Virus record (IMG/VR): IMGVR_UViG_3300042922_000911
Location: 31,823-95,822 of that record
DNA from: a virus
Strand: one strand, 5' to 3'
Length of the DNA: 64,000 nucleotides
Of the stretch, positions 1 through 64,000 are shown one piece after another (position 1 is the first letter of the stretch; every line of letters starts with the position of its first letter). The position numbers were made by a program, and so were the translations under genes. The notes under the pieces were generated by a model. The model did not search any database. It was not told where the DNA came from and saw only the letters and a list, made by a program, of their open reading frames with translations.

Positions 1-120
1 CCCGGCAACGACTTCCGCATCAAGCCGAGCCTGAACCGCTACAACACCAAGTTCGGCGTCGGCGAGCTGTACCCCTACGAAAAGCTCAAGATCGGCACGA
101 TTACTTGGAGGGCTGACTAA
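1..120 (+). CDS. 3' end of upstream baseplate protein (probably baseplate J-like), partial
   Basis: Frame 1 is open from base 1 (PGNDFRIK...KIGTITWRAD*); stop TAA overlaps next ATG (TAATG); lies directly before a gpI-like wedge gene. Confidence 0.5.
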   Translation, partial: PGNDFRIKPSLNRYNTKFGVGELYPYEKLKIGTITWRAD

Positions 121-998
121 TGCCCGAGCAGTTTCTTACACAGGAACAGCGCCAGGATATGTATCGGCGCATCTTTGCGGCGATTCCTCGCACCTTCCTC
201 GACCCCAAGCACCCCGATAACGAGCTGATTGTCGGGGCGATCGCCTACGCCGTGGCCTACACCGAGGCCCACTGGCTCGAAATCGAGCGCGAACAGTTCC
301 TCGACACGGCAACGATCGACGGCCTGACCCGCTTCGGCAACTGGTTCGGCGTGCCGGTCGAGAACGGCGAAGACGTGGAAGTGTACCGGCAGCGGCTTCA
401 ACAGGCGCTTTACGGCCCGCGTCAAACCATCAAGGCGATCGAGAACGTCGTCGGCGCGGCCACGGGGCTGACCGTCAGGGTTCATGAGGTCGGCCGCGAC
501 ATTGTGACCATGAACCGGGGGGCCTGGACCGGCAAGAAGCTCCTGGGCGAAAGGTACTGCTGGGCGGTCTTTGAGGTCGTCACCGAGGGGCAAACGAACA
601 AGGTCGTGAAGTTCATGGACCGCATTCGCGCCGCCGGCACGCGCTGGCGGCACATCGAGCGCGTCTATCACTCGATCCTGCACGACCTCGCGCCCGGCGG
701 CGTGATCAGCCGCGAGCGCACGAAACACTGGTCGCTCGAGTTCCCCGAGATTCCCTTCCCGCTCTTCCCCGCGACGGCCAACCGCGAACACCTCGCGGCC
801 CGTGGCTCGATGTGGGGCCGCGACTTCACGAAGCACTCTTACCGGCACGTCGAGCGGGCGCAGCTCATTCGGCCACTGGACGTTACACAGGAAGAAACGG
901 AACACACAGTCCTGTGTAACTTCTTGCCTGACGACGCCCCGCTCTTCGCCTGGAACGATTCGGCGAGCCTGTGGGATGAATCCCGCTGGGCCAACTAG
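120..998 (+). CDS. Baseplate wedge / tail protein I-like
   Basis: Motif FLDTATIDGLTRFGNWFGVPVENGEDVEVYRQRL and RIRAAGT typical of P2 gpI / Mu gp48-like wedge proteins; tail context. Confidence 0.7.
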   Translation: MPEQFLTQEQRQDMYRRIFAAIPRTFLDPKHPDNELIVGAIAYAVAYTEAHWLEIEREQFLDTATIDGLTRFGNWFGVPVENGEDVEVYRQRLQQALYGPRQTIKAIENVVGAATGLTVRVHEVGRDIVTMNRGAWTGKKLLGERYCWAVFEVVTEGQTNKVVKFMDRIRAAGTRWRHIERVYHSILHDLAPGGVISRERTKHWSLEFPEIPFPLFPATANREHLAARGSMWGRDFTKHSYRHVERAQLIRPLDVTQEETEHTVLCNFLPDDAPLFAWNDSASLWDESRWAN

Positions 999-1034
999 GT
1001 TACACAGGAAAGACGTTACACAGGAGGACGCCCC

Positions 1035-1418
1035 ATGCCGACTACCCATTACGGCCTGCCCTACCAGCCCGCCGGTCAGGGCGATCGCCAGCTCGCGAAT
1101 CAGGCCCTCGACGGCATCGACGAGAACATTCACGCGATCGCCGTCACGCTCTCGACGCTGGTTCAGAACACAAGCCTCGGCGAACACGTCGAGGGCGAGG
1201 CCCTGGTCGGCGCGCTCGACGGCACCAACCGCGTCTTCACGGTCAGCCGCGCGCCCATCACGGGCACCATGCGCGTCTTCGCCTACGGCTGCACCCTGCT
1301 CGAGGGCGAGCATTTGACGCTCTCGGGTGCCGGTAACAAGACGCTGACGTTCAACCCCGGCTTGCAGCCCCGGCCGGGCTACCCCGGCAAAGCCAGCTAC
1401 CGCACGACGGAGGAATAG
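1035..1418 (+). CDS. Small tail-associated structural protein
   Basis: RBS AGGAGG; TTHYGLPY..., LDGTNRVFT motifs common in tail fibre-associated proteins. Confidence 0.6.
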   Translation: MPTTHYGLPYQPAGQGDRQLANQALDGIDENIHAIAVTLSTLVQNTSLGEHVEGEALVGALDGTNRVFTVSRAPITGTMRVFAYGCTLLEGEHLTLSGAGNKTLTFNPGLQPRPGYPGKASYRTTEE

Positions 1419-1421
1419 CCC

Positions 1422-3626
1422 ATGCCCTACGATCCCGATCAGTCCTACGTCATTCCCAAGTTCGCCTATCAGGCCCCGGTGGCGGCCGACGTGGGCGACC
1501 CTGACGGCGGGGCGTCGGCCAATCTGGCCGACTTGCTCGGCGTGCTGCGGTTCTTCCGGGGCTCTTTCACCGACCAGGCCGACCGCGACGCGCTGACGGG
1601 CCTCGCCGACGGCCACTTCGTCATTCTCAAGACCGACGAGAACAAGCCGCGCATCGACGTGTGGCACACGGGCGCGTGGCGCGCGGCCACCACGACGCAA
1701 ACGAGCGTCACCGGCCGGCTGGTGCCCCTGACGGAGAGCCCGCCGGGCTCGGGCCGCTACCCGCTGCCCTACTCGGGCGAGCATGAGCAGCTCTTCATCG
1801 AAACGATCCCGCAGCACGAAGGCGCAGAGCGCGACTACACCGTTGATGATTCCGACACGCCCATCTGCGCCGTGTTCAATTCGGGCAAGGGGCCGAAGGT
1901 GGGTCAGGTCGTCTACGGCACCAGCGCGATCCTCGGCCTGACCGGCACCGACGCGGCGACCCTCGGCGGCTATGTGCCCTCGACGGCCGTCACGCCGAAT
2001 GCGGTCGTGGTCCGCGGCCCCGACGGCTCGATCGCGGGCGTCGCCGGCTCCAACGCCGAAACGCTCGACGGCCACGCGACGGCCGTCAGCCCGAGCCACA
2101 CCCCCGACACGATCCCGGTTCACGACGGCGACGGCAACCTCGACGCCACCACCCTGACCGGCTTGCTCCCCTCGACGGCCGTTGCGGCCTCGGTCGTCGT
2201 GGTCAGGAACCCCGACGGCACCATTACAGGCATCGTGTCGGGAGGCGGCGGCAACGCCGACACCCTCGACGGCTACAACAGCGCGGTTTCCCCGGCGCAC
2301 ACCCCCAACACGATCCCCGTCCATGACGCATCCGGCGGCCTGGACGCGACCACGCTCGGCGGCGCAGCCCCGGCGACGGCCTCGACCCCCAACACGATCG
2401 TCAAGCGCCTGGGCGACGGCTCGATCACCGGCGTCAGCTCCAACGCCGACACCCTCGACGGCTACAACACGCTCGTCAGCCCCGCGCACGCGGCGAACCG
2501 CATCCCCGTCCACGACGCGAGCGGCGGGCTCGACGCGACGACCCTCGCGGGCGCGGTGGCCTCGAGCGCCGTCACCGCGAACGCCATCGTCAAGCGCGAC
2601 GGCAGCGGGGCGATCGCGGGCGCGGGCAGCAACGCCGACACCCTCGACGGGTACGACACGCTGGTTTCGCCCTCCCATGCGGCCTTCAAGATTCCGGTTC
2701 ACGACGCATCCGGCGGCCTGGACGCCACCACCCTGAACGGCGTGACCGCGACGACCTCGGCAACCGCCGGGGCGATCGTCAAGCGCAACCCAGACGGCAC
2801 CATCACGGGCGTTTCGACCAACGCCGACACCCTCGACGGCTACACGACCGCCGTTTCCCCGGCTCACACCGCAAACACCATCCCGGTTCACTCGGCTTCC
2901 GGCGGGCTCGACGCCACCACCCTCGGCGGCGCGGCCCCGGCCACCACCGCGACGGCCTCGACGATCGTCAAGCGCAACGGCGACGGCACCATTACGGGCG
3001 TCAGCTCCAACGCCGACACCCTCGACGGCTACAACACGGCCGTCAGCCCGGCTCATACCGCAAACACCATCCCCGTCCATGACGCCTCGGGCGGGCTCGA
3101 CGCTACCACCCTCGGCGGGGCCGCGCCCTCGACGGCCGCCACGGCGAACGCCATCGTCAAGCGCAACGCCGACGGCTCGATCACGGGCGTCACGGCCTCG
3201 GGCAAGTGTGAGCTGCACGTCTTCGCCTACAACGCCAGCACGCAGAGCATCACCGGCAACAATTCCAGCCAAACCAAGCTCAATTTCGGCACCGAAACGA
3301 CGGACACCTACAACCAGTTCGCCTCGGGCACGTTCACGGCACTCAGCGCGGGCGAGTACATCGTCGAGGTCGCCGTGCGCCCGGTGCGCGGCACGTCGGG
3401 CTCCAATAACCATTGCCTGATGCTCTACAAGAACGGCGCGGAGTTCATGAGCCACGGCTGGTATGCGGCTTCGGCTGACATTGAATACTACGTCGCGCAT
3501 ACCGTCACGTTCCCGGTCACGCTCGCGGCCGGCGACACGGTGGAGCTGTACCAGCGCGTCACCAACACCGTCACGAACCAGTCGGGCAACAACAAGCAGT
3601 ACGTCAAAATCTACAATGCGGTCTAG
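1422..3626 (+). CDS. Tail fibre A: ~60-aa NADTLDG repeats plus C-terminal C1q/TNF-like head
   Basis: Tandem repeats SNADTLDGYNTAVSPAHTANTIPVHDASGGLDATTLGG...; C-terminal FTALSAGEYIV...LYKNG...LAAGDTVEL pattern. Confidence 0.75.
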   Translation: MPYDPDQSYVIPKFAYQAPVAADVGDPDGGASANLADLLGVLRFFRGSFTDQADRDALTGLADGHFVILKTDENKPRIDVWHTGAWRAATTTQTSVTGRLVPLTESPPGSGRYPLPYSGEHEQLFIETIPQHEGAERDYTVDDSDTPICAVFNSGKGPKVGQVVYGTSAILGLTGTDAATLGGYVPSTAVTPNAVVVRGPDGSIAGVAGSNAETLDGHATAVSPSHTPDTIPVHDGDGNLDATTLTGLLPSTAVAASVVVVRNPDGTITGIVSGGGGNADTLDGYNSAVSPAHTPNTIPVHDASGGLDATTLGGAAPATASTPNTIVKRLGDGSITGVSSNADTLDGYNTLVSPAHAANRIPVHDASGGLDATTLAGAVASSAVTANAIVKRDGSGAIAGAGSNADTLDGYDTLVSPSHAAFKIPVHDASGGLDATTLNGVTATTSATAGAIVKRNPDGTITGVSTNADTLDGYTTAVSPAHTANTIPVHSASGGLDATTLGGAAPATTATASTIVKRNGDGTITGVSSNADTLDGYNTAVSPAHTANTIPVHDASGGLDATTLGGAAPSTAATANAIVKRNADGSITGVTASGKCELHVFAYNASTQSITGNNSSQTKLNFGTETTDTYNQFASGTFTALSAGEYIVEVAVRPVRGTSGSNNHCLMLYKNGAEFMSHGWYAASADIEYYVAHTVTFPVTLAAGDTVELYQRVTNTVTNQSGNNKQYVKIYNAV
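1940..3200 (+). repeat. ~180-bp coding tandem repeat, about 7 units, in fibre A
   Basis: Recurring aacgccgacaccctcgacggctac...cacgacgc...ctcgacgccaccaccctcggcggc with ~180-bp period. Confidence 0.85.
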
Positions 3627-3635
3627 GAGGCGATC

Positions 3636-5894
3636 ATGGCCTACAATCCCGAATCCCCCTTCGCCGTCCCCGGCTTCGCGCTCGAGCCCCTGTTGCTCGA
3701 GGACGTGGGCGACCCCGCTGCGGGGCCGTCGGCCAACCTGAAACAGGCCTTCGACGTGTTGCGCCGGTTCAGGGGCTACCAGACGACGAACGCGGCCAGG
3801 AACGCCCTCGCTGACCCACAGCCCGGCGACTTCGTGCTGATGCTCGCAAGCGGTGCGCGGCTGCGCGTGGACGTGTATTACACAGGAAACGGCTGGACCC
3901 CTTGGGGCGACACCCCGGCCGGGGCGCACACGCGCCTGACGCCGCTCGTCGAGAACCCCACAGGCAGCGGCCGGTACGATCTCTTCGGCTCGGGGTTGCA
4001 TGAGCGCGTCTTCGTCGAGCGCATCCCCCAATTTGAAGGCGTCGAGCGGGATTACACCGTGGATACGGCCACGACCCCATGGCAAGTCGTCTTCAACGAG
4101 GGTAAGAAGCCGCTCGAGGGGCGCACGGTCTTCGGGGCCGTGGCGCAACCGGACCTCACCAGCACGAACGCCGACACGCTTTTGGGCGCGCTCCCCGACA
4201 AGGGGCAGCTCGGCGGGGGCGTGGTCGTGCGCCAGGCCAACGGGACGATCGAGGGCGTCGGCGGCTCCAACGCCAACAGCCTCGACGGCTACGATTCGCT
4301 CGTTTCCCCTGGTCACGCCCCCAACAAGATCCCCGTTCACGACGACGACGGCAACCTCGACGCCACCACCCTCGGCGGCTTCGCGCCCTCGGGCGGCAAC
4401 GTCGGCTCGCGGGTCGTGGTGCGCGGGGCCGACGGCTCGATCGCGGGCTACGGCGGCACCGGCGGCGTCAACGGCGACACCCTCGACGGCTTCGACACCG
4501 TGGTAAGCCCGAGCCACGCGGCCGACAAGGTGCCGGTTCACGACGAGCTCGGCGGCCTGGACGCCACCACGCTCGAGGGCGCTGCGGCCTCGACCGCGGC
4601 AACCGCCGACGCGATCGCCAAGCGCGACGGCAGCGGGGCGATCGCCGGGGCATCGAGCGACAAAGACACCGTGGACGGCTACACGACGGCCGTCAGCCCC
4701 ACGCACACGGCCGACACCATCCCCGTTCACGATGCCGACGGCAACCTCGACGCCACCACCCTCGGCGGCGCGGCCCCCGACACGGCCGCGATCGCCGGGG
4801 CGATCGTCAAGCGCAACCCAGACGGCACGATCACGGGCCTGTCGAGCGACAAGGACACCGTAGACGGCTACACGACGGCCGTCAGCCCCACGCACACGGC
4901 AAGCACCATCCCGGTTCACTCGGCGACCGGCGGCCTGGACGCCACGACCCTCGGCGGGGCCGCGCCCTCGGCGGTCGTCGCCGGCAACACGATCGTCAAG
5001 CGCGACGGGTCGGGCGGAATCGCTGGCGTGAGCAGCGACGCGGCGACCCTCGACACCTTCGACACCGTGGTTTCGCCCACGCACACGGCGAGCCGCATCC
5101 CGGTTCACGACGCCGACGGCAACCTCGACGCCACAACCCTCGGCGGGGCCGCGCCGGCCACGGCCGCCACGGCGAACGCCATCGTCAAGCGCAACGCCGA
5201 CGGCACCATCACCGGGGCGGTTCTGACGACCGTGGACGGCTACAACACGGTCGTTTCCCCGACCCACACCGCCAACAAGATCCCGGTTCACTCGGCTGCC
5301 GGTGCGCTCGACGCCACCACCCTCATGGGGGCGCTCCCCGCCACCAGCGGCCCCGACACGATCCTCAAGCGCAAGGCCGACGGCACGATCGAGGGCATCA
5401 CGGCGAGCCCCGGCAAGCTGGAATTGGTCTATTACGGCTACATGGCGGCCGACAAGCAGATCGCGGCGTCGGGAACCACGGGCTTCCTGTGTAACACCGA
5501 GGTCGTCGATACCCTCGGCCTCACCTGGACGACCAGCGGCGGCAAATACTACTTCACGATGCCATCGGGCAGCACGGGCGAATACCTCGTCGTCTTTGGG
5601 CACGCCATGAACGCCATGAGCTCGGGCGTGATCACCATCGGCATGGGCTTTACGGAGTTTGACACCGGCATGGGCGACTACGACCCGGCGAACGATCGCG
5701 TCATCGGCCATTACAGCTCCAGCCGCGCCGACGCCTGGACATTGAGGTTCATTCAATGCCACCGGGTAAAGCTGACGGCGGGCGAGCGGTGGGGCGTGTT
5801 CAACGCCAATATCACCGGCATCACGCGCGGCATCAGCGTCAAGTGGCTCGCCGGGCAAAACAACACCTTCATTCGCATTTACCGAATCCTGTAA
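3636..5894 (+). CDS. Tail fibre B, paralog of fibre A with a different C-terminal head
   Basis: N-terminus and repeats align with 1422-3626; the C-terminal ~150 aa diverge. Confidence 0.75.
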   Translation: MAYNPESPFAVPGFALEPLLLEDVGDPAAGPSANLKQAFDVLRRFRGYQTTNAARNALADPQPGDFVLMLASGARLRVDVYYTGNGWTPWGDTPAGAHTRLTPLVENPTGSGRYDLFGSGLHERVFVERIPQFEGVERDYTVDTATTPWQVVFNEGKKPLEGRTVFGAVAQPDLTSTNADTLLGALPDKGQLGGGVVVRQANGTIEGVGGSNANSLDGYDSLVSPGHAPNKIPVHDDDGNLDATTLGGFAPSGGNVGSRVVVRGADGSIAGYGGTGGVNGDTLDGFDTVVSPSHAADKVPVHDELGGLDATTLEGAAASTAATADAIAKRDGSGAIAGASSDKDTVDGYTTAVSPTHTADTIPVHDADGNLDATTLGGAAPDTAAIAGAIVKRNPDGTITGLSSDKDTVDGYTTAVSPTHTASTIPVHSATGGLDATTLGGAAPSAVVAGNTIVKRDGSGGIAGVSSDAATLDTFDTVVSPTHTASRIPVHDADGNLDATTLGGAAPATAATANAIVKRNADGTITGAVLTTVDGYNTVVSPTHTANKIPVHSAAGALDATTLMGALPATSGPDTILKRKADGTIEGITASPGKLELVYYGYMAADKQIAASGTTGFLCNTEVVDTLGLTWTTSGGKYYFTMPSGSTGEYLVVFGHAMNAMSSGVITIGMGFTEFDTGMGDYDPANDRVIGHYSSSRADAWTLRFIQCHRVKLTAGERWGVFNANITGITRGISVKWLAGQNNTFIRIYRIL
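4165..5405 (+). repeat. ~180-bp coding tandem repeat, about 6-7 units, in fibre B
   Basis: Same repeat family as in fibre A. Confidence 0.85.
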
Positions 5895-5935
5895 GGCGGC
5901 AGAAAGCCACGTTGGGCAATAGCCCTTCGGGTGCT

Positions 5936-5975
5936 GGCAGAAACGGGCGGTTGAGCGGCCTCAGAATGCTACGAT
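5936..5975 (+). promoter_or_regulatory. Phage-specific promoter GGCAGAAA-N26-TACGAT
   Basis: One of eight sites with the same upstream box and 25-26 bp spacing; precedes 6002 CDS. Confidence 0.65.
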
Positions 5976-6001
5976 CGCCCCCATAGCAAGGAAGGGACAC
6001 C

Positions 6002-7264
6002 ATGGCGAACGAGCATCCCGCAAGCACCATGCCCACTACCTTCGCGACTGACGCGGAAGTAGCAGCGGCCATCACCGCGCACAACAACGCCTTTCACGCG
6101 CAGGACATTCCGCAGCGCCCCCGCCGTCGCAACAGCGTCGAGGCGGGGCGCGTCAGCGCGGCCGATGGCCTGCCCAACTTCATCGAGGCGGGCGCGGGCC
6201 TGAAAGCGACCCTGCGCGGTGCCGCCGTGCCGGCGGTCTTCAACTTCGCGGCGGGCTACGACCAGGGGCGACCCGTCGATAACCGCGTGACGATCGACGA
6301 GGACCTGTCGAACCTGTGGACGCTCACGGCGAACGCGACGAATTACCTGTTCCTCGAGCGGCAGAGCGACAACACGCTCGTCCCCTTGGCCTACACCGTC
6401 AGGCCCTCAGACGGCATGACGCTCCCCGCCACGGCGGCGCTCAACCAGCACCACTACGTCATTCCCGAGGGGCGCATGTACGTCTGCACGCAGGCCTCGA
6501 CCGGCGGCGGCAGCTCGAAAGTCAACGCGGCCACCACGGCGAACGCCCAATCGGGCGGCGCGCAGGGCGGCTACCCGGCGTCGAACGCCTACGACACCAA
6601 CGGCGCGAGCGGCTGGCGCTCGTCGCAGCTCGGGACCATGGTCTTCGATCGCGCCTGGATCGGTCAGGTCTTCGCCACGCGCAAGCGCATCACCGAGGTA
6701 GAAATTACACAGGAAACAGCCTCCAACAACCGCATTACGAGCTGCAAGGTCGAGGTGAGCGACAACAACTGGGCCACGGCCACCACGCTCGGGACGTTCC
6801 CCCTGGTCGGCGGCTACAACAAGATCACCATCCCCTCGCCGAGCCTGGGCCAGTCCATTCGCGTGAAAGCGAACGCCAGTACGGGTTCTTCGACGCCCTG
6901 GATCGTCTTCACGGTCAAGTTCAACGAGGACGTGCCGATCGTCGGCAACCCGCCGGTCTTCGCGACCAAGGAGCGCGTCTGCGTGGGCGAGGCCGTCACC
7001 GGCGCGACCTCAGTCACCGGAACGACGGGCTACGCCCTCAACGGCGAGTACGCGACCGGCCGGCGCGCGCTCAGCCCCGGCGTCTTGAACACCATCAAGC
7101 ACGCCCTCGGCACGACCAGCGCGCACCTGACCCTGCGCGGGGCCACGGCTGCCGGCGGCGCGCTCGGGCCGATCACCTACACCAGCATGGACCACCTGAC
7201 GCTCAACCTCACGCCTGACGGCTCGGTCGTCGAGGGCGAGGCGATCGTCACGCGCGGCTATTAG
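6002..7264 (+). CDS. Tail protein with discoidin/F5-8 type C-like carbohydrate-binding domain
   Basis: ASNAYD...SGWRS...AWIGQVF...ITEVEI...CKVEVSDNNW pattern; RBS AAGGAAGG. Confidence 0.6.
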   Translation: MANEHPASTMPTTFATDAEVAAAITAHNNAFHAQDIPQRPRRRNSVEAGRVSAADGLPNFIEAGAGLKATLRGAAVPAVFNFAAGYDQGRPVDNRVTIDEDLSNLWTLTANATNYLFLERQSDNTLVPLAYTVRPSDGMTLPATAALNQHHYVIPEGRMYVCTQASTGGGSSKVNAATTANAQSGGAQGGYPASNAYDTNGASGWRSSQLGTMVFDRAWIGQVFATRKRITEVEITQETASNNRITSCKVEVSDNNWATATTLGTFPLVGGYNKITIPSPSLGQSIRVKANASTGSSTPWIVFTVKFNEDVPIVGNPPVFATKERVCVGEAVTGATSVTGTTGYALNGEYATGRRALSPGVLNTIKHALGTTSAHLTLRGATAAGGALGPITYTSMDHLTLNLTPDGSVVEGEAIVTRGY

Positions 7265-7278
7265 AAGGAGCGACGACG

Positions 7279-7794
7279 ATGCCGAATGGATTGCTGCCCC
7301 TCGCGGGCAAGAAGGCGCTCGCGTACCACGCGGGCCAGAACGTCACGCACGCGGCGATCGGCCGCGGCGATTGGGCCGACAAGCAGAACCCGCCGATGGA
7401 AGACTTCAACGGCGACGCGCTCAAAGACGAGATCGGCCGCATCACCATTTCGGAAGTCGCTTACTTGATGGCTGACGCCGAGGGCACGATTCAGTTCTCG
7501 GGCGATTCCAGCCACTACCGCTTCGCCACCGAGGCCGAGATCGACGACGCGGCGCTTGAAGAGCTCGCGCCGTCGAATCAGGTCGTCTTCAAGTTCATCA
7601 TCCCCGAGAACGTGGCGGTCGGCGAGCTCGTCTGCGAAATCGCGCTCATTTACCAGGGCACCACGACCACGGCCGGATTCGCCACTGGCGGCCAAGTCAC
7701 CGACCCCGGCCATGTGTTCTACGTCGTCAACATTCCCGGCAACCCCATCGAGCCCGACAAAGAGCTCGAGCGGTGGGTTCGCGTGATCATGTAA
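7279..7794 (+). CDS. Tail collar / tail fibre-attachment protein
   Basis: THAAIGRG...ALKDEIGR...EIAL pattern typical of myophage collar proteins. Confidence 0.55.
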   Translation: MPNGLLPLAGKKALAYHAGQNVTHAAIGRGDWADKQNPPMEDFNGDALKDEIGRITISEVAYLMADAEGTIQFSGDSSHYRFATEAEIDDAALEELAPSNQVVFKFIIPENVAVGELVCEIALIYQGTTTTAGFATGGQVTDPGHVFYVVNIPGNPIEPDKELERWVRVIM

Positions 7795-7807
7795 GGAGGC
7801 CCCGAGA

Positions 7808-10800
7808 ATGACCCGCATTATCAACGACCAGCCGGAAAACGAGCTGAACGAGCTTGAAGTCGCCTTCTCGGGCGATCGCGACCTCGGGGACTACGAGCTG
7901 CGCCGCATTCAGCACAACACCGACCAGAAAATCCGCCGGCTCGGCGATTCGATCTACCCCGAAGGCTTCATCACGCAGGGGCTCGAGGGCACGGTGCAGC
8001 TCGTAACGAACGTGCTGACCCGTTCTGACAACTTCACCCATGCCGACTGGACGAAGGCCAACGGCGCGACCGTCGCGGCCAACGTCGCGGCCGACCGCGC
8101 GGGCGAGCAGAAAATGTCGCGCCTGAACATGGCGGCGAGTGGCGACCCGTACCTCGAGTACGTCGTGAGCGCCGATCCTGCCACCGGCCGGATCGTCTTC
8201 CACCTGGACGCCAAGCTCGAAACGACCCCGCTGCTCAAGCTCTCGTTCTGGGATGGCGTCGAGGAAACCAGCGTCACCAGCTTCACCCTGACGAGCGAGA
8301 TCACCCGCTACACGATCGCCAACGACGACGCCTGGACCGAGGACACCGACACGCTGACCGTGCGCGTGCGCGGCACCCTCGGCGGCACGGTCATTCTCGG
8401 CCGCGCCCAGGTCGAAGAGATCGAGGCCGGTCAGCCCCTCGTCGGCCATACCTACGTGCCGACGGCCGGCGCACCCGCATCTGCCGAGGGCAACGTCGTC
8501 AGCTTCGCCGCGGGCGCGGCCTTCGCGGGTGCCCTGCCCCGACTGGTCGCGGCCCAGACCCTCACCTATGACCCGCTCAAGCTGACGGGCTCGGATACGG
8601 TGTACCTCGAGCTGGCCCAACTCTACATCGACGCCGAAGAGCATCGGCCCGACCTCGACCACCCGATCACCGGCTTCCCCGGCAACGATTCGGTGCGCGA
8701 ATCGACGCAGCTCGTCACGACCGACACCACCAACCCGACGGTTCCCGTCGATCCGGTGGCTGAAAACCCGCAGTACCGCAGCAAGCTCGCGGTTCCCGTG
8801 TACCAGTTCAACCGCGACACGAACACGCTGACGCCTGTCGTGCTGCGGAACAACCTCGACATTTCCAAGATGAACGGCCTGCTCAACGGCCGGCGCATCG
8901 AAACGCAGACCGTGCCCGAAGACGCGCTCGACACGATCGCGACCGAGGGCCAGTACGGCTTGCTCGCGGCCCAGGCGCGGCGCATGTTCAACGCCACGGG
9001 CAATTACGTCAACTTCCGAAACAAGGGCGAGCGGCCGATCGTGCAGGACACGACCGACACCGAGGCCGTCACCCTCAAGATCAACCCGCTCGACGGCTAC
9101 GCCTCGGGCCGCAGCTACTACCTGGAAGAGCCCATCTTCAAGACGCTCTCGCTCGAGGCCACCACCGAAGCGCGCGTGAACGAGGGCCATTCGTACCTGA
9201 CGGCCACCGTGCCGCGCACCTACACCCTTTCCAAGTTCCCCGTCACCGACATTGACAGCCTTTCGGGCATCGTCGAGGTCGTCGATGCCGACGTGGTGAA
9301 GTCGGCCCTGCTGAACCCGCTCGATCCGATCTACACCGGCGGCGAAGAGCGGCCCATCTACCAGATCATCGAGGTCAAGCAGACCGTCGGCGAAACGACC
9401 ACCGTGTTCGTCGCCGGCACCGACTACGTGCAGAACGGCGACTTCGTGGACTGGACGCCAGCGAGCGGCACGGCCGAGCCGGAAGCGGGCAGCACCTACA
9501 AGGTGACGTACCGCTACACGCGCACGTTCGGGGCTGACGAGTACAGCTTCAACGCGACCAGCGTCACGTTCCTCGGCGACGGCACCGACCTCGCGCCGCT
9601 GCCGGTCAACAACACGCCCTTCCAGGTCGATTACCATTACGGGCTCTCGCGCCGCGATCTGATCTACTTGTCCAACCGCGGCACGGCCTCGGGCGGCTCT
9701 ATTGGCGTGGTGACGGGCATCCCCCACTATGCCCCGGTCGCCCCGGCCGAGCCTGCGGGCACCATGCCCTTGTGGGAAGTCCTGGTGCCCTACGACAGCA
9801 CCGCGATCAAGCTGACCGACCGTTACACGCCCGGTGTCTCGATGGCGGAAATGGTCAAGATGCAAAAACTGCTCTACTCGGCGCTTTACGACATTGCGAC
9901 CCTCGCGGCGCACGTCAACTACAAGACCAAGAACACCGGCCTGAAAGAGGTTCAGACCGATCCGTTCATGAACGCTGACCTGTTCGACACCAACGCCGCG
10001 TGGTTTGGCGAGCCGGGCGAGCTGGCCGCGCGCATCGACCTCGACACCGGCACGCTTCGCATGGCGCGCACGCGGGCCGAGGCGGTCTTGAACCTCGACA
10101 CCAGCCGCTCGACGTGCGCGACGCGCGGCGCGTGGGCGGGCCTGCCTTTCGAGGACGTGGCGAAGGCCTCGCAGCTTCAATACAGCTCCCATGAGAGCGT
10201 CAACCCGTTCAGCTCGGTTGTGCTGCCGGTGATCCCGCCCATGATCACGCTCTCGGTCAGCGCCTTCCGCACGACCAACAGCGGCCCGCGCGATCTCCAA
10301 CGCTGGTTCACCTGGGCCGCGGACCGCACGACCCGTACCGAAGTCTTCATCCCCGAGGGTCAGGTCATTTTCGAGAACGACGACGAGGGCTTCAACCGCT
10401 CGAGGCGCAACGGCCGCGACGTGCTGAGCCTGCGTTTCACCACCCGCGGCACCCGGTTCCTGCCCGGCGAGCTCGTCACGATCCGCGTCGATGGCGTGAG
10501 CGTCGGCACGACCAACGCCGACGCCAGCGGCAACTTTGAGTTCACCGTCACCCGCGAGGCCGTCAGCCTGAGTGGCATCGTGACGGCGACCGGCGAGGTG
10601 TCGGGCGTCGCGCGGGCGACCTTCAACATTCCTTTCCGCACGCAGCGCGTCGATCCGCAGGCGCAGACCTTCGTCTTCGACGTGAACGGCGATTGTACGG
10701 GCGTGGACCTGTTCTTCTTCTCCAAGGGCACCACCGAGCCGTGTATCGTCACGATGCGGCCCCTGACGGTCGGCCTGCCTTCCGAAGAGGTGCTTGCCAT

Positions 10801-11692
10801 GCGCGTCTTGATGCCGTCTGAGGTCAAGACCGACGGCACCGCGACCCGCATCAACTGGCCCGAGCCGGTGCCGGTCGTCGGCGGCGAGAGCTACGTCGTG
10901 GTCGCGGCCTCCAATGACGACGCCTACCGCGTCTGGATGGCGCAGCTCGGGAAAGCCAACCTCGGCCCCGGCGGCGGCATCATCACCAAGAACCCGTATG
11001 CCCCCGGCTCGCGCATTGCCTCGGGCGACGGCGTGACGTGGACGCCCTACCAGGACAGCGATCTTCGGTTCAACGCCTACCAGGCGAAGTACGAGCCGAC
11101 GGCAACCGCCTACTTCGACGCTTCCGACTTCTCGGGAAGCGGCGGCGTGACTGGCTTCCAGCTTCACGTTTTCCAGCGCATCGAAGAGGGCGCGGCCCTC
11201 ACCTGGCAGTACAGCACCGACGAAGAGGCCACCTGGACGCCGTTCGACCCGGCCGAAGAGGTCAACTTGCCGATCGTGGCCGACACGCTGATCGTTCGCG
11301 CCATCATGACGAGCGATCCGGCCAACCGCTACGCGGGCGTCGGCATCAATCACGAATCGGTCGTCCTCGAAACCTTCAAGAACGCCACCAAGTCGAGCTA
11401 TGTGACGCTCGAAAAGACGCTCGAGGAAACCACGACGAGCTGCAAGGGCTACGTGCGCTGCAACAAGCCCGTCAACACGACCGTCACGCCCTACATGTCG
11501 AACGACGGCGGGGAAACGTGGATCGCGGGCGCGCTGGTGACTTCGCGCGGCATCACGCCGACGGTGACGGAGTACGAGTACACCTTCACCTTTGGCGGCG
11601 GCGACGACAAGCTGCGCGCCCGCCTCGACCTCGAAACGACCACGGCCGTTCGCGTGCCGTGGGTCGATGAGTGGTCGGCGGTCGTGCTGTAA
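7808..11692 (+). CDS. Large baseplate/tail protein (DUF4815-like), 1294 aa
   Basis: F.GDRDL..YELRRIQ N-terminus; DP.AQTF...TGVDLFF.SK; WTPYQDSDLRF motifs recalled for this family. Confidence 0.65.
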   Translation: MTRIINDQPENELNELEVAFSGDRDLGDYELRRIQHNTDQKIRRLGDSIYPEGFITQGLEGTVQLVTNVLTRSDNFTHADWTKANGATVAANVAADRAGEQKMSRLNMAASGDPYLEYVVSADPATGRIVFHLDAKLETTPLLKLSFWDGVEETSVTSFTLTSEITRYTIANDDAWTEDTDTLTVRVRGTLGGTVILGRAQVEEIEAGQPLVGHTYVPTAGAPASAEGNVVSFAAGAAFAGALPRLVAAQTLTYDPLKLTGSDTVYLELAQLYIDAEEHRPDLDHPITGFPGNDSVRESTQLVTTDTTNPTVPVDPVAENPQYRSKLAVPVYQFNRDTNTLTPVVLRNNLDISKMNGLLNGRRIETQTVPEDALDTIATEGQYGLLAAQARRMFNATGNYVNFRNKGERPIVQDTTDTEAVTLKINPLDGYASGRSYYLEEPIFKTLSLEATTEARVNEGHSYLTATVPRTYTLSKFPVTDIDSLSGIVEVVDADVVKSALLNPLDPIYTGGEERPIYQIIEVKQTVGETTTVFVAGTDYVQNGDFVDWTPASGTAEPEAGSTYKVTYRYTRTFGADEYSFNATSVTFLGDGTDLAPLPVNNTPFQVDYHYGLSRRDLIYLSNRGTASGGSIGVVTGIPHYAPVAPAEPAGTMPLWEVLVPYDSTAIKLTDRYTPGVSMAEMVKMQKLLYSALYDIATLAAHVNYKTKNTGLKEVQTDPFMNADLFDTNAAWFGEPGELAARIDLDTGTLRMARTRAEAVLNLDTSRSTCATRGAWAGLPFEDVAKASQLQYSSHESVNPFSSVVLPVIPPMITLSVSAFRTTNSGPRDLQRWFTWAADRTTRTEVFIPEGQVIFENDDEGFNRSRRNGRDVLSLRFTTRGTRFLPGELVTIRVDGVSVGTTNADASGNFEFTVTREAVSLSGIVTATGEVSGVARATFNIPFRTQRVDPQAQTFVFDVNGDCTGVDLFFFSKGTTEPCIVTMRPLTVGLPSEEVLAMRVLMPSEVKTDGTATRINWPEPVPVVGGESYVVVAASNDDAYRVWMAQLGKANLGPGGGIITKNPYAPGSRIASGDGVTWTPYQDSDLRFNAYQAKYEPTATAYFDASDFSGSGGVTGFQLHVFQRIEEGAALTWQYSTDEEATWTPFDPAEEVNLPIVADTLIVRAIMTSDPANRYAGVGINHESVVLETFKNATKSSYVTLEKTLEETTTSCKGYVRCNKPVNTTVTPYMSNDGGETWIAGALVTSRGITPTVTEYEYTFTFGGGDDKLRARLDLETTTAVRVPWVDEWSAVVL

Positions 11693-11705
11693 GGGGGGGC
11701 GCGTC

Positions 11706-12104
11706 ATGAGCGAGTGCCCAATCGTCGTCACCAACTACGAGCCGGCGGCCGTCACGCCGCCGGTTCTCCCCGTCGGCTACACCGAGCTCGTCGGCATCCT
11801 GCGCGACGGCGCGGGCGATCCGATTACGGGCCTGCTCCTGGTCGAGGTGCCCTTCGCCATGAAGACGACCGAGCCCGCTTTGATCCCGCCGGGCTCGTTC
11901 AGCATCTTCCTCGTCGATGGCGTGCCCTGCAAGGGGCAGGAAGGCACCTCGCCGGCCTGGTTGCCCATCACGGCCACGGCCACCCCGCAGAACAGCTATT
12001 TGAAGCTCAAGGTTCGGTTCAAGCACGGGGCCGAAAAGGACCTCGGCCGCGTGCTGGTGCCCGACGCCCCCGAAACCAATATCGCCGCGATCGTCGGCGT
12101 TTAG
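11706..12104 (+). CDS. Small tail fibre adaptor-like protein (paralog of 62096 and of the N-terminus of 62443)
   Basis: ATG at 11706 after G-rich RBS; TELVGILRDGAGDPITG...LVDGV...LP.TA..TP...LGRVLVP. Confidence 0.55.
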   Translation: MSECPIVVTNYEPAAVTPPVLPVGYTELVGILRDGAGDPITGLLLVEVPFAMKTTEPALIPPGSFSIFLVDGVPCKGQEGTSPAWLPITATATPQNSYLKLKVRFKHGAEKDLGRVLVPDAPETNIAAIVGV

Positions 12105-12119
12105 AAAGAGAGCTGCCCC

Positions 12120-12608
12120 ATGAGCATCATTGAAACGGTCACGACGGCCGTGCAGGGCCTTTCGGGGTTCCCGCCTTTCCTCGGCCTGATGGCGCTCGCC
12201 GCGCTCGACACCGCCGTTCTCGTCTGGGCCGCGTGGCACGCCCATGAGCTCGACAACACCGAGATCACCGACGGCATGCAGAAGTTCGCGCTGGTCGTGG
12301 GCGTCTTCATCCTCGGCCAGTCGCTCGTCACGACCTCGCCCATGCTCGCGTTCTTCGTCGATCCGCTTTACGCGGCGGCGGCCGTGAACGAGGTGCTGTC
12401 GATCCTCAAGAACGTGCGCCTGGGGCTCGAGGCCCAAGGGAAGCCCGTGCCGATCTTCGTGGGCGTGCTGACCGGCAGGCTCTCGCAGTTCCAAGAAGGC
12501 TTGCTGCCCGCCGACTTCGCGGCCGCCGCGGCGACGCCCGGCCCCACAGCGCCCCCGGCGATCGCCGCCGACCCTGTTACACAGGAAGGGCACGACCAGG
12601 GCGAATGA
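12120..12608 (+). CDS. Holin (TcdE / phage holin 4-like)
   Basis: Multiple hydrophobic helices; LD.....G..K...NE.LSIL.N...G.PVP signature; directly upstream of endolysin. Confidence 0.75.
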   Translation: MSIIETVTTAVQGLSGFPPFLGLMALAALDTAVLVWAAWHAHELDNTEITDGMQKFALVVGVFILGQSLVTTSPMLAFFVDPLYAAAAVNEVLSILKNVRLGLEAQGKPVPIFVGVLTGRLSQFQEGLLPADFAAAAATPGPTAPPAIAADPVTQEGHDQGE

Positions 12609-12722
12609 CCGGGCTTCCTGTGTAACACCCGAGAGCGTTACACAGGAAGCCGACCCCGACCCCGCATTACACAGGAAACCCCCGACGCTCGCCGCAAAGA
12701 CGCCCCCGGCTCGTTACACAGG
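12577..12722. repeat. Cluster of five TTACACAGG sites between holin and endolysin
   Basis: 12577, 12638, 12667, 12714 forward; 12617 reverse. Confidence 0.9.
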
Positions 12723-12730
12723 AGCCGCAC

Positions 12731-13447
12731 ATGACCACCTCGAAAGCCGCCAAGGCCACGACCCCCGCGCCGTTCTCGCTCGCCACTGACCTGACCGACG
12801 AGTTCGCCAAGGGCGTTCAAAACGTCGTCTGGAACGGCGACACGCTGAACCTCAAGCACTCCAACGACCAGAAGGGCATGGCCACGGGCAAGATCCTCGG
12901 GCTGTACTTCCACTGGCCGGTGACGGACTACAACGACATTTACAACAGCTACCACCTGGGCGTGCCCTACTTCCCGAAGCACGACAAGGCGGGTCTGACC
13001 AAGAACCTCAACTTCTCGCAGCTCGGCAAGCAGCTCTGGAAGCGCAACACCGGCCACATCGGCATGAGCCTGTGCGGCATGTGGGATGCCTCGATGGGGC
13101 CTGACGGCAAGCTGCACGCCGGGCCGTTCCCGCTGAAAGACGCTCAGCTCAAGGTCGCCGCGCGCGCCGGCGCGGAGTTCTGCATTCTGCACGGCATCGA
13201 CCCGCGCGGCAGCCACCAGGCCCCCGAGTACGCCTACAAGGGCGGGGCGCTCGTTCCGACGGGCAAGACCATCTGGATTCCCAACGTGACCGATCACGCC
13301 TGGTTCGGCAAGCGCGACGGGTACGGGTCGTGGGATTGCGGCCCCTACACGCCCATCATCTTGCAGCAGCTCTTCAAGGACTACGACGAGCTCAAGAAGA
13401 CCCCCGAGGCCGATCGGAAGTTCCTGTACCGGGAGCTTCTGAAATGA
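12731..13447 (+). CDS. Endolysin, N-acetylmuramoyl-L-alanine amidase (Amidase_2-like)
   Basis: LYFHW, YHLGV, RNTGHIGMSLCG, QL, VTDH...DC zinc-amidase pattern; follows the holin. Confidence 0.7.
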   Translation: MTTSKAAKATTPAPFSLATDLTDEFAKGVQNVVWNGDTLNLKHSNDQKGMATGKILGLYFHWPVTDYNDIYNSYHLGVPYFPKHDKAGLTKNLNFSQLGKQLWKRNTGHIGMSLCGMWDASMGPDGKLHAGPFPLKDAQLKVAARAGAEFCILHGIDPRGSHQAPEYAYKGGALVPTGKTIWIPNVTDHAWFGKRDGYGSWDCGPYTPIILQQLFKDYDELKKTPEADRKFLYRELLK

Positions 13448-14154
13448 GCGCGCTCGACGAGCTCAAGCGCGCCCGGCTGACCTCGGTTCTGATCGTCGCG
13501 GCCTTCCTCGTCGGCCTGGTCGTCGCCTCGCTGGTCAAGTGCCATCTGCCACCGCCCGGCGATCGCCAGCCCCTTCGCCCCCTGCCCGCTGTGACCGACG
13601 GCCCCGCGCCGTCGGCCACGCCCCCCGCGGCCACCGCGACGGCGGCCGTCAAGACAAGGGTCGTGATCGAGCGGCCCGTGCCCCGGCCGGTTTCCTGTGT
13701 AACAAGCATCCCGCAGAATGTTACACAGGAAGCCTCGAGCGGGGCGCACCTCCCCGACCCGGCGATCGCCCCCGGTGCGTCGGGCATCCTCGCTCAGCCG
13801 CTCGAGGTGGAACGCATCATCATCGAAACCGAGGGCATCAGCACGGCCGTCGCCCCGGTGCCGACCCCGCCTCCCCCTGTGTACGTTACAACGGATGCCC
13901 GGCCGGGTGCCTTCGGCGTCCTGGTCGGCACCATGCCGGGTGTCGTGGCGCTCGACTACCAGTTCGCTCGAGGCGAGCTTTTGGGGCACACCATCGGGGC
14001 CTCAACAATCGTTAACGGGCGAATGTTGGGCGTCGGTGGCGGAATTTCCCTAGTCGAAATCCACGACCGTTTATACTTGGGCGCAGGCGCATACCAAGAG
14101 TATAAGCTGATTCCCGACCCTGGCCTGTACATCGGGGCGGGGTGGCGTTTTTAG
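13444..14154 (+). CDS. Putative spanin-like membrane protein
   Basis: N-terminal TM helix, Pro-rich linker, C-terminal amphipathic beta strands ending GLYIGAGWRF; ATGA overlap with endolysin. Confidence 0.5.
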   Translation: MSALDELKRARLTSVLIVAAFLVGLVVASLVKCHLPPPGDRQPLRPLPAVTDGPAPSATPPAATATAAVKTRVVIERPVPRPVSCVTSIPQNVTQEASSGAHLPDPAIAPGASGILAQPLEVERIIIETEGISTAVAPVPTPPPPVYVTTDARPGAFGVLVGTMPGVVALDYQFARGELLGHTIGASTIVNGRMLGVGGGISLVEIHDRLYLGAGAYQEYKLIPDPGLYIGAGWRF

Positions 14155-14167
14155 AAGGGGGCCTCCC

Positions 14168-14563
14168 ATGGCGAACGAGAAGAAGTACGACCCGATCCTC
14201 GCTATCTGCGGCTTGGGCGGCGGCCACATGGAAGCCACCATTCAGGGCAAGCGCGCGCTCTTGTCGGTCGTCAACGGCGATCGCGTGAGCCTGAACGTCG
14301 AGGGCACCGTGCCGGCCGATTCGGCCCCGGCGACCTTCCGCCTGGTCGAGGGCGTTCGCACGCTCTCGGTTGTCTCGACGGTCGAGGCCTTCGTCGCCCC
14401 CTACGAAGAGAACGTGGGCACGCCAGCGGCCGGGGCCGTCCACGGCGAGCGGTTCCACTTGCAGGCCGGCGTGCGCCGCGAGCTGCCGTGGGGCACCAAC
14501 ACGATCGCGGTTCAGGCCGTTGGCGCTGTGGCGGGCAAGGTCTACGCCGAAGGTCGCCTGTAA
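14168..14563 (+). CDS. Hypothetical protein
   Basis: ORF with phage-like codon usage and RBS. Confidence 0.6.
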   Translation: MANEKKYDPILAICGLGGGHMEATIQGKRALLSVVNGDRVSLNVEGTVPADSAPATFRLVEGVRTLSVVSTVEAFVAPYEENVGTPAAGAVHGERFHLQAGVRRELPWGTNTIAVQAVGAVAGKVYAEGRL

Positions 14564-15057
14564 TGCCGGGGCCGATTGCGCCCGGCGGCGCGGCCCTTTC
14601 GGAGATCACGCCCTACGTTCTGGCCGTCTACGGCCTGATCGGGGGCTTGTTCGTTTTCATCTTCAACGAGCAGAAGAAGCGAATCGACACGGCCGAGGCC
14701 AAGATCACGACGATCGAGCGCGACGCCACCGACAAGCGCGACGCGCTGCGCCGGGAGCTGCGCGACGAGCATGACAAGTTCACCGCCAAGCAGGCCACGG
14801 AACACAAGGAGCTGATCGCCAAGGTCGAGAAGGACCGCAAGGAGCTTGAAGAGAAGCTGGACAGCCACATGAAGACCGTTGTCGAGCGGCTGGACGGCAT
14901 CAAGGAAAGCATGAACACCTGGGCGATCAACCTGACGCGCGACTACGTGACCCGCCAGGAGTTCCGCGAGCTGATCGCCGTGGTTCCTCGGGCCGCTGGC
15001 GGCCACGCGCAACCCGGTCATACCGGCCCGCTCCCCGGATCTGGCCATGGGACCTAA
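14563..15057 (+). CDS. Single-TM coiled-coil protein (lysis-associated?)
   Basis: TAATG coupling; N-terminal TM then charged coiled coil ending RDYVTRQEF. Confidence 0.6.
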   Translation: MPGPIAPGGAALSEITPYVLAVYGLIGGLFVFIFNEQKKRIDTAEAKITTIERDATDKRDALRRELRDEHDKFTAKQATEHKELIAKVEKDRKELEEKLDSHMKTVVERLDGIKESMNTWAINLTRDYVTRQEFRELIAVVPRAAGGHAQPGHTGPLPGSGHGT

Positions 15058-15535
15058 AAACGAAGAGCAAATTTACACCGACATTCAAACCAGGCTGGTG
15101 CGCTTTTTTGTCGAGGGCGTGCCGCAGGCGTTCACCCGTCAGATCGCGGTGAACGCCGCTCTTCGTGCGTCTGGGCGCTCAAAGGCGCGTGGCTCGGCCA
15201 TCCCGGCAAAGCTTCGGGAGTGGCGCGACACCATCCAGCTCTTGTACCTCGCGGCCGTCATGGAGGCAGATCCGAAGTATGAAGCGTTCCCGCGAAGTGG
15301 CGAGTTTACAGGCCCCGTCGAGTTAAGCATTGTAATCTGGGGGAGCCAGGCCGACGGCACCAACGTCCTGAAAGAGATCGAGGACGCGCTGAATTTTGTT
15401 GCGTACCCTGACGATAGGGTTATTGTTAAGGGGGGCTTCGCTTTCGGCGACCGTATGCTATCAGAACGAGGGGGTTTGTTGCGTAATGTAACATGTGTGC
15501 GGCAAGGCGTTGACATATCGGTTCAGTTTCGGTGA
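15047..15535 (+). CDS. rusA: RusA-like Holliday junction resolvase
   Basis: F.VEG.P N-terminus, GPVELSI, D..NVLK.IEDALN..AY.DD..I catalytic motif. Confidence 0.75.
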   Translation: MGPKNEEQIYTDIQTRLVRFFVEGVPQAFTRQIAVNAALRASGRSKARGSAIPAKLREWRDTIQLLYLAAVMEADPKYEAFPRSGEFTGPVELSIVIWGSQADGTNVLKEIEDALNFVAYPDDRVIVKGGFAFGDRMLSERGGLLRNVTCVRQGVDISVQFR

Positions 15536-15539
15536 TAGT
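15510..15539 (+). promoter_or_regulatory. sigma70-like promoter for the replication operon
   Basis: TTGACA 15510-15515, 18 bp, GATAGT; start of an AT-rich intergenic region. Confidence 0.45.
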
Positions 15540-15607
15540 AACAGTGTGGCAACGGTTGCTCGTTACCGAATCAGTATTTACAACGGTTTACGCACCAAGT
15601 TAGTGAC

Positions 15608-15640
15608 AAAAAAAGGAGCCGACCTTCGTCTGCCCCTTTC
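15608..15640 (-). terminator. Intrinsic terminator, leftward
   Basis: Minus strand AAAGGGGC-A-GAC GAAG GTC-G-GCTCCTTT followed by a T run. Confidence 0.55.
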
Positions 15641-15679
15641 GGAATGACCAGTTTGGTGTTAGCTTTGGTTTACCTTGAA

Positions 15680-15733
15680 CAAATAAAGAAGCCCCCCGCA
15701 TCGGCCCCTTAAACCTGACGCGGGAGACTTCTT
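15680..15733 (-). terminator. Intrinsic terminator, leftward
   Basis: Minus strand AAGAAGTCTCCCGCGTCAGG...CCGATGCGGGGGGCTTCTT-TATTTG; C/A mismatches on + become G-U pairs on -. Confidence 0.55.
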
Positions 15734-15826
15734 CGGAAAAGGCCACCACAAACCCATTCGGTGCAGGATCTAGCGCAAGCTAGGTTCAGCCTCGGACGGC
15801 TTTGTGTTGGTTAAACCACAGATCAA

Positions 15827-15855
15827 GGTATACCACGGCTTCGCGCCAAATTCAA
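15827..15855 (-). promoter_or_regulatory. Leftward sigma70-like promoter
   Basis: Minus strand TTGAAT-N17-TATACC with extended -10 TG. Confidence 0.4.
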
Positions 15856-15907
15856 CCGTCGATTCAACGAAAAGCCGGGGGGCGGCCCCCCGTAAGGAGT
15901 TCGGAAG

Positions 15908-16225
15908 ATGGCAGATTCGCAAGCGAGCAACCAGGCCTCGGGCAGTTTCGCCCAGGTCAGCAACGAGTTCCTTGCCGCGCTGATGAGCGTGCAGTTCACC
16001 GCCCGTGAGCTGCGCGTCATGCTCTACTGCGTGCGCCAAGGCGGGTACGACAATGACAAGCTCCGGCTGTGTCAGGCAACCTCCCTGTTTCCCCACAACG
16101 CCAAGTCCACCATCGACCGGCTGGTGAAGGGGCGCGTACTGGTCGCCAACGGCAACCGCTACGACCTCAACACCGACCCCTCGACGTGGGCGCTCGACGT
16201 GGTGAAGGCAAGCAGGTCCGCATGA
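15908..16225 (+). CDS. Stand-alone lambda O-like N-terminal (winged-helix) protein
   Basis: FAQVSNEFLAALMSVQFTARELRVMLYCVRQ resembles the Phage_rep_O N-terminus; RBS AAGGAG. Confidence 0.6.
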   Translation: MADSQASNQASGSFAQVSNEFLAALMSVQFTARELRVMLYCVRQGGYDNDKLRLCQATSLFPHNAKSTIDRLVKGRVLVANGNRYDLNTDPSTWALDVVKASRSA

Positions 16226-17523
16226 CCGAGCCCCGCTCGCCGGGGCCGCAACGAGAGGACGGATTCACCCCGGTCACACACCATTTGCTTGAGCTTTGGT
16301 GCATGCTCGGCCTCACGTCGCGACAGTGGCCGATCCTGATCCACGTCTGCCGGATCACCTACGGGTGGGACAAGACGGAGCGGGTCACGGATCTGTACTC
16401 GATCGCGGCCGCCGTGAACCAGAAGCCCGACAAGGTGAAAGACACCCTCGCCGTCATGGCCGAAGGGCGTCTGCTCGACCTGGACGGCGTTCCCTACCGT
16501 CGCAACACCTTCACCATCGGCATCAACAAGCACTATCCCGAATGGCGAGGCGACTTTGAGCTGCCTCGGCCGGTTCTGCTGCGCTACGCAGCCGAAGACG
16601 GCTACATGCTCGGCGACACGATCCTCAGTCGGCCCGTCGAGCAAACTCCCCAAAATGGGGAGTTTGAAAGTCCCCAAAATGGGGAGTTTGCCGCCGATCG
16701 CCCTCAAAGCGTGACGGCAAGCGCCTCGGCGGAAAGTCCCCAAAATGGGGAGTTTACTCCCCAAACCGGGGAGTTCCAAAGTCCCCAAAATGGGGAGTTT
16801 GAAAGTCCCCAAAATGGGGAGTTCCTGAAAACCGAAGTCACCAGCCGCATTGCCGGAAGTCCCCAAAATGGGGAGTTTGAAAGTCCCCAAAATGGGGAGT
16901 TTGAAAGTCCCCAAAATGGGGAGTTTGGTGACGGCAAACCCGCTGATAGTGCGGGTTCCAGCTCGCCTAAAGAAAGGTACTTAGTAAGTAGTAACCATCA
17001 TGGCGACGGCGATCGCCTTTCAGGCGCGGGCGATCTCGCGCATGCGGGCGATCCCGCGCATGAGGGAGGCCCGGCGATCGGTCCTAATGGAGCTTGGGCC
17101 AAGGAGGGCTATTCACTTTCAGGCCAACCGGAACCCCCCACCCCCCTACCCCCCGCCCCCCTGGTCGGCTGGAAGCGGCTGTGCGAGGTTTTCGCGAAGC
17201 TTCACGAACGCGGCCCCTACCCGATCGACCCGCATCAAGCCGAGCTGCGTGCGACGTGCGTCGAGTACGAGGTCACGGGCGACGAGTTCGCCGACGTGCT
17301 GGAAGCGTGGGCCGCGAAGCGGCGGGAGCGGCGGGCGGATACCCGCATCGGCTCGCCGGAATTGGCGAAGCGGATTCTTCGCGACGTGTTGAATGAGCGT
17401 GCTGCGAAAGCGCAGCGCGAGGCGAACGGCACCGAGAGGGTGCCGGGCAATAGGCTCACCGCCGAAGACTTCAAGGCTCGCGCCTTGGAGAAGAAGCGGC
17501 GGGCGAAGGAGGGATTGGCATGA
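16222..17523 (+). CDS. Replication initiator, lambda O-like, with internal iterons
   Basis: EDGFTPVTHHLLE...LTSRQ...RITYGWDK...IGINKHYPEW; internal iteron array; followed by DnaC-like gene. Confidence 0.8.
   Translation: MTEPRSPGPQREDGFTPVTHHLLELWCMLGLTSRQWPILIHVCRITYGWDKTERVTDLYSIAAAVNQKPDKVKDTLAVMAEGRLLDLDGVPYRRNTFTIGINKHYPEWRGDFELPRPVLLRYAAEDGYMLGDTILSRPVEQTPQNGEFESPQNGEFAADRPQSVTASASAESPQNGEFTPQTGEFQSPQNGEFESPQNGEFLKTEVTSRIAGSPQNGEFESPQNGEFESPQNGEFGDGKPADSAGSSSPKERYLVSSNHHGDGDRLSGAGDLAHAGDPAHEGGPAIGPNGAWAKEGYSLSGQPEPPTPLPPAPLVGWKRLCEVFAKLHERGPYPIDPHQAELRATCVEYEVTGDEFADVLEAWAAKRRERRADTRIGSPELAKRILRDVLNERAAKAQREANGTERVPGNRLTAEDFKARALEKKRRAKEGLA
16645..16926. repeat. Replication origin iterons: 9 copies of TCCCCAAAATGGGGAGTT, mostly 24-bp period
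   Basis: Copies at 16647, 16671, 16737, 16758 (variant), 16782, 16806, 16860, 16884, 16908; AT-rich patch at ~16968-16997. Confidence 0.85.
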
Positions 17524-18464
17524 CCCCCGAGAAGAAGCCCCCCAAGGGGCGCGTGTTGAAGTTCCCCGGCACCAACCCCGGTGACGTGGTTTCCAAGCAG
17601 CTCCCGCCCGACACGGGCAGCACCCCGGCGACGCCGATCGCCGACCATGCGGTGATGGCGCTGCGCTACAAGGCCCGCATGGACTTGAAGCCCTGCCCCG
17701 ACTGTGGCGAGGCCCCCGTCGAGAAGCCGATCGGCCCCGGCGGCTCCCCGGTGCCGGTGTACTGCGATTGCCGGATGCAGCGGTACGCCGAGGCCGAGGC
17801 CACCCGCAACCGCGAGGTGCGCCGGATCGGCTGGCTGAACAAGTTTGAGCGGGTGCTGCCCGAGCGTCAGCACAAGGGGCTGACCCTCGACGCCCTCGAC
17901 GACCTCCCCGAAACCCGGCGGGGCGTCGTGGTGGCCCAGGCCTTCATTGCCGGGGCCGACGAACACCTCGCCAAGGGCCACGGCCTGTTTTTCTACGGCG
18001 ACCCCGGCACGGGCAAGGGCACGGTCAGCAAGTGCCTCGCCGGGGAGCTGGAAGCGAAGGGCTACCGGGTAGTTTGGGCCAAGCTGGAAGACCTGACGCA
18101 GCGCAGTTTCCGCAAGGACGCCCCCGAGCTGATGGAGGCGCTTTACAGCGCGGATCTCGTCGTGATCGACGAGCTCGGCTACACCGGCGAGAACCGGGCG
18201 AGCCTGAAAGTGTTGTTCCCGGTGATCGACTACCGCTTTGAAACCGGCAAAAGCACTATCTGCACCGCGAATTTCGACGTGTACGCGCTGCAAGCCCGCT
18301 ATCACTCATTCCTGATGCGTGACGAGGGCGAAACCCACGACACGGCGACGGTTCAAGTCGATCGGTGGCGAACCCGCATGAATCCGCCTCGAGCCGTGCC
18401 CTTCAAGTTTGAGGGCCGCGATCTTCGCGACGTGTACGAGTACAACCCTTTCGAGGGGCTGTAA
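17520..18464 (+). CDS. DnaC/IstB-like helicase loader ATPase
   Basis: CPDC...CDC zinc motif; Walker A GDPGTGKG; Walker B LVVIDELG; IDYR...STICTAN. Confidence 0.85.
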   Translation: MTPEKKPPKGRVLKFPGTNPGDVVSKQLPPDTGSTPATPIADHAVMALRYKARMDLKPCPDCGEAPVEKPIGPGGSPVPVYCDCRMQRYAEAEATRNREVRRIGWLNKFERVLPERQHKGLTLDALDDLPETRRGVVVAQAFIAGADEHLAKGHGLFFYGDPGTGKGTVSKCLAGELEAKGYRVVWAKLEDLTQRSFRKDAPELMEALYSADLVVIDELGYTGENRASLKVLFPVIDYRFETGKSTICTANFDVYALQARYHSFLMRDEGETHDTATVQVDRWRTRMNPPRAVPFKFEGRDLRDVYEYNPFEGL

Positions 18465-18524
18465 CAATGACCACCAGACCTTCGGGGCCTGTCGCTGTGG
18501 CCCAAAACGAAGAGGGACGCGACA

Positions 18525-19139
18525 TTGAGCGCAAGGAACAACTGCAACTTCATCTGCCGCCTCGCCACCGACCCCGAGGTGCGCTATTTCGAGAACGGCA
18601 ACAGTGTCACCCGGTTCCGCGTGGCGATCGTCGCCGGGTGGGGCGAGTACGAAGAGGCCAATTTCTTCGATGTGGAGTTCTGGGGCCAGCGCGGCGAAGC
18701 TCTCGCCGAGCGGTTCAAGACCGGCGGGCAGATCGGCATTTCCGGCGAGCTGACGATTAACAAGTTCGACGGCAAGGACGGGGAAGTTCAAAAGCCCCTG
18801 ATCAAGGGCCAGGACTGGACTTTCGCCGGGGAAACCGAGGGCAAGGGCGGCGGCAACGGCGGCGGCGGCGATCGCCCTCAAACCCGCTCGCAGGGCGGTT
18901 ATAACGGTCAAAACCGGGGTAATTCCGATCGCCCCCAACAGCACCAGCGCGGCGGCGGCTCGCAGGGCGGGAACCGGGGCTATAACAACCAGCGCGGCGG
19001 CGGCCGTCAGGGTGGCGGGAACGGCTACCAGCGGGGCGGCCCGCAGCGCGGCAAGAACCTCGACCAGGGCAACGCGGAGGCCGATGCAGCCTTCGCCGGG
19101 ATGCCCGAGGACTTGGGGGCGTGGCCCGAGGCCCGCTAA
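18525..19139 (+). CDS. ssb: Single-stranded DNA-binding protein
   Basis: NNCNFICRLATDPEVRY...FFDVEFWG..GE OB-fold, Gly/Gln-rich tail; TTG start. Confidence 0.9.
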   Translation: MSARNNCNFICRLATDPEVRYFENGNSVTRFRVAIVAGWGEYEEANFFDVEFWGQRGEALAERFKTGGQIGISGELTINKFDGKDGEVQKPLIKGQDWTFAGETEGKGGGNGGGGDRPQTRSQGGYNGQNRGNSDRPQQHQRGGGSQGGNRGYNNQRGGGRQGGGNGYQRGGPQRGKNLDQGNAEADAAFAGMPEDLGAWPEAR

Positions 19140-19175
19140 GCTCATAGGTATTTTGTTACACAGGAGAGCCGGAAA

Positions 19176-20201
19176 ATGGCTGATACCGTTCATTTCGACA
19201 CCTTCCACCAGCCTAGCACGGCGGGGTTCTTGTGCCCCGTCTGTCAGGCGTTCTTCGGGGCCTCGACCCCGAAAGCCGCGCTGGAACAGCACGCTCGCTT
19301 CCACGTTCTCGGCGAGGCCCCCGTGCCTCACCGGGAAACGGCGGCGATCGCCCTGATCGGCCGCGAGATCCCCGTGCTGCCGGATGGCGGGTACGTGAAG
19401 CTCGTTGACTTCATGGGCAGCGATCAGCGCATCATCGACGGGGCGCGGGTGTCTTTGGTCGATGCGGCCGCCAAGAAGACGCAGAGCCTCGCCGGGCTGA
19501 TGGCCTACCTGATCCGCAACGCTCACACCAGCCCGCTCGAGCATGTGGTCTTCACGTTTGAGGTCTACTGCCCGATCTTCATTGCCCGCCAGTGGTTCAG
19601 GCACCGCACATGGTCGTTCTCCGAATGGTCAGGGCGTTACGGCGTGCTGCCCGACGCCTTCCACGTCCCTGACGACGCGCTTCTGTGCGGCCCGTCGGCC
19701 ATGAACAAGCAGGGCTCGGGCGCGCAGCTCGACGCCGGCAGCCGCTCGATGGTTCGCGAGCTGCTGACCCGCGTGCAGCGCGCGGCGTTCGATGCCTATC
19801 ACACCCTGCTCGGCCTGGGCCTCGCTGGCGAGAACGCCCGCATTCTGCTCCCCGTGGGCACCTACACCAAGTTTTACGCGACGGTGGACTTGAACAACCT
19901 GCTCAAGTTCATTGCCCTGCGCGAGGACGGCCACGCGCAGGCGCAAATTCAGGTCTACGGCGCGGCCCTGCGGCAGATTGCCGAGGCCGTGGTGCCGGTG
20001 GCCATGGACGTGTTCAAGCGTCAGGTCCTCAACGGGGCGCGCTTCAACGAGGGGCAGAAGGGCGTGTTGCTCGCCCTCGCGGCCGTCGCCGGCCGTCAGG
20101 CGATCGTCGAGCAGATGGACGCCGCGGGGCTCACCAGCAAGAGCGAGCGCGGCGAGCTGCTGGCGAAGCTCGGCATGGAAGCCGAGGGGGAGGCCGCATG
20201 A
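19176..20201 (+). CDS. thyX: Flavin-dependent thymidylate synthase with N-terminal C2H2-like extension
   Basis: HTSPLEH, RQWFRHRTWSFSEWSGRY ThyX motif, E.ARILLP, LR...HAQ.QI. Confidence 0.92.
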   Translation: MADTVHFDTFHQPSTAGFLCPVCQAFFGASTPKAALEQHARFHVLGEAPVPHRETAAIALIGREIPVLPDGGYVKLVDFMGSDQRIIDGARVSLVDAAAKKTQSLAGLMAYLIRNAHTSPLEHVVFTFEVYCPIFIARQWFRHRTWSFSEWSGRYGVLPDAFHVPDDALLCGPSAMNKQGSGAQLDAGSRSMVRELLTRVQRAAFDAYHTLLGLGLAGENARILLPVGTYTKFYATVDLNNLLKFIALREDGHAQAQIQVYGAALRQIAEAVVPVAMDVFKRQVLNGARFNEGQKGVLLALAAVAGRQAIVEQMDAAGLTSKSERGELLAKLGMEAEGEAA

Positions 20202-20989
20202 CCGCTTTCCCCGTCCCTTGCCAGCGGATCTACCTCGCCGGGGCGCAAGCGGCCTATGCCGACGACGTGCGCGGCCGGTTGCTGCTGTCGAGCTACGGCG
20301 ACAAGAACGTGACGCGCGTCATGGCGGCGCTCGAGGCGGGCGGCTGGCTGATTGATTCGGGTGCCTACACAGCCTGGTCGAAAGGCCGGGCGATCGACCT
20401 CGACGGCTACATGAGCTTTCTCGATCAGGCGCTCGGGGCCTACCCCGTCGATGGGTACTTCGCCCTGGACGTGATTCCCGGCCGCGTGGGCGGGATGCCG
20501 ACGGCCGACGAGGTTAAGCGGGCGTGGGAAGCGTCCATGGTCAACCTCGACCGGATGCAGGCTCGAGGCTTCGCGCCGATTCCGGTCTTCCACTTCGGGG
20601 CGGATTGGGCACGGCTCGACGAGCTCATAGCCGGGGGGTTCGACGTGATCGCCCTCGGCGGCACAGTCAAGAAGCCCCGGCCCGCCGTGCTGGCGTGGCT
20701 CGACGAGGCGTTCGCCCGCTACCCCGCGCAGAAATTCCACGGCCTCGGCTGCACCAGCGAGGCCCAACTTACCCGAATCCCCTTCTGGTCGTGCGATTCG
20801 ACTTCGTGGCTGACCCTCGCCATGTTCGGCGTGGGCGGCAACGAATGGCTGCTTCGTGGGCGATCGTCGAGGGCTCTTCGCCGCATCGGCCTGGTCGCCT
20901 TCGACGACCTCGCATCGAACGCGGCCCCCCGCAAACCACGCGCCCGGCGCAAGACGGTGACGCAGCTCCCCCTAGCCTTTGAGAGGTGA
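20198..20989 (+). CDS. dpdA: DNA 7-deazaguanine transglycosylase (TGT-like DpdA)
   Basis: IDSGAY, ALDVIP, IPVFH, IALGG, FHGLG, SCDSTSW TGT-fold motifs; immediately upstream of queD-queE-queC. Confidence 0.8.
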   Translation: MTAFPVPCQRIYLAGAQAAYADDVRGRLLLSSYGDKNVTRVMAALEAGGWLIDSGAYTAWSKGRAIDLDGYMSFLDQALGAYPVDGYFALDVIPGRVGGMPTADEVKRAWEASMVNLDRMQARGFAPIPVFHFGADWARLDELIAGGFDVIALGGTVKKPRPAVLAWLDEAFARYPAQKFHGLGCTSEAQLTRIPFWSCDSTSWLTLAMFGVGGNEWLLRGRSSRALRRIGLVAFDDLASNAAPRKPRARRKTVTQLPLAFER

Positions 20990-20993
20990 ACCC

Positions 20994-21446
20994 ATGACCA
21001 CGACGACCCCTTACGTCGCGACCGTGTGGCGAGAAGTCGAGTTTCACGCCAGCCACCAGCTTCCCTACCACGACGGCAAATGCGCGCGGCCCCACGGCCA
21101 CAACTTCAAGATGCGCGTGAGCGTCACCGGCCCCGTGCAGGACGACGACCCCGCGAATCCCGAGAGCGGCATGGTGATCGACCTCGCCAAGCTCGGCGAC
21201 CTGATGAAGACGGCCGGGGAGCTGTACTTCGACCACCACAACATCAACGAAACGACGGGCATCCTGTGCCCGACCTCCGAGCGGCTGGCGTGGTACGTCG
21301 GCATCTACGCCAAGCACCACATCGAGGCCCGCGACGGCGCGGCCTACGTGTCGAGCGTGAGCGTCCAAGAAACCGACCGATCGGGGGCGATCGTCGCCTT
21401 TGTCGGCAAGGGCGTCGAGAGCGGGAGGGAAGCGGCATGGGTGTAA
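20994..21446 (+). CDS. queD: 6-carboxytetrahydropterin synthase
   Basis: FHASHQLPYHDGKCARPHGHN, GMVIDL, FDH, PTSE, V.ET. Confidence 0.93.
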   Translation: MTTTTPYVATVWREVEFHASHQLPYHDGKCARPHGHNFKMRVSVTGPVQDDDPANPESGMVIDLAKLGDLMKTAGELYFDHHNINETTGILCPTSERLAWYVGIYAKHHIEARDGAAYVSSVSVQETDRSGAIVAFVGKGVESGREAAWV

Positions 21447-22108
21447 GCGTCAGCTACCCCGTCGCCGAGCTCTTCGCGAGCTTCCAGGGCGAGGGCGTCT
21501 TCGCTGGTCAGGGGGCCTTGTTCGCCCGCTTGATGGGCTGTGACGTGAAGTGCTGGTTCTGCGACCAGGCCGAAACGTGGCGACCCGACGCCGTGAAGCT
21601 CGACGGCATCCGGCACATGCACGGCTACGAGATCGCCGAGGCGCTTCACGCCCTCGTCGGTGGCGACTATGCCAAGATGCCCGAGCGGGTGATCGTCACC
21701 GGCGGCGAGCCGACCATTCACGATCTCGCGCCGCTCTTCCACGCCCTCGACGACATTGGGCTGAACGTCCATGTCGAAACCGCCGGGCACCGGCCGCTGC
21801 CCCGCGGGGCGCATTGGGTGACGGTCGCACCGAAGCTGGTGCCCAAGTACCCCGGCATCAACCGCGACACGCTGCTCGCGGCCCATGAGTTCAAGTGCGT
21901 GGTGACGGAACCCGGCGACATGGCCCGCTATGACACGCTTTTCGCCGAGCATCCGGTCTTTAACCACCTCAAGACGCCCGTTTACTACATTCCCGAGGCA
22001 TCGAAAGTCAACGATGGGGCCATTCTCGCGGCGATCGCCGAGCGGGTCGGCCGGGGCGGCCGGTATCGCGCCGGGGTGCAGCTCCACAAGCAGTTTGCGG
22101 TCAGGTAG
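21437..22108 (+). CDS. queE: 7-carboxy-7-deazaguanine synthase (radical SAM)
   Basis: E.FASFQGEG, CxxxCxxCD, VTGGEP, HVET, QLHK. Confidence 0.93.
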   Translation: MGVSVSYPVAELFASFQGEGVFAGQGALFARLMGCDVKCWFCDQAETWRPDAVKLDGIRHMHGYEIAEALHALVGGDYAKMPERVIVTGGEPTIHDLAPLFHALDDIGLNVHVETAGHRPLPRGAHWVTVAPKLVPKYPGINRDTLLAAHEFKCVVTEPGDMARYDTLFAEHPVFNHLKTPVYYIPEASKVNDGAILAAIAERVGRGGRYRAGVQLHKQFAVR

Positions 22109-22113
22109 GAAGG

Positions 22114-22809
22114 ATGAACCCCATGAACATTCGTCGCAGCGTGGTTGTGCTGTCGGGCGGGCTGGATTCGACGACGTGCGCCCTGATGGCGAACGCCCTG
22201 ACCTCGGTCGCGGCCGTGGTGCATTTCGACTACGGCCAGCGGCACGGCGTCGAGCGGGAATGCTTCGACTATTGGGCCAAGCGGCTCGCCGTTCCGGCCT
22301 ACGTCATTCCCGTGCCCTCGCTCGAGCTGGTGGGGGCGTCGGCCCTCACGGCCGGGCCGTTGGCCCTCGACCCCAACGAGCGGCACCCGCAGAACGCGAC
22401 GCTGCCGGCGAGCTTCGTGCCCGGCCGCAACCTCGTCTTCCTCACCCTCGCAGCCGCGCTCGCCGAAAAGCTCGGCGCGTCGGAGGTCTGGACGGGCGTG
22501 TGCGGCAACGACCACGCGGGCTACCCCGACTGTCGCCCCGACACGATGGAAGCCTTGCAGCTCGCCATCCGGCGCGGCATGGGCACCGACGGAATCAAGC
22601 TGATCACGCCCTTCATTCATCAGGACAAGGGCTCGATCTGGAAGGCGGCCGAAGCCACTGGCCACCTCGCCGAGATCATCGAGCATACGCATACCTGCTA
22701 CCGGGGCGAGCGCAAGCGGCGGCTCCCGTGGGGCTACGGTTGCAGCCGGTGCATGGCCTGCGACGAGCGCCGCGCGGGCTTCAACGCCCATTTCGGCGAT
22801 CGGAGGTAG
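22114..22809 (+). CDS. queC: 7-cyano-7-deazaguanine synthase
   Basis: SGGLDS, FDYGQRH, FVPGRN, YPDCRP, TCY...C..C..C. Confidence 0.95.
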   Translation: MNPMNIRRSVVVLSGGLDSTTCALMANALTSVAAVVHFDYGQRHGVERECFDYWAKRLAVPAYVIPVPSLELVGASALTAGPLALDPNERHPQNATLPASFVPGRNLVFLTLAAALAEKLGASEVWTGVCGNDHAGYPDCRPDTMEALQLAIRRGMGTDGIKLITPFIHQDKGSIWKAAEATGHLAEIIEHTHTCYRGERKRRLPWGYGCSRCMACDERRAGFNAHFGDRR

Positions 22810-22811
22810 CC

Positions 22812-23045
22812 ATGGACACGCAGATCGATCGGGTTGAAATGACCGTGCATGGTGTCGTTCGCGACGACCACGCCGCCGTTCCTTTCCGCGTGACGTTCTC
22901 GGGGCGCGGGGCGGTGGATGCCTCGCTGTTCTTCCCCGATGGGGTCGATGAAGAGGCCTTGTACCTGCCCATGCTGCACGCGGCCGTCATGGCGGCGTGG
23001 AAAGCCAGGCCCAAGAAGGCGACAGCGGCGAGGGGGGCGGATTGA
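22812..23045 (+). CDS. Hypothetical protein
   Basis: RBS GGAGG; coupled to next gene by TGATG. Confidence 0.5.
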   Translation: MDTQIDRVEMTVHGVVRDDHAAVPFRVTFSGRGAVDASLFFPDGVDEEALYLPMLHAAVMAAWKARPKKATAARGAD

Positions 23046-24358
23046 TGCTACGGAAGGGACTTGTCACCCGAAACGACCGCTGGGAGCTTCATTACGGCGA
23101 TTGCCTGAAAGACGGCATTCTCGCCTCGATGCCCGACGAGAGCGTTCACAGCGTCGTTCTCGACGGCCCGTATGGGTTCGACCCGAAGAAGGACGACTAT
23201 CAGGCCGGCGACGACGCCCCGGCAACCGCTGGCGAGGGGAGCTGGGACCAGGCCGACGCCCGGCGCGACATGTCAGACGCCGCCCAGGCCGACGACCTCA
23301 CCGAGGCCGAGCGCCTGCGGAACCGGCTGACCCGTGGGGTCAACTACCTCGACGGCGGCGATCGCCTCACCACCGACAACGAAACGTGGGGCGTGGATTC
23401 GGTCGTCGGCGGCTACGCGGCCGAGAAGGGCATGGTCGAGCTGCCCCGCTACATCATGCCGCCGGAAGCCATGTTCAACTTTCAGCTTTGGTGCGCCGAG
23501 TGGGCGCGCGAAGACTTGCGGCTGCTCAAGCCCGGCGGCTTCCTGCTCGCCTTCTGCTCGACGAAGTGCTATCACCGGCAGGCCGTGGGCATCGAAGACG
23601 CGGGCTTTGAGGTGCGCGACATGATCCACTGGATCTACGGCCAGGGCATGCCCAAGGGCACCATGGCCTGGAAGGCCTACGAACGCAGCTCCAAGGCCCC
23701 CGCCGGCCTGAAAGCCAAGAAGAAAGGCACGATCCTCACCACGCCCGAAACCGACGAGGGCCGCGCGCTCTTCGGCTGGCACACGGGGCTCAAGCCCGGC
23801 CATGAGCCGATCGTCGTCGCCCGCAAGCCGTTCAAGGGCACCATCTACGGCAACATGCAGGCGCACGGCACCGGGGCGTTCAACATCGAGGGCTGCGCGG
23901 TGCCCGGTGGCCTCGACCAGGACGACCGGCACCCGTCGAACGTGATTGTGACCCACAGCCCCGAGTGTGTGAAGGGCGCGGCGTGCGTGCCGTGGTGCCC
24001 CGTGCCGCAGATGGAGGCGCGCTTCGCTGGCGCGTCGGGCTACTTCAAATGCCTGTATTGGGAGCCGGGCGAGTGGGAATGGCAAGTGGCGAGCCGCTAC
24101 GTGCCCAAGCCCGGCAAGAAAGAGAAGGGCGCGGGCCGGGAACACCCGACCGTGAAGCCCGTGGCCCTGATGAAAGAGCTTACCCGGCTTGTGACCCCTC
24201 GAGGGGGCCGCGTGCTGGATCACTTCGGCGGGTCAGGCACGACGGGCGTCGCTGCCATCGACGAAGGCTTTTACCCCGTGCTGGTTGAGCGTGCCCCCAA
24301 GTACCTACGCATCATCCAGCAGCGTTGCGGGAGCGCACAGCTCCCCCTATTCAAATAG
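23045..24358 (+). CDS. DNA amino-methyltransferase (N6-A/N4-C, beta-class) with DGPY variant motif and acidic insertion
   Basis: LHYGDCL, VLDGPYG, RLLKPGG, GFEVRD..WIY..G.PK, HPTVKP..LM, LDHFGGSGTT. Confidence 0.85.
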   Translation: MLRKGLVTRNDRWELHYGDCLKDGILASMPDESVHSVVLDGPYGFDPKKDDYQAGDDAPATAGEGSWDQADARRDMSDAAQADDLTEAERLRNRLTRGVNYLDGGDRLTTDNETWGVDSVVGGYAAEKGMVELPRYIMPPEAMFNFQLWCAEWAREDLRLLKPGGFLLAFCSTKCYHRQAVGIEDAGFEVRDMIHWIYGQGMPKGTMAWKAYERSSKAPAGLKAKKKGTILTTPETDEGRALFGWHTGLKPGHEPIVVARKPFKGTIYGNMQAHGTGAFNIEGCAVPGGLDQDDRHPSNVIVTHSPECVKGAACVPWCPVPQMEARFAGASGYFKCLYWEPGEWEWQVASRYVPKPGKKEKGAGREHPTVKPVALMKELTRLVTPRGGRVLDHFGGSGTTGVAAIDEGFYPVLVERAPKYLRIIQQRCGSAQLPLFK

Positions 24359-24385
24359 GCCCGAGGCCGGGCCGGGAGGACCACC

Positions 24386-25033
24386 ATGGAGAACCACAAC
24401 CCCTTAACCCTCGACGAGCTCGCCGAAGAGCTCGCGCAGACGAGAACCGCGTGCGACGAGCTGGAAGCAGCCGCCGGCCGCTACGCGAGCATCTTCGACC
24501 GTTTCATGCTGCCCTTAGCTGCCGCCGCGGGCATCCCCGGCGTGCAAGACCCCGAGGTAGTCTTGCCCGAGGCGATCGCCCGGCTTGTTACACAGGACGG
24601 GATGATCGACCGGCGGAACGACCGGCTAAACCAGCCTGACGACGGCTGGAAGGGTGCATGCATGGCCCTCGCCCAGGTCGTCGCCGACAACCCGCGCTTG
24701 GGCCACCTGATGCCCATAGGGCTCGAGGTCAGCGTCACCGACCTCATTACACAGGCGATCACCTACCTGTCGCGCGACCTCGACAATGCCGAGGCCGAGG
24801 TGAAGAGCCTGCGCGAGCGCCTGCAAAGCGAGCAGCAAGCCCACGGCGGCACGTTCGCGCGCCTGAAAGCGGCGCAACGAGAGGCGGGCGCGGCCTACGA
24901 CATTCTCGGCGACGCCTCGCTCGCGGTGAACGTGGCGAGTGACGTGCTTCGCAGCGTTCGCGACGGCGTGCTGCGCGAAGACGTGCCCGAGGGCGTGGCA
25001 GAAACGGCCGTTCCCGAGGCCCCTGAATCGTAA
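24386..25033 (+). CDS. Coiled-coil hypothetical protein
   Basis: RBS GGAGG; heptad-rich; carries two TTACACAGG sites. Confidence 0.65.
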   Translation: MENHNPLTLDELAEELAQTRTACDELEAAAGRYASIFDRFMLPLAAAAGIPGVQDPEVVLPEAIARLVTQDGMIDRRNDRLNQPDDGWKGACMALAQVVADNPRLGHLMPIGLEVSVTDLITQAITYLSRDLDNAEAEVKSLRERLQSEQQAHGGTFARLKAAQREAGAAYDILGDASLAVNVASDVLRSVRDGVLREDVPEGVAETAVPEAPES

Positions 25034-25036
25034 CAT
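24997..25036 (+). promoter_or_regulatory. Phage-specific promoter GGCAGAAA-N26-TAACAT
   Basis: Same spacing as the other sites; upstream of the RNR gene. Confidence 0.5.
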
Positions 25037-25215
25037 AGGGGACAGAAACGCCCCCTTGCTCGACGCCCCAAGCGGCCACAGCAGCGCCTTTCGGCCGCGC
25101 TGGCCGGTTATGTTACTTGCATTGTTGAGCATTGATAAGTTTCCAGTCGAAAGTTTGCATACTAGCGCCTGAGTGTTTTACATTGGGAAACATTCGGCAG
25201 GAAGGAGCCACCCGC

Positions 25216-27648
25216 ATGATCACGGCAAACGCGCAAAGCGTGCTGGAAAAGCGGTATTACCTGAAAGACGACAGCGGCGTTCTGATTGAGAAGACGCCCG
25301 AGGACCTGTGGGGCCGCGTGAGCCGCGCCGTCGCTGAACCCGAGCGGGTTTACAGCGCCGAGGCCTACGACCTGGCCCAAGCCAACTTTTACGGCATTCT
25401 GCTCGCGGGCGACTTCACGCCCAACAGCCCGGCGATCGCCAACGCGGGCGCGCGCACCGGCCAGTGTTCGGCGTGCTTCGTGCTGCCGCTCGAGGACGAC
25501 CTGGGCGGCATCTTCGACACCGTGAAGCACACGGCACTCATTCACCAGACTGGCGGCGGCACCGGGTTCAGCCTGTCGCGCCTGCGGCCGAAAGACGACT
25601 TCGTGCGCTCGACCGGCGGCAAGTCGAGCGGCCCGCTCACCTTCGCCGACGTGCTGAACGCGGCCACCGAGAGCATCAAGCAGGGCGGCATGCGCCGGGG
25701 TGCCAACATGGGCATGTTGCGGATCGATCACCCTGACATTCTCGACTTCATCGAGTACAAAGACGACCTGACCAAGCTCACCAACTTCAACATCAGCGTC
25801 GCCGTTACACAGGCGTTTCTCGACGCCTACGACGCCGGCACCAGCTACGACCTGATCAACCCGCGCACCGGGGCCGTCACCGGAAGCCTCGACGCCCGCA
25901 CGGTCATGAAGAACATCGTTCACCACGCCTGGAAGACGGGCGAGCCGGGCCTTGCCTTCATCGACCGCATGAACGAGTATTGCCCGGTGCCCTGGATGGG
26001 GCAGTACGAGGCGACCAACCCGTGCGGCGAACAGCCCCTTTTGCCCTACGAGAGCTGCAACCTCGGCAGCATCGACCTCGCGAAGTTCGTCGTCGAGACA
26101 CCGACCGGCCCCGCGCTCGACTGGAACCGGCTGGCGTGGGCGATTCACGTCGGGACGCACTTCCTCGACAACATCGTGTCGATCAACCAGTTCCCGATCC
26201 CCGAGCTGAAACGCATGAGCGACCTCACGCGCAAGATCGGCCTCGGCGTGATGGGATGGGCGCGGCTGCTGCTGCTGCTCGGCATCGGTTACGGCAGCGA
26301 CGAATCGCTCTCGCTCGCCCGTCAGGTGGCCTCGTTCCTCGACTACCATTCCAAGCTCGCGAGCATCGAGCTTGCCAAGTGGCGGGGCAGCTTCCCGGCA
26401 CGCGCCGGGCACGAAGACGAGTTCAATGCGTTCTTCGACCGCATCTGCGCCGAGCGTCAGGCCAAGCCCGACCGTCACCCGTCGTGCGACTACATCAGCC
26501 TCGCCGAGCTGCAACGGCAGTACGGCATCAGGAACAGCAACACGACGACCGAGGCCCCCACGGGCACGATCTCGATTATCGCCGGCACCACGGGCGGCAT
26601 CGAGCCGATCTTCGCGCTGGCCTTCAAGCGGTGGCAGGCCGACATGCACATGCTGGATTCGGAACCGACCTTTGAAGCGTTCCTCGCCAAGCGCGGGTTC
26701 GACGCCGAGCGCCTGGTCGAGCTGCTGCGTCAGGTGGACGAGAACCACGGGACGCTGACCGGCCTCGACGTGACCCCGTACAGCGCCCATGAGCAAAGCA
26801 TCATCGACGCGGCCCGCCCCATCTTCACGGTGGCCCATGACGTGACGCCGCGCCAGCACATCGAAACGCAGGCGGCGTGGCAGGACTTCAACGATAGCGC
26901 CATCAGCAAGACCGTCAACTTCGACGAGAGCGCGACCGAAGACGACGTGGAAGAGGTGTACAAGCTCGCCATCCTGCGCGGCTGCAAGGGCGTGACGGTT
27001 TACCGCAACAACAGCCGCAAGCACCAGCCGCTCAGCGTCAGCGAGAAGCCCGCGGCCGACCTTGCGGCCCCCGAGGTGGCGGCGGCGATCGCCCGCGCGG
27101 CCGACCGCATTCTCGCCACCGAGCCCCGCGAGCGTCGCACCGACCTGTACGGGTACACCCGCGAGGTCAAGACCGGGGAGGGTAACTTGTACCTGACGCT
27201 CAACTACGACGAGCAGGGGTTGCGCGAGGTGTTCGGCAACCTCGGCCGCTCGGGCGGCACGCTCCACAGCCTCACCGAGGCGATCGGCCGGCTGGCCTCG
27301 CTCGCCTTGCAGTTCAACGTGCCCCGCGACGAGGTGGCGCGTGCCCTCGTCGGCATCCGAGGCCCCGAGCCGGTCGGGTTCGGCCCTCGACAGATTCTCT
27401 CGATCCCCGACGCCATCGGCAAGGCGATCGCGTCAGCTCCCCGTTCCCTTAACGGTGAGCTGCCCACGATGGAAGCCCCACGCGAGGCGATCGCCAAGCA
27501 GCCGGTTCCCGTCGCTGCCGAGGCCAAACGGCTCGAGGCCGTCGCCGTCTACGGCAAGTCGCCCGATTGCCCTGAATGCAGCTCTCGCCTCGACTTCGGG
27601 GAAGGCTGCATGACGTGCCATTCGTGCGGCTACTCGAAATGTAGCTAG
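25216..27648 (+). CDS. nrdJ: Class II (B12-dependent) ribonucleotide reductase with C-terminal TSCPD-like and Zn-ribbon domains
   Basis: PNSP, SACFVL, GGGTG, RRGANM, TNPCGEQPL, APTGTIS, ISKTVN, KGVTVYR; ends CPEC...EGC..C.SCGYSKC; no beta-subunit gene nearby. Confidence 0.9.
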   Translation: MITANAQSVLEKRYYLKDDSGVLIEKTPEDLWGRVSRAVAEPERVYSAEAYDLAQANFYGILLAGDFTPNSPAIANAGARTGQCSACFVLPLEDDLGGIFDTVKHTALIHQTGGGTGFSLSRLRPKDDFVRSTGGKSSGPLTFADVLNAATESIKQGGMRRGANMGMLRIDHPDILDFIEYKDDLTKLTNFNISVAVTQAFLDAYDAGTSYDLINPRTGAVTGSLDARTVMKNIVHHAWKTGEPGLAFIDRMNEYCPVPWMGQYEATNPCGEQPLLPYESCNLGSIDLAKFVVETPTGPALDWNRLAWAIHVGTHFLDNIVSINQFPIPELKRMSDLTRKIGLGVMGWARLLLLLGIGYGSDESLSLARQVASFLDYHSKLASIELAKWRGSFPARAGHEDEFNAFFDRICAERQAKPDRHPSCDYISLAELQRQYGIRNSNTTTEAPTGTISIIAGTTGGIEPIFALAFKRWQADMHMLDSEPTFEAFLAKRGFDAERLVELLRQVDENHGTLTGLDVTPYSAHEQSIIDAARPIFTVAHDVTPRQHIETQAAWQDFNDSAISKTVNFDESATEDDVEEVYKLAILRGCKGVTVYRNNSRKHQPLSVSEKPAADLAAPEVAAAIARAADRILATEPRERRTDLYGYTREVKTGEGNLYLTLNYDEQGLREVFGNLGRSGGTLHSLTEAIGRLASLALQFNVPRDEVARALVGIRGPEPVGFGPRQILSIPDAIGKAIASAPRSLNGELPTMEAPREAIAKQPVPVAAEAKRLEAVAVYGKSPDCPECSSRLDFGEGCMTCHSCGYSKCS

Positions 27649-27678
27649 AAGACCACCACGACAGGAAAAGACCACCAC

Positions 27679-28509
27679 ATGAAACCCGTTACCCTCAACC
27701 TCGTTAGCTATTCAGGCGGCAAGGATTCCGGCGCGCTTGTGCTGCACCTCATGGAGCAGGGCGTGCCGAATCTGGTGCTGGTGTTCTGCGATACCCATTG
27801 GGAACACCCGGCGACCTACCGCTATGCCTACGAGTTCGCCCAGGCCGTCGGCCTGCGCCTGCGGGTCGTCGATTCCGAGGGCATGGTGAACCTGTGCCTT
27901 CGGAAGAAGCGCGCCCCGTCTACGCGCGTGCGGTTCTGCACCCAGGAATTGAAGCTCAAGCCGTTTGAACGCTACGTCAAGACCCTGCATGAGCAGGGCT
28001 TCGATACGGTCGTCTGGATCGGCGTGCGCGCGGAGGAAAGCCCCGCGCGCGCCAAGATGCCCGAGAGCGAGCATTCGGATTACTACGATTGCGAGGTGCG
28101 ACGCCCCATCCTCGGTTACACCATCGACGACGTGAAGGCCATTCACGCCCGCCACGGCCTCGAGCTGAACCCCTTGTACAAGCTCGGCATGGGCCGCGTG
28201 GGCTGCATGCCCTGCATCATGGCGAATAAGGACGAGCTGAAAAGCATTGCCGACCGCTTCCCCGAGGTGTTCGACAAGGTGGCCGATCTTGAAGACAAGC
28301 TCGGCCGCACGTTCTGGACGGCCGGGGACACCCCGACCCGCTTCTGCTCCAAGGTGGCCGTCACGAAAGACGGCCGCCATGTGCCCGTGCCGACCGCGCG
28401 GGACGTGAGGACGTGGGCGACGACGGAGAGGGGCCAGGCACCGGGGCAAGTCCCGATGTTTGAACCCCCTGTGCCCGCGTGCAGTTCCAAATACAACCTA
28501 TGTGAGTGA
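27679..28509 (+). CDS. PAPS reductase-family protein
   Basis: SYSGGKDS PP-loop, FCDT.WEHP.TY, RFCTQELK, GVRAEES..R, NPLY..G..RVGC.PC. Confidence 0.85.
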   Translation: MKPVTLNLVSYSGGKDSGALVLHLMEQGVPNLVLVFCDTHWEHPATYRYAYEFAQAVGLRLRVVDSEGMVNLCLRKKRAPSTRVRFCTQELKLKPFERYVKTLHEQGFDTVVWIGVRAEESPARAKMPESEHSDYYDCEVRRPILGYTIDDVKAIHARHGLELNPLYKLGMGRVGCMPCIMANKDELKSIADRFPEVFDKVADLEDKLGRTFWTAGDTPTRFCSKVAVTKDGRHVPVPTARDVRTWATTERGQAPGQVPMFEPPVPACSSKYNLCE

Positions 28510-28511
28510 CG

Positions 28512-28543
28512 AAAGGGAGGCCGGATGCGGCCTCCCTTTTTTT
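28512..28543 (+). terminator. Intrinsic terminator
   Basis: AAAGGGAGGCC-GGATGC-GGCCTCCCTTTTTTT. Confidence 0.9.
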
Positions 28544-28642
28544 ACCAATTTAGTTACACAGGAAGTGACGACCTTGGTCACTTTTTATTTACCGAAACAG
28601 TTACACAGGAAAAGCCACCACACAACCCTTAAGGAGCGCCCC

Positions 28643-29122
28643 ATGCGATTCTACGTCGCCACAACCTTCGACAATTGGGCATTGGCGGAACGCTACGCCA
28701 ACGCCCTGACCTCGGCGGGCTACACTTGCACCTTGCCCTGGTGGAAGTACCACCCGAGCCAGCGGCCCAAGGGCATGCCCGTGGATCTTCAAGCGATTGC
28801 CCGGCAGGAGGTCGAGGCCGTCGAGAAGTCCGATCTGTTGTTCCTGCTGCACCCGGCCAAGGACGGCTCTCACGTCGAGCTGGGCGTCGCCCTCGCCAAC
28901 CGCGCCGAGGTCGTGGTCGTCGGGCCTGACGTGGACGACGAAACGGCGTGCATCTTCTACCGGCACCCGGCGGTCATGCGAATTGCGCTCGAGGCCGAAG
29001 CGTTCCTGACGAGCGGGGGGCCTGCGAAGCTCGCTGACTTCATCTGGCATAACCGGCTCGCCCCGTGGGCCAACGCTGCTTACCACGAGCTCGGCACGGC
29101 CGCCGCGATCGTCGAGGCCTGA
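28643..29122 (+). CDS. Nucleoside 2-deoxyribosyltransferase-like / nucleotide N-hydrolase
   Basis: FYVA...VEKSDLL...GSHVELGVALA; RBS AAGGAG; preceded by two TTACACAGG sites. Confidence 0.7.
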   Translation: MRFYVATTFDNWALAERYANALTSAGYTCTLPWWKYHPSQRPKGMPVDLQAIARQEVEAVEKSDLLFLLHPAKDGSHVELGVALANRAEVVVVGPDVDDETACIFYRHPAVMRIALEAEAFLTSGGPAKLADFIWHNRLAPWANAAYHELGTAAAIVEA

Positions 29123-29285
29123 GCCCGTGTGGGCCGGCTGGGAAACTCCGACGCTGGCTTTCTTCACTGTGGCGACCCTGGTAGCCGTCGAGCTGCTGCG
29201 CCCTCGCCTTTCCCCTGACGCCCACAACGACGCCCAAGACCAACATGACGCGCTGCCCGATCACGACGAGAGGGGGTAAGCCGCC

Positions 29286-29588
29286 GTGACGAAAAAGTAC
29301 AAATACGCCACCGCGCCCGCTTCCGTCTGCGAATACTGCGGAAAGCGGCTGCGTAGCTGGTTCAACACCATGCACCGCAAGTGTGAGATCGCTTATTTCG
29401 CGGTTCTCGAAAGCCCCGAGTTCATAGCGACCGAGCCCGAGCCCGTGCATGAGCGCCTGGTCGGCTTCCCGCCCGCCACGTTCTGCGCCTGCTGCCGACG
29501 CCTCGACAACAGCATTCAGCCGAAAAGCGTGTGCCCGTGCGGCTCCCCGATGGGGCCGCCGCCCGTATCTTTCAGAACCGAAAAATAA
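29286..29588 (+). CDS. Cys-rich zinc-finger hypothetical protein
   Basis: CEYC, H.KC, CACC, CPC motifs. Confidence 0.45.
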   Translation: MTKKYKYATAPASVCEYCGKRLRSWFNTMHRKCEIAYFAVLESPEFIATEPEPVHERLVGFPPATFCACCRRLDNSIQPKSVCPCGSPMGPPPVSFRTEK

Positions 29589-29622
29589 ACGCTTAATTTT
29601 TCGCGGGTTTATTTTTCTTTTA
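29580..29622 (+). terminator. AT-rich hairpin terminator
   Basis: GAAAAATAAAC...GTTTATTTTTC-TTTT. Confidence 0.5.
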
Positions 29623-29633
29623 TCAATTTTGGT

Positions 29634-29673
29634 GGCAGAAAACGGCCCTCGATCGGCTCGCATTCTGCATAAT
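29634..29673 (+). promoter_or_regulatory. Phage-specific promoter GGCAGAAA-N26-CATAAT
   Basis: Conserved box and spacing; a CTACACAGG variant site lies just downstream at 29684. Confidence 0.6.
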
Positions 29674-29751
29674 CGCCTTAACGCTACACAGGAAATGTTT
29701 CGCCGTTTCGCCCAGGCATGAGCCCTTAACTCTGCTGAAAGGAAAAATAGA

Positions 29752-31554
29752 ATGACCGAGTACGGAACCCTCCCACAGCCGCCCGAGCTTTCCACTTGCC
29801 TGTGTGGCAGCGGCTCGCGGTTCTACCAATGCTGCAAGAAGCACCCCGATCGCCGGTTTCTCGTTCAGATGCTCTTCGGCGACGGGCTCGAGGTGTTCGC
29901 GCGGGCCTCGACCGATGCGAAGGCCCTCGCCGTGGTGGACGCCGCCGAGGCCTACCAGATGCAGAAGATGGTCGAGGAACAGGTCATGGGCCGCGTGCTG
30001 ATTCACGACGACCCGACGCGCTTCCTGTTCGTGCCCAAGGGCGTCTGGTCGCGGGAGCTGCGCGGCCGGTTCCCGTTGTGGGTCGCCCTCGAGCGCATCG
30101 GCTTCCACGCCATGGGCCACCCCGCCGAGGCCGTGAAGCAGCCCCACATGATCGCGCCCCCCGGCCCGCGCGGGCTGGCGCTCGCCATGGCCGCACAGGG
30201 CGAGTACGAGGTCTATACCTACTTGCGCCTGATGGAGAGCCGCGAGGCGAAACAGGTCCTCACGGCCAACGAGATCGCGCTTGAGCTGCGGATCGACTTC
30301 AACGAGGCGATCGCCCTGCTCGACGACGTGGCCGAGAAGGTGCGCGTCGCGAACCTGACGCCCGACGACCAGGCCGAGGCGATCGCCCCCTCGATCGAGC
30401 GGAACGCCCTGCTCGACCTCCCCGACATGGACGAGGCCACCAAGAACGCCGGCCCGCCCATGAGCCTGAGCGACGCCCTCGCCGACGGCATGCCGGGCGA
30501 CGTGCGCGCGGGCCTCGACGCCCTGCTCAAGGACGTGGGCAACGCCATCGAGGCCGACGGCCTGACGCCCACGTTTGAGAGCTGCAACGGCGCGGGCCTG
30601 CTCGAGGTGACGGAGGCCGACGGGGCGATCGCCCTCGACTTCCCCCCGCAGCCGGTGCCCAAGAACCTCGACGAGGACACCGAGGCGGCGATCGCCAGCC
30701 GCACCCGCGCCCTCGCGCGCGAGCTGGCCTTCGCGCTGTACCGGCAGCAAGTCGGCCTGGACGCCGAGATCGTGCGCGCCACGGTCATGGACATTCTGAG
30801 CGAGTACGACAGCGTGGCGGCCGAGCTTGCCGAGGTCGAGGCCGTGCAGGGCGACGGCGAGGTGACGGTCGTCCTGAATGTGCCCCCCGATTCCCCGCTC
30901 GTCGATCTGATGCGCGCGGCCGCCCGGCTCTTGAACGAGGCCGGTGCGCTCGACACGCCCACGATCGACGAGCATGTGATCGTGGATTGGGATGCCGAGG
31001 TGAAGGACCTCGCCGGCCAGTTGGGCATGGCCCCGCTCGACCTGACGAACGCGGTGCGCTACGCGACGACGCAGCTCTTGCGCCATGAGGTCGAGGGTTT
31101 GCCGCTCGAGGCCGGGCATGTGGCGATCGCCCTGAACCTCGACCCCATCACGGCGCGCGAGGTCATGCGCCTCGCCGTGCTGGAAGTCGCCGCCATGGAG
31201 CCGGGCGAGCGCAACCACCTCATGGGCATGATCGGCTCTGTGCTGCCGTGCCGCGACTTCACGCCCCATGAGCGGTCGTATGCGGTGGTGGCCCTGCTGC
31301 GTCACCGGGCGATCGGCGGCATGCTGGCCTGGAAGCACCTCGAAAACGTGTTCGGCCTGCGCGCCTTTGAAGCCTCGCGCCTGGGCGTCGAGGCCATGGC
31401 GATCGCCGACATGCTGACGGTGAAGCGGCCCGACCTGTACGACGAGGCCATGCGCTTCTGGGCGACGCAGCCCCCGACGGGCTCTGACACCTTCCTCGCG
31501 GACCTCGACGAGGTGGTTCGGGCGTGGGTGCCGGAAGGGGCCGCGCATGCCTGA
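29752..31554 (+). CDS. SEC-C motif protein, 600 aa, function unknown
   Basis: CLCGSGSRFYQCC at the N-terminus; acidic helical remainder. Confidence 0.7.
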   Translation: MTEYGTLPQPPELSTCLCGSGSRFYQCCKKHPDRRFLVQMLFGDGLEVFARASTDAKALAVVDAAEAYQMQKMVEEQVMGRVLIHDDPTRFLFVPKGVWSRELRGRFPLWVALERIGFHAMGHPAEAVKQPHMIAPPGPRGLALAMAAQGEYEVYTYLRLMESREAKQVLTANEIALELRIDFNEAIALLDDVAEKVRVANLTPDDQAEAIAPSIERNALLDLPDMDEATKNAGPPMSLSDALADGMPGDVRAGLDALLKDVGNAIEADGLTPTFESCNGAGLLEVTEADGAIALDFPPQPVPKNLDEDTEAAIASRTRALARELAFALYRQQVGLDAEIVRATVMDILSEYDSVAAELAEVEAVQGDGEVTVVLNVPPDSPLVDLMRAAARLLNEAGALDTPTIDEHVIVDWDAEVKDLAGQLGMAPLDLTNAVRYATTQLLRHEVEGLPLEAGHVAIALNLDPITAREVMRLAVLEVAAMEPGERNHLMGMIGSVLPCRDFTPHERSYAVVALLRHRAIGGMLAWKHLENVFGLRAFEASRLGVEAMAIADMLTVKRPDLYDEAMRFWATQPPTGSDTFLADLDEVVRAWVPEGAAHA

Positions 31555-33253
31555 GCTGCGTTACCTGAGCGTTTGCAGCGGCATCGAGGCGGCCACGGTG
31601 GCGTGGCACCCGCTCGGCTGGAAGCCCGTGGCCTTTTCCGAGATCGACAAGTTCCCGTGCGCCGTGTTGGCGCACCATTACCCCGATGTGCCCAACCTGG
31701 GCGACATGACGAAGATTCACGAAAGCGAGGTGTTCCGTGGGGCAGCTATCGATCTCTTGGTCGGCGGAACCCCCTGTCAGGCCTTCTCCGTCGCCGGCCT
31801 CCGAAAGGGATTGGCTGATCCGCGTGGTAACTTGGCGCTCGAGTTCCTTCGATTGGCTGACCTCAAGCGTCCCCGGTGGATTGTCTGGGAAAACGTCCCC
31901 GGTGTCCTGTCGAGCGCAGGAGGACGGGACTTTGGTTCCTTCCTCGGGGCGTTGGCTCAGCTCGGGTATGGGTTCGCCTACCGAGTGCTTGACGCTCAAT
32001 TCTTCGGAGTGGCCCAAAGACGCCGCCGTGTGTTTGTTGTCGGCTACCTTGGAGACTGGCGGCGTGCCGCAGCGGTACTTTTTGAGCGCGAATGCCTGCT
32101 CGGGCATCCTGCGCCGAGCCGAAAAGCGGGGCCGCACGCTGCCGCCGTTCCTGCTGATGGCCCTCGAGCAGACGGCAGCGGCCGGGGAAAAGGAAGCGAG
32201 CTGACGCAGGCGCTCACGGGCAGCTTTGGGACCGGCGGGCCGGATGCCGCTCACGCGCAGGCCGGGTGGCTGGTGCCCACGCTCGACGACCAGGCGCACG
32301 CGGGCGACACGATGCTGCCCGAGGTGACGCACACGCTGCGCGCCGACGGCTTCGACGCGAGCGAGGACGGCACGGGCCGCGGCACCCCGCTCGTTCCCGT
32401 GGGCCTGCCCGATACGGCCTACTGCATCACGGCGCGCGAGGGCAAGGGGCCGGATAGCGACGTGACGACGACGTTGGTGCCGGTTCCCTTCGACACCACG
32501 CAGCTCACCAACCCCAACAACCGGCAGAACCCACAGCCGGGCGCACCGTGTCATGCCCTCGCGTCGCACGCGCACCCCCCGGCGATCGCCTACTCGATTC
32601 AGGAGCGGGGCCGCGAGGCCGGGCGCGCGCTCGAGTGGAACGAAGACGTGTCGTATGCCCTCACGGCCCCCGCCGCTGGCGGCCGCGCGAGCGAGCGGCA
32701 AGTCGCCTTCGCGACGCCGGAAGAGCTGGACGGGGCGATCGCCGAGAATACGCCCGAGATCAGCGACCCCATCACGGCCAACGAGGGGCGCACTTACACG
32801 CATGAGGGAACCAACAACTTCCGGTTGCGGAACGTCGTGCCCGCCATGCCCGCCTACGGCGTCAGGACGGCCAACACGGGCAGCAACGGATGGGGCGTGG
32901 CCGAAGAGGCCATGCACACGCTCGACCTCGCGAGCCCCCACGCCGTCGGCTATCGGTTCGGCGTGCGCCGGCTGACCCCTCGGGAGTGCGAGCGGCTGCA
33001 AGGGTTCAGGGACGACTACACGCTGATTCCCGGCTGGCGCGCGAAGCCTGCGAGCCAGGAAGAGCGCGACGAGGTGGCCGCCTACCTGATGGCCGCAGGC
33101 CACCCCCTCGAGCAGGCGCGCGAGCTTGCCACCATGCCCGACGGCCCGCGCTACAAGGCCCTCGGGAACAGCATGGCCGTGCCGGTCATGGCCTACATCG
33201 GGCGCAGGATTGAAGAAGTCGAGGCGGCGATCGCCGCAGGGGAGGGGCAATGA
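31547..33253 (+). CDS. DNA (cytosine-5) methyltransferase
   Basis: SVCSGI (motif I variant), GGTPCQ, WENV, QRRRR, RRLTPRECERLQGF, YKALGNS. Confidence 0.93.
   Translation: MPELRYLSVCSGIEAATVAWHPLGWKPVAFSEIDKFPCAVLAHHYPDVPNLGDMTKIHESEVFRGAAIDLLVGGTPCQAFSVAGLRKGLADPRGNLALEFLRLADLKRPRWIVWENVPGVLSSAGGRDFGSFLGALAQLGYGFAYRVLDAQFFGVAQRRRRVFVVGYLGDWRRAAAVLFERECLLGHPAPSRKAGPHAAAVPADGPRADGSGRGKGSELTQALTGSFGTGGPDAAHAQAGWLVPTLDDQAHAGDTMLPEVTHTLRADGFDASEDGTGRGTPLVPVGLPDTAYCITAREGKGPDSDVTTTLVPVPFDTTQLTNPNNRQNPQPGAPCHALASHAHPPAIAYSIQERGREAGRALEWNEDVSYALTAPAAGGRASERQVAFATPEELDGAIAENTPEISDPITANEGRTYTHEGTNNFRLRNVVPAMPAYGVRTANTGSNGWGVAEEAMHTLDLASPHAVGYRFGVRRLTPRECERLQGFRDDYTLIPGWRAKPASQEERDEVAAYLMAAGHPLEQARELATMPDGPRYKALGNSMAVPVMAYIGRRIEEVEAAIAAGEGQ
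31737..32204 (+). CDS. Overlapping alternative-frame ORF inside the C5-MTase, M.EcoHK31I beta-like
   Basis: 155-codon open frame; SS.RW.SSGM...E....N..E.P.....C.LS..LET...FL.......RRA..RG pattern; codon bias of the main frame changes over this span. Confidence 0.6.
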   Translation: MGQLSISWSAEPPVRPSPSPASERDWLIRVVTWRSSSFDWLTSSVPGGLSGKTSPVSCRAQEDGTLVPSSGRWLSSGMGSPTECLTLNSSEWPKDAAVCLLSATLETGGVPQRYFLSANACSGILRRAEKRGRTLPPFLLMALEQTAAAGEKEAS

Positions 33254-33546
33254 TGGGTGCCGACATGTATCAGCTTCGCGTGAGCGACGACCTGGGCGCG
33301 ACGTGGCGCGACGTGGTGCCGGTGTTCTCGGTTCGCGTGGCGCGCGAGGCGGCTTTCTGCTACGCCGCCGGCCACCGCGACGCCCACGCCGACAGTCAGG
33401 ACGCCGCGATCGGGTTCTTGGCCCCCGCGCTCGTCTTTGAGCTCGTCAAGGACGGCATCAGCCGGGCGATCGCCCCCCTCGAGCTGCCGCGCAACGCCCG
33501 CGACGTGTGGGAGTGCGACGACCCGGCGGCCGTCGTGGTGAGCTGA
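33250..33546 (+). CDS. Hypothetical protein
   Basis: ATGA overlap, RBS GGAGG. Confidence 0.5.
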   Translation: MMGADMYQLRVSDDLGATWRDVVPVFSVRVAREAAFCYAAGHRDAHADSQDAAIGFLAPALVFELVKDGISRAIAPLELPRNARDVWECDDPAAVVVS

Positions 33547-33547
33547 C

Positions 33548-33802
33548 ATGGACTTGTTCACGCCGCTCAACGGCTCCATGTTGCAGCTCGCCGAGAACAT
33601 CAGCGATCGCGACCACGCCGAGGGCTTCGCGAAAGCGTGGTTCGCGGGCTACTCGCTCGCCTGGACGCTCTACCACCACGGCGGCCGGGAGAACGCCCCG
33701 GCCCCGGCGGATATGAGCTTTGAGCTGCGCCCCCGCAAGGCGGGCGAGGGCGAGGTGCAATCCTTCGCCCTCAAGCCGACGGTTGCGCTCGAGGGGGATT
33801 AG
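33548..33802 (+). CDS. Hypothetical protein
   Basis: Tightly packed in operon. Confidence 0.5.
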   Translation: MDLFTPLNGSMLQLAENISDRDHAEGFAKAWFAGYSLAWTLYHHGGRENAPAPADMSFELRPRKAGEGEVQSFALKPTVALEGD

Positions 33803-33805
33803 CCC

Positions 33806-34756
33806 ATGGGCCGCGTGAACCCCGAAGAGCAAGCGAAGCGCGTCGCGACGGTCGTCGCCATGATGCAAAAGGCCGTCAAGGAAGGCCGCAAGGTCAAGCC
33901 GGATGCCGTCGCGCAGGCGATCGGCGTCAGCGCGCCCACGGCCCGCAAGCTGATCGAGGCGGCCGAGCGGATCGTCGGCACCAACGCCATGGCCGAAATG
34001 ATAGTCAAGAAGCACCGAGAGCCCGGCCCCGCGCCGAAGGCCTCGACCCCGCCTGTTACACAGGAGAAACCAGCCAAGGGCAAGCCGGGCCGCAAGCCCA
34101 AGGGCGTTACACAGGAAGACCGGGACGCGGCGATCGCCGTCGAGGCCGAGGTCGTGCCCCCGGCCAAGGGCGGGAAGCTGGTCGCCCTGGACGGCGGCAA
34201 GAAGGGCAGGAAGGGCGCTCGCGAGCCGGTCGAGGACAAGGGGCACGGCTCGCAGACCGTCGCGCTCCCCGCGGGCGTCACCTCGTCGGGCGTGCCGGCC
34301 GAGCTGCGGGACACGCCTTTCGAGATTCCGGTGCAGCTCGTCGCCATCACGCAGCGATTGAACGCCATGATGGACCGCGCCGAGCTCGACTTGCAGATCA
34401 TGCGTACCTGGGTCTTCGGCAACCCCGAGGGCCAGCGCGTGCCGGGTATGTGCGAGGGCTGCGGGGAGGACTACGCCCGCGCGTTTCCCGATCGCCCCAT
34501 GTCGATGTTCGGCCCCGCCGGCACGCCGACGGACGTTGCGAACATGTACAAGACCTTCACCTCGATCGTGAAGGAGGTGACGAAGGCCCTCGAAACCCAC
34601 AACGACGTGCAGGCGACGTTCTTCACGCTGCAACAGCTCGAGCGGTTCATGGACGACACCGCGCGCGCCGTGCGTGACGTGTGCCCACAGCACGCGCAGG
34701 CGATCGCCGCGAAGATCCGCGAATACCAGATGGAGTACCGCTCCAATGGCCGTTAG
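33806..34756 (+). CDS. Probable terminase small subunit (N-terminal HTH)
   Basis: PDAVAQAIGVSAPTARKLI HTH; helical C-terminus; directly upstream of the large terminase. Confidence 0.55.
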   Translation: MGRVNPEEQAKRVATVVAMMQKAVKEGRKVKPDAVAQAIGVSAPTARKLIEAAERIVGTNAMAEMIVKKHREPGPAPKASTPPVTQEKPAKGKPGRKPKGVTQEDRDAAIAVEAEVVPPAKGGKLVALDGGKKGRKGAREPVEDKGHGSQTVALPAGVTSSGVPAELRDTPFEIPVQLVAITQRLNAMMDRAELDLQIMRTWVFGNPEGQRVPGMCEGCGEDYARAFPDRPMSMFGPAGTPTDVANMYKTFTSIVKEVTKALETHNDVQATFFTLQQLERFMDDTARAVRDVCPQHAQAIAAKIREYQMEYRSNGR

Positions 34757-34770
34757 GAAGCCGGGCAACT

Positions 34771-36852
34771 ATGGCAGTTAGGAAGACGATCGACCCTGAC
34801 GAGGCTTACACGCGCTTCGCCAACAAGCTCGAGGCGGGCTTAGACCGCACGGGCGAGGTCGTGTCGCTCGTCGAGTTTTTCGAGGGCAAGGAATGGGCGG
34901 GCATGCGCCTGCGCCCCCGGCAACGCCTGCTTTCCAAGGTAATCGACAACGCGGTTAACTTCCGGCCGCTCGAAACCGACATGGCCGTGATCCGGCTCGA
35001 CGAGCAGCACGCGCCCAAGGGCTACAACGCGGATAAGTTTGAGGCCGTCATGCCTCACTGTACCTGTCGCGACGCCGACGGCTACGTGCTGTATGACGAG
35101 CTGGCCGACTACGAACACATGAAGGCGCGCAAAAACGAGTACGCGCGCATTTACGAGAACCTGGACCCTGATTCCGACGACCCGGTGACGATCGTCCTGA
35201 TCATCGGCCGTGGTGGCGGCAAAACCACATGGTCGGCGGGCGTGGCGGGGCACCAGGCGCACCGGGTTCTCTCGCATGACGACCCGCACGGCCTGTTCGA
35301 CCTCGAAAAGCTGAAACCGCTTGCGATTCAGAACGTCGCGACGGCCAAGAAGCAGGCCAACGAGTTCTTTCAGGCGTTCATCAGCCTCATTCGGCGCATC
35401 AAGTGGTTTGACGGGCGCTATCGCCCGCCGACCGCTGATCTCGTCGAGTTCTCCGACGACCTCGCGGCCGAAAAGTCCTCGAGCAACAGCAAATCGGGCC
35501 GTGGCCGCGATACGGTCGTCTACATTCACGACGAGATCGCCTTCTCCGACAAGACCGACGGCCCGCGAAGCGACAAGGCGCTCTTCGACGCCATCTATTC
35601 GGCCGTCAAGACCCGCGCCAAGGGCAAGGGCATCGTGCTTGTGTTCAGCTCCCCGGCAGAGGCCGACGGCGTGCTGTACGAGCTGTACAGCCAAGCCGAG
35701 CGCGGCTTGCTGGAAAACAGCATTGTGGTTCAGATTGCGAGCTGGGAGATCATTCCCGGCGAAACCAAAGACACCTACAAGGCGCAGTACCGGCGGGATG
35801 AAGACGTGGCCGACGCCGAGTTCGGCGCGCAGTTCTACCGGGGCGCTAAGAACCTGCTGCCCTTCGTGCGCGACAAGTTCGCCTCGATGGAGGGGCATTA
35901 CCGGGCGATCGCCGGGTCGTCGTTCCCGCTGGCCTTCAATTGGGTCGAGGCGATCGACGAGGACACGCTTGCCCATTGGGGCCGGAAGCTGAAAGTCGAG
36001 CGCAAGGGCTACGAGAGCGCCGAGCAGTACCGCGTCAAGGTTGCCGAGGCGCTATTCAAGTGGTGGCGCAAGTTCCCGCGCACCATCCATATCGACACGT
36101 CGGAAGGCAGCGATCGCACCGCGCTCGTCATGTGCCACGTCAGGGGCGGGCGCGTGTGCGTTGACCTCGTTCGGGCGTGGGATCGCGAGGTCGGCTATAC
36201 CCTCGAGCTGGTGCCCTTCGTGAAGATGCTCGCGAGCTACCTCGACGTTCAACAGGTCAGCTTCGACCAGTTCGCCTCGATCCAGGCCAAACAGGACTTG
36301 GAAGAGGCCGGGCTGAACGTCATCAAAATGCAGTTCACGGCCCAAACGAACGACGCGATCGCCCGCAATATACGTCAGGTCGTGCTTGAAGACCGGCTCG
36401 CCATGTACCCGATTCCCGAAGAGCTGCGCGATCGCATTCCGCGCCTGCTGGATTCGGGCGAGCCATGGGACGAGGATTCGACGCTGTGGCCCTACGTGAG
36501 CGCCTACATTCTGCGCGAGGAAATGGCCGTCGCCAAGAAGACCATGAAAGGCCGTCTGATCGCCGCCGAGGCCCCCACGGCCGGCATGACGCAGACCGAC
36601 GACACGCTCGACGCGCTCATGGCCTGCGTCTACCAGGCGATCGACCTCGCGGGCGGCGCGGCCAACTTCTTCACCATCCCGCGCACCGCCGCGGGCCTGG
36701 GCGAAGACGACGAGCTGCCCGAGAACCGTCGCCCCGGCCGCGAGCTCGTCGAGGTGGAATGCCCCCACCACGGCGGCCGCGTCCTCGTTGACCCCACGGA
36801 TCGGATCGTGGCCTGCCCCGAGTGCGGCCACGGCATCCAGACCCGCATGTGA
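34771..36852 (+). CDS. terL: Terminase large subunit
   Basis: LRPRQ, Walker A IIGRGGGKT, Walker B VYIHDEIAF, coupling FSSP, AEFGAQF, nuclease IHIDTS / FDQF / DD.LDA; C-terminal Zn ribbon. Confidence 0.88.
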   Translation: MAVRKTIDPDEAYTRFANKLEAGLDRTGEVVSLVEFFEGKEWAGMRLRPRQRLLSKVIDNAVNFRPLETDMAVIRLDEQHAPKGYNADKFEAVMPHCTCRDADGYVLYDELADYEHMKARKNEYARIYENLDPDSDDPVTIVLIIGRGGGKTTWSAGVAGHQAHRVLSHDDPHGLFDLEKLKPLAIQNVATAKKQANEFFQAFISLIRRIKWFDGRYRPPTADLVEFSDDLAAEKSSSNSKSGRGRDTVVYIHDEIAFSDKTDGPRSDKALFDAIYSAVKTRAKGKGIVLVFSSPAEADGVLYELYSQAERGLLENSIVVQIASWEIIPGETKDTYKAQYRRDEDVADAEFGAQFYRGAKNLLPFVRDKFASMEGHYRAIAGSSFPLAFNWVEAIDEDTLAHWGRKLKVERKGYESAEQYRVKVAEALFKWWRKFPRTIHIDTSEGSDRTALVMCHVRGGRVCVDLVRAWDREVGYTLELVPFVKMLASYLDVQQVSFDQFASIQAKQDLEEAGLNVIKMQFTAQTNDAIARNIRQVVLEDRLAMYPIPEELRDRIPRLLDSGEPWDEDSTLWPYVSAYILREEMAVAKKTMKGRLIAAEAPTAGMTQTDDTLDALMACVYQAIDLAGGAANFFTIPRTAAGLGEDDELPENRRPGRELVEVECPHHGGRVLVDPTDRIVACPECGHGIQTRM

Positions 36853-36879
36853 CCCCCCTGCCCTTAACAGGAGAACACC

Positions 36880-37254
36880 ATGAACACCCTGCAAACCCCG
36901 ATTGACACGCAGTTTGAACGCTTCCACGCCGCGAACCCGCGTGTGTTTGAGGTCTTCGTGCAATGCGCGCTCGAGGACGTGGCCGACGGCAAGGCCCCGC
37001 GCGCCAACAGCATCTTTGAGCGCATGCGCGACGACCTGACGCTCAGCACGACCGGCGCACCGTTCAAGCTCCCCAACAACCTGCGCTCGCGGTACGCGCG
37101 CCTCGCCATGGTCGAGTGCCCCGAGCTGGCCGGTGCGTTCAAGATCGCCCGGCTCAAGGCCGACCCCGACGAGCTCGGGTCGCTGGCCGAGGCGATCGCA
37201 CAGGAAGCGAGCATCAATGGTGCTTGCGCCGCCGAGGGTGACGCCCATGCGTAG
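36880..37254 (+). CDS. Conserved phage hypothetical protein (paralog of 41181)
   Basis: FERFHAANPRVF...IFERMR...NNLRSRYARL. Confidence 0.65.
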   Translation: MNTLQTPIDTQFERFHAANPRVFEVFVQCALEDVADGKAPRANSIFERMRDDLTLSTTGAPFKLPNNLRSRYARLAMVECPELAGAFKIARLKADPDELGSLAEAIAQEASINGACAAEGDAHA

Positions 37255-37468
37255 GGCCTGCCAACTGTGCCCCACGGGCCGGGCGTGGGCCTGGGCGACC
37301 CTTTGCTCGAGGTGCGCGGGCATCCGGCGGCAGCTCGGCGCGTCCTACCCGCGCCGGCCGTGGTGGCCGATCGCCGTCGCGGCCGGGCTGCTGGCCCTGA
37401 ACGTCGGCCTGGTCGTGTGGGCCGTGTCGGTGCCGCCGGCCGCGCCTACGGTGCCCCATGCCCCGTGA
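37247..37468 (+). CDS. Small membrane protein with CxxC pairs
   Basis: C..C...C..C then a hydrophobic helix. Confidence 0.4.
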   Translation: MRRACQLCPTGRAWAWATLCSRCAGIRRQLGASYPRRPWWPIAVAAGLLALNVGLVVWAVSVPPAAPTVPHAP

Positions 37469-37833
37469 GGCGATCGCCCCGCCAGCGCGTGACCCGCTCG
37501 CGTGCCCGGCGTGTGGGCATAGCCCGGTGCATTCGTACTACGGCAAGAGCTGCCCCGATTGCGGGTGGCGCGAAAGGGGCCTCCCCGACGAATGAGCGCA
37601 AGAACGCCGGGCGACGCCGATCGCGCGGCGTTCTGACGTTCGGCCCCCGAATGAGCATATATAGAAAAGGCCTGTTGTCTCGGCTGTCGATGTTACACAG
37701 GAAAGTTACAAATCGTTGTGCTGTGTGCCCTAGCGGATATGTGTGGTGGCGGATATTATGGGGAAGTCAGGCGAGGTTGTTGCCCCGCCCGGCAGGCCAC
37801 CACAACCCCTTATCTAAATGGAGGACACCCCTT

Positions 37834-38463
37834 ATGTCTATCCGTACTGCTCACGGGCGCGTCGATTCGACCACCGTCAAGTTCCCTATCAACCCGAGCT
37901 TCCAGCTCATGGCCGGTTCCGGCAAGTCGGTTCATTTCGTTCACGACGACGGCGTTTACCTCGCCTGTTGGCTCGACCCCAAGGACAAGCCGCTGATCGT
38001 TCGCGCCACCGACGACGGCGGCATGGAAGCCGGTTACGGCGACGACTTCGGCGAAGACCTCGGCCCGCTGACCATCCCCGAGGGCGCGACCGAGTTTCAT
38101 ATCACCGTGACCGAAACCCACATCAAGTCTGAGTGGTACGGTAACTTCGGCCCCGCGCCCGCGAAGGCTCTAAAGGGCCTGATCGCCCCGAGCGGCCCGA
38201 GCGCCCCCGGCAAGACCCTCAAGACCGTTGCCGAGCGCGACTTGATCGTGCTGCACAAGACCAAGACCGTGAACGGCATTCCCGGCGTCGATGTGCTTTA
38301 CGTGCAGGTCAAGGGCCGCGACGCCAAGGGCCTGATTGAAGGCTACATCACCAACAAGGAAACCAAGGGCGCGTTGAAGCGCGGGACGCTCGTCAAGGTC
38401 GCCGACAAGGACGTGTTCAGCCACAAGCCCGGCCACTTCAAGCCCGCCCCGGCCGCGAAGTAG
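37834..38463 (+). CDS. DUF3085-like protein with basic C-terminal domain
   Basis: FVHDDGVYL...GYGDDFGEDL motif; RBS GGAGG. Confidence 0.55.
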   Translation: MSIRTAHGRVDSTTVKFPINPSFQLMAGSGKSVHFVHDDGVYLACWLDPKDKPLIVRATDDGGMEAGYGDDFGEDLGPLTIPEGATEFHITVTETHIKSEWYGNFGPAPAKALKGLIAPSGPSAPGKTLKTVAERDLIVLHKTKTVNGIPGVDVLYVQVKGRDAKGLIEGYITNKETKGALKRGTLVKVADKDVFSHKPGHFKPAPAAK

Positions 38464-38476
38464 GGAGGGCACGACC

Positions 38477-38824
38477 ATGATCCTGACCGACTACACGATC
38501 ACGCTCGACCTGACCGACACCCGCGAAACCGCCATCAGCGCCACGATCGAGGGCAAGGCGATCGACATGTACGGTCGCCCCAAGCAAACCGGCGCGAACG
38601 GCGTCGAAACGTGGGATTTCTTCGGGGCGATCACCGCCATTCCGACGCCCGACGGCGCGGCCGTCACTTGGTACGCGAACAACCAAGGCGCGCAAAACAA
38701 GCTATACGAGCTTTTCAGCCACGCGCTTAGCTGGACGATGGACGACCCCACGCAGCCCGCGCCCCACGCGCAGGCCAGCGGCAACGCCCCGGCGATCGCC
38801 CCCAAGGAGGCCCGCCATGTCTAA
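38477..38824 (+). CDS. Hypothetical protein
   Basis: RBS GGGAGG. Confidence 0.6.
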   Translation: MILTDYTITLDLTDTRETAISATIEGKAIDMYGRPKQTGANGVETWDFFGAITAIPTPDGAAVTWYANNQGAQNKLYELFSHALSWTMDDPTQPAPHAQASGNAPAIAPKEARHV

Positions 38825-39233
38825 TGCCTTCCCCTCGCTGGTCGGCGGCAACCCCGCCGACAGCCCCGTGACCGACGGCGATCGCCCCGTCGTGCGGGGG
38901 CCGCTTCGCCCCGGCCGCTTCGCCCTCAACGTCTGGGACGGCCCCTCAGACCCCGACTTTGCGGGCTTCACCGACGACACCAAAGACGAGTACGGCAACC
39001 CCCGCGTATTCTACACCCGCGAACAGGCCGACGCGCTCTGCAATTGGCTCGTCGGCCCCGACTACGGCGCAAACGTGCATTTTAATGAGACTTTCGACTT
39101 CTACATGGTCGCGCTCGATCCCGACATTGAAGGCTCTGAATCGATCTACCCGCCCACGACCTTCGGCGGCACCAAGTATTACGCCGTCCTGAGCGATTGC
39201 GCTTGGGAAGAGAGAGAGGCCCCCCATGCGTAA
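38817..39233 (+). CDS. Acidic hypothetical protein
   Basis: RBS AAGGAGG; overlaps neighbours. Confidence 0.6.
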   Translation: MSNAFPSLVGGNPADSPVTDGDRPVVRGPLRPGRFALNVWDGPSDPDFAGFTDDTKDEYGNPRVFYTREQADALCNWLVGPDYGANVHFNETFDFYMVALDPDIEGSESIYPPTTFGGTKYYAVLSDCAWEEREAPHA

Positions 39234-39645
39234 CCCCGCCCTTCCGTTCCCCGAGTGCTACGACGCCGCGCTCGACCAGCTCGGCACGGCCGCGACCCCG
39301 GCCCTCGTCGCTGCGTTCAACAGCATCCAGCGCGAACAGCTCGCGCTCAACTTCCCCGGCGGCGACCCCGGCGAGGAAATGGTCGGGCGCTTCCTCGACG
39401 ACGGCTTCGGTCAGCCCCGGTGGCTGCGGTGGCTCGACGAGGCCGACGCCGCCACGGGCTTCGGCGTCAAGGAGTGGGAAGGCCGCGAGGAAGACCACGC
39501 CGAGGGCTGGAACCACGGCAAGGGCGACCACAAGCGGGGCGATCGCGACCTCGACGTGTGGGGGCGTGACGGGGCGTATGCCTCGGGCTACCGGGCAGGC
39601 TGGACAGCGGCCGACGAAGCGGCCAAGGGGGCAGCGCAGGCATGA
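39226..39645 (+). CDS. Acidic hypothetical protein
   Basis: Coupled ORF; AYASGYRAGW motif. Confidence 0.6.
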   Translation: MRNPALPFPECYDAALDQLGTAATPALVAAFNSIQREQLALNFPGGDPGEEMVGRFLDDGFGQPRWLRWLDEADAATGFGVKEWEGREEDHAEGWNHGKGDHKRGDRDLDVWGRDGAYASGYRAGWTAADEAAKGAAQA

Positions 39646-40844
39646 CCCCTGAAACAACCAAGGTATGTAGCTGCTGCGAGATCGCGCGGCCGGTGTCGGA
39701 AGACCCGGCCGTTTCGGGCTTTGCGCGCAAGGGCAAGACCTATCAGACGTGGTGCCGCGAGTGTTCAAGCATCAGCGCGAGCCGCACCAAGGCCAACCGT
39801 GACCGCTCACGGGGCAAGTACAAGCCGATCCAGCGGTGCAACGTGTGCAGGGTCGAGCGCGAATGGCGGGCATTCGACCCTGACCCCTCAGACCCCGCGC
39901 AGCTCTTGCCGACCTGTTGGATGTGCGAGCGCCGCGCGGAGGCCCGCGACAGCTTCACCAAGCGGCGACGCTTCACCCGTGAGGAATTGGCCGCGCTCGC
40001 CGAGAAGAGGCGGCGCGAGCAGTTCGACGAATCCGCGAACGCCGTGCGCCTCGCCGCGCCGATCACGGTCAACCGGCTACAAGTCGAGGACAGCCCGCCC
40101 CGCGTCCCCGATGGGGCGTTCCGCGACGCCGAGGCCCGCGACGTGATCGTGCTTTTGGGTCAGGAGCTTCGCGCGGCCCGTGCCGAGATCAACCGCCTGC
40201 GTGACGAGGTGGCCTTTCGTGACCTCCAAATCGAAGAGCTGCAAGCCACGGCCGCGCCGCCAGCGACGACACCAAGCGCGAGCGAGGCGATCGCCGTCGG
40301 TCACGCCGCAAGCGAGGCCGATCAGGAGGCCGACCAGGCCGACGACCAGGACGACGAGCCGGAAGGCGACTTTGAAGACGCCGCCGACGCGCTCGAGGCC
40401 GAGGCCCGCAGCCTGGGCGTGCTGGAAAATGAGCCGCCCGCGTGGTATGCCGAGGTTGAAAACCTGACGACCGGCCAGCTCCCGCCCAAGCTGAAAGAGG
40501 CGATCGTCGAGGCCTCGCGCGTGCTGGTCGAGGCCGGGCGCGACCCGAAGCTCGCCGTCGATAACGTCGTGGGCGCGGCATTCGGGGCGATCAAGGCACT
40601 CCCCGGCGACGTGGTGAATCAGGCGCGGGTCGTGAAGGCGCTCGCGCGCATCATGCTCGACCCTTACAACGCAGGGGAGCGGCGTCACTGGCCCTATGAA
40701 GGGCAAATGGGCGTCTACAAGGCCCGCGCGGGCAAGGTGCGGATTCTGTACCAGCCCGAGACAGGCATTCAGAAGGTGCCCACAATCCTGAAAATCGGCT
40801 ACCGGAAAGAAGTTTACGGAGGTTCGACCTATGGGAGCAACTAA
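39642..40844 (+). CDS. Zn-finger / coiled-coil protein with C-terminal RelE/ParE-like domain
   Basis: Two pairs of CxxC; C-terminal GVYKARAGKVRILY...ILKIGYRKEVY. Confidence 0.65.
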   Translation: MTPETTKVCSCCEIARPVSEDPAVSGFARKGKTYQTWCRECSSISASRTKANRDRSRGKYKPIQRCNVCRVEREWRAFDPDPSDPAQLLPTCWMCERRAEARDSFTKRRRFTREELAALAEKRRREQFDESANAVRLAAPITVNRLQVEDSPPRVPDGAFRDAEARDVIVLLGQELRAARAEINRLRDEVAFRDLQIEELQATAAPPATTPSASEAIAVGHAASEADQEADQADDQDDEPEGDFEDAADALEAEARSLGVLENEPPAWYAEVENLTTGQLPPKLKEAIVEASRVLVEAGRDPKLAVDNVVGAAFGAIKALPGDVVNQARVVKALARIMLDPYNAGERRHWPYEGQMGVYKARAGKVRILYQPETGIQKVPTILKIGYRKEVYGGSTYGSN

Positions 40845-41067
40845 GAAGCAAGTCGTCGGGCGCGGCCCCGGCCGCCCGCCCAAGGCCGACGCCAAGCGCG
40901 GCAAGAACATGCGCCTGTCGCCGTCGGCCTGGGCGCAGCTCGACGCGATCGCCGACCACTTCGGCGGCAACCGCACCGCAGCCGCCGAGGCCGCTTTCGG
41001 CAAGCTCTTCGCCGAGCTTGTTACACAGGGGAAAGGCCCGGCGACCAAGGCTATTACACAGGATTGA
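40831..41067 (+). CDS. Small ribbon-helix-helix-like DNA-binding protein
   Basis: GPGRPP...KNMRLSPSAWAQLDAIADHFGGNRTAAAE; RBS GGAGG; two TTACACAGG sites in its 3' end. Confidence 0.6.
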   Translation: MGATKKQVVGRGPGRPPKADAKRGKNMRLSPSAWAQLDAIADHFGGNRTAAAEAAFGKLFAELVTQGKGPATKAITQD

Positions 41068-41140
41068 GATCCGGTATGATGGAAAAGCACGGCCCCTTAA
41101 GCCTTTCAGCCTGTTACACAGGGATAGCCTGTTACACAGG
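41021..41140 (+). repeat. Cluster of four TTACACAGG sites
   Basis: 41021, 41054, 41114, 41132. Confidence 0.9.
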
Positions 41141-41180
41141 ATGGGTGCTTTCCTGACGCTCTTCGGAAAGGAGCCACCAC

Positions 41181-41624
41181 ATGACCACGCGCGCGCCCCT
41201 ACTCGCGGGGCAGGCCGTCAAGGCCAAGGCCACGAAGGCCAAGAAGAAGACACCCGAGCAACGGCAGGCCGAAAGGCGCTTGAAGCGCCAGCGCGCCCGA
41301 TTGGCGCAAGGCCCGCGGCGGCTCGAGGAGGCTTTCGAGCAGTACCACATGGCCAACCCGGCCGTTTTCGAGCTATTTTGCCGCTACTCGTTTGAGCTGA
41401 AAGCCGCCGGCAAGCGGCGCGGCAGCGGCCCCCAAGTCTTTGAGCGCATCCGGTGGGAGTTCGACACGAATCCCGACCTCAAGGGGCAGACGTTCGCGGC
41501 GTCGAACGACTTGCGCGCCTACTATGCGCGCCTCGCCATGGACACCTACCCCGAGCATTTCGCGGGCTGGTTCCGCACCAGCATGACGACCAGCCAACGG
41601 CGCGTTCACGCGCGGAGGATATGA
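41181..41624 (+). CDS. Conserved phage hypothetical protein (paralog of 36880)
   Basis: FEQYHMANPAVF...VFERIRWE...NDLRAYYARL. Confidence 0.65.
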   Translation: MTTRAPLLAGQAVKAKATKAKKKTPEQRQAERRLKRQRARLAQGPRRLEEAFEQYHMANPAVFELFCRYSFELKAAGKRRGSGPQVFERIRWEFDTNPDLKGQTFAASNDLRAYYARLAMDTYPEHFAGWFRTSMTTSQRRVHARRI

Positions 41625-42259
41625 CCATGGAAGTCCTACCCAACAGGGATACAGCCTACCTCGACGCCGCGCTGCTCGACGACCTGGGCCACGTTCGCGT
41701 GGTTCCAGCCGCGCAGCTCCACGACCTCGACCCGCTCGACCTTCGGATCTGGGCGCACCGGCACGGGGTCTATCAGTTCCCGACGGCCGAGCTGGTGAGC
41801 TGGCTCGCGCCCCTGCTCGAGGGCGTCAAGGCGATCGAGATCGGCGCGGGGCACGGGGCGATCGCCCGCGCCCTCGGCATCCCCGCCACCGACAGCCACC
41901 AACAGGCCGACCCGGCGATCGCCGCTATGTACCGGGCCATGGGGCAGCCGGTGATCCAGTACCCGAAAGACGTGAGGAAGATGGACGCGGCCGAGGCCGT
42001 GCGGCGGCTCTCGCCTCACACGGTCGTCGGCGCGTGGATCACGCAGAAGTACAAGCCGGGCGACAAGGACGGCAACATGTGGGGCGTGGACGAAGAATCG
42101 CTGCTTCGCAAGGTCAGGCGCTACATTCTCGTCGGCAACGCCAAGGTTCACGGCGACAAGCGGATCTTGAAGCTGCCTCACGAAGAGCTCACCTTCCCAT
42201 GGGTCGTCAGCCGCGCCAGCTCGCCCGAGCTGAACCGCATTTACGTGTGGGAGGTGTAG
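41621..42259 (+). CDS. SAM-dependent methyltransferase-like protein
   Basis: AIEIGAGHG glycine motif; ATGA overlap. Confidence 0.55.
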   Translation: MTMEVLPNRDTAYLDAALLDDLGHVRVVPAAQLHDLDPLDLRIWAHRHGVYQFPTAELVSWLAPLLEGVKAIEIGAGHGAIARALGIPATDSHQQADPAIAAMYRAMGQPVIQYPKDVRKMDAAEAVRRLSPHTVVGAWITQKYKPGDKDGNMWGVDEESLLRKVRRYILVGNAKVHGDKRILKLPHEELTFPWVVSRASSPELNRIYVWEV

Positions 42260-42261
42260 CC

Positions 42262-42504
42262 ATGCACCTCGCCCGCGTCGCCCCGGCCGACAGGTACTAT
42301 CAGGAGCCGTGGCCGTTCGCCTGCCCGAAGCCCGTATACGAGGCCAAGCGGGGCGAATGGCTGGAAGCCGCCCGCATCCTGCGCGAGCGCGGCAGCGGCC
42401 GGTTCGGCCAGCGCACCGCGCAGATTGAGCTTATGCACCTACGGAACGCCTACTATCGGCCGCCCGCGCGCCCCTACCCCTACGCACAGGAGATTCAACC
42501 ATGA
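42262..42504 (+). CDS. Hypothetical protein
   Basis: RBS GGAGG. Confidence 0.5.
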   Translation: MHLARVAPADRYYQEPWPFACPKPVYEAKRGEWLEAARILRERGSGRFGQRTAQIELMHLRNAYYRPPARPYPYAQEIQP

Positions 42505-42977
42505 CGCTCGACCTTCAAGCCCTCGACCAGGCGCAGGCCCTCGACCAGGCGCAGACCACCACCAACAAGGCCACCATCCCCAACAAGGCGATCGCCGTCG
42601 AGCCGGTAGACGTGGGCACGCGCGCGGCGGCCGACACGAAGGCGTGCCACAGGTGCGGCATCGTCAAGCCGCTCACCGACTACTGGAAGAACGTCAACGC
42701 GAAAGACGGGCTGCAAGCCGCTTGCAAGCCGTGCCTGAGTGAGCGCAACCGCAAGGCCGCGGCCACGCGCGGCCCCGGTCGCCCGGCGGGCTCGACCGCT
42801 GCCGCGCCGGTTGCTGTCGCGCCCCCGCCCCCGGCTGATGCCGACATTGACCTGTCGCTGCTCACCGACGCGATCGCCCTGCTGCGCGGCCGTGGGGTCG
42901 AGGTCGTGAAGCAAAGCAAGCTGCTGAAACTGCTCGACGCCCTCGACGTGCCCGGCCTGAAAGACACGGTGGGCTGA
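42501..42977 (+). CDS. Zn-finger protein with AT-hook-like RGPGRP
   Basis: CHRCGIVKPLTDYWKN....DGLQAACKPC. Confidence 0.6.
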   Translation: MTLDLQALDQAQALDQAQTTTNKATIPNKAIAVEPVDVGTRAAADTKACHRCGIVKPLTDYWKNVNAKDGLQAACKPCLSERNRKAAATRGPGRPAGSTAAAPVAVAPPPPADADIDLSLLTDAIALLRGRGVEVVKQSKLLKLLDALDVPGLKDTVG

Positions 42978-42978
42978 T

Positions 42979-43566
42979 ATGGCCCTGACGACACAAGACG
43001 CGCTGGAAGTCGCGCGGGGCATTTCCGACACCGCGCGCCGCCTGCTCGAGCAAAGCGGCTCGCTGATGCCCGTGGCGTTCCTGCACAGCGACTACCCCGG
43101 CCAAAGGGGGCTCGACGTGATTGGGCTCCCCTTTCATAACGAGCGCGAAAAGGCGCTCGCCGCCAGCCACCTACGCAAGGCCGCGAAGAAGAAGAAGGCG
43201 ACCATGGCCGTTCAGGTGCAAGAAGCCTGGCTCGCCGTTCTCGACGAGCAAGAAGCCTACTACGCAGCCGCCGAGGGCGTGTCGGCGTCGAGCCACCCCA
43301 AGCGCAAAGAGGTCGTCTGGTTCATCGTCGAGCTGCCGGGGGCGCTCTACCTCGGTCAGGTGGATATTGTGAGGGACGAGTTCGGCAAGCCGTCGTTCGG
43401 GCCGGTCGAGTTCAAGCCGGTTGAACCCGGCGAAATGGCGGGCCGCTGGATCGGCATCCTCCCCGGCAACGAGGCGTTCAACGAGGTCATAAGCGAGCGC
43501 GTCGAGCAGATGGGGCCGGGCATACGCGAGTTCTACGACCAGGCCCGCGAGGGAATGGAGCCATGA
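42979..43566 (+). CDS. Hypothetical protein
   Basis: EAW...HPKRKEVV motif; packed ORF. Confidence 0.6.
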   Translation: MALTTQDALEVARGISDTARRLLEQSGSLMPVAFLHSDYPGQRGLDVIGLPFHNEREKALAASHLRKAAKKKKATMAVQVQEAWLAVLDEQEAYYAAAEGVSASSHPKRKEVVWFIVELPGALYLGQVDIVRDEFGKPSFGPVEFKPVEPGEMAGRWIGILPGNEAFNEVISERVEQMGPGIREFYDQAREGMEP

Positions 43567-44084
43567 GGGCGCTCGAGGACCTGTGGCGGCAAGAACCCGA
43601 CCTTGCCACCTGGACGACCCGCGCGGGGTTCAAGGGGCACATTCAGCGCGCAGACGTTACCGGCGCGCTCTGTGGATACGTCGAGCTGCCGCCGGGGCAC
43701 CCGTGGCACGGCGATCGCCACGGGGCCGCCCACGGGGGCATTACATGGGACAGCCCCGGCGGGCCGGGCTCGCCCGCCCCGGCCTCGAGCGCGGAGAGCT
43801 GGCTGATCGGCTTCGACTGTGGGCACGCATGGGACTATCAGCCCATGATGGAGAAGATCATGCGCGCGCTCGGCAGGCAATGGCCCATGCGCTGGGCGCG
43901 CTACCGCCCGATCGGCTACGTGAAGGCCAACGTCGAGGCCTTAGCGGGACAGGCCAAGGGGGCGCTACGCAAGGGCGACCCGCGCCGGCGCGCGTGGTGC
44001 AAGCGCCAGCCCGAAGACTGGACGGCGACGAAGCTCCCGGCGATCGATTGGGATGCGCCGGTGATCGCGCCGCCTCGACATTAA
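43563..44084 (+). CDS. Conserved phage hypothetical protein
   Basis: LCGYV..P.GHPW...HGGITW...IGFDCGHAWD motif. Confidence 0.65.
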   Translation: MRALEDLWRQEPDLATWTTRAGFKGHIQRADVTGALCGYVELPPGHPWHGDRHGAAHGGITWDSPGGPGSPAPASSAESWLIGFDCGHAWDYQPMMEKIMRALGRQWPMRWARYRPIGYVKANVEALAGQAKGALRKGDPRRRAWCKRQPEDWTATKLPAIDWDAPVIAPPRH

Positions 44085-44102
44085 AACTTCACATCGGCAT
44101 CA

Positions 44103-44142
44103 GTCAAAAACCCGCATATCGTGCGGCTGGTGCCCGTATTAT
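44103..44142 (+). promoter_or_regulatory. Phage-specific promoter variant GTCAAAAA-N26-TATTAT
   Basis: Same 26-bp spacing, intergenic. Confidence 0.5.
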
Positions 44143-44162
44143 GATGGCAAAAGGAAGCGCCC

Positions 44163-44417
44163 ATGAACGCTAATGAGATCCGCATCAATCCCGCGCTCGT
44201 CTACACGCCGCTTTGCCTCGCGGGCGTCCTGCATTCGCTCAATGCCCTGTTCTCGGGTACGGCGATCGCCTGGATCAAGGGCGCGGCCTGGGTTCTGATG
44301 CTCGTCGTTCTCGGCATCATGGCGCACCTCATGTTCAAGATGCACCGCTGGATGGCGAGCAAACTCGACGAAGCCCAACAGACATTACAGGAGACACCGC
44401 ATGACGACCGCGCTTGA
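44163..44417 (+). CDS. Small two-TM membrane protein
   Basis: Two hydrophobic segments. Confidence 0.55.
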   Translation: MNANEIRINPALVYTPLCLAGVLHSLNALFSGTAIAWIKGAAWVLMLVVLGIMAHLMFKMHRWMASKLDEAQQTLQETPHDDRA

Positions 44418-44562
44418 ACCTCGCCACTTGCCCCACGCCCCCGCGAGCGCCGCGGACCCCGCCCCCGTCACCCGTCGCCCGCTTGTCGAACGCGCCTCAT
44501 GGGCTATCGTGTTCCTGCTCGGCACCGTCGCGGGGCTTTTCCTCGCCTGGTTGTTGCGGTAG
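44401..44562 (+). CDS. Small single-TM protein (53 aa, not in ORF track)
   Basis: RBS AGGAG; MTTALEP...WAIVFLLGTVAGLFLAWLLR*. Confidence 0.5.
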   Translation: MTTALEPRHLPHAPASAADPAPVTRRPLVERASWAIVFLLGTVAGLFLAWLLR

Positions 44563-44611
44563 AATTACACAGGACGTTGTTACACAGGCTCGTTTCGTAG
44601 GAGGTGCGCTC

Positions 44612-44830
44612 ATGGCCTGGCCTGCAAGCATCCCCCCGATCGTCTGCCCCCGCTGCGGGGAGCGTGACTGGTTGCGAATCTGCGAGATTCAGGGCGCGTT
44701 GTGCGAGTGCTGCAACCGCGTCTTTCACCCGACCGACGAGCAAATGCGGCAGCTCTACGGCCCGGCGATCGCCGTGACCGTGACCCGCTACGAGATAAAC
44801 GAGCGCCTGGAACGCTGCTTGAAGCTGTAA
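44612..44830 (+). CDS. Small Zn-ribbon protein
   Basis: RBS AGGAGG; CPRC...CECC. Confidence 0.55.
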   Translation: MAWPASIPPIVCPRCGERDWLRICEIQGALCECCNRVFHPTDEQMRQLYGPAIAVTVTRYEINERLERCLKL

Positions 44831-44839
44831 GGGAGAACG

Positions 44840-45085
44840 ATGGAACCGACACAACTGCAACCGGGCGACGTGGTGCAAATCAGGGGCGACCATGAGACAT
44901 TCGCGGGCTGCTTCATGCTCGTCACCGAGCCCAAGGCCTTCGGCGCGCAGGGCTTCGTGTCCATGCCAGCCGCTCGAGGGGAGCTGCCCGGCCGCGCGTA
45001 CCTGCGGCCCAAGTGGGAAGACATGGAGTATGTCGGCCGCGCCGTCTGGGTGCCAGCCGACGAGATCGACGAGGAAGCGGAATGA
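44840..45085 (+). CDS. Hypothetical protein
   Basis: RBS GGGAG; L.PGDVVQI SH3-like start. Confidence 0.6.
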   Translation: MEPTQLQPGDVVQIRGDHETFAGCFMLVTEPKAFGAQGFVSMPAARGELPGRAYLRPKWEDMEYVGRAVWVPADEIDEEAE

Positions 45086-45507
45086 ACCGGCAACAGCAAA
45101 CGGCCCTCGGCTACCATTGCCGCCTCGCTGGCGAAACGACGCACCCGCGCTTTCGCTCGCTCATTCGGCCGGGCGTGAGCCTGGTTCTGACGGTCAATTC
45201 CGGCTGGGAGTGAATCGTCGCGGGATTCGGCGGGCCAGTTTGGCACGCTTCTGTCGCGTCAGCGCACCTCACGGCCCCCAACGTCAGGCAGGCGGCTAAA
45301 GAAGCCCTGCAAGGCGTCGGCGATCCGCGCCTCGGCGAGTGGATCGAGGAATACACCAAAAACGGGCTTCGGTTCTGCCACATCAAGCGGCGGCTAAGGC
45401 CCAAGGAACAAAGCCTAATCGGCGAGGCCGTGGACATTCGCGGCACCCCCGAGTATGGCGATCGCCTCGCCAAGTGCCCGTGGCTGCCCCCCGGCTACAA
45501 GGAATGA
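45082..45507 (+). pseudogene. ORF interrupted by one in-frame TGA (45211-45213): pseudogene or recoded gene
   Basis: 43 codons, TGA, then 97 more open codons with no usable start; fills the gap between neighbours exactly. Confidence 0.55.
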
Positions 45508-45519
45508 AAGGAAACCCCC

Positions 45520-45789
45520 ATGCTGACTGGTTTGGATCTTCAAATGGACGGCGACGGCTGCTGGCCTGACCTCAAGGACAAGCGCGAAGCCGGGCAGCTC
45601 GAGGCGGGCACCCTGGCGGGCGTGGCCTTGCTCCAAAACGGCACGGCGAACGGCAACCATAGCGTTACGTTCCGAATCGACATGCCCGACGGCTCGACCG
45701 TGACGGCCGAAACCACGCTTTCCCTGTTGTGGATGGCCGCCAACGCCTTCAAGACCCGCGCGGCCATGCAGGGCCAGCACCTCGCATGA
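45520..45789 (+). CDS. Hypothetical protein
   Basis: RBS AAGGA; GT..G..SV.FRID.PDG. Confidence 0.6.
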   Translation: MLTGLDLQMDGDGCWPDLKDKREAGQLEAGTLAGVALLQNGTANGNHSVTFRIDMPDGSTVTAETTLSLLWMAANAFKTRAAMQGQHLA

Positions 45790-46082
45790 CGGGCTGCAAG
45801 CGGTGCCGGGAGGCCGAAGACGAGCTATCCACGGCCAATCTGATCATCGAGGAAAAGACCGCGACGATCGCCCGCTGGGAAGAGCTGGCCGAAGGCTACC
45901 TCGAGCGCGCGCAAAAGGCCGAGGCCGAGGTCAAGCGCATGCAGGCCTGCTTCACCGGGAGCGCGGCGGCGTTCGCCAAGCAGGGCATGCCCGAGCTCGC
46001 CGTGATCATGGAGGCAGCTCGCGACGGCCTCATGCCCCCGGCCCTGATGCCCGAAGACTGGCAGGAGGCCCCCGGCGAATGA
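45786..46082 (+). CDS. Hypothetical coiled-coil protein
   Basis: ATGA overlaps on both sides. Confidence 0.55.
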   Translation: MTGCKRCREAEDELSTANLIIEEKTATIARWEELAEGYLERAQKAEAEVKRMQACFTGSAAAFAKQGMPELAVIMEAARDGLMPPALMPEDWQEAPGE

Positions 46083-46327
46083 AGCTCGATCTGCCGACCC
46101 TCAAAACCTATCTGTGGATGCCGCGCCGGTGCGCCCCCGAGAACAAGCGCCCGGCGGCCGAGGGCTACGACGGCTGGTTCTGCCCCGGCGTCTACATGAA
46201 GGCGCACCCGACCGACCCCGCCCTCGCGCTCTTCATCTGCCCCCATTGCGGCCGGGAGGAATGGACGTATCCGACCTACCAGACCAATGCGAAGCGGTGG
46301 CGGCCCGGCGATCGCGACCTGTATTGA
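46079..46327 (+). CDS. Small Zn-ribbon hypothetical protein
   Basis: CPHCG; ATGA overlap. Confidence 0.5.
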   Translation: MKLDLPTLKTYLWMPRRCAPENKRPAAEGYDGWFCPGVYMKAHPTDPALALFICPHCGREEWTYPTYQTNAKRWRPGDRDLY

Positions 46328-46400
46328 CGTTCCTGTGTAACGTCGGCCGCGCCTCGCCCGGCTTCCTGTGTAACACGGTGTAAATTCTTGGCGACCGCGT

Positions 46401-46439
46401 GGCAGAAACGCCGCGCGGTTTTTTCGCGCCTGGTATTGT
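46401..46439 (+). promoter_or_regulatory. Phage-specific promoter GGCAGAAA-N25-TATTGT for the portal operon
   Basis: Preceded by two reverse TTACACAGG sites (46332, 46365). Confidence 0.65.
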
Positions 46440-46478
46440 GTTGTTACCGACCTGACGTTTGGAGGCCGAGAACAAGCA

Positions 46479-48164
46479 ATGGCGCGGAAATACATCAATC
46501 CGCTTTTCAGCGGCCAAGCGAACAAGCAGCAACCGGCGGCCCCCTCGATGGGCGCGCTGAACCCGTTGCACGCCCTGCTGCAAGACCCCAACGCCATGGC
46601 CTGGGCGTCGCAGGGCATGTACCAGCCAGCGGCCAATTCGCTCCACTGGTCAACGCTTCGCGCCATGGCGCGCACCTGTCAGCCGGTGGCGGCAACGGTG
46701 CTGACCCGTCAGGATCAAGTCGCCAACTTCGCCAAGCGCCCGAGCTACCCCGGCGACTGTGGCTTCAAGATTCGCATGAAGGACGAGGAAGCCAAGCCGA
46801 GCAAGGCGGCCATCAAGGCCATGCGCGCGCTCGAGGACATTATTCTTCGTTGCGGTGTCGGCCCCAACCCCGGCCGCGCGCGCCCCGGCTTCGACCATTA
46901 CCTTCGCATGCTGACCCGCGACGGCCTGACCCTCGACGCCATGGCCACCGAGCTGCGGCCCGACCGCAAGGGGCGTCTGTTCGACTTCTGGGCGATCGAC
47001 GGCGCGACCATCCGGCACGCGGCCCCCTCGTATGAGGCCAACCAGGCCGCGAAGACCGGGTACGGCAACTTCGCGGGCATCGTCGGCGACGGCTACGGCG
47101 GCGTCGTGGTGCCGTCTGACGCCGAGATTGCCTTCGTTCAGGTCGTGCAGGGGCAACCGCAAGCCGAGTTCACGCAAGACGAGCTTGCCTACTGGATTCG
47201 CAACCCGCGAACCGACCTGGAAGCCAATGGCTACGGCGAATCCGAGCTTGAATTGCTGATCGAGGTGATCACGGGCTACCTCAACGGCATGAGCTACAAC
47301 ACGCGCTATTTCACCAGTGGCAACATTCCCGAGGGCGTGCTGTCGGTCGTCGGCAAATACTCGAAAGACAACCTCGACGCCTTCATTCGCTATTGGAACA
47401 GTATGGTGCAGGGCGTCGCGAACGCTCACCGCATCCCGATCATGGGCATGGCCGACGGCAAGGGCCTCGATTGGACGCCGATCAAGGCGAACAACCGCGA
47501 AATGCAGTTCTCCGAATGGCTCGACTTCCTCACGACCATCACATGCGCCATCTACCGGATCGACCGCGAAGAGCTCGGCTTCGGCAACAAGGCCAAGGGC
47601 GAGGCCGGCGGGCTGGGCGGCGACGGGAACAACGACACGACCCTGACGCACTCGCAAATCAAGGGCCTGCGCCCCCTGCTGATGCGGATTCAGAACGGCA
47701 TCAATGAGGACGTGATCGCCAAGCTCCCCGGCGCGGAGGACTTTGAATTTGTCTTCACGGGCATCGAGCCCGACCAGGAGGACAAGAAGATCGACCGGGC
47801 GCAGAAGATGATCGCCGCCGGCCTCGCCACGCCCAACGAAGAGCGCGCCAAGTTCGACATGGAGGCCGTTCCCGAGGATCACCTGTGGGGCGACGCCCCC
47901 GGCAACGCGACGCTCTATCAGGCCTGGTCGATGTGGCTTCAAGCCTCGACCGAGGCCGCGAGCGGCGGCGACGAGGGCGACCCGAATGCTGACCCCGATG
48001 CCGAGGGCGACGCCGCGGCCCCCGGCCAGCCGGGCGCAGCTCCCAAGGGTGCCCCTGGCGACGAGGAAGAGGACGACGGCGGCGATCGCCCCGCCGGCCC
48101 GCCCAAGTTCCCCAAGATCGCCGAGGACGGCACCGAATCTGACGACGAAGAAGAAGACCAGTAG
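46479..48164 (+). CDS. Portal protein
   Basis: IDGATI, RNPRTD...YG.S.LE, YF..GN.PEG.L, REMQF..W, GLRPL, TPNE.R; acidic tail. Confidence 0.9.
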   Translation: MARKYINPLFSGQANKQQPAAPSMGALNPLHALLQDPNAMAWASQGMYQPAANSLHWSTLRAMARTCQPVAATVLTRQDQVANFAKRPSYPGDCGFKIRMKDEEAKPSKAAIKAMRALEDIILRCGVGPNPGRARPGFDHYLRMLTRDGLTLDAMATELRPDRKGRLFDFWAIDGATIRHAAPSYEANQAAKTGYGNFAGIVGDGYGGVVVPSDAEIAFVQVVQGQPQAEFTQDELAYWIRNPRTDLEANGYGESELELLIEVITGYLNGMSYNTRYFTSGNIPEGVLSVVGKYSKDNLDAFIRYWNSMVQGVANAHRIPIMGMADGKGLDWTPIKANNREMQFSEWLDFLTTITCAIYRIDREELGFGNKAKGEAGGLGGDGNNDTTLTHSQIKGLRPLLMRIQNGINEDVIAKLPGAEDFEFVFTGIEPDQEDKKIDRAQKMIAAGLATPNEERAKFDMEAVPEDHLWGDAPGNATLYQAWSMWLQASTEAASGGDEGDPNADPDAEGDAAAPGQPGAAPKGAPGDEEEDDGGDRPAGPPKFPKIAEDGTESDDEEEDQ

Positions 48165-48176
48165 GAGGTTTGAGCT

Positions 48177-48317
48177 ATGTATGAAGCAGACTTGATCAAG
48201 GGCCTCGACGACAACGCCGCGCTGCCCGCCGGTTTCGAGGGCCTGTTGCCCGGCGAGCCCCTGAACAAGGGCGTCGGCCTGGAAGAGGACGAAGAAGAGG
48301 GCGACGACGAGGTTTAG
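48177..48317 (+). CDS. 46-aa acidic peptide with LIKG and LNKG motifs (not in ORF track)
   Basis: RBS AGGAGG; MYEADLIKGLDD...PLNKGVGLEEDEEEGDDEV*. Confidence 0.55.
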   Translation: MYEADLIKGLDDNAALPAGFEGLLPGEPLNKGVGLEEDEEEGDDEV

Positions 48318-48391
48318 GCCTCGCCGTTACACAGGAAGGCCGTGCCAACAGTGGGCGGGCCAGGACACAGCCGTTACACAGGAGAAGAGAC

Positions 48392-48622
48392 ATGACCAAG
48401 CAGCTCACCGTCGAGGTTTACAACGTCCTGCCGATCTCGCAGGGCCTTTCCAACCTGTTCATGCGCCCCAAGCAGGCGCAGCCCAACAAGCCCGCCGACG
48501 GCCCGCATGAGGTCTTCGGCGACAACCTGGGTTCGGGCGTGTTCCGGCTCGAGGTGCCCGACACCGTGGCGGCCGAGTTCAAGGTCGGCGACGAGCTGAC
48601 CGTCACGATCGCCAAGGCCTAG
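48392..48622 (+). CDS. Hypothetical protein
   Basis: RBS embedded in TTACACAGGAG. Confidence 0.6.
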   Translation: MTKQLTVEVYNVLPISQGLSNLFMRPKQAQPNKPADGPHEVFGDNLGSGVFRLEVPDTVAAEFKVGDELTVTIAKA

Positions 48623-48691
48623 CCATGGCGATCGAGGCCATGGGCAAGTGCCCGGTGACGGGGCTTCCCATCTACCGCCCGAGGTAGGCTG

Positions 48692-51600
48692 ATGGGCGCG
48701 CGAGCGAAAGACTGGCGGCTCAAGCCCGGCGTGCGCGTCGTCCTGGTGGACGACGCCGGCCGGGTTCTTTTGCTGCGTCGGCCTGACGCCGAAGAACTGT
48801 ACGGGGGGCATTGGAACCTCCCCGGCGGCGGCCGTGAGGCGAACGAAACGCCCCTCGGCGGCGCGCTCCGAGAGCTGGAAGAAGAAACCGGCCTGACCGG
48901 CACGCCTACGGGCGCATCGGTGCCGTTCACGTTCCCCGGCGGCACGGGCCGCGCGTTCCTGGTCAGGCACCCGGCCGGGCGGCTCAACGTCGAGAAGCGC
49001 GAGAGCGACGCGGCGCAATGGTTCTACCCCGGCGACTTGCCGCATAACCTGATGCCGCCGACCGCCGAGATCGTGACCCTGCTCGCCGGCACCGGCGGCG
49101 ATCGCCCCATGGCCGACCTTCACCTGACCGCCGATCGCCTGCACGTCGAGCAATGGGTCGCCGAGGCCGTGCGCCCCTGGCTCGAGGCGGCCGTCAAGCT
49201 GAAAGCCAAGCGCCTGACCCTGACCAAGGCGCTCGACCAAGAAGGCCTCGACGAGCTCGCCATGCGTCGCATGCGGCAGCTCCGTCGGCCCGGCTATGAG
49301 CCGGTCGAGGGCCGCGATCTTTGGGTGTCGGCCCCCACGGGTGACGACGACGAGGGCGAAGAGGTCCTGTTTCGATCGCTCGTTCGCGCCCGCAAGATGG
49401 GCATGGCCGAGGCTGCGCGGGCGATCCTGACCGACGCGCGAGCGGGGCAGGTTCCCGAGGGGCACCAGCGCGGCTACCGGAAAAAGACCCTCGAGCGGCT
49501 GCGCTCGACGGCCCGGCGCACGGTGCGCCTGGTCAACGCCACGACCGAGAAGCGGCTTGCGCCGCTCGCGCTCGAGGCCGAGGGCGCAGACGTGTTCACG
49601 GTCATGCAGAAGCTCTACGACATGAGCCGCGCCGAGACAATCGCGATCGACGTGGTGGCGCAGGGTTACGCCGAGGGCGTCATGGAAGTCCTCGCCGGCC
49701 ACGGCTACGCCTTCGTCTACCCGCGCACGATGGGTGACGACAAGGTTTGCCCCGTGTGCCGCGCCCGCGAGGGCGTCAAAATGACGATCAAGCGGTTCCT
49801 CAAGGCCTATCCCTTGCACGTTCGGTGTAGATGCTACCCGCACACCAGCCCCCTCGCCGAGCCGCGCGCGCTCAACTGGCGGGCCAAGAAGACCGCCAAG
49901 GTCATTATGAAAGGACTTGCGACCATGGAAACGAGCCTCATGGCCCTTCGCGCCCTCACGGGCGAGCAGCCCCCCATGGCCGATCTGGTCAAGGCCTTCG
50001 GCGGCAAGGCCGACCCCGAGAAGCTGCGCGAGATCGCCAAGAAGCGCACGCGCGGCCCCGGCGGCAAGTTCGCGGCGGGTAAAGTCACGCCCGAAGAGAT
50101 CAAGAACATCAGGCAGAAAGCCGGTATGGACGCCGGTGCGCCCCCGAAGGGCACCAAGGACCACACCATTCACCACCTCGGCAAGGCCGCGAAGCGCGAG
50201 CGCGACGCCCAGGCGGCGGCTGACGCCCCGGTGCCCATGCAGGCCCCCGGCGACCCGACCGACCCCAAGGGGCCGACCGTCGGGCCGCAGGGGCCGAAGG
50301 CCAGCACCAAGGGGGCGATCGACGACAAGAACCCGCAGCACCTCGTCGAGGCGGCGAACAAGGCCCTCGAGCAGCTCCGTACCCTCAAGCCCGGCACGCC
50401 CGAGTTTGAACACGTCAGGACGCAGTACGAGGGCCTGCGGCAGGCCGTGCGCGGCTGGAACAAGTCGAAGGGCGAGAGCGCCAAGCCCAAGCCCGTCGAG
50501 GTGCCTCCCAAGCCCGACCACTTCGACGGCGAGCTGCGAACCCCCCGACAGTTTGAGCTCGCGGCCGCCGCGGCGACCACGAAGGAAGACGCGATCGCCC
50601 TCGGCAAGCATTTCGAGGCCGTGGCGCAGCGCGACAACCTCGGCAGCGACTACAAGGACACCTGGAACGAGATCAAAGCGGCGATCGCCAAGCTCCCCAC
50701 GCGCGAGGAAGTCGAGCATGGGAAGGCCGAGAAGCAAGCCAAGCTGGAAGGCATCAAGGCGAAGAGCGGTGCGCCCTCGACGCCCGCCCCTGGCCCCGCG
50801 CCCAAGCCCAAACCCAAGAAGGAAGACAAGCCCCAAGAGTTCACGGCGGCCGAGCCGACCGAGGAAGAGAAGAAGGCGAACGCCGAGGCGATCGCCGCCG
50901 TGCCGCACGGCCCCGGTGCCGACTTCGCGAGCGCCCCGCCAGCCGAGGACAAGCCCAAGCCGAAGAGCAAGCAGCCCCACGAAATGACGTTCAGCGAGTA
51001 CCGCGACAGCTACCACGCCGACGTGTCGGGTTCCCGACCCGAGAACCACAAGGCGATCATCAGCCGTGCGCTCGAGCGCGGCGAAACCGTTCCCGACCAC
51101 GTTCTCGACGAGCATGGCGGGCACGGCCGCGCGGTCGTCGAGGGCATGAAGACCTACAACGCCCCGCAGACCGAGGAAATGAAGCAGGAAGAGGGCCGCA
51201 TTGCAGCCGCCGAGGCCGCTGACGGCCGCAAGCCCGCGAAGCCCGACCCGGCCGACGGAGGGGGCGAGGGGGCTGCGGCCGAGCTGCCCGAGGGCGTGAC
51301 GCGCAACGGCGACGGCTACGACTTGGGGCCTGACGCTGACGCCTTTGAAGTGCCGGCGACGGTCAAGAAGCCCGACGGCAGCGACTACGAGAGCTTTGGC
51401 GACCAAGCCAGCGACGAAATGCACCTCGGCCGGTATCAGCCGGGCTACGGCTCGGCGGCCTGGTCGGGCTACTACGATCACGACGAGGAAACGGGCGCGA
51501 AGAGCTGGGATCTGGAAGACGCCCGGCAGATCCTCAAGCTCGACCACGCGATCGGCTGGAAGCAGGCGTCGAAATGCCTGGAAGCCGCCAAGAACGACGA

Positions 51601-52621
51601 CGGCACGGTTCACCCCGAGAAGCTGGCCCAGGCCGTCGCCAAGCACATGGACTGGAAGCGGCAGCAACCGGCGGGCCGGCTCTTCCCCGAAGAGTACGCC
51701 CACATGAAGCTGCATGACGCGGCAAGCAAGGAGAAAGACCCCGCGAAGGCGCGCGCCATGCGGTCGGCCGCGAGCCTCGCGGGGAGCTTCCCCACGGGCG
51801 AAGCGCACCACGACGCCCTGCTCGCGCCCCTGATGGAGGAACAAGCCCACAACTACGACCGGGCGGCACAGGCCGACGCGGCCAACGCCGACCCCGAGAA
51901 GCGCGGCAAGCGCGTCGGCAAGGATGCCCAATTCGCCATGCACCACACCGTCGTCAGCTCCAACCTGACGGCGATCGCCAAGCACCGGATCGCGACCGGG
52001 CAAGAGCCCTTCCCCATCCAGTCGGCGGGGTCGGTCAAGCTGCACCGCGCCGCAGGCCACAAGCTGCCCGACAACGCCACGGGCATCGGGGTCGATAAGC
52101 CGAAAGACACCGATAGCGCCCCGGCCGCAGCTCCAGAGCCCAAGGGCGGCGCGGTCGTTCCGGCGGGGCCGCAGGCTGTCGCCCAGGCCGACGCCCCCGG
52201 CGCGGTCGCTACACAGGAAACCGGCTCGAGGGCTGTTACACAGGAAGCCGAGCAGGGTGGCGCGGCCGTTACACAGGAAGACGCTACACAGGAAGCCCCC
52301 GGCGGGGCCGTGGTGCCCGCGCCGAAGCCCGGCGCGGTGACGGAGGGGGGCGCAGATGGCGACGCGGCAGACGTTGGGGGCAATCCTGCTGATGGCGGGT
52401 CTTCTAGCGACGATCGAGGCGCGGGGGAGGACGCCGCACCCGGCGGGGATAGCGGCGGCGATCGCCCTGACGGCGGCCCTGTACCTGGCGGCGGCGTGAA
52501 GCCCGCGGCGGGCAAGAAGGACGACAAGCATGGCCAGCACATCGGCAAGTTCGTCAGCGGCCTCATGGACGTGCTTCGCAAGGTGAACGCCGAGGTGGAC
52601 AGCGAAAACCTCAAGTCGTAG
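48692..52621 (+). CDS. NUDIX hydrolase - MuF head morphogenesis fusion with long C-terminal cargo
   Basis: Nudix box GGREANETPLGGALRELEEETG; MuF motif DDKVCPVC...PLHVRCRC; lies after the portal. Confidence 0.75.
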   Translation: MGARAKDWRLKPGVRVVLVDDAGRVLLLRRPDAEELYGGHWNLPGGGREANETPLGGALRELEEETGLTGTPTGASVPFTFPGGTGRAFLVRHPAGRLNVEKRESDAAQWFYPGDLPHNLMPPTAEIVTLLAGTGGDRPMADLHLTADRLHVEQWVAEAVRPWLEAAVKLKAKRLTLTKALDQEGLDELAMRRMRQLRRPGYEPVEGRDLWVSAPTGDDDEGEEVLFRSLVRARKMGMAEAARAILTDARAGQVPEGHQRGYRKKTLERLRSTARRTVRLVNATTEKRLAPLALEAEGADVFTVMQKLYDMSRAETIAIDVVAQGYAEGVMEVLAGHGYAFVYPRTMGDDKVCPVCRAREGVKMTIKRFLKAYPLHVRCRCYPHTSPLAEPRALNWRAKKTAKVIMKGLATMETSLMALRALTGEQPPMADLVKAFGGKADPEKLREIAKKRTRGPGGKFAAGKVTPEEIKNIRQKAGMDAGAPPKGTKDHTIHHLGKAAKRERDAQAAADAPVPMQAPGDPTDPKGPTVGPQGPKASTKGAIDDKNPQHLVEAANKALEQLRTLKPGTPEFEHVRTQYEGLRQAVRGWNKSKGESAKPKPVEVPPKPDHFDGELRTPRQFELAAAAATTKEDAIALGKHFEAVAQRDNLGSDYKDTWNEIKAAIAKLPTREEVEHGKAEKQAKLEGIKAKSGAPSTPAPGPAPKPKPKKEDKPQEFTAAEPTEEEKKANAEAIAAVPHGPGADFASAPPAEDKPKPKSKQPHEMTFSEYRDSYHADVSGSRPENHKAIISRALERGETVPDHVLDEHGGHGRAVVEGMKTYNAPQTEEMKQEEGRIAAAEAADGRKPAKPDPADGGGEGAAAELPEGVTRNGDGYDLGPDADAFEVPATVKKPDGSDYESFGDQASDEMHLGRYQPGYGSAAWSGYYDHDEETGAKSWDLEDARQILKLDHAIGWKQASKCLEAAKNDDGTVHPEKLAQAVAKHMDWKRQQPAGRLFPEEYAHMKLHDAASKEKDPAKARAMRSAASLAGSFPTGEAHHDALLAPLMEEQAHNYDRAAQADAANADPEKRGKRVGKDAQFAMHHTVVSSNLTAIAKHRIATGQEPFPIQSAGSVKLHRAAGHKLPDNATGIGVDKPKDTDSAPAAAPEPKGGAVVPAGPQAVAQADAPGAVATQETGSRAVTQEAEQGGAAVTQEDATQEAPGGAVVPAPKPGAVTEGGADGDAADVGGNPADGGSSSDDRGAGEDAAPGGDSGGDRPDGGPVPGGGVKPAAGKKDDKHGQHIGKFVSGLMDVLRKVNAEVDSENLKS
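52209..52292 (+). repeat. Four (T/C)TACACAGG sites inside a CDS, read as (V/A)TQE
   Basis: 52209, 52236, 52269, 52284. Confidence 0.9.
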
Positions 52622-52654
52622 CGCGAAGAGCTGCGAGAAACAACCGGGGCGCGT

Positions 52655-52694
52655 GGCAGAAAACAGGCCTGCCGCGCGCCCTTTTCCGTATGCT
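52655..52694 (+). promoter_or_regulatory. Phage-specific promoter GGCAGAAA-N26-TATGCT
   Basis: Upstream of the giant protein gene. Confidence 0.65.
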
Positions 52695-52740
52695 GAAAAC
52701 CACCATTTGACACCCCGACGGGAACAGGAGAGTTAGCAGC

Positions 52741-55700
52741 ATGAGCCTCGCCCACAACCCCTTTTTGCGCCGCATGTCGGCCACTATCCTCGCGCTTTCG
52801 GTGAACCTGCACCAGGCCGACGAGCAAGACGCCCTCGAAAAGGCGCTCGTCGATGTGAAGCAGCACAGCCGCGTCACGAAGAGCGGCAAGACCGTCACCG
52901 TGAAGCAGCACCAGCGCGCCGTTCTCTCGGGCGCTGAGAAAACCGACGTGGTTCACCACCTCGCGCAGGCCATGGCCGACAAGGCCAACGGCGGCCGCGC
53001 GCGCATCGACCACCACGGCCACGCGCTCACGGCCGCGCACGCGATCGCCAAGAAGACCGGCAAGGCCGTCCACGTCACCAGCCACAAGGACGGCGGCTTC
53101 GTGCTGTCGCACGCGGCCCCCAAGAAGGCGGGCGTCGGCTCGATCGCGGTTCACGGCGACGGCAAGCACGTCATGCACCACCCCGAACACGGCAAGGTCG
53201 AGCTGAGCCGCGATCACGCGGCCAAGGTCTTGAAGGCCAAGCACCGCCCGGTTCAGGTGACGGCCCAGGCCCCCTCGAGCGAGAAGGCCCCGGCCCCCGA
53301 GAAGCCCAAGAAGGCCAGCGCGGCGCTCGCGGCCGTGCCCGTGCAGCCCAAGAAAGCCATCGTCCATTCCGAGGTGCCCGGCGGGCCGAAGTACGCGAGC
53401 CTGCACGCCGACGAGATCAACGTCGATGCCAACGCCTACCAGTTCAAGGACGGCGGCGATCAGCATGGCGTCACCGATCGCTTGAAGAGCGTGACGAGCT
53501 GGGATGCGACTTCCGGCCTCATGAACCCCATCCTGGTTCATGAGCGCGCCGACGGCACGCACTACGTCGTGGACGGCCACCAGCGCACCGGCCTCGCCAA
53601 GCGGCTCAAGGAACAGGGCCACGACATTCCCCCGCTCAACGCCGTGATCTTCAAGGAATCCGACGGCTACACCGTGGACGAAATGAAGCGGATCGGCGCG
53701 CTCGCCAACATTCGGCAGGGCACCGGCACGGCCGTCGATATTGCCAAGGTCATGAAGGTGCGCGCCTTCGACGAGCATGAGCGCGCGACCATCCCCGCCG
53801 GCAGCAACGAGGACTTCAAGGACGGCGAGGCGATCGCCAGCCTGTCGAAGGAAGCGTTCGACTACCTGACCACCGCTGGCGTCCACAAGGACCCCAAGAA
53901 GAACGCGCAGTTCGCGGCGATCGTCGCGCGCAAGATCAGCGACCCCAAGGAACAGGTCGCAGCTCTTCGCGAGCTCAAGAACGACCCGCCCGCCGGCCGC
54001 GAGGAATGCGAAGACGTGGTGGACGAGCTTGCATCCGAGGGGTTCGCCAACAAGCACGTTCAGCGCGACATTTGGGGCAACGAGAAGCAGACCGAGAGCC
54101 TGGCGAAGCCCACGGCCGAGATCAAGGCGACCGTGCGCCGCATGCTGGAATCGGAAAAGAGCGCCCTCGGCAACGCCGTGAGGCACAAGGCCCGGCTCGA
54201 GGCGGCCGGTAACAAGATCGACGAGGCCGCGAACAAGAAGGGTTACGACGCGGCCGATACACTCTCCAAGGTCCTCAAGGAGTTCAGCGGCCGTAACACG
54301 CAGAACGAGGTGAAAGACGCCATCAAGGAGGCAGCGAAGCAGTATGCAACAGGAGAAATCAGCCGGAAACGAGCCGCCGATCGGGTCGTCGAAGCCCTCG
54401 AAAGCTTCTACGCCGGGCATGCGGGTGGCGGCAGCGGTCACAGCGTACCACGAAGCGCATCAGCAGGCCCCGAAACTCTTTTCGAGGCAGACACCCCCAT
54501 CCAAGTAAGCAGCGATCAGCTCGGCTTGCTCGGCGGGGAGGCATCCGGCGCGGGCGTCGGTTCCCCTGGCCCGGCCGGGATGCCCGCCCCGGCCGCGAGC
54601 GAGCGCGATCAACTGGAAGCGGCCGTCGCGGCCAAGCTCGGCGGCGCGGTGCCCAAGGAGGTCGGCCACGTTCTCGACATGGCGGGCAACCCTGACAAGG
54701 TGTATGCCGCGATCCAGCTCGCCGAGAAGCGCGCGGCCGAGTACAAAAATTCCCGGCACGAAGACGAGCGCGCCATGGTCGATGCCTACAAGCACGCCGC
54801 GGCGGCGATTCTCGACACGCCCACGTTCAAGGCCCGCGATAGCGTCATGCGTGCCGAGGACGCGAAGCGCGCCAAGATCGACAACGGCAAGAACGCCCCG
54901 GCGGGCAAGCCGACCCCGCCGGCCCCCAAGGGCGAGCCGTCGGTTCTCGACAAGCTGAAAGCCGAAATGGACACGGCGCAGGATGCCTTCGTGGCCAAGC
55001 ACATGGAAGACCTCAAGCCGCACATGCGCGACGAGCTCGATCACCTGGAAGCCAAGTCGTCGATCAACGCGGCGTTCTCGGCGAACCTGACCGACGCCAA
55101 GCGCCATGACGCCGTGGAATCGGTCAAGCGCCAGTTTGTCGCGGGCGTTCAGGGCAAGGGCGCGCTGACCGACGCCGATCACACCGAGCGCGGCATGCGC
55201 GCCGACGCCATGAAGAAGCAAGCCGCCTACCACGCGGCCTCGACGGCGCACGACGAGGCCCGCTTCAAGGGCGGCGACGCGGCGGGCACCAAGAAGGCCA
55301 AGGAGGACGCTCACGCCGCCTGGAAGGATGCCGAAAACAACCTGACCCGCCACCTGACCGGCAACAAGGCCCCGGCCGCGAGCGAGGCCCCGAAGGCTGG
55401 CGCGTCGGCCGACGAGCTGCACGCTGCCTACCAGGCGGCGGCGTCGAAGGCCAGCCGCGCCATGGGCCGCGATAGCGCGGCGTTTGAGCAGCACATCGGC
55501 GAGGCCAACAAGCACGCCGAGGCCTACAAGCAGCTCACCGGCAAGCCGGTCCTGCACCATGGCAAGGATGCCGGCGGCGATCGCCCGGCGAGCAAGCCGC
55601 AAGGCCCCTCGCTCGAGGGCCAGAAGGGCTCGACGCCCGGCGCTCACGAAATGACGTTCAGCGAGTACAAGAACAGCATCCACGCCGAAATTGGCGGGTC

Positions 55701-58700
55701 CAGGGCCGAGAACCACAAGGCCTACATCGCCCGCGCCCTCGAGCGGGGCGAGAACGTGCCTGACCACGTTCTTTCCGAGCATGGCAACTACGGCCACGAC
55801 GCCAAGGCGGCGATCGCCGAGGCCAAGCAGCCCATGAGCGCCGAGGCCCGCAAGGAAATGGAGGCCGAAGAGCGCCGCATGGGCGCGGCTATGCGTCGCG
55901 GCGGCGGCAGCGGCCCGCGCAAGCCGCGCGGCGAGGCCGCGAAGCTGACGAAGGCGCTCGGCTACTCGACGCTTTCGCCCTTCACCGACATGTTCCTCGA
56001 CATGGTGAAGGCCATGGTCAAGCAGCACACCCGCCGGTCGAAGAGCGGTCAGACCTACGTCGTCAAGGAACACCACCGCAAGACCCTCACGAAGAGCGAG
56101 CGCGAGGATCTGGTGAAGCACCTGGCCGCGAAGCTCGGCGAGGGCGCTCACCCCAAGATCAAGACGGCCGCCGGTGCGATTCGCGCCGCCAAGGCCCTGT
56201 CGAAGCACACCGGCAAGGCCGTTCACGCCTTCAAGGGCGAGGACGGGCATTACCGCGTGTCGCACGACGCCGACCACGCGGGCAAGCACCGCAAGGTCGT
56301 GACCGCGCACGGCGGCAAGGCGATCATCACCGACACCCAGACCAAGGAAGCCCGCGAGCTGCGGAAGACCGATTACATGCCCCTGCATGCGATCCACCCG
56401 AAGCACCTCACGCCGGATGAGGTCGTGAAGCAGCGCGCCCAGATCCGCGAGCGCATCGAGCAGGGCAAGGGCGTGAAGGCCCACGTCCTCGACGCGCACA
56501 AGGACCTCAAGCGGCACAAGGCCCGCCGCGACCAGGCGCAGATGAAGGCCGCGAGCTACCTCAAGGAATCGAAGGCCCGCGCCGCGGCCCTGCGCGCCGA
56601 GAAGAAGCAGGCCAAAGAAGCCGCGCAGCTCTCGGCCGAGCAGAAGAAGGGTTTCGAGAAGGTCGCCGAGCAGTTCATGGCCGACGAGCGCAAGGCCTTC
56701 CCCGACATGGAACACGACGAGCTCGTTGCTCGAGCGACCCGCTCCCTGATGGACGCCACCAAGGACGCCGATCACCCCGGCATCCATGACGCCGTGGCGC
56801 ACGCCATCGAACACATCAAGGGCATGAAGCCCAAGAAGCTGACCCCGAAGCCGAAGACGGCCCCCGGCGAGTTTGCTGCGGCCGAGCCGACGGCGGCCGA
56901 GAAGAACCGCTCGATGCTCGACCGCGCGAAGGGCGTGACCGACTTGCTCGCCGAGCTGGACAAGCACGGCGTTCGCATGTCGCGCGTCGAGCAGCGCGCC
57001 GTCGAGCAGGGGAACGCCGTGGCGATCGCCACCGTGCGCGCCCGGCTCGAGAAGGTCAAGGCCAAGGCCGCGAAGGGCCAGGCCCCGGCCGCGCCCGCCG
57101 AGGCCCCCGGCAGCGGCAAGGCGGCGGCCGAGGCCGACAACGCCAAGCGCCGCAAGCCGAAGTCTGTGTCCCTCGCGAACGTCGAGGTCGGCGATACCCT
57201 GGTTGCGACCAAAGACAGCATTGCGGGCGATCGCGGCACCCTGTTCACCGTGACCGGAACCGACCAGGAAGGTCACATTTCGTACCGCTCCCACGACACC
57301 GGCTCGGTCATGACCGCCAAGCCGGAAGACCTCAAGCGCATTGGCGTCCAACACCAGCAGACCGACGACGGCCCCACGTTTGAGCAGGCGAAGGCCAAGC
57401 AGGCCATGACCGGCAAGGAAGCCGCCGAGGCCGACAATGCGGCCGACAAGGACGAACACGGGCTCAATTCGGCGCAGCGCGCCGCCGTCGAGCGCCTGAC
57501 GGCCCGTGCGGCCGAAATGGGCTCGACCCCGATCGCCCTGGTTCGCAGCAACACCGGGCAATTGCGCTGGATGACCCAATCGGCGCACGGCAACCATGTC
57601 ATGTCGGTCGTCCTGTTCGACAACGGCGAAACGTCGGGCGGCGGCACCCGCGTCATTGGGCCGAACGACACCGTTCTGATCGACTACAAGAAGGGCGAAG
57701 AGCCCGCGAGCGGCAAGAAGCCGGGCGCGCAGCCGGGCAACGACAACGCCAAGAAAGACGGCGCGACCGAAGACGACAAGGCTTTCGGCCCCAACAAGGG
57801 CAAGACGCTCGCCGAGCTGCCCCCGAAGGTCGGCGATCTGATTTACAGCGCCCCCGACAACCCCGAAGACGGCGTGCTGATGGTTACGGGCATCAAGCCG
57901 GGCGGCTACGTGACGGCCGTCGCCGTGTCGCCGTTCAACCCCAACGATGGGTATGACCTCGGCTTCAACACCAACGTCCATTACAGCACCGAATCGGATC
58001 ACGCCGTCTTCGCCCCGGCCGAGCTGGCCGACCTCGCGCACACCGGCCGTCAGGCGAAGGACGTGCAAGCGGTTCTCAAGAAGGCCCCCAAGCTCGACCC
58101 CGCCGACATGGCGAGCGCCGAGCGTGCCCAGGCTCGCGCCGAGCGCGCGGGCGGTGCCCCCGCGGCCCCGGCCGCGCCCGCAGCCCCGGCCCCCGCGCCT
58201 GTGGCCCCGGCCGCGCCGGCCGCGAGCGTCAGCAACCCCCTCGGCCTGGTGCGCCGGAACGAGGCGCTGAACGGCATCGAAGTCCAGTTCTACGAGAAGC
58301 CCCACGCCGACACGCTCGCGGGGCTCAAGGCCGCTGGCTTCCGTTGGCACAAGGTTCAAAAGGTCTGGTACGCCAAGCACTCGCCCGAGCGTGAGGACGC
58401 GGCGCACCTCGCCACCGGCGGGCAGCTCCCGTCGATGAAGCAGACCCCCACGGCCGCGACCGGCGACGAGGACACCGGCCGCAACCCCGGCGGTCAGCCC
58501 GGCAACCAGAACGCCTACAAGGGCGGGCCGAAGGACGAACCCACCTCGAGCAAGGCCCCGGCCGCGCCCGACGAGCCCGCTCACCTGTTCCCGACGCACT
58601 CCGACGACATTCCCGCCGCGAAGGGCGTCACCAGCGAGAGCGTGCATACCGTTCGCCCGCGCTACAACAACGAGCGCATCAAGGTTCGCGCCGAGCGCGG

Positions 58701-61452
58701 CGGCTGGGACTACTACGAGTACCGCGACCCCGCGCACCCGCACGGCGCGACGTTCATGGACGTGGCCGGCGCGGCCAAGGGCCATTGGGAAACCTACGTG
58801 CCCGAGGACGTGAAGGCCAAGCACGAAGCCGACCAGGCCGAGAAGAAGGCCCAGGCCGACGAGCGCGCCGCGAAGCGTTTCGAGGTGCATGAGAACGACG
58901 GCAAGCACTTCGTCGTCCATGCGCCGTCGAAGACCATCATCGACCGGGGCGGTCACGCCACGAAGGAAGAGGCCGAGGGCCTGATCGACCGCCTGCGCGG
59001 CTCGCGCTTCGACGTGGATACGGCCCCCGAGCAATGGATGCCCTACTTGAACGCCGAGGGTAAGAAAGAGCTGGCCGAGCGCATTCGCCCCGGCAGCACC
59101 GCGCCGAAGGCCGAAGAGCCGAAGAAGGACGAGCCGAAGGCCCCCGAAGCGCCGAAAGCCGAGGAAGCCAAGCCCGAAGAGCCGAAGGCCAAGGCCCCGG
59201 CCAAGCCCAAGGCGAAGGCCGAGGGCGCTGCGAAGCCTGCCTCGAGCGAGCCGGCCGACACCGGCCGCGACGCCGAGCGGGCCAAGCTGAAAGAGGCCGT
59301 CGAGAAGGCCGAGGCGGCTTACAGGGACTTCCATTGGGCCTACCCCGGCACCGTGAAGAAAGAAGTCGGCGTGCCCCTGTGGGAGGCGGTCGAGAAGGCT
59401 CGCGCCGCGCTCTCGCGCTTCGATCACCCCGAGAAGGACAAGTCGCACCTCGATTACAAGGACGTGGGCGAGAAGATCGGCGGCGCGCGCAAGGACACCT
59501 GGCGCTCGATCGAGGCCGGTGATTCGACGTACAGCACGATCGATTGGGATTCGCTCGACGAAGAGCCCGACCAGGCGCAGCGGGTGATCACCCGTAGCAA
59601 CCTGCTCGCGCACTCGACCCCGCAGCACATGAAGGACGCCGGCCGACACGCGGGCGTCGCGTACCTGACGCACCACATTCTCATGGCGATCGCCCAGAAG
59701 CCCGCCACCGACACCGCGGCAGCTCGTCGCGCCTACGCGAAGGGCGTCGAGTACGTGCAGCGGTCGCTTCAAAACGCCAACACCTTCCAAGACGTTGTGA
59801 ACGCCGTGAGCTCGATCCGCGACCAGGCGCGCGGCTACCACATGGAGCCGGATGAAAAGATGGAGCATGACCGCCTGAAAGCGGCGTCGAGCGAGGCTTA
59901 CAAGGTCTACAAGTCGTTCGATGCGGGCGTGAACGAGGCCTACCAGGCCTGGCAGGCGGCTGGCCATGCGGTCAACGAGATCAGGTACAACCGCCGTCTG
60001 AAAGACGAGGACAAGCGCGCCGCGCTCATGAAGCCGCTCGAGGTCGAAGCCGAGAAGGCCCGCGCCAAGTGGCAAGCCAAGCTCGACGAGAAGCGGCCCG
60101 CCGAGGCGGCTTACGATGCGGCTTCCAAGGCCTTCGGCGAGTTCGCCAAGGTTCTGCGCGATCGCGACGAGAAGAACCCCGAGGGCTGGAAGAACGCCAT
60201 CGGCATGCTCGGCGATCGCTTCGACACCATGCTCAAGGGCAAGGGCGCGGTCTGGGAGAAGCACAGCCCGCACGCGCAGCGCAAAGTCGCGGCCGACGAT
60301 TGGAGCTGGATGGAGAAGCAGGACGCCGCCGGCAACCCCGAATCGAAGACGCCGCGCGAGAAGAAGGAACGCACCCTTCCCGAGTGGGAGCGGTACGTTC
60401 CCGCCGAGGTCGAGCGCAGCGGCGGCGCTGACGTGGGGCCGGTGAAGCCCGAAGACCTCAAGGCGCGGTTCAACCTGCGCGCGGTCGAGTACGGCAACTA
60501 TGTCTCGCAGGACGAGGCCGCGCACCATACCAAGTGCGCCACCGAGGCCCTTCAAGACATGGCCGACGCCCTCGGCCTCGCGCCCGATCAGGTCAGCTAC
60601 GGTGGCCGCCTCGCGCTCGCCTTTGGCGCTCGCGGCAACGGCCACGGCCTCGCCCACTACGAGCCGGGCAAGAAGGTTATCAACATCACCAAGAACGCCG
60701 GTGGCGGCTCGCTCGCGCACGAATGGGGCCACTTCCTCGACAACATTCTCGCCCAGGTGGCGCATGAGGGCGAGGGCGGTCACAACAGCTTCGGCAGCCA
60801 CGGCAAGCACGGCCCCGCCATGCCCGAGAAGGTGATCCACGCCTTTGAAGAGCTGCGGAACGCCATGATGGCGGGCGACATCAAGCCCACGAAGGCCGTC
60901 AAGCCCGGCAACAAGCAGTACCGCGCACAGGCGGCGATCGACGAGATCATTGCCCAGGCTGGCGGTGACGGGCAAAAGGCCTACGACGCCATGGCCAAGA
61001 ACCCGCGCTTCGCCTACTACCTGGACAAGCCCAAGCACGCCAAGCAGTACGCCGAGTACGTCGCGACGAAGACCGGCCACACCATTCAGGTTCCCACGGG
61101 GGAGCCGGGCCGTTCCGTCTACCTGCACACGGCGACCGAGATGGGCAAGTATTGGGCGCTCGAGCATGAAATGTTCGCCCGCGCGTGGGAATCCTACGTT
61201 CAAGACAAGCTCGAGGCGAAGGGCATCCGTAACAGCTACCTCGTCAGCGGCACCGACATGACCAACGACTTCCGCGACCCCGACAGCAAGAAGGCCTCGG
61301 GATTCGCGTACCCGCAGGGCGAAGAGCGCCAGCGCACCAATGCGGCGTTCGACAAGCTCATGGACGCGGTGAAGGCGACCGGCATGTTGGAAAAGGCGAT
61401 CGCCCTCGCCGACGCCGACCAGGAGCTCGCGTGGTTCCTCGCTGGCGTGTAG
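52741..61452 (+). CDS. Giant polyvalent (probable internal head) protein: ParB/Srx-like domain, HExxH zincin and LPD1-like C-terminus
   Basis: YVVDGHQR ParB motif (~53.4-53.75 kb); LAFGARG...AHYEP...INITK..G.GSLAHEWGH.LD and YW...EMFARA.E.YV...YP.GEER (~60.5-61.4 kb). Confidence 0.8.
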   Translation: MSLAHNPFLRRMSATILALSVNLHQADEQDALEKALVDVKQHSRVTKSGKTVTVKQHQRAVLSGAEKTDVVHHLAQAMADKANGGRARIDHHGHALTAAHAIAKKTGKAVHVTSHKDGGFVLSHAAPKKAGVGSIAVHGDGKHVMHHPEHGKVELSRDHAAKVLKAKHRPVQVTAQAPSSEKAPAPEKPKKASAALAAVPVQPKKAIVHSEVPGGPKYASLHADEINVDANAYQFKDGGDQHGVTDRLKSVTSWDATSGLMNPILVHERADGTHYVVDGHQRTGLAKRLKEQGHDIPPLNAVIFKESDGYTVDEMKRIGALANIRQGTGTAVDIAKVMKVRAFDEHERATIPAGSNEDFKDGEAIASLSKEAFDYLTTAGVHKDPKKNAQFAAIVARKISDPKEQVAALRELKNDPPAGREECEDVVDELASEGFANKHVQRDIWGNEKQTESLAKPTAEIKATVRRMLESEKSALGNAVRHKARLEAAGNKIDEAANKKGYDAADTLSKVLKEFSGRNTQNEVKDAIKEAAKQYATGEISRKRAADRVVEALESFYAGHAGGGSGHSVPRSASAGPETLFEADTPIQVSSDQLGLLGGEASGAGVGSPGPAGMPAPAASERDQLEAAVAAKLGGAVPKEVGHVLDMAGNPDKVYAAIQLAEKRAAEYKNSRHEDERAMVDAYKHAAAAILDTPTFKARDSVMRAEDAKRAKIDNGKNAPAGKPTPPAPKGEPSVLDKLKAEMDTAQDAFVAKHMEDLKPHMRDELDHLEAKSSINAAFSANLTDAKRHDAVESVKRQFVAGVQGKGALTDADHTERGMRADAMKKQAAYHAASTAHDEARFKGGDAAGTKKAKEDAHAAWKDAENNLTRHLTGNKAPAASEAPKAGASADELHAAYQAAASKASRAMGRDSAAFEQHIGEANKHAEAYKQLTGKPVLHHGKDAGGDRPASKPQGPSLEGQKGSTPGAHEMTFSEYKNSIHAEIGGSRAENHKAYIARALERGENVPDHVLSEHGNYGHDAKAAIAEAKQPMSAEARKEMEAEERRMGAAMRRGGGSGPRKPRGEAAKLTKALGYSTLSPFTDMFLDMVKAMVKQHTRRSKSGQTYVVKEHHRKTLTKSEREDLVKHLAAKLGEGAHPKIKTAAGAIRAAKALSKHTGKAVHAFKGEDGHYRVSHDADHAGKHRKVVTAHGGKAIITDTQTKEARELRKTDYMPLHAIHPKHLTPDEVVKQRAQIRERIEQGKGVKAHVLDAHKDLKRHKARRDQAQMKAASYLKESKARAAALRAEKKQAKEAAQLSAEQKKGFEKVAEQFMADERKAFPDMEHDELVARATRSLMDATKDADHPGIHDAVAHAIEHIKGMKPKKLTPKPKTAPGEFAAAEPTAAEKNRSMLDRAKGVTDLLAELDKHGVRMSRVEQRAVEQGNAVAIATVRARLEKVKAKAAKGQAPAAPAEAPGSGKAAAEADNAKRRKPKSVSLANVEVGDTLVATKDSIAGDRGTLFTVTGTDQEGHISYRSHDTGSVMTAKPEDLKRIGVQHQQTDDGPTFEQAKAKQAMTGKEAAEADNAADKDEHGLNSAQRAAVERLTARAAEMGSTPIALVRSNTGQLRWMTQSAHGNHVMSVVLFDNGETSGGGTRVIGPNDTVLIDYKKGEEPASGKKPGAQPGNDNAKKDGATEDDKAFGPNKGKTLAELPPKVGDLIYSAPDNPEDGVLMVTGIKPGGYVTAVAVSPFNPNDGYDLGFNTNVHYSTESDHAVFAPAELADLAHTGRQAKDVQAVLKKAPKLDPADMASAERAQARAERAGGAPAAPAAPAAPAPAPVAPAAPAASVSNPLGLVRRNEALNGIEVQFYEKPHADTLAGLKAAGFRWHKVQKVWYAKHSPEREDAAHLATGGQLPSMKQTPTAATGDEDTGRNPGGQPGNQNAYKGGPKDEPTSSKAPAAPDEPAHLFPTHSDDIPAAKGVTSESVHTVRPRYNNERIKVRAERGGWDYYEYRDPAHPHGATFMDVAGAAKGHWETYVPEDVKAKHEADQAEKKAQADERAAKRFEVHENDGKHFVVHAPSKTIIDRGGHATKEEAEGLIDRLRGSRFDVDTAPEQWMPYLNAEGKKELAERIRPGSTAPKAEEPKKDEPKAPEAPKAEEAKPEEPKAKAPAKPKAKAEGAAKPASSEPADTGRDAERAKLKEAVEKAEAAYRDFHWAYPGTVKKEVGVPLWEAVEKARAALSRFDHPEKDKSHLDYKDVGEKIGGARKDTWRSIEAGDSTYSTIDWDSLDEEPDQAQRVITRSNLLAHSTPQHMKDAGRHAGVAYLTHHILMAIAQKPATDTAAARRAYAKGVEYVQRSLQNANTFQDVVNAVSSIRDQARGYHMEPDEKMEHDRLKAASSEAYKVYKSFDAGVNEAYQAWQAAGHAVNEIRYNRRLKDEDKRAALMKPLEVEAEKARAKWQAKLDEKRPAEAAYDAASKAFGEFAKVLRDRDEKNPEGWKNAIGMLGDRFDTMLKGKGAVWEKHSPHAQRKVAADDWSWMEKQDAAGNPESKTPREKKERTLPEWERYVPAEVERSGGADVGPVKPEDLKARFNLRAVEYGNYVSQDEAAHHTKCATEALQDMADALGLAPDQVSYGGRLALAFGARGNGHGLAHYEPGKKVINITKNAGGGSLAHEWGHFLDNILAQVAHEGEGGHNSFGSHGKHGPAMPEKVIHAFEELRNAMMAGDIKPTKAVKPGNKQYRAQAAIDEIIAQAGGDGQKAYDAMAKNPRFAYYLDKPKHAKQYAEYVATKTGHTIQVPTGEPGRSVYLHTATEMGKYWALEHEMFARAWESYVQDKLEAKGIRNSYLVSGTDMTNDFRDPDSKKASGFAYPQGEERQRTNAAFDKLMDAVKATGMLEKAIALADADQELAWFLAGV

Positions 61453-61453
61453 T

Positions 61454-61493
61454 GTCAGAAAAGCGGGGAGCTGCCGGGGTCGCCTGGTAGAAT
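61454..61493 (+). promoter_or_regulatory. Phage-specific promoter GTCAGAAA-N26-TAGAAT
   Basis: Conserved spacing; no ORF before the next terminator. Confidence 0.55.
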
Positions 61494-61548
61494 GCCCGCA
61501 CCCCTTTCGGCAGGGCGCAAGCCCGGCCGTGGAGCGAGCGAACCGAGA

Positions 61549-61580
61549 GCGGCCCGACAAGCGATTGTCGGGCCGTTTTC
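61549..61580 (+). terminator. Intrinsic terminator
   Basis: CGGCCCGACAA-GCGA-TTGTCGGGCCG-TTTT. Confidence 0.85.
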
Positions 61581-61601
61581 GCATTTATGAGAAAATAATG
61601 G

Positions 61602-61630
61602 TTGACTTTAGATTATTCTTACGTTAATAT
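61602..61630 (+). promoter_or_regulatory. Near-consensus sigma70 promoter
   Basis: TTGACT-N17-TAATAT with AT-rich UP-like tract upstream. Confidence 0.75.
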
Positions 61631-61636
61631 GAGCAA

Positions 61637-62030
61637 GTCGTCAGGACGTGCGGCACAGTCTCAGACGCTTCCCTTTCGGGGCGAGGCGGCGGGGAATGGG
61701 CCGGTGGTTCTCTCGACACCCGGCCGGGTTGGTGCCGTTTCCGCTTTCGGGCGGGCGTGGCGACCAGGGCGGGCAGCTCTCTCCCCTTCGGGCTTTTGTC
61801 GGTGGGGGCCGGGTTGTTCGCTTGAAGCTTCACCGCTTCCCCTGTCACTGGACCCCGTTTCCGGTTCTTCGGTGCCGGTCTTGGCGGTCCTCCCGATTCG
61901 GCCCCCCGTGAGGGGAGCTGAGAACGCCCGCGAGACTTCCGCCAGGTTGGCTCGCGGTGCTACCGACCCCCTCGATGCGTGTTGAGCCGCAAGGCCCGCT
62001 GCACCGGGGGGATTCTGGTATCTGTGCCCT
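61637..62030 (+). ncRNA. Large structured non-coding RNA of unknown class (~380-390 nt)
   Basis: Long-range closing helix, at least eight internal helices, UUCG/GNRA loops, many G-U pairs on + strand, own promoter, no credible ORF. Confidence 0.65.
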
Positions 62031-62031
62031 T

Positions 62032-62071
62032 GGCAGAAACGCGGCCTCGTCGCTTGGCTAAGTGCTACGAT
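62032..62071 (+). promoter_or_regulatory. Phage-specific promoter GGCAGAAA-N26-TACGAT
   Basis: Shares TGCTACGATCGCCCC with the 5936 site. Confidence 0.65.
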
Positions 62072-62095
62072 CGCCCCTACGAGGGGGCGTTGAGC

Positions 62096-62434
62096 ATGGC
62101 TGTCACCGAGATCGTCACCGACTTGCAGCTCGCCGACGGCACGAAAGCCCAAGGCGAGCTTTTGGCCGTTCCGTCAGAGGCCGTCACCACGCCCGACGGC
62201 GACACCTTCCTGCCCCGCGTCGCGCATTACGACGTGGTGGACGGCGTTGCGTACATGAAGGGCTCGACGACCGAGCGCATGACGCTGCCCTCGACGGCCG
62301 TCGGCACGCCTGCGGGCGTTGCGATCGCCCTGTCGTTCAAGGCCACCGGCGATCCGCGCACCATCCAGCTCGGCCGCTTCGTGATTCCCTCGAGCGACGA
62401 GCCGATCTTGTTCTCGGCGCTTGTGGCCGAGTAG
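62096..62434 (+). CDS. Fibre adaptor-like protein
   Basis: Aligns with the N-terminus of 62443 (TEIVTD..L.DGT...PDG.T.LPR...GSTTERM.LP). Confidence 0.65.
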   Translation: MAVTEIVTDLQLADGTKAQGELLAVPSEAVTTPDGDTFLPRVAHYDVVDGVAYMKGSTTERMTLPSTAVGTPAGVAIALSFKATGDPRTIQLGRFVIPSSDEPILFSALVAE

Positions 62435-62442
62435 GAGGCCCC

Positions 62443-64000
62443 ATGGCGCAAACCGAGATCGTCACCGACTTCCGGCTGCTCGACGGCACCCCGGCCGACG
62501 GCGTGCTGTATGCAGCGCCCGCGCGCATGATGGCGACGCCCGACGGCGAAACGATCTTGCCGCGGACCGTGACCTTCGATGTGGTGGCGGGCGTGGCCTA
62601 CAAGCAGGGCAGCACGACCGAGCGCATGTCGCTGCCGGCGACGGCCGCGTGCGACCCCGTGAACACGACCATTTACCTGTCGCTGCACCGCACGGGCGAG
62701 CGCCGGCCGGTGCCCCTCGGGCACTTCATCATCCCGCAGAGCGCGACCCCGATCGAGCTGGCGTCGATGCTCGAGGCCGAGCCGGGCGCGGCGATCGTCT
62801 TCGACTACGTGCGCGCCATCATGCACGGCGACGATCGGCTCTCGGGCGTGGTTCACTTCGGCGAGGGCTTCGCGCTCGACCTGGACACCGGCACGATTCG
62901 GCTCGCCGCTGGCGTGAACGGCATCGGGGTTCACACGGGCACCGAGCCGCCGGAAGACACCGACGCATACCCGCTGTGGGTGGACGCGGATTCGACGCCG
63001 AACGGGGCGCTTCGCGGCTGGAACGGCACCGAATGGACCGACTTGCTCGCAGGCCCGACCGGCCCGCAAGGCCCCATGGGGCTGACCGGCCCCGCCGGTG
63101 CGCCCGGTGCTGATGGGGCGATCGGCCCGCAGGGGCCGCAAGGCGAGATCGGGCCGAAGGGTGACAAGGGCGACACGGGCGCGGCCGGTGCTGCCGGGGC
63201 GCAGGGCATCCAGGGCGTGCAAGGCCCCGCCGGTGCCGATGGAGCTGCCGGGCCGCAGGGTATCCAGGGCGCGACGGGTGCCGCCGGCCCGAAGGGCGAC
63301 ACCGGCGACACCGGCCCGGCCGGGCCGCAGGGCGTGCAAGGCCCCGCCGGTGCCGACGGCGCACAGGGGCCGCAAGGCATTCAGGGGCCGAAAGGCGACC
63401 CCGGCGACACCGGCCCGGCCGGGCCGCAGGGCGACCCCGGCCCCGCTGGCGCTGACGGGGCGATCGGCCCCGCCGGTGCCGATGGAGCTGCCGGGCCGCA
63501 GGGCGAGCCCGGCCCGCAAGGCATCCAGGGGCCGCAGGGCATCCAGGGCGACACCGGCCCCGCCGGGGCTGACGGCGTGGACGGCGCACAGGGGCCGCAG
63601 GGCTTGCAGGGCATCCAGGGGCCGCAGGGCGAGGTCGGCCCCGCCGGTGCCGACGGCCTCGACGGTGCGCCTGGTGCTGACGGTGCTACCGGCCCGCAGG
63701 GTGAGATCGGCCCGCAGGGGCCGCAAGGCATCCAGGGCGTGAAGGGCGACACGGGCGACACTGGCCCGCAGGGCATCCAGGGGCCGCAAGGTATCCAGGG
63801 CATCCAAGGCCCGGCCGGTGCCGACGGCCTCGACGGTGCGCCGGGTGCCGACGGTGCCACCGGCCCGCAGGGCGAGATCGGCCCGCAGGGGCCGCAGGGC
63901 GAGATCGGCCCGCAAGGCATCCAAGGCCCGGCCGGTGCCGACGGCCTCGACGGTGCGCCGGGTGCCGACGGTGCTACCGGCCCGCAGGGTGAGATCGGCC
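62443..64000 (+). CDS. Collagen-like fibre protein (partial, runs off window; absent from ORF track)
   Basis: RBS AGGAGG, ATG 62443; ~200-aa N-terminal region then continuous Gly-X-Y ([13 protein letters not shown]...) to base 64000. Confidence 0.85.
63052..64000 (+). repeat. Collagen Gly-X-Y coding repeats with higher-order duplications
   Basis: Repeated gccggtgccgacggcctcgacggtgcgcc(t/g)ggtgc(t/c)gacggtgc blocks near 63644, 63814, 63931. Confidence 0.9.

Follow-up and report, generated by a model that had tools for sequence, protein, structure and literature searches.

An uncultured soil phage with a genome of about 96 kb carries 56 copies of a single nine-base word, TTACACAGG, 48 forward and 8 reverse in its whole 95,822-bp record (IMGVR_UViG_3300042922_000911). 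The sites are under strong selection as DNA and the word is private to this phage. We tentatively read it, at somewhat short of an even chance, as a private operator or roadblock array recognized by a phage DNA-binding protein. The window analyzed comprises bases 31823-95822 of the record (64,000 bp; the ends of the record overlap by 98 bp), and coordinates below refer to the window unless genome positions are given. The phage is present in one DNA run of a soil metagenome and no RNA runs containing it were listed. A literature search for the word returned matches inside primers only.

A preliminary description of the window had counted 36 copies by hand (30 forward, 6 reverse), and an exact search gave the same 36, with every coordinate and strand as claimed. 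In 100 dinucleotide-preserving shuffles of the window the word averaged 0.08 copies and never exceeded 1. Within the window no copy lies past 52277, in agreement with the reported absence beyond 52.3 kb, and in the whole genome the word-free arc extends from 84,100 round to 6,915, about 18.6 kb. The strand bias across the record (6:1, at a density of one copy per 1.7 kb) has a binomial P of 5e-8, and the reversed (read-backwards) pattern has 0 copies in the whole record. Reverse copies too are in excess, by about 100-fold or more (8 against approximately 0.04 expected), and enrichment in both orientations favors recognition of duplex DNA. The informative word is (C/T)G-TTACACAGG-A-A, with about 12 informative positions, and it is very sharp, as only seven one-mismatch 9-mers exist. 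The four variants described earlier are real, namely CTACACAGG at 29684, 52209 and 52284 (forward) and GTACACAGG at 13876 (reverse). The sites and variants in the window are as follows.

136-144, forward: single site in the first codons of a baseplate-like gene (120-998)
883-1024, both strands: cluster of four, 883 (forward), 911 (reverse), 1000 (forward) and 1016 (forward); 883/911 are an inverted pair at the end of gene 120-998; 1000 and 1016 are 16 bp apart, the last supplying the AGGAG Shine-Dalgarno of gene 1035-1418
3878-3886, forward: single in-gene site, 11% along gene 3636-5894
5486-5494, reverse: single in-gene site, 82% along gene 3636-5894
6705-6713, forward: single in-gene site, gene 6002-7264
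12577-12722, both strands: largest cluster, five sites (forward, reverse, forward, forward, forward) between fibre-region gene 12120-12608 and the lysis cassette; 12617 (reverse) and 12638 (forward) form an inverted repeat with 15-bp arms; the last site is the Shine-Dalgarno of the endolysin-like gene at 12731, first of the lysis cassette
13694-13729, both strands: inverted pair (reverse, forward) in the Pro/Thr-rich linker of gene 13444-14154
13876-13884, reverse: one-mismatch variant GTACACAGG
19156-19164, forward: single site, Shine-Dalgarno of the thymidylate-synthase gene 19176-20201
24588-24755, forward: two in-gene sites 159 bp apart, gene 24386-25033
25805-25813, forward: single in-gene site, ribonucleotide reductase gene 25216-27648
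28554-28609, forward: pair 47 bp apart in the spacer between an intrinsic-terminator-like hairpin and gene 28643
29684-29692, forward: one-mismatch variant CTACACAGG, 50 bp past the start of a TGGCAGAAA element
34056-34115, forward: pair 51 bp apart in the Lys/Pro-rich linker of gene 33806-34756 (putative small terminase, without a family match)
37693-37701, forward: single site in the 579-bp spacer ahead of gene 37834
41021-41140, forward: four sites, two in the final codons of a 78-aa gene, the others in the spacer ahead of gene 41181
44565-44588, forward: pair 15 bp apart ahead of gene 44612
46332-46373, reverse: tandem pair spaced by 33 bp, ahead of a TGGCAGAAA element and portal gene 46479
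48327-48382, forward: pair 47 bp apart, the second being the Shine-Dalgarno of gene 48392
52209-52292, forward: exact sites 52236 and 52269 with a CTACACAGG variant on either side (52209 and 52284), all within a repetitive (A/V)TQE linker close to the end of a 1309-aa NUDIX-headed gene

Three of these groups have marked hairpin potential: 883-1024 (-16.8 kcal/mol, z -4.3), 12577-12722 (-26.5 kcal/mol, z -7.7) and 13694-13729 (-25.5 kcal/mol, z -8.6).

The earlier proposal that selection acts on the DNA rather than on the protein is borne out by codon shuffling, rare codon usage and alignment to relatives. In the codon-preserving shuffle that had been proposed as a check, the 23 in-gene copies compared with an average of 0.71 and at most 4 over 500 synonymous shuffles. 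The tripeptide VTQ is indeed written in rare codons, since 14 of its 16 occurrences are spelled GTTACACAG, with GTT making up 11.6% of Val and ACA 3.0% of Thr codons, and the presence of both orientations within one coding sequence was confirmed at 883/911 and 13694/13721. In gene g31, the peptide SVTQA is common to the phage and its relative G1, and the word was created by three synonymous changes; in gene g30, TQ stands where the relatives have RD, with no indel. In placing the word, the phage has changed its codon choice and in places the amino acids themselves. The sites originated by substitution, with no involvement of insertion. Insertion or excision footprints were ruled out, as the sites align to the relatives without gaps.

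The 56 sites fall into 28 clusters spread over 77 kb. Clustering at particular junctions, which had been noted by eye, was upheld, with 28 neighbor gaps below 200 bp against 6.0 under random placement. Centre-to-centre spacings of 13, 15, 33 and 47 bp recur (with P about 0.002 even against a stringent two-class null) and no helical phasing of the spacings was seen; tandem copies approach to within 10-16 bp and pairs lie 13-60 nt apart. Intergenic DNA makes up 11% of the genome but holds 33 of the 56 sites (P 4e-18). Only 15 of the 45 gaps of at least 20 bp carry sites, while 23 sites (41%) are built into genes. The four reported overlaps with ribosome-binding sites (before 1035, 12731, 19176 and 48392) were confirmed and two more lie outside the window, at genome positions 26578 and 29245; altogether, seven of the 56 sites stand 0-13 nt ahead of a start codon, and in each of the five that serve as the Shine-Dalgarno the sequence is AGGAG. 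Clustering, junction placement and spacings fit a protein-binding array better than chance, promoters or an origin. Origin iterons were considered separately and rejected: the gene for the lambda-O-like initiator (16069-17523) contains GGGGACTTTCAAACTCCCCA-type repeats of its own at about 16700-16870, and no TTACACAGG occurs between 13729 and 19156.

The orientation of the sites is less simple than had been supposed. The preliminary description likened them to stoperators oriented with transcription; in fact, 39 sites are co-oriented and 15 anti-oriented with the local gene. Within the rightward-transcribed part, 39 of 46 copies are on the sense strand. The polarity of the word stays constant across the leftward gene block (genome 2.2-12.0 kb), where nine of ten copies are anti-oriented, while the GC and AT skews flip there. 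Replication-linked polarity was ruled out, as the skews follow transcription. Five reverse copies stand 21-46 bp from a forward copy.

Outside this genome, we found no comparable array. Two relatives of 157 and 121 kb, with portal proteins about 53% identical, have 0 copies of the word; closer portal relatives (P0002-P0005) reach 55-59% identity. A near-identity search of phage and plasmid collections gave no relative, and a single-sequence search of IMG/VR with the portal gave no match. Tandem motif-pair scans of IMG/VR and metagenomes revealed no word array among the matches listed, which were mostly repeats in low-GC coding sequence whose periods were multiples of 9, about as many as chance would give; the few high-GC matches among those listed had no protein in common with this phage. 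An inverted-pair scan returned ten contigs, and each of the five that were checked had a lone hairpin only. The host is probably a cyanobacterial-lineage soil bacterium, and in 401 sampled Cyanobacteriota genomes the 11-mer reached at most 5 copies per genome, like its reversed control, with no array. As the word is private, its reader should be private too, i.e., phage-encoded.

These observations lead us to propose that (C/T)G-TTACACAGG-A-A would be the recognition site, on the phage double-stranded DNA, of one phage-encoded sequence-specific protein. The sites would be set at chosen gene junctions, beside ribosome-binding sites and promoter-like elements, and inside genes where needed, and the reader protein would hold down or time the transcription of the rightward structural, lysis, replication and packaging genes. 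The one-way bias would reflect orientation-dependent action, as for L5 stoperators, and the leftward block, whose transcription the sites face, would escape the block. The reading by a protein, the transcriptional effect and its dependence on orientation are what we infer from the arrangement of the sites. A duplex-DNA reader explains without extra assumptions that reverse copies are enriched and paired with forward ones. Several observations weigh against an operator array. The orientation in the leftward block violates the stoperator rule and calls for an additional assumption. Moreover, degenerate copies are almost lacking; protein operators are usually less sharp, and the pattern is also compatible with base pairing or an enzyme site. 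The seven sites that double as Shine-Dalgarno sequences would fit an RNA-level role as well.

The closest precedent is found in cluster A mycobacteriophages, whose repressors bind more than 20 asymmetric 13-bp sites at promoters and in short intergenic spaces, with stoperator orientation following transcription in both arms (PMC9283540); these operators and stoperators are read by a monomeric, two-domain HTH immunity repressor of the L5 gp71 type (PMC9283540, PMC6550527). The present array shares with cluster A stoperators an asymmetric word of about 13 bp, dispersal in more than 20 copies (here 56), a predominant orientation and lineage specificity (absence from the host being a feature of the stoperators). 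In contrast to stoperators, 41% of the present sites are in genes, and they form tandem and inverted clusters with preferred spacings. The genome is also large and myovirus-like, the host is probably non-actinobacterial, and no L5-type repressor or integrase was seen in the approximately 80 of 101 proteins scanned. The analogy fails on orientation, because the sites of the leftward block do not flip with transcription.

Phage P1, with a genome of about 94 kb, offers a second comparison, as its C1 repressor reads approximately 15-20 asymmetric 17-bp operators at promoters. Both arrays consist of an asymmetric word scattered genome-wide, the P1 sites being single or overlapping inverted pairs. 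The present array has 56 sites, many of them in genes or at ribosome-binding sites, and family scans found no C1 homologue. Pfam and PHROGs searches of about 80 of the 101 predicted proteins, which could miss distant homologues, gave no repressor, integrase or partition protein, so there is no sign of a temperate cycle needing global silencing.

Three readers had been put forward in the preliminary description: a ribbon-helix-helix (RHH) protein, an HTH terminase small subunit and a ParB-like domain. Only the first retained some support, from a structural model. It is a 78-aa forward-strand protein (40831-41067) in which a basic arm, GRGPGRPPK, is combined with a strand and two helices in an RHH-like arrangement. 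AlphaFold2 placed the helices at residues 31-44 and 48-65 (pLDDT 61). Modeled as a homodimer, the protein gave an ipSAE of 0.50 against 0.00 for the best control, a mark reached by 20 of 30 proteins solved as same-chain pairs and 1 of 23 solved as single chains. Contacts agreed between runs at 94% or more, partner pLDDT was at least 65, and residue 26 contacted residue 26, as in an antiparallel ribbon. As RHH dimers are common among solved structures, this score may reflect mere likeness. Foldseek gave no match at E<=0.001, its non-significant rows being mostly RHH proteins, and a sequence search of solved structures returned nothing meaningful. A single homologue (P0122) was found among 1.8 billion representatives, and a search of IMG/VR with P0122 gave no match. 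RHH repressors such as omega of pSM19035, MetJ, Arc and CopG read arrays of short direct or inverted repeats; as small symmetric dimers, they are able to bind a short asymmetric unit repeated in head-to-tail or head-to-head order. The candidate resembles them in its predicted fold, whereas their arrays are contiguous (7-11 bp register) and confined to one promoter or a few, and here there are 28 clusters over 77 kb. Nothing ties the 78-aa protein to the word; four forward sites lie at its gene and just past it. We name it the leading candidate reader, the only one with (weak, modeled) fold support, while considering it improbable that this particular protein is the reader.

The other two proposals did not hold. 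The putative terminase small subunit (33806) has only a sub-threshold HTH_10 match (E 0.066) and homologues in both word-less relatives. In the 2903-aa protein said to carry a ParB-like domain, Pfam at E<=0.001 found LPD1 only over the whole protein, and nothing at E<=0.1 in residues 1-700. The suggested likeness to a parS half-site likewise falls away, as parS is a 16-bp palindrome whereas the word is non-palindromic, the sites are dispersed, and no ParB domain was found in this protein or the others scanned. A SpoVS-like protein was rejected as a private reader because it is conserved in both relatives without the word, and the protein atlas had nothing useful for a 229-aa DUF6788 protein.

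A role at the RNA level is possible but doubtful. The word would then act as GUUACACAGGAA in rightward mRNAs, either as the site of a CsrA/RegA-like translational regulator bridging paired sites, the last one over the Shine-Dalgarno, or by base pairing with RNAs carrying the complement CCUGUGUAAC, with leftward early mRNAs and perhaps a terminator-ended RNA at 46328-46425 as partners. The sense-strand excess in the rightward part, the seven sites close before starts, five of them with AGGAG as the Shine-Dalgarno, the 13-60 nt pair spacing and an all-or-none sharpness that suits base pairing are consistent with this. In the leftward block, the complement lies 14 nt ahead of two gene starts, as CCTGTGTAAcGGAGGG, and at 46328-46425 two complements are followed by a hairpin plus U6, and the first complement is in a hairpin loop. 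The fold of 46325-46432, however, was not significantly above shuffles (z -1.9), and the recurrent variant (first T to C) would lose a wobble pair. The CsrA SELEX consensus is RUACARGGAUGU, which resembles UUACACAGGA, and some leaders fit the CsrA/RsmA pattern (several GGA-centred RNA sites in a leader, one covering the Shine-Dalgarno), but 15 copies are antisense and many are mid-gene. About 40% of copies are within genes, distant from any start, and for the lone reverse copy at 5486 no RNA role is apparent. Family searches of about 80 of the 101 proteins yielded no CsrA, Hfq or RegA-like family, and an Rfam scan and tRNA search gave no known RNA family and no tRNA. Start-associated sequences of cluster K mycobacteriophages, another analogy raised earlier, are asymmetric 13-bp repeats in which AGGAG replaces the ribosome-binding site; they occur in one orientation, are absent from the host, and lie nearly all 3-7 bp before start codons in the non-structural half only (PMC3203893). 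The likeness holds for the seven sites at start codons and not for the rest, which extend through structural, lysis, replication and packaging genes.

Similarly doubtful is a reading in which the word is no classical operator and instead encodes polarity or pairing across the genome of this one phage. It could be a self-encoded Chi/KOPS analogue with which the phage marks its own DNA, read directionally by a DNA-tracking machine that the phage itself encodes, or an RNA code with two sides: rightward late mRNAs would carry GUUACACAGGAA, leftward early mRNAs the complement beside their ribosome-binding sites, and each transcript class may silence the other by pairing.

We regard it as unlikely that the word is a polar signal for a DNA-tracking enzyme, whether as a Chi-like site restraining the end-processing helicase-nuclease of the host or as a KOPS-like sequence guiding a translocase or the packaging motor, with the word pointing one way along the genome whatever the gene direction. 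Two Chi-rich phages without a recombination module, LLS of E. coli (20 active versus 3 inactive Chi sites, 1 per 1.86 kb) and MD8 of P. aeruginosa (32 versus 0), come close in density and bias (PMC12315714). The resemblance extends to a density of 1 per 1.7-1.9 kb, a bias of 6-7 to 1, independence of gene direction, which leaves the polarity unflipped in the leftward block, and location on the terminase-gene strand, like active Chi in lambda-type maps. Exact-match sharpness fits, and no Rec module or anti-RecBCD gene was found among the approximately 80 of 101 proteins scanned. Chi, in contrast, is the host's own 8-mer and abundant in the host, and known Chi sites are 5-8 nt long and G-rich, whereas the present word is longer, with about 12 informative positions, AT-richer, not enriched in the 401 sampled genomes, and absent as an array from the genomes searched, including other phage contigs among the matches listed. 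Pure polarity does not predict the enrichment of the reverse orientation, mostly paired with forward copies, nor the preferred spacings, and there is no pile-up toward one genome end. If density drove the signal, the least constrained DNA would be expected to fill first, so the use of only a third of free intergenic gaps counts against it.

It is quite unlikely that a site-specific phage enzyme nicks, cleaves or modifies the DNA at the word. In the nicking form, the HNH-like protein 39642-40844 would be guided by the adjoining RHH-like protein to give strand-specific interruptions, as in T5, phiKMV-like phages and Pseudomonas phage tf. The sharp, enzyme-like specificity and one-strand bias are compatible with this, as are the three HNH/EndoVII-like genes, one of which (39642-40844) overlaps the start of the RHH-like gene with four sites after it, and a rich DNA-modification set (DpdA, QueC/D/E and two methyltransferases). 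Known nick consensus sites, however, number 4-14 per genome, compared with 56 here, tandem sites 10-16 bp apart and Shine-Dalgarno use would be unexpected, and known 7-deazaguanine and methyl marks use short motifs.

A promoter element by which a phage factor redirects host RNA polymerase, like T4 late or MotA boxes, is very improbable: the asymmetric word lies mostly in the sense orientation and frequently precedes a gene, and GTTACA resembles a -35 hexamer (with one GTTACA-N18-TATATT match at genome 9246-9275), but no -10-like positions are conserved at a fixed distance downstream, the seven sites 0-13 nt from a start codon are too close for promoters, copies also occur in tandem 10-16 bp apart and mid-gene, and a separate plus-strand-only element, TGGCAGAAA-N26-TAnnnT (9 copies), fits the promoter class better. 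Sigma-70 promoters themselves were rejected, as the whole genome has only one match of at least 10/12, away from any site.

Well-documented dispersed arrays of a one-word operator are confined to a few phage groups (L5-like mycobacteriophages and P1), and the present array is a clean and statistically very strong case in an unrelated, myovirus-like phage. As the word is private and exact, its reading is testable with synthetic DNA and proteins made in vitro, and culture of the host is unnecessary. A polar or RNA-pairing code, if true, would be a form of phage genome organization so far undescribed. If instead a single small protein reads the word, the two would make a compact, orthogonal pair of DNA word and reader, and the operator or roadblock array, if true, would provide a second, independent model of genome-wide transcription control by roadblocks.

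A search of the window for TTACACAGG, the 9-mer word dispersed through this phage genome, returned the 36 copies listed in the preliminary description, with all 30 forward and 6 reverse coordinates matching exactly. Dinucleotide-preserving shuffles of the window held a mean of 0.08 copies and never more than one. The window covers bases 31823-95822 of a 95,822-bp IMG/VR virus record with a 98-bp overlap between its ends. In the whole record, the word occurs 56 times (48 forward and 8 reverse), and the pattern read backwards is absent. Alignment of the 56 copies gave about 12 informative positions, with C or T at -2, G at -1 (45/56) and, on the 3' side of the invariant 9-mer, A in 43/56 followed by A in 33/56; no conservation was seen beyond these. 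The word is unusually sharp: across the genome, only seven 9-mers differ from it by one mismatch. The variant CTACACAGG accounts for three of them, and the four variants noticed earlier all belong to this set.

The phage genome has a GC content of 66%, and no near relative was found in phage or plasmid collections; the portal is approximately 33% identical to SPO1-type portals. We predicted 101 genes with a codon model trained on the phage genome, and about 80 scanned predicted proteins included no integrase, partition protein, repressor family, RNA polymerase or sigma factor. All genes between 12.2 and 93.3 kb of the genome run rightward.

Gene blocks of the phage and copies of a second repeated element
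Genome 2.2-12.0 kb, leftward: genes g3-g23, including beta-clamp, HNH/EndoVII-like and SpoVS-like proteins
Rightward: structural genes (prohead protease, major head protein, tail sheath, 1358-aa tape-measure-like protein, baseplate, and fibre including a DUF4815 protein)
Rightward part of the genome: lysis cassette
Rightward: replication genes (lambda-O-like initiator, DnaC-like loader, SSB, thymidylate synthase)
Rightward: DpdA with QueC/D/E, two DNA methyltransferases, ribonucleotide reductase, PAPS-reductase-like protein
Rightward: large terminase, many small orphans, portal
Rightward: large proteins (1309-aa NUDIX-headed; 2903-aa polyvalent with an LPD1 domain)
Window 5935, 24996, 29633, 46400, 52654 and 62031, and genome 12128, 12779 and 29131, plus strand: TGGCAGAAA element

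A DpdA-like transglycosylase is encoded together with QueD, QueE and QueC homologues, two DNA methyltransferases (one N6-type, one C5) and a PAPS-reductase-like protein at window 20198-22809, 23045-24358, 27679-28509 and 31547-33253; the phage DNA probably carries 7-deazaguanine and methyl modification. An open frame at 62062-64000 runs off the record end and resumes at genome 233-2205, where it encodes a collagen-repeat protein; the next gene product is a concanavalin-A-like lectin protein. The frame is probably a fibre gene lying across the artificial ends of a circular assembly.

Intergenic DNA makes up 10.9% of the genome, though 33 sites lie in it (binomial P 4e-18). Genes hold 23 copies, whereas the codon-preserving control that the preliminary description had proposed, here 500 shuffles that kept every protein and the codon usage of each gene, gave 0.71 on average and never more than 4. 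Nearly all forward copies within genes share one frame, GTT ACA CAG G.., encoding V-T-Q, and 14 of the 16 VTQ tripeptides of the proteome are spelled GTTACACAG, even though GTT and ACA are rare codons in the phage (11.6% of Val and 3.0% of Thr, respectively). Together, the shuffles and the rare-codon spelling uphold the earlier proposal that selection acts on DNA rather than protein. Two relatives found through a portal profile, G1 and G2 (157 kb and 121 kb), show how sites arise. The peptide SVTQA of gene g31 is common to the phage and G1, encoded as TCG GTG ACG CAA GCA in G1 and as TCA GTT ACA CAG GCC in the phage, with three synonymous changes, whereas in g30 TQ in the phage replaces RD of the relatives with no indel. 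Sites were therefore created by point substitutions, some of which also altered the protein, and did not originate by insertion or as excision scars.

The sites group into 28 clusters, of which 10 are singles, 12 pairs, 3 triples, 2 quadruples and 1 a quintet, with 28 neighbour distances below 200 bp versus 6.0 (maximum 14) under random placement. Same-direction neighbours recur at spacings of 13, 15, 33 and 47 bp, each three times (P ~0.002, even when the null preserves one short and one long class), and the DNA between these recurrently spaced sites is unrelated in sequence; no helical phasing was found. For five of the eight reverse copies, a forward copy is found 21-46 bp away, and two such pairs extend into arms of 15-16 bp; the inverted pair GGCTTCCTGTGTAAC...GTTACACAGGAAGCC has a predicted fold of -26.5 kcal/mol (z -7.7). 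Among intergenic gaps of at least 20 bp, 15/45 contain sites; 30 gaps totalling 6.1 kb have none, yet 23 sites are built into genes, so placement is specific and does not simply fill free DNA. The quintet, the largest cluster, is situated ahead of the lysis cassette. Another four sites are found at and after the gene for a 78-aa protein (40831-41067), and a site-free arc of 18.6 kb extends from genome 84.1 kb round to 6.9 kb.

The orientation bias is strong (48 forward versus 8 reverse, P 5e-8) but does not merely track transcription, with 39 sites co-oriented with the local gene and 15 not. Within the leftward block, 9/10 sites are still forward and thus read CCTGTGTAA on the mRNA strand; CCTGTGTAAcGGAGGG is formed twice there, 14 nt upstream of a start codon. 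GC and AT skews flip in this block while the word stays forward; it is therefore the skews, and not the word, that follow transcription. At the divergent junction, sites at genome 12079 (reverse) and 12116 (forward) face outward, along with their genes.

We tentatively favour the view that the word is a DNA-level protein docking array with a transcriptional role. One phage-encoded, sequence-specific protein would dock at the word on duplex DNA and act on transcription of the rightward genes. Duplex recognition would account for the enrichment of both orientations and for the inverted pairs, while the fixed spacings and selective placement suggest a protein-DNA structure assembled at chosen junctions. 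Among documented systems, the repressor of cluster A mycobacteriophages comes closest: as a monomer it binds more than 20 asymmetric sites of 13 bp, located in promoters and in short gaps between genes, and it blocks elongation in one orientation only (PMC9283540). If an orientation-dependent block is present here, forward sites would stop rightward transcription, which takes in the structural, lysis, replication and packaging genes; the leftward block would escape since its sites point the wrong way, and the non-flipping polarity of the word would be accounted for.

The 78-aa protein is the only candidate reader with fold support, although we consider it doubtful that it is the reader. Its AlphaFold2 model (pLDDT 61) combines two helices with a short strand and a basic GRGPGRPPK arm. 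A homodimer model scored 0.50 against 0.00 for the best control, a mark reached by 20/30 proteins solved as one-chain pairs and by 1/23 solved as single chains, but the score may reflect likeness only, because ribbon-helix-helix (RHH) dimers are common among solved structures. Contact agreement between runs was at least 94% and partner pLDDT at least 65, with residue 26 of one chain in contact with residue 26 of the other. Foldseek gave no significant match with the model, the weak rows being mostly RHH proteins, and one homologue was found among 1.8 billion representatives. This homologue, P0122, shares 55% identity with the 78-aa protein and has an identical KNMRL strand.

It is unlikely, though worth weighing, that the word acts at the RNA level. 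Seven sites lie 0-13 nt upstream of a start codon, and at five of these the end of the word, AGGAG as read there, itself forms the Shine-Dalgarno sequence; at the genome 26578 start, it is supplied by the first copy of a pair, read AGGAAGG. These overlaps, the sense-strand majority, the sharpness of the word, its complement beside early-gene ribosome-binding sites and two complements ahead of a hairpin-U6 at window 46328-46425 favour such a role, but mid-gene and lone reverse copies are poorly explained by it, and the word matched no known RNA family. The two complements, CCTGTGTAAC, lie 3' of gene 46079-46327, beyond its stop codon, and are followed by a GC-rich hairpin and T6; the first occupies a hairpin loop closed by 6 bp. 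This region could be a terminator-ended small RNA with two anti-motif seeds, although shuffled sequences fold about as well (z -1.9, not significant).

A Chi- or KOPS-like polar signal would fit a word independent of gene direction, and the density and bias resemble those of Chi-rich phages such as LLS (20:3 bias, one per 1.86 kb; PMC12315714). It does not predict the reverse-orientation enrichment, the fixed spacings or the selective placement, and no genome is known to have the word; we find this explanation distinctly improbable. A nicking or modification target is more improbable still, and a role as promoter element can be set aside almost entirely, given that the DNA downstream of the word shows no conserved -10-like positions, that several copies directly adjoin start codons and that tandem copies are only 10-16 bp from each other. 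A second element, TGGCAGAAA-N26-TAnnnT, fits a promoter class better: its nine copies are on the plus strand only (0 reverse) and precede the protease, portal, ribonucleotide reductase and 2903-aa genes, among others. The copies at 46400 and 52654 lie inside a hairpin followed by a T-run, and the element may be an RNA hairpin instead of, or besides, a promoter. The word was also rejected as replication origin, as the lambda-O-like initiator gene (16069-17523) has its own GGGGACTTTCAAACTCCCCA-type repeats and no TTACACAGG occurs between 13729 and 19156. These iteron-like repeats lie at approximately 16700-16870 within this lambda-O-like/DnaD-like gene, as in lambda's origin, and mark a probable replication origin. 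Just upstream, an 850-bp stretch without a called gene (15058-15907) is overlapped by a RusA-like ORF (15047-15535).

In G1 and G2, where the portal is 52-53% identical and structural genes are largely syntenic, neither the word nor TGGCAGAAA has a copy; both relatives have repeats of their own. In G1, a ~45-bp module, GGGCCCCCAGGAACGGTTTTTT...CTGGATAGTAGATAGTAGGGAG, is present 16 times between early-block genes at 32.3-86.6 kb, nearly all on one strand and each followed by a GC-rich hairpin, probably a terminator-promoter-leader cassette. G1 also has 26 one-strand copies of CAAGGAGAACCGCCATG, a start-associated sequence (SAS)-like conserved translation start region common to the group; among the phage's own leftward early genes (genome 5750-12014), the start region is near-identical from gene to gene, AAGGAGAACCCCC-ATG. 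In G2, about eight copies of a ~60-bp unit centred on GCGCACCTCAAGGGGCCCATCGCGGAGCACGTCGAGAAGCC, all on one strand at 22.2-60.2 kb, may represent either a small mobile unit or a protein segment that is repeated. In IMG/VR and metagenomes, scans for pairs of the word were at chance level among the matches listed, and the contigs checked held no array. The HIP1-like palindrome GGCGATCGCC is about 26-fold above first-order Markov expectation in the phage, with similar enrichment in both relatives (126-136 copies in G1 and 43-46 in G2); GGCGATCGC/GCGATCGCC has 71 copies in the 95.8-kb phage genome. As a portal fragment also matches a Candidatus Sericytochromatia MAG, we sampled Cyanobacteriota, and these observations hint at a host in a cyanobacterial lineage despite 66-71% GC. 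Across 401 sampled Cyanobacteriota genomes, an 11-mer form of the word had at most five copies per genome, like a reversed control, ruling out a host word for those genomes. As the word is private and exact, it points to a private reader that the phage encodes, and away from a host factor.

In its mode of action, the array would most resemble stoperators or the C1 operators of P1. Of the analogies drawn earlier, that to L5 stoperators holds for the dispersed asymmetric sites but fails on the orientation rule, and no L5-type repressor or lysogeny gene was seen, which places the array outside the stoperator family. Only 7/56 sites lie at starts, so the likeness to an SAS was not borne out; nor is the array parS, as had also been suggested, or an iteron system. 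It is a new dispersed array of a single-word site in a new phage lineage, with a global polarity that is not linked to transcription and with fixed pair spacings.

What the first reader, a model, noticed from the sequence alone, without database searches (positions are those of the whole stretch)
61602..62030. Candidate novel ~380-nt structured ncRNA with its own near-consensus sigma70 promoter
Seen: TTGACT-N17-TAATAT (61602-61630) points into ~400 bp without a credible ORF. The ends pair: GGCACAG 61652-58 with CTGTGCC 62022-28, and TCAGA 61661-65 with TCTGG 62014-18. Internal helices: CGCTT-CCC(TTTC)GGG-AGGCG; GGCGGGGAA with TTCCCCTGTC; GGCCGGTG with CACCCGGCC; TGGTGCC-CCGCT(TTCG)GGCGG-GGCGACCA; a 12-bp GU-rich GGGCGGGCAGCT/GGTTGTTCGCTT; GGACC-CCGGTTC(TTCG)GTGCCGG-GGTCC; TTCGGC-CCCC(GTGA)GGGG-GCTGAG; CCGCGAG/CTCGCGG; CCCCC...GCC(GCAA)GGC...GGGGG. 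UUCG and GNRA tetraloops and G-U pairs fix the strand as +. It lacks tmRNA ends and the RNase P GAGGAAAGUCC signature, and no RT, IscB or TnpB gene is adjacent. Inference: a host-polymerase-transcribed phage RNA (scaffold, decoy/anti-defence sponge or packaging-associated) inside the head module.
Basis: partly seen in the sequence, partly recalled or inferred. Interest (0 to 1): 0.85.

Follow-up and report, generated by a model that had tools for sequence, protein, structure and literature searches.

The report
Promoter-headed non-coding spacer, structure unproven
An uncultured soil phage carries about 390 bases of truly non-coding, adenine-poor DNA behind a good host-type promoter, so an untranslated RNA is probably made there. 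Its many possible hairpins are no more than similar sequence in this genome gives, and no relative exists to test for a conserved fold.

Summary
The anatomy is real. A strong terminator (61544-61590) is followed by an AT-rich TTGACT-17-TAATAT promoter (61602-61630). Then come about 390 nt with no coding signal in any frame (61637-62030; A 9%, T 22%). A phage-specific promoter (TGGCAGAAA 62031, TACGAT 62066) follows and heads a 112-aa gene and a collagen-like tail fibre.

The claim of a structured RNA is not established.
- Rfam gives nothing.
- The fold is -205 kcal/mol, z -1.9 against its own shuffles. But 14% of arbitrary windows of this phage reach that z.
- The composition-adjusted residual is only -0.8 SD for the full fold and -1.3 SD for hairpins alone.
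- The end-to-end "closing helix" is matched by 10-20% of controls.

What remains in favour:
- A sharply bounded, strand-specific lack of A without any relic of coding periodicity.
- A TTCGG (UUCG-loop) density in the top 0.5% of windows.
- A better-defined fold ensemble than all but one of 150 shuffles.

No relative of the phage, and no copy of the element, was found in phage, viral, metagenome or genome collections. Covariation therefore cannot be tested. The scan's earlier notes hold no look-alike on other DNA.

Best reading: an early, untranslated, hairpin-rich transcript or leader. It has no terminator and would read into the fibre operon with that operon's ribosome site locked in a hairpin. 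A trans-acting novel ncRNA stays possible, at about 0.2.

The parts
52741..61452 (+). Upstream gene: 2903-aa polyvalent (virion-associated or ejected type) protein
   Evidence: LPD1 domain at residues 2801-2879, E 1.9e-21; PHROG hits; strong GC3 periodicity
61453..61493 (+). Variant copy of the phage-specific promoter class (TGTCAGAAA box, 25-nt spacer, TAGAAT)
   Evidence: Same layout as nine exact TGGCAGAAA sites. All ten lie on the + strand and each has a TAnnnT hexamer 34-35 nt after the box start
61544..61590 (+). Strong intrinsic terminator: 17-bp stem, GCGA loop, U-rich tail. With the promoter at 61453 it could give a small RNA of about 85 nt
   Evidence: Fold of 61500-61590: -49.7 kcal/mol, z -5.29, 0 of 200 shuffles; hairpin alone z -5.5
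61602..61630 (+). Sigma70-like promoter TTGACT-17-TAATAT in an AT-rich island (GC 43%), with an A/T-rich stretch just upstream
61637..62030 (+). Candidate RNA body: non-coding, A 9% / T 22%, a chain of about eight local hairpins
   Evidence: Non-coding. Composition. Folds. TTCGG density in the top 0.45% of windows
62031..62071 (+). Phage-specific promoter (TGGCAGAAA 62031-62039, TACGAT 62066-62071) of the fibre operon
   Evidence: The other copies lie 65-136 nt before start codons of the tail, portal, polyvalent-protein and other genes
62062..62097 (+). Hairpin of about 15 bp that encloses the Shine-Dalgarno sequence (GAGGGGG) and part of the AUG. Its 5' arm contains the -10 hexamer, so it forms only in transcripts that start upstream
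   Evidence: Fold of 62040-62110: -31.7 kcal/mol. Fold of 62078-62110, the inferred late transcript: -5.1 kcal/mol, z +1.07
62096..62434 (+). 112-aa ORF, a paralogue of the N-terminal domain of the fibre; no homologue elsewhere
   Evidence: GC3 phase and codon log-odds +0.62; translations; only itself found among 5.8 billion proteins
62443..64000 (+). Collagen-like tail fibre gene, which runs over the contig end
   Evidence: Collagen repeats E 4e-51; tail-fibre PHROGs; translation

Best explanation
The interval is a real non-coding transcription unit, not a demonstrated structured-RNA gene.

Most likely course of events:
1. Early in infection, host RNA polymerase starts at about 61637, from the TTGACT/TAATAT promoter. 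(The promoter match is shown; its activity is inferred.)
2. It makes an A-depleted, G/U/C-rich RNA that folds locally into a string of about eight hairpins, several capped by UUCG or GNRA loops. (These are predicted folds only.)
3. There is no terminator, so the polymerase runs on across the late promoter into the 112-aa gene.
4. In this long transcript the ribosome-binding site and part of the start codon are locked in a hairpin of about 15 bp. The 5' arm of that hairpin contains the -10 box of the late promoter. The early RNA would therefore be untranslated.
5. Transcripts from the phage-specific TGGCAGAAA promoter would start inside that arm and be open for translation. (The folds are computed; the start sites are inferred.)

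On this reading the 390 nt act in cis as a stable, nuclease-resistant structured leader or insulator between the head-protein operon and the fibre operon. They need not have one defined architecture.
For: - Promoter. The only other TTGAC-type promoter, at 15510, also heads a long (about 360 nt) non-coding leader rich in TTCGG.
- Strong terminator just upstream isolates the unit.
- Coding is excluded.
- The lack of A is sharply bounded at 61650-62030. A 9% against a genome mean of 18.6% (sd 3.3); the only non-periodic window that low apart from the GC-rich (about 77%) stretch near 37200.
- TTCGG occurs 5 times against a mean of 0.63 per window, the top 0.45%.
- Ensemble diversity is 41.6 against 100 +/- 32 in shuffles; 1 of 150 shuffles is as low.
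- No terminator follows the element, and the ten-member promoter class begins at 62031.
- The hairpin over the ribosome site forms only in long transcripts.
Against: - There is no expression data at all; the only run holding the DNA is a DNA run.
- Folding energy is not exceptional for this genome, and the closing helix is at chance level.
- No homologue exists, so nothing shows that sequence or structure is conserved.
- The transcription start sites of both promoters are inferred from hexamer positions.
- The host is unknown, so the use of the sigma70-type promoter is assumed.
Confidence: 0.45

Rival explanations
1. A stand-alone, trans-acting structured ncRNA of about 390 nt, as the first reader proposed (scaffold, decoy or sponge). 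It would be made by host polymerase and released by processing or inefficient termination near 62030. It would be a new RNA family.
For: - Own promoter.
- Discrete A-poor domain whose first and last 7 nt pair, with base-pair probability 0.99.
- Well-defined ensemble.
- Individual hairpins with z from -2 to -3.9.
- UUCG-loop enrichment.
- The next gene has its own promoter and so does not need this leader.
- The hairpin over the ribosome site suggests the long transcript is not meant to be translated.
Against: - No terminator or recognisable 3' end.
- Fold excess is weak against the genome background.
- The closing helix is not significant.
- The hairpin windows were chosen after folding, which biases their z-scores.
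- At 9% A there are few candidates for the A-minor tertiary contacts typical of large ornate RNAs (established knowledge, not tested here).
- No homologue in any collection.
Confidence: 0.22
2. A functionally neutral spacer. The promoter-like hexamers in the AT-rich island would be fortuitous, or would only form the terminator and UP region of neighbouring signals. The 390 nt would be filler left by recombination at a module junction. Next to it lies a duplicated fibre N-terminal domain.
For: - Thermodynamic measures are within the genome background.
- The element is unique to one contig.
- The neighbouring 112-aa ORF is a partial duplicate of the fibre gene, which shows past rearrangement here.
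- The composition equals that of the antisense strand of genes in this phage.
Against: - Phage genomes are compact, and this is the longest non-coding stretch in the genome.
- A neutral sequence should not keep a 2.4-fold T over A skew. A relic of an inverted gene should keep local GC periodicity or a protein similarity, and it keeps neither.
- The promoter match is one of only two of its kind in 96 kb.
Confidence: 0.22
3. A DNA-level site, such as a packaging signal, a recombination site or a protein-binding array, rather than an RNA.
For: - Short direct repeats: CCGTTTCCG twice and GGCCGGGTTG twice.
- Position at a module boundary.
Against: - The repeats are at chance level: a repeated 9-mer is expected about 1.2 times in 400 nt of this composition (my own calculation), and one-mismatch matches in the window equal the shuffle expectation.
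- The replication origin is elsewhere, as iterons at 16640-16930.
- A strand-specific composition and TTCGG loops point to RNA, not duplex DNA.
Confidence: 0.06
4. A small unconventional protein-coding gene, for example the 127-aa + strand ORF or the 163-aa - strand ORF.
For: Open frames exist.
Against: - All six frames score negative for codon usage.
- No periodicity.
- No family or homologue.
- Open frames are expected in 68% GC sequence. The translations gave no family or homologue match.
Confidence: 0.03

Closest known systems
Long structured 5' leaders and dual-promoter control in phage operons (for example the lambda PR'-6S RNA-tR' arrangement; from established knowledge)
   Same: A promoter followed by a non-coding, hairpin-rich transcript ahead of late structural genes. 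A short promoter-plus-terminator unit lies at 61453-61590. Whether the gene is translated would depend on which transcript carries it (inferred).
   Different: No Q-like antiterminator site, put-like element or nut-like element was identified. The element lies upstream of the late promoter, not downstream. Nothing has been tested experimentally.
Large ornate phage- or prophage-associated RNAs GOLLD and ROOL, and OLE (Rfam; cryo-EM in PMC12286853)
   Same: A non-coding region of several hundred nucleotides in a phage, with many predicted helices and unknown function.
   Different: No match to their covariance models. The element is shorter, at about 390 nt. It is not next to tRNAs. It is extremely A-poor. 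It has no covariation support and no relatives.
phi29 pRNA (packaging RNA)
   Different: No Rfam match. The portal is only 33% identical to those of SPO1-type phages and is not phi29-like. No evidence links the RNA to the packaging motor.
Cyano-2 RNA motif (RF01702)
   Same: A weak match of 17 bits (E 0.089) covers the terminator hairpin with its GCGA loop and the AT-rich promoter at 61522-61663. The genome carries the cyanobacterial HIP1 signature.
   Different: The score is far below the gathering score of 40 bits. The match lies upstream of the candidate body and is best explained by a generic hairpin plus AT-rich sequence.

Membership tests
Any Rfam 15 family (RNase P, tmRNA, 6S, group I/II introns, riboswitches, GOLLD/ROOL/OLE/raiA, pRNA) | Covariance-model score at or above the family's gathering score | tested here: not met
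   0 matches in the whole window at gathering score. At E up to 10 on 61400-62200 there are only three weak hits, none inside 61664-62030.
tmRNA / tRNA-like RNA | tRNA-like acceptor ends and a tag reading frame | tested here: not met
   ARAGORN finds no tRNA or tmRNA in the 64-kb window.
Retron msr-msd or DGR template RNA | Reverse transcriptase gene adjacent or in the genome | tested here: not met
   No RVT_1 (PF00078) match in the 95.8-kb record; the controls were positive.
Cyano-2 (RF01702) | Score of 40 bits or more, with two conserved stem-loops | tested here: not met
   17 bits, E 0.089, and only the second stem-loop aligns convincingly.
Independent bacterial or phage ncRNA gene (generic) | Own promoter | tested here: met
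   TTGACT-17-TAATAT at 61602-61630. This is a consensus match only.
Independent bacterial or phage ncRNA gene (generic) | Defined 3' end (intrinsic terminator or processing site) | tested here: not met
   No terminator-like site between 61640 and 62600. The next feature is a promoter that starts at 62031.
Independent bacterial or phage ncRNA gene (generic) | Structure conserved with compensatory changes in relatives | not testable with these tools
   No homologue was found:
- INPHARED phage collection.
- IMG/VR: exact-pattern scan, portal protein query, motif-pair scan.
- 64 loci beside related polyvalent proteins from viral, metagenome and genome contigs, searched by blastn, nhmmer and tblastn and by a covariance model of the 3' half.
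- Genome contigs by exact pattern.
Independent bacterial or phage ncRNA gene (generic) | Folding stability beyond the background | tested here: inconclusive
   z -1.9 against its own shuffles and low ensemble diversity, but only -0.8 to -1.3 SD against composition-matched genome windows.
Independent bacterial or phage ncRNA gene (generic) | Detected transcript | not testable with these tools
   Only one public run holds the DNA. It is a DNA run of a soil metagenome.

The most novel reading that the evidence does not exclude
A lineage-specific, early-expressed, A-depleted RNA of about 390 nt. It would fold into a defined multi-hairpin body closed by the 61652/62022 helix and act in trans, for example as a stable decoy for a host RNA-binding protein or nuclease. 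It would be a new phage RNA family with no relatives yet sequenced.
Probability: 0.2. Interest if true: 0.6.

Novelty: new member of a known kind. Interest (0 to 1): 0.3.

Why it matters
If the RNA is real and functional, it would add an orphan RNA to the growing list of phage-encoded RNAs. It would also give an example of translation that depends on which promoter made the transcript: the ribosome site is locked in upstream-initiated transcripts and open in transcripts from the phage's own promoter.

As it stands, the practical value is a caution. In a 67% GC genome, lists of helices, G-U pairs and tetraloops read by eye do not separate a structured RNA from ordinary G+U-rich sequence. Calibration against the same genome removed most of the apparent signal.

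Tried and rejected
- Rfam at gathering score and at E up to 10: nothing relevant.
- DNA similarity to 50,697 phage records, distant mode: no match.
- Exact-pattern scans with two segments of the element, in IMG/VR and in GTDB genome contigs: no match.
- Relatives sought through neighbouring proteins:
  - The 112-aa protein is an orphan.
  - The polyvalent C-terminus gives 64 loci at 25-60% identity in viral, metagenome and genome contigs. None carries a similar DNA, a similar six-frame product or a covariance-model match, and none has a comparable A-poor non-coding stretch.
  - The portal has no close relative in IMG/VR and is about 33% identical to SPO1-like phages.
- The lineage motif pair TTACACAGG...TTACACAGG was used to fish for kin and returned unrelated contigs, mostly low-GC.
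- Sequencing runs: no RNA holder is listed, only one DNA run that is probably the source. Laying its contigs gave only three short unrelated pieces and no cover of the element.
- Relic-gene idea rejected: no local periodicity, no paralogue in the genome, no homologue of the longest ORF.
- Origin-of-replication idea rejected: the iteron array is at 16640-16930.
- The two similar hairpins at 61729-61767 and 61848-61892 were considered as paralogous protein-binding modules. The shared 9-mer is at chance expectation (and my own calculation), so I dropped this.
- Literature searches found no described match.
- Earlier notes of this scan hold no look-alike on other DNA.

Full report
**Context.** The window is the last 64 kb of a 95,822-bp IMG/VR virus record with a 98-bp terminal repeat. 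It is 66.6% GC. The only public run that holds it is a soil metagenome. The octamer GCGATCGC (HIP1) occurs 92 times, against 24 for the next commonest palindromic octamer. That is a cyanobacterial-type signature, but the host is unknown.

The finding lies in a 643-nt gap between two genes. Upstream is a 2903-aa polyvalent protein gene (52741-61452; LPD1 domain). Downstream is a 112-aa ORF (62096-62434), followed by a collagen-like tail fibre from 62443. GC3 phase and codon scores fix these genes and their frames.

**Anatomy of the gap.**
1. Directly after the stop codon lies TGTCAGAAA-N25-GTAGAAT (61453-61493). This is a one-mismatch copy of a phage-specific promoter class. The class has nine exact TGGCAGAAA boxes, all on the + strand, and every one of the ten is followed at the same distance by a TAnnnT hexamer. 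In the window, the exact copies lie 65-136 nt upstream of start codons.
2. Next come a GNRA-capped hairpin and a very strong terminator (61544-61590; fold of 61500-61590 z -5.3).
3. Then comes an AT-rich island (43% GC) holding TTGACT-17-TAATAT (61602-61630). My scan of the whole genome finds only two TTGAC-type promoters on the + strand: this one and one at 15510. The promoter at 15510 heads a non-coding leader of about 360 nt before the replication genes.
4. The candidate body follows at 61637-62030.
5. An exact TGGCAGAAA box lies at 62031 with TACGAT at 62066. So the fibre operon has its own promoter immediately after the candidate.

**Is it non-coding?** Yes.
- GC periodicity is absent at 120-, 300- and 60-nt scales. 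The 60-nt value is 0.19, against 0.18 for shuffles and 0.44 for coding sequence.
- Codon log-odds are negative in all six frames.
- Six-frame translations match nothing else in the genome or in the related loci.
- The internal ORFs have no Pfam or PHROG family, and the 163-aa minus-strand ORF has no homologue.

**Is it a known RNA?** No. Rfam 15 gives nothing at gathering scores and nothing inside the body at E up to 10. A 17-bit Cyano-2 match covers the terminator and promoter only and is far below threshold. ARAGORN finds no tRNA or tmRNA. The genome has no reverse transcriptase.

**Is the structure more than chance?** Mostly not. The + strand folds to -205 kcal/mol with z -1.9 (3 of 100 and 7 of 150 shuffles fold as well). 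The - strand has z -0.2. I calibrated this against the phage itself:
- 63 of 918 windows of 400 nt fold at least as well, and after regression on GC, G and U content the candidate lies 0.83 SD below expectation.
- Fifty arbitrary windows have shuffle z-scores averaging -0.63 (sd 1.21), and 14% reach -1.9 or lower.
- With pairing restricted to local hairpins, the residual is -1.30 SD, and 8.5% of windows are as extreme.
- The strand asymmetry is compositional. The G+U-rich antisense strands of ordinary genes fold as well or better.
- Individual hairpins score z -2 to -3.9, but I chose those windows after folding.

**What remains unusual.**
- The body is sharply A-depleted: 35 A against 85 T, or 9% A against a genome mean of 18.6%. 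It shows no trace of coding periodicity. That argues against both neutral drift and a decayed inverted gene.
- TTCGG, the signature of UUCG-type loops, occurs five times. That places the region in the top 0.45% of windows. The other sigma70-headed leader, at about 15400, is the only other non-coding region at that level.
- The ensemble is much better defined than that of shuffles: diversity 41.6 against 100 +/- 32, and 1 of 150 shuffles is as low.
- Together these favour selection at the RNA level on the + strand. They do not establish one architecture.

**Comparative evidence.** None is obtainable.
- The 112-aa neighbour is an orphan.
- The polyvalent C-terminus finds 64 loci at 25-60% identity. 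None has a DNA, six-frame protein or covariance-model match, and none has a comparable A-poor non-coding stretch.
- The portal has no close kin.
- Exact-pattern scans and a motif-based search for kin failed.
- No RNA run is listed, and laying the DNA run was uninformative.
- The scan's earlier notes hold no look-alike on other DNA. They do record unrelated large phage RNAs elsewhere.

**Mechanism proposed.** No terminator follows the body. A transcript from 61637 should therefore run into the 112-aa gene. Folding 62040-62110 puts the Shine-Dalgarno sequence GAGGGGG and part of the AUG into a hairpin of about 15 bp (-31.7 kcal/mol). The 5' arm of that hairpin (62062-62078) contains the late promoter's -10 hexamer. 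A transcript that starts at the inferred late start site, about 62078, lacks that arm and is unstructured (-5.1 kcal/mol, z +1.07).

I therefore read the element as an early, untranslated, hairpin-rich leader-type RNA. The fibre operon would be translated only from its own promoter. This is inference from folds and hexamer positions; no start site has been measured.

The rivals are:
- a neutral spacer at a rearranged module junction (the 112-aa ORF duplicates the fibre's N-terminal domain);
- a DNA-level site (the replication origin itself is elsewhere);
- a coding region.

**Verdict.** The promoter, the lack of an ORF and the complementary segments are real. The statistical case for a defined structure is weak once it is calibrated against the genome. 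Interest is modest.

Noticed in passing
window 16640-16930: About eleven copies of a 24-bp iteron (core TCCCCAAAATGGGGAGTTTGAAAG, itself a palindrome) lie inside the 484-aa ORF 16069-17523. This gives the strongest fold residual in the genome on both strands (z about -7). It looks like a lambda-O-type replication origin inside the initiator gene.
   Followed up: partly
window 5935, 24996, 29633, 46400, 52654, 61453 (variant), 62031, plus three sites upstream of the window: A promoter class of TGGCAGAAA, a 25-nt spacer and then a TAnnnT hexamer. There are ten sites, all on the + strand; the window copies lie 65-136 nt before start codons. This suggests a phage-encoded activator or sigma factor for middle or late genes.
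   Followed up: partly
window 61453-61590: The variant promoter, a GNRA hairpin and a very strong terminator would give a small RNA of about 85 nt. The arrangement is reminiscent of lambda PR'-6S RNA-tR' and may be an antitermination checkpoint.
   Followed up: partly
window 62096-62434 and 62443-62790: The 112-aa ORF is a stand-alone paralogue of the N-terminal (virion-attachment) domain of the collagen-like fibre that follows it. It has no homologue elsewhere.
   Followed up: partly
whole genome (G000): HIP1 octamer GCGATCGC occurs 92 times in 95.8 kb; the next palindromic octamer occurs 24 times. This is a cyanobacterial-type signature in a 66.6% GC soil phage.
   Followed up: partly
window 15510-15908: The only other TTGAC-type sigma70 promoter (TTGACA-18-GATAGT) heads a non-coding leader of about 360 nt before the replication genes. 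That leader is also enriched in TTCGG (5 per 390 nt).
   Followed up: no
window about 58900-59450, minus strand: Eight TTCGG (seven of them CTTCGG) occur within 390 nt on the antisense strand of the polyvalent protein gene. They may reflect a repeated peptide motif in the protein.
   Followed up: no
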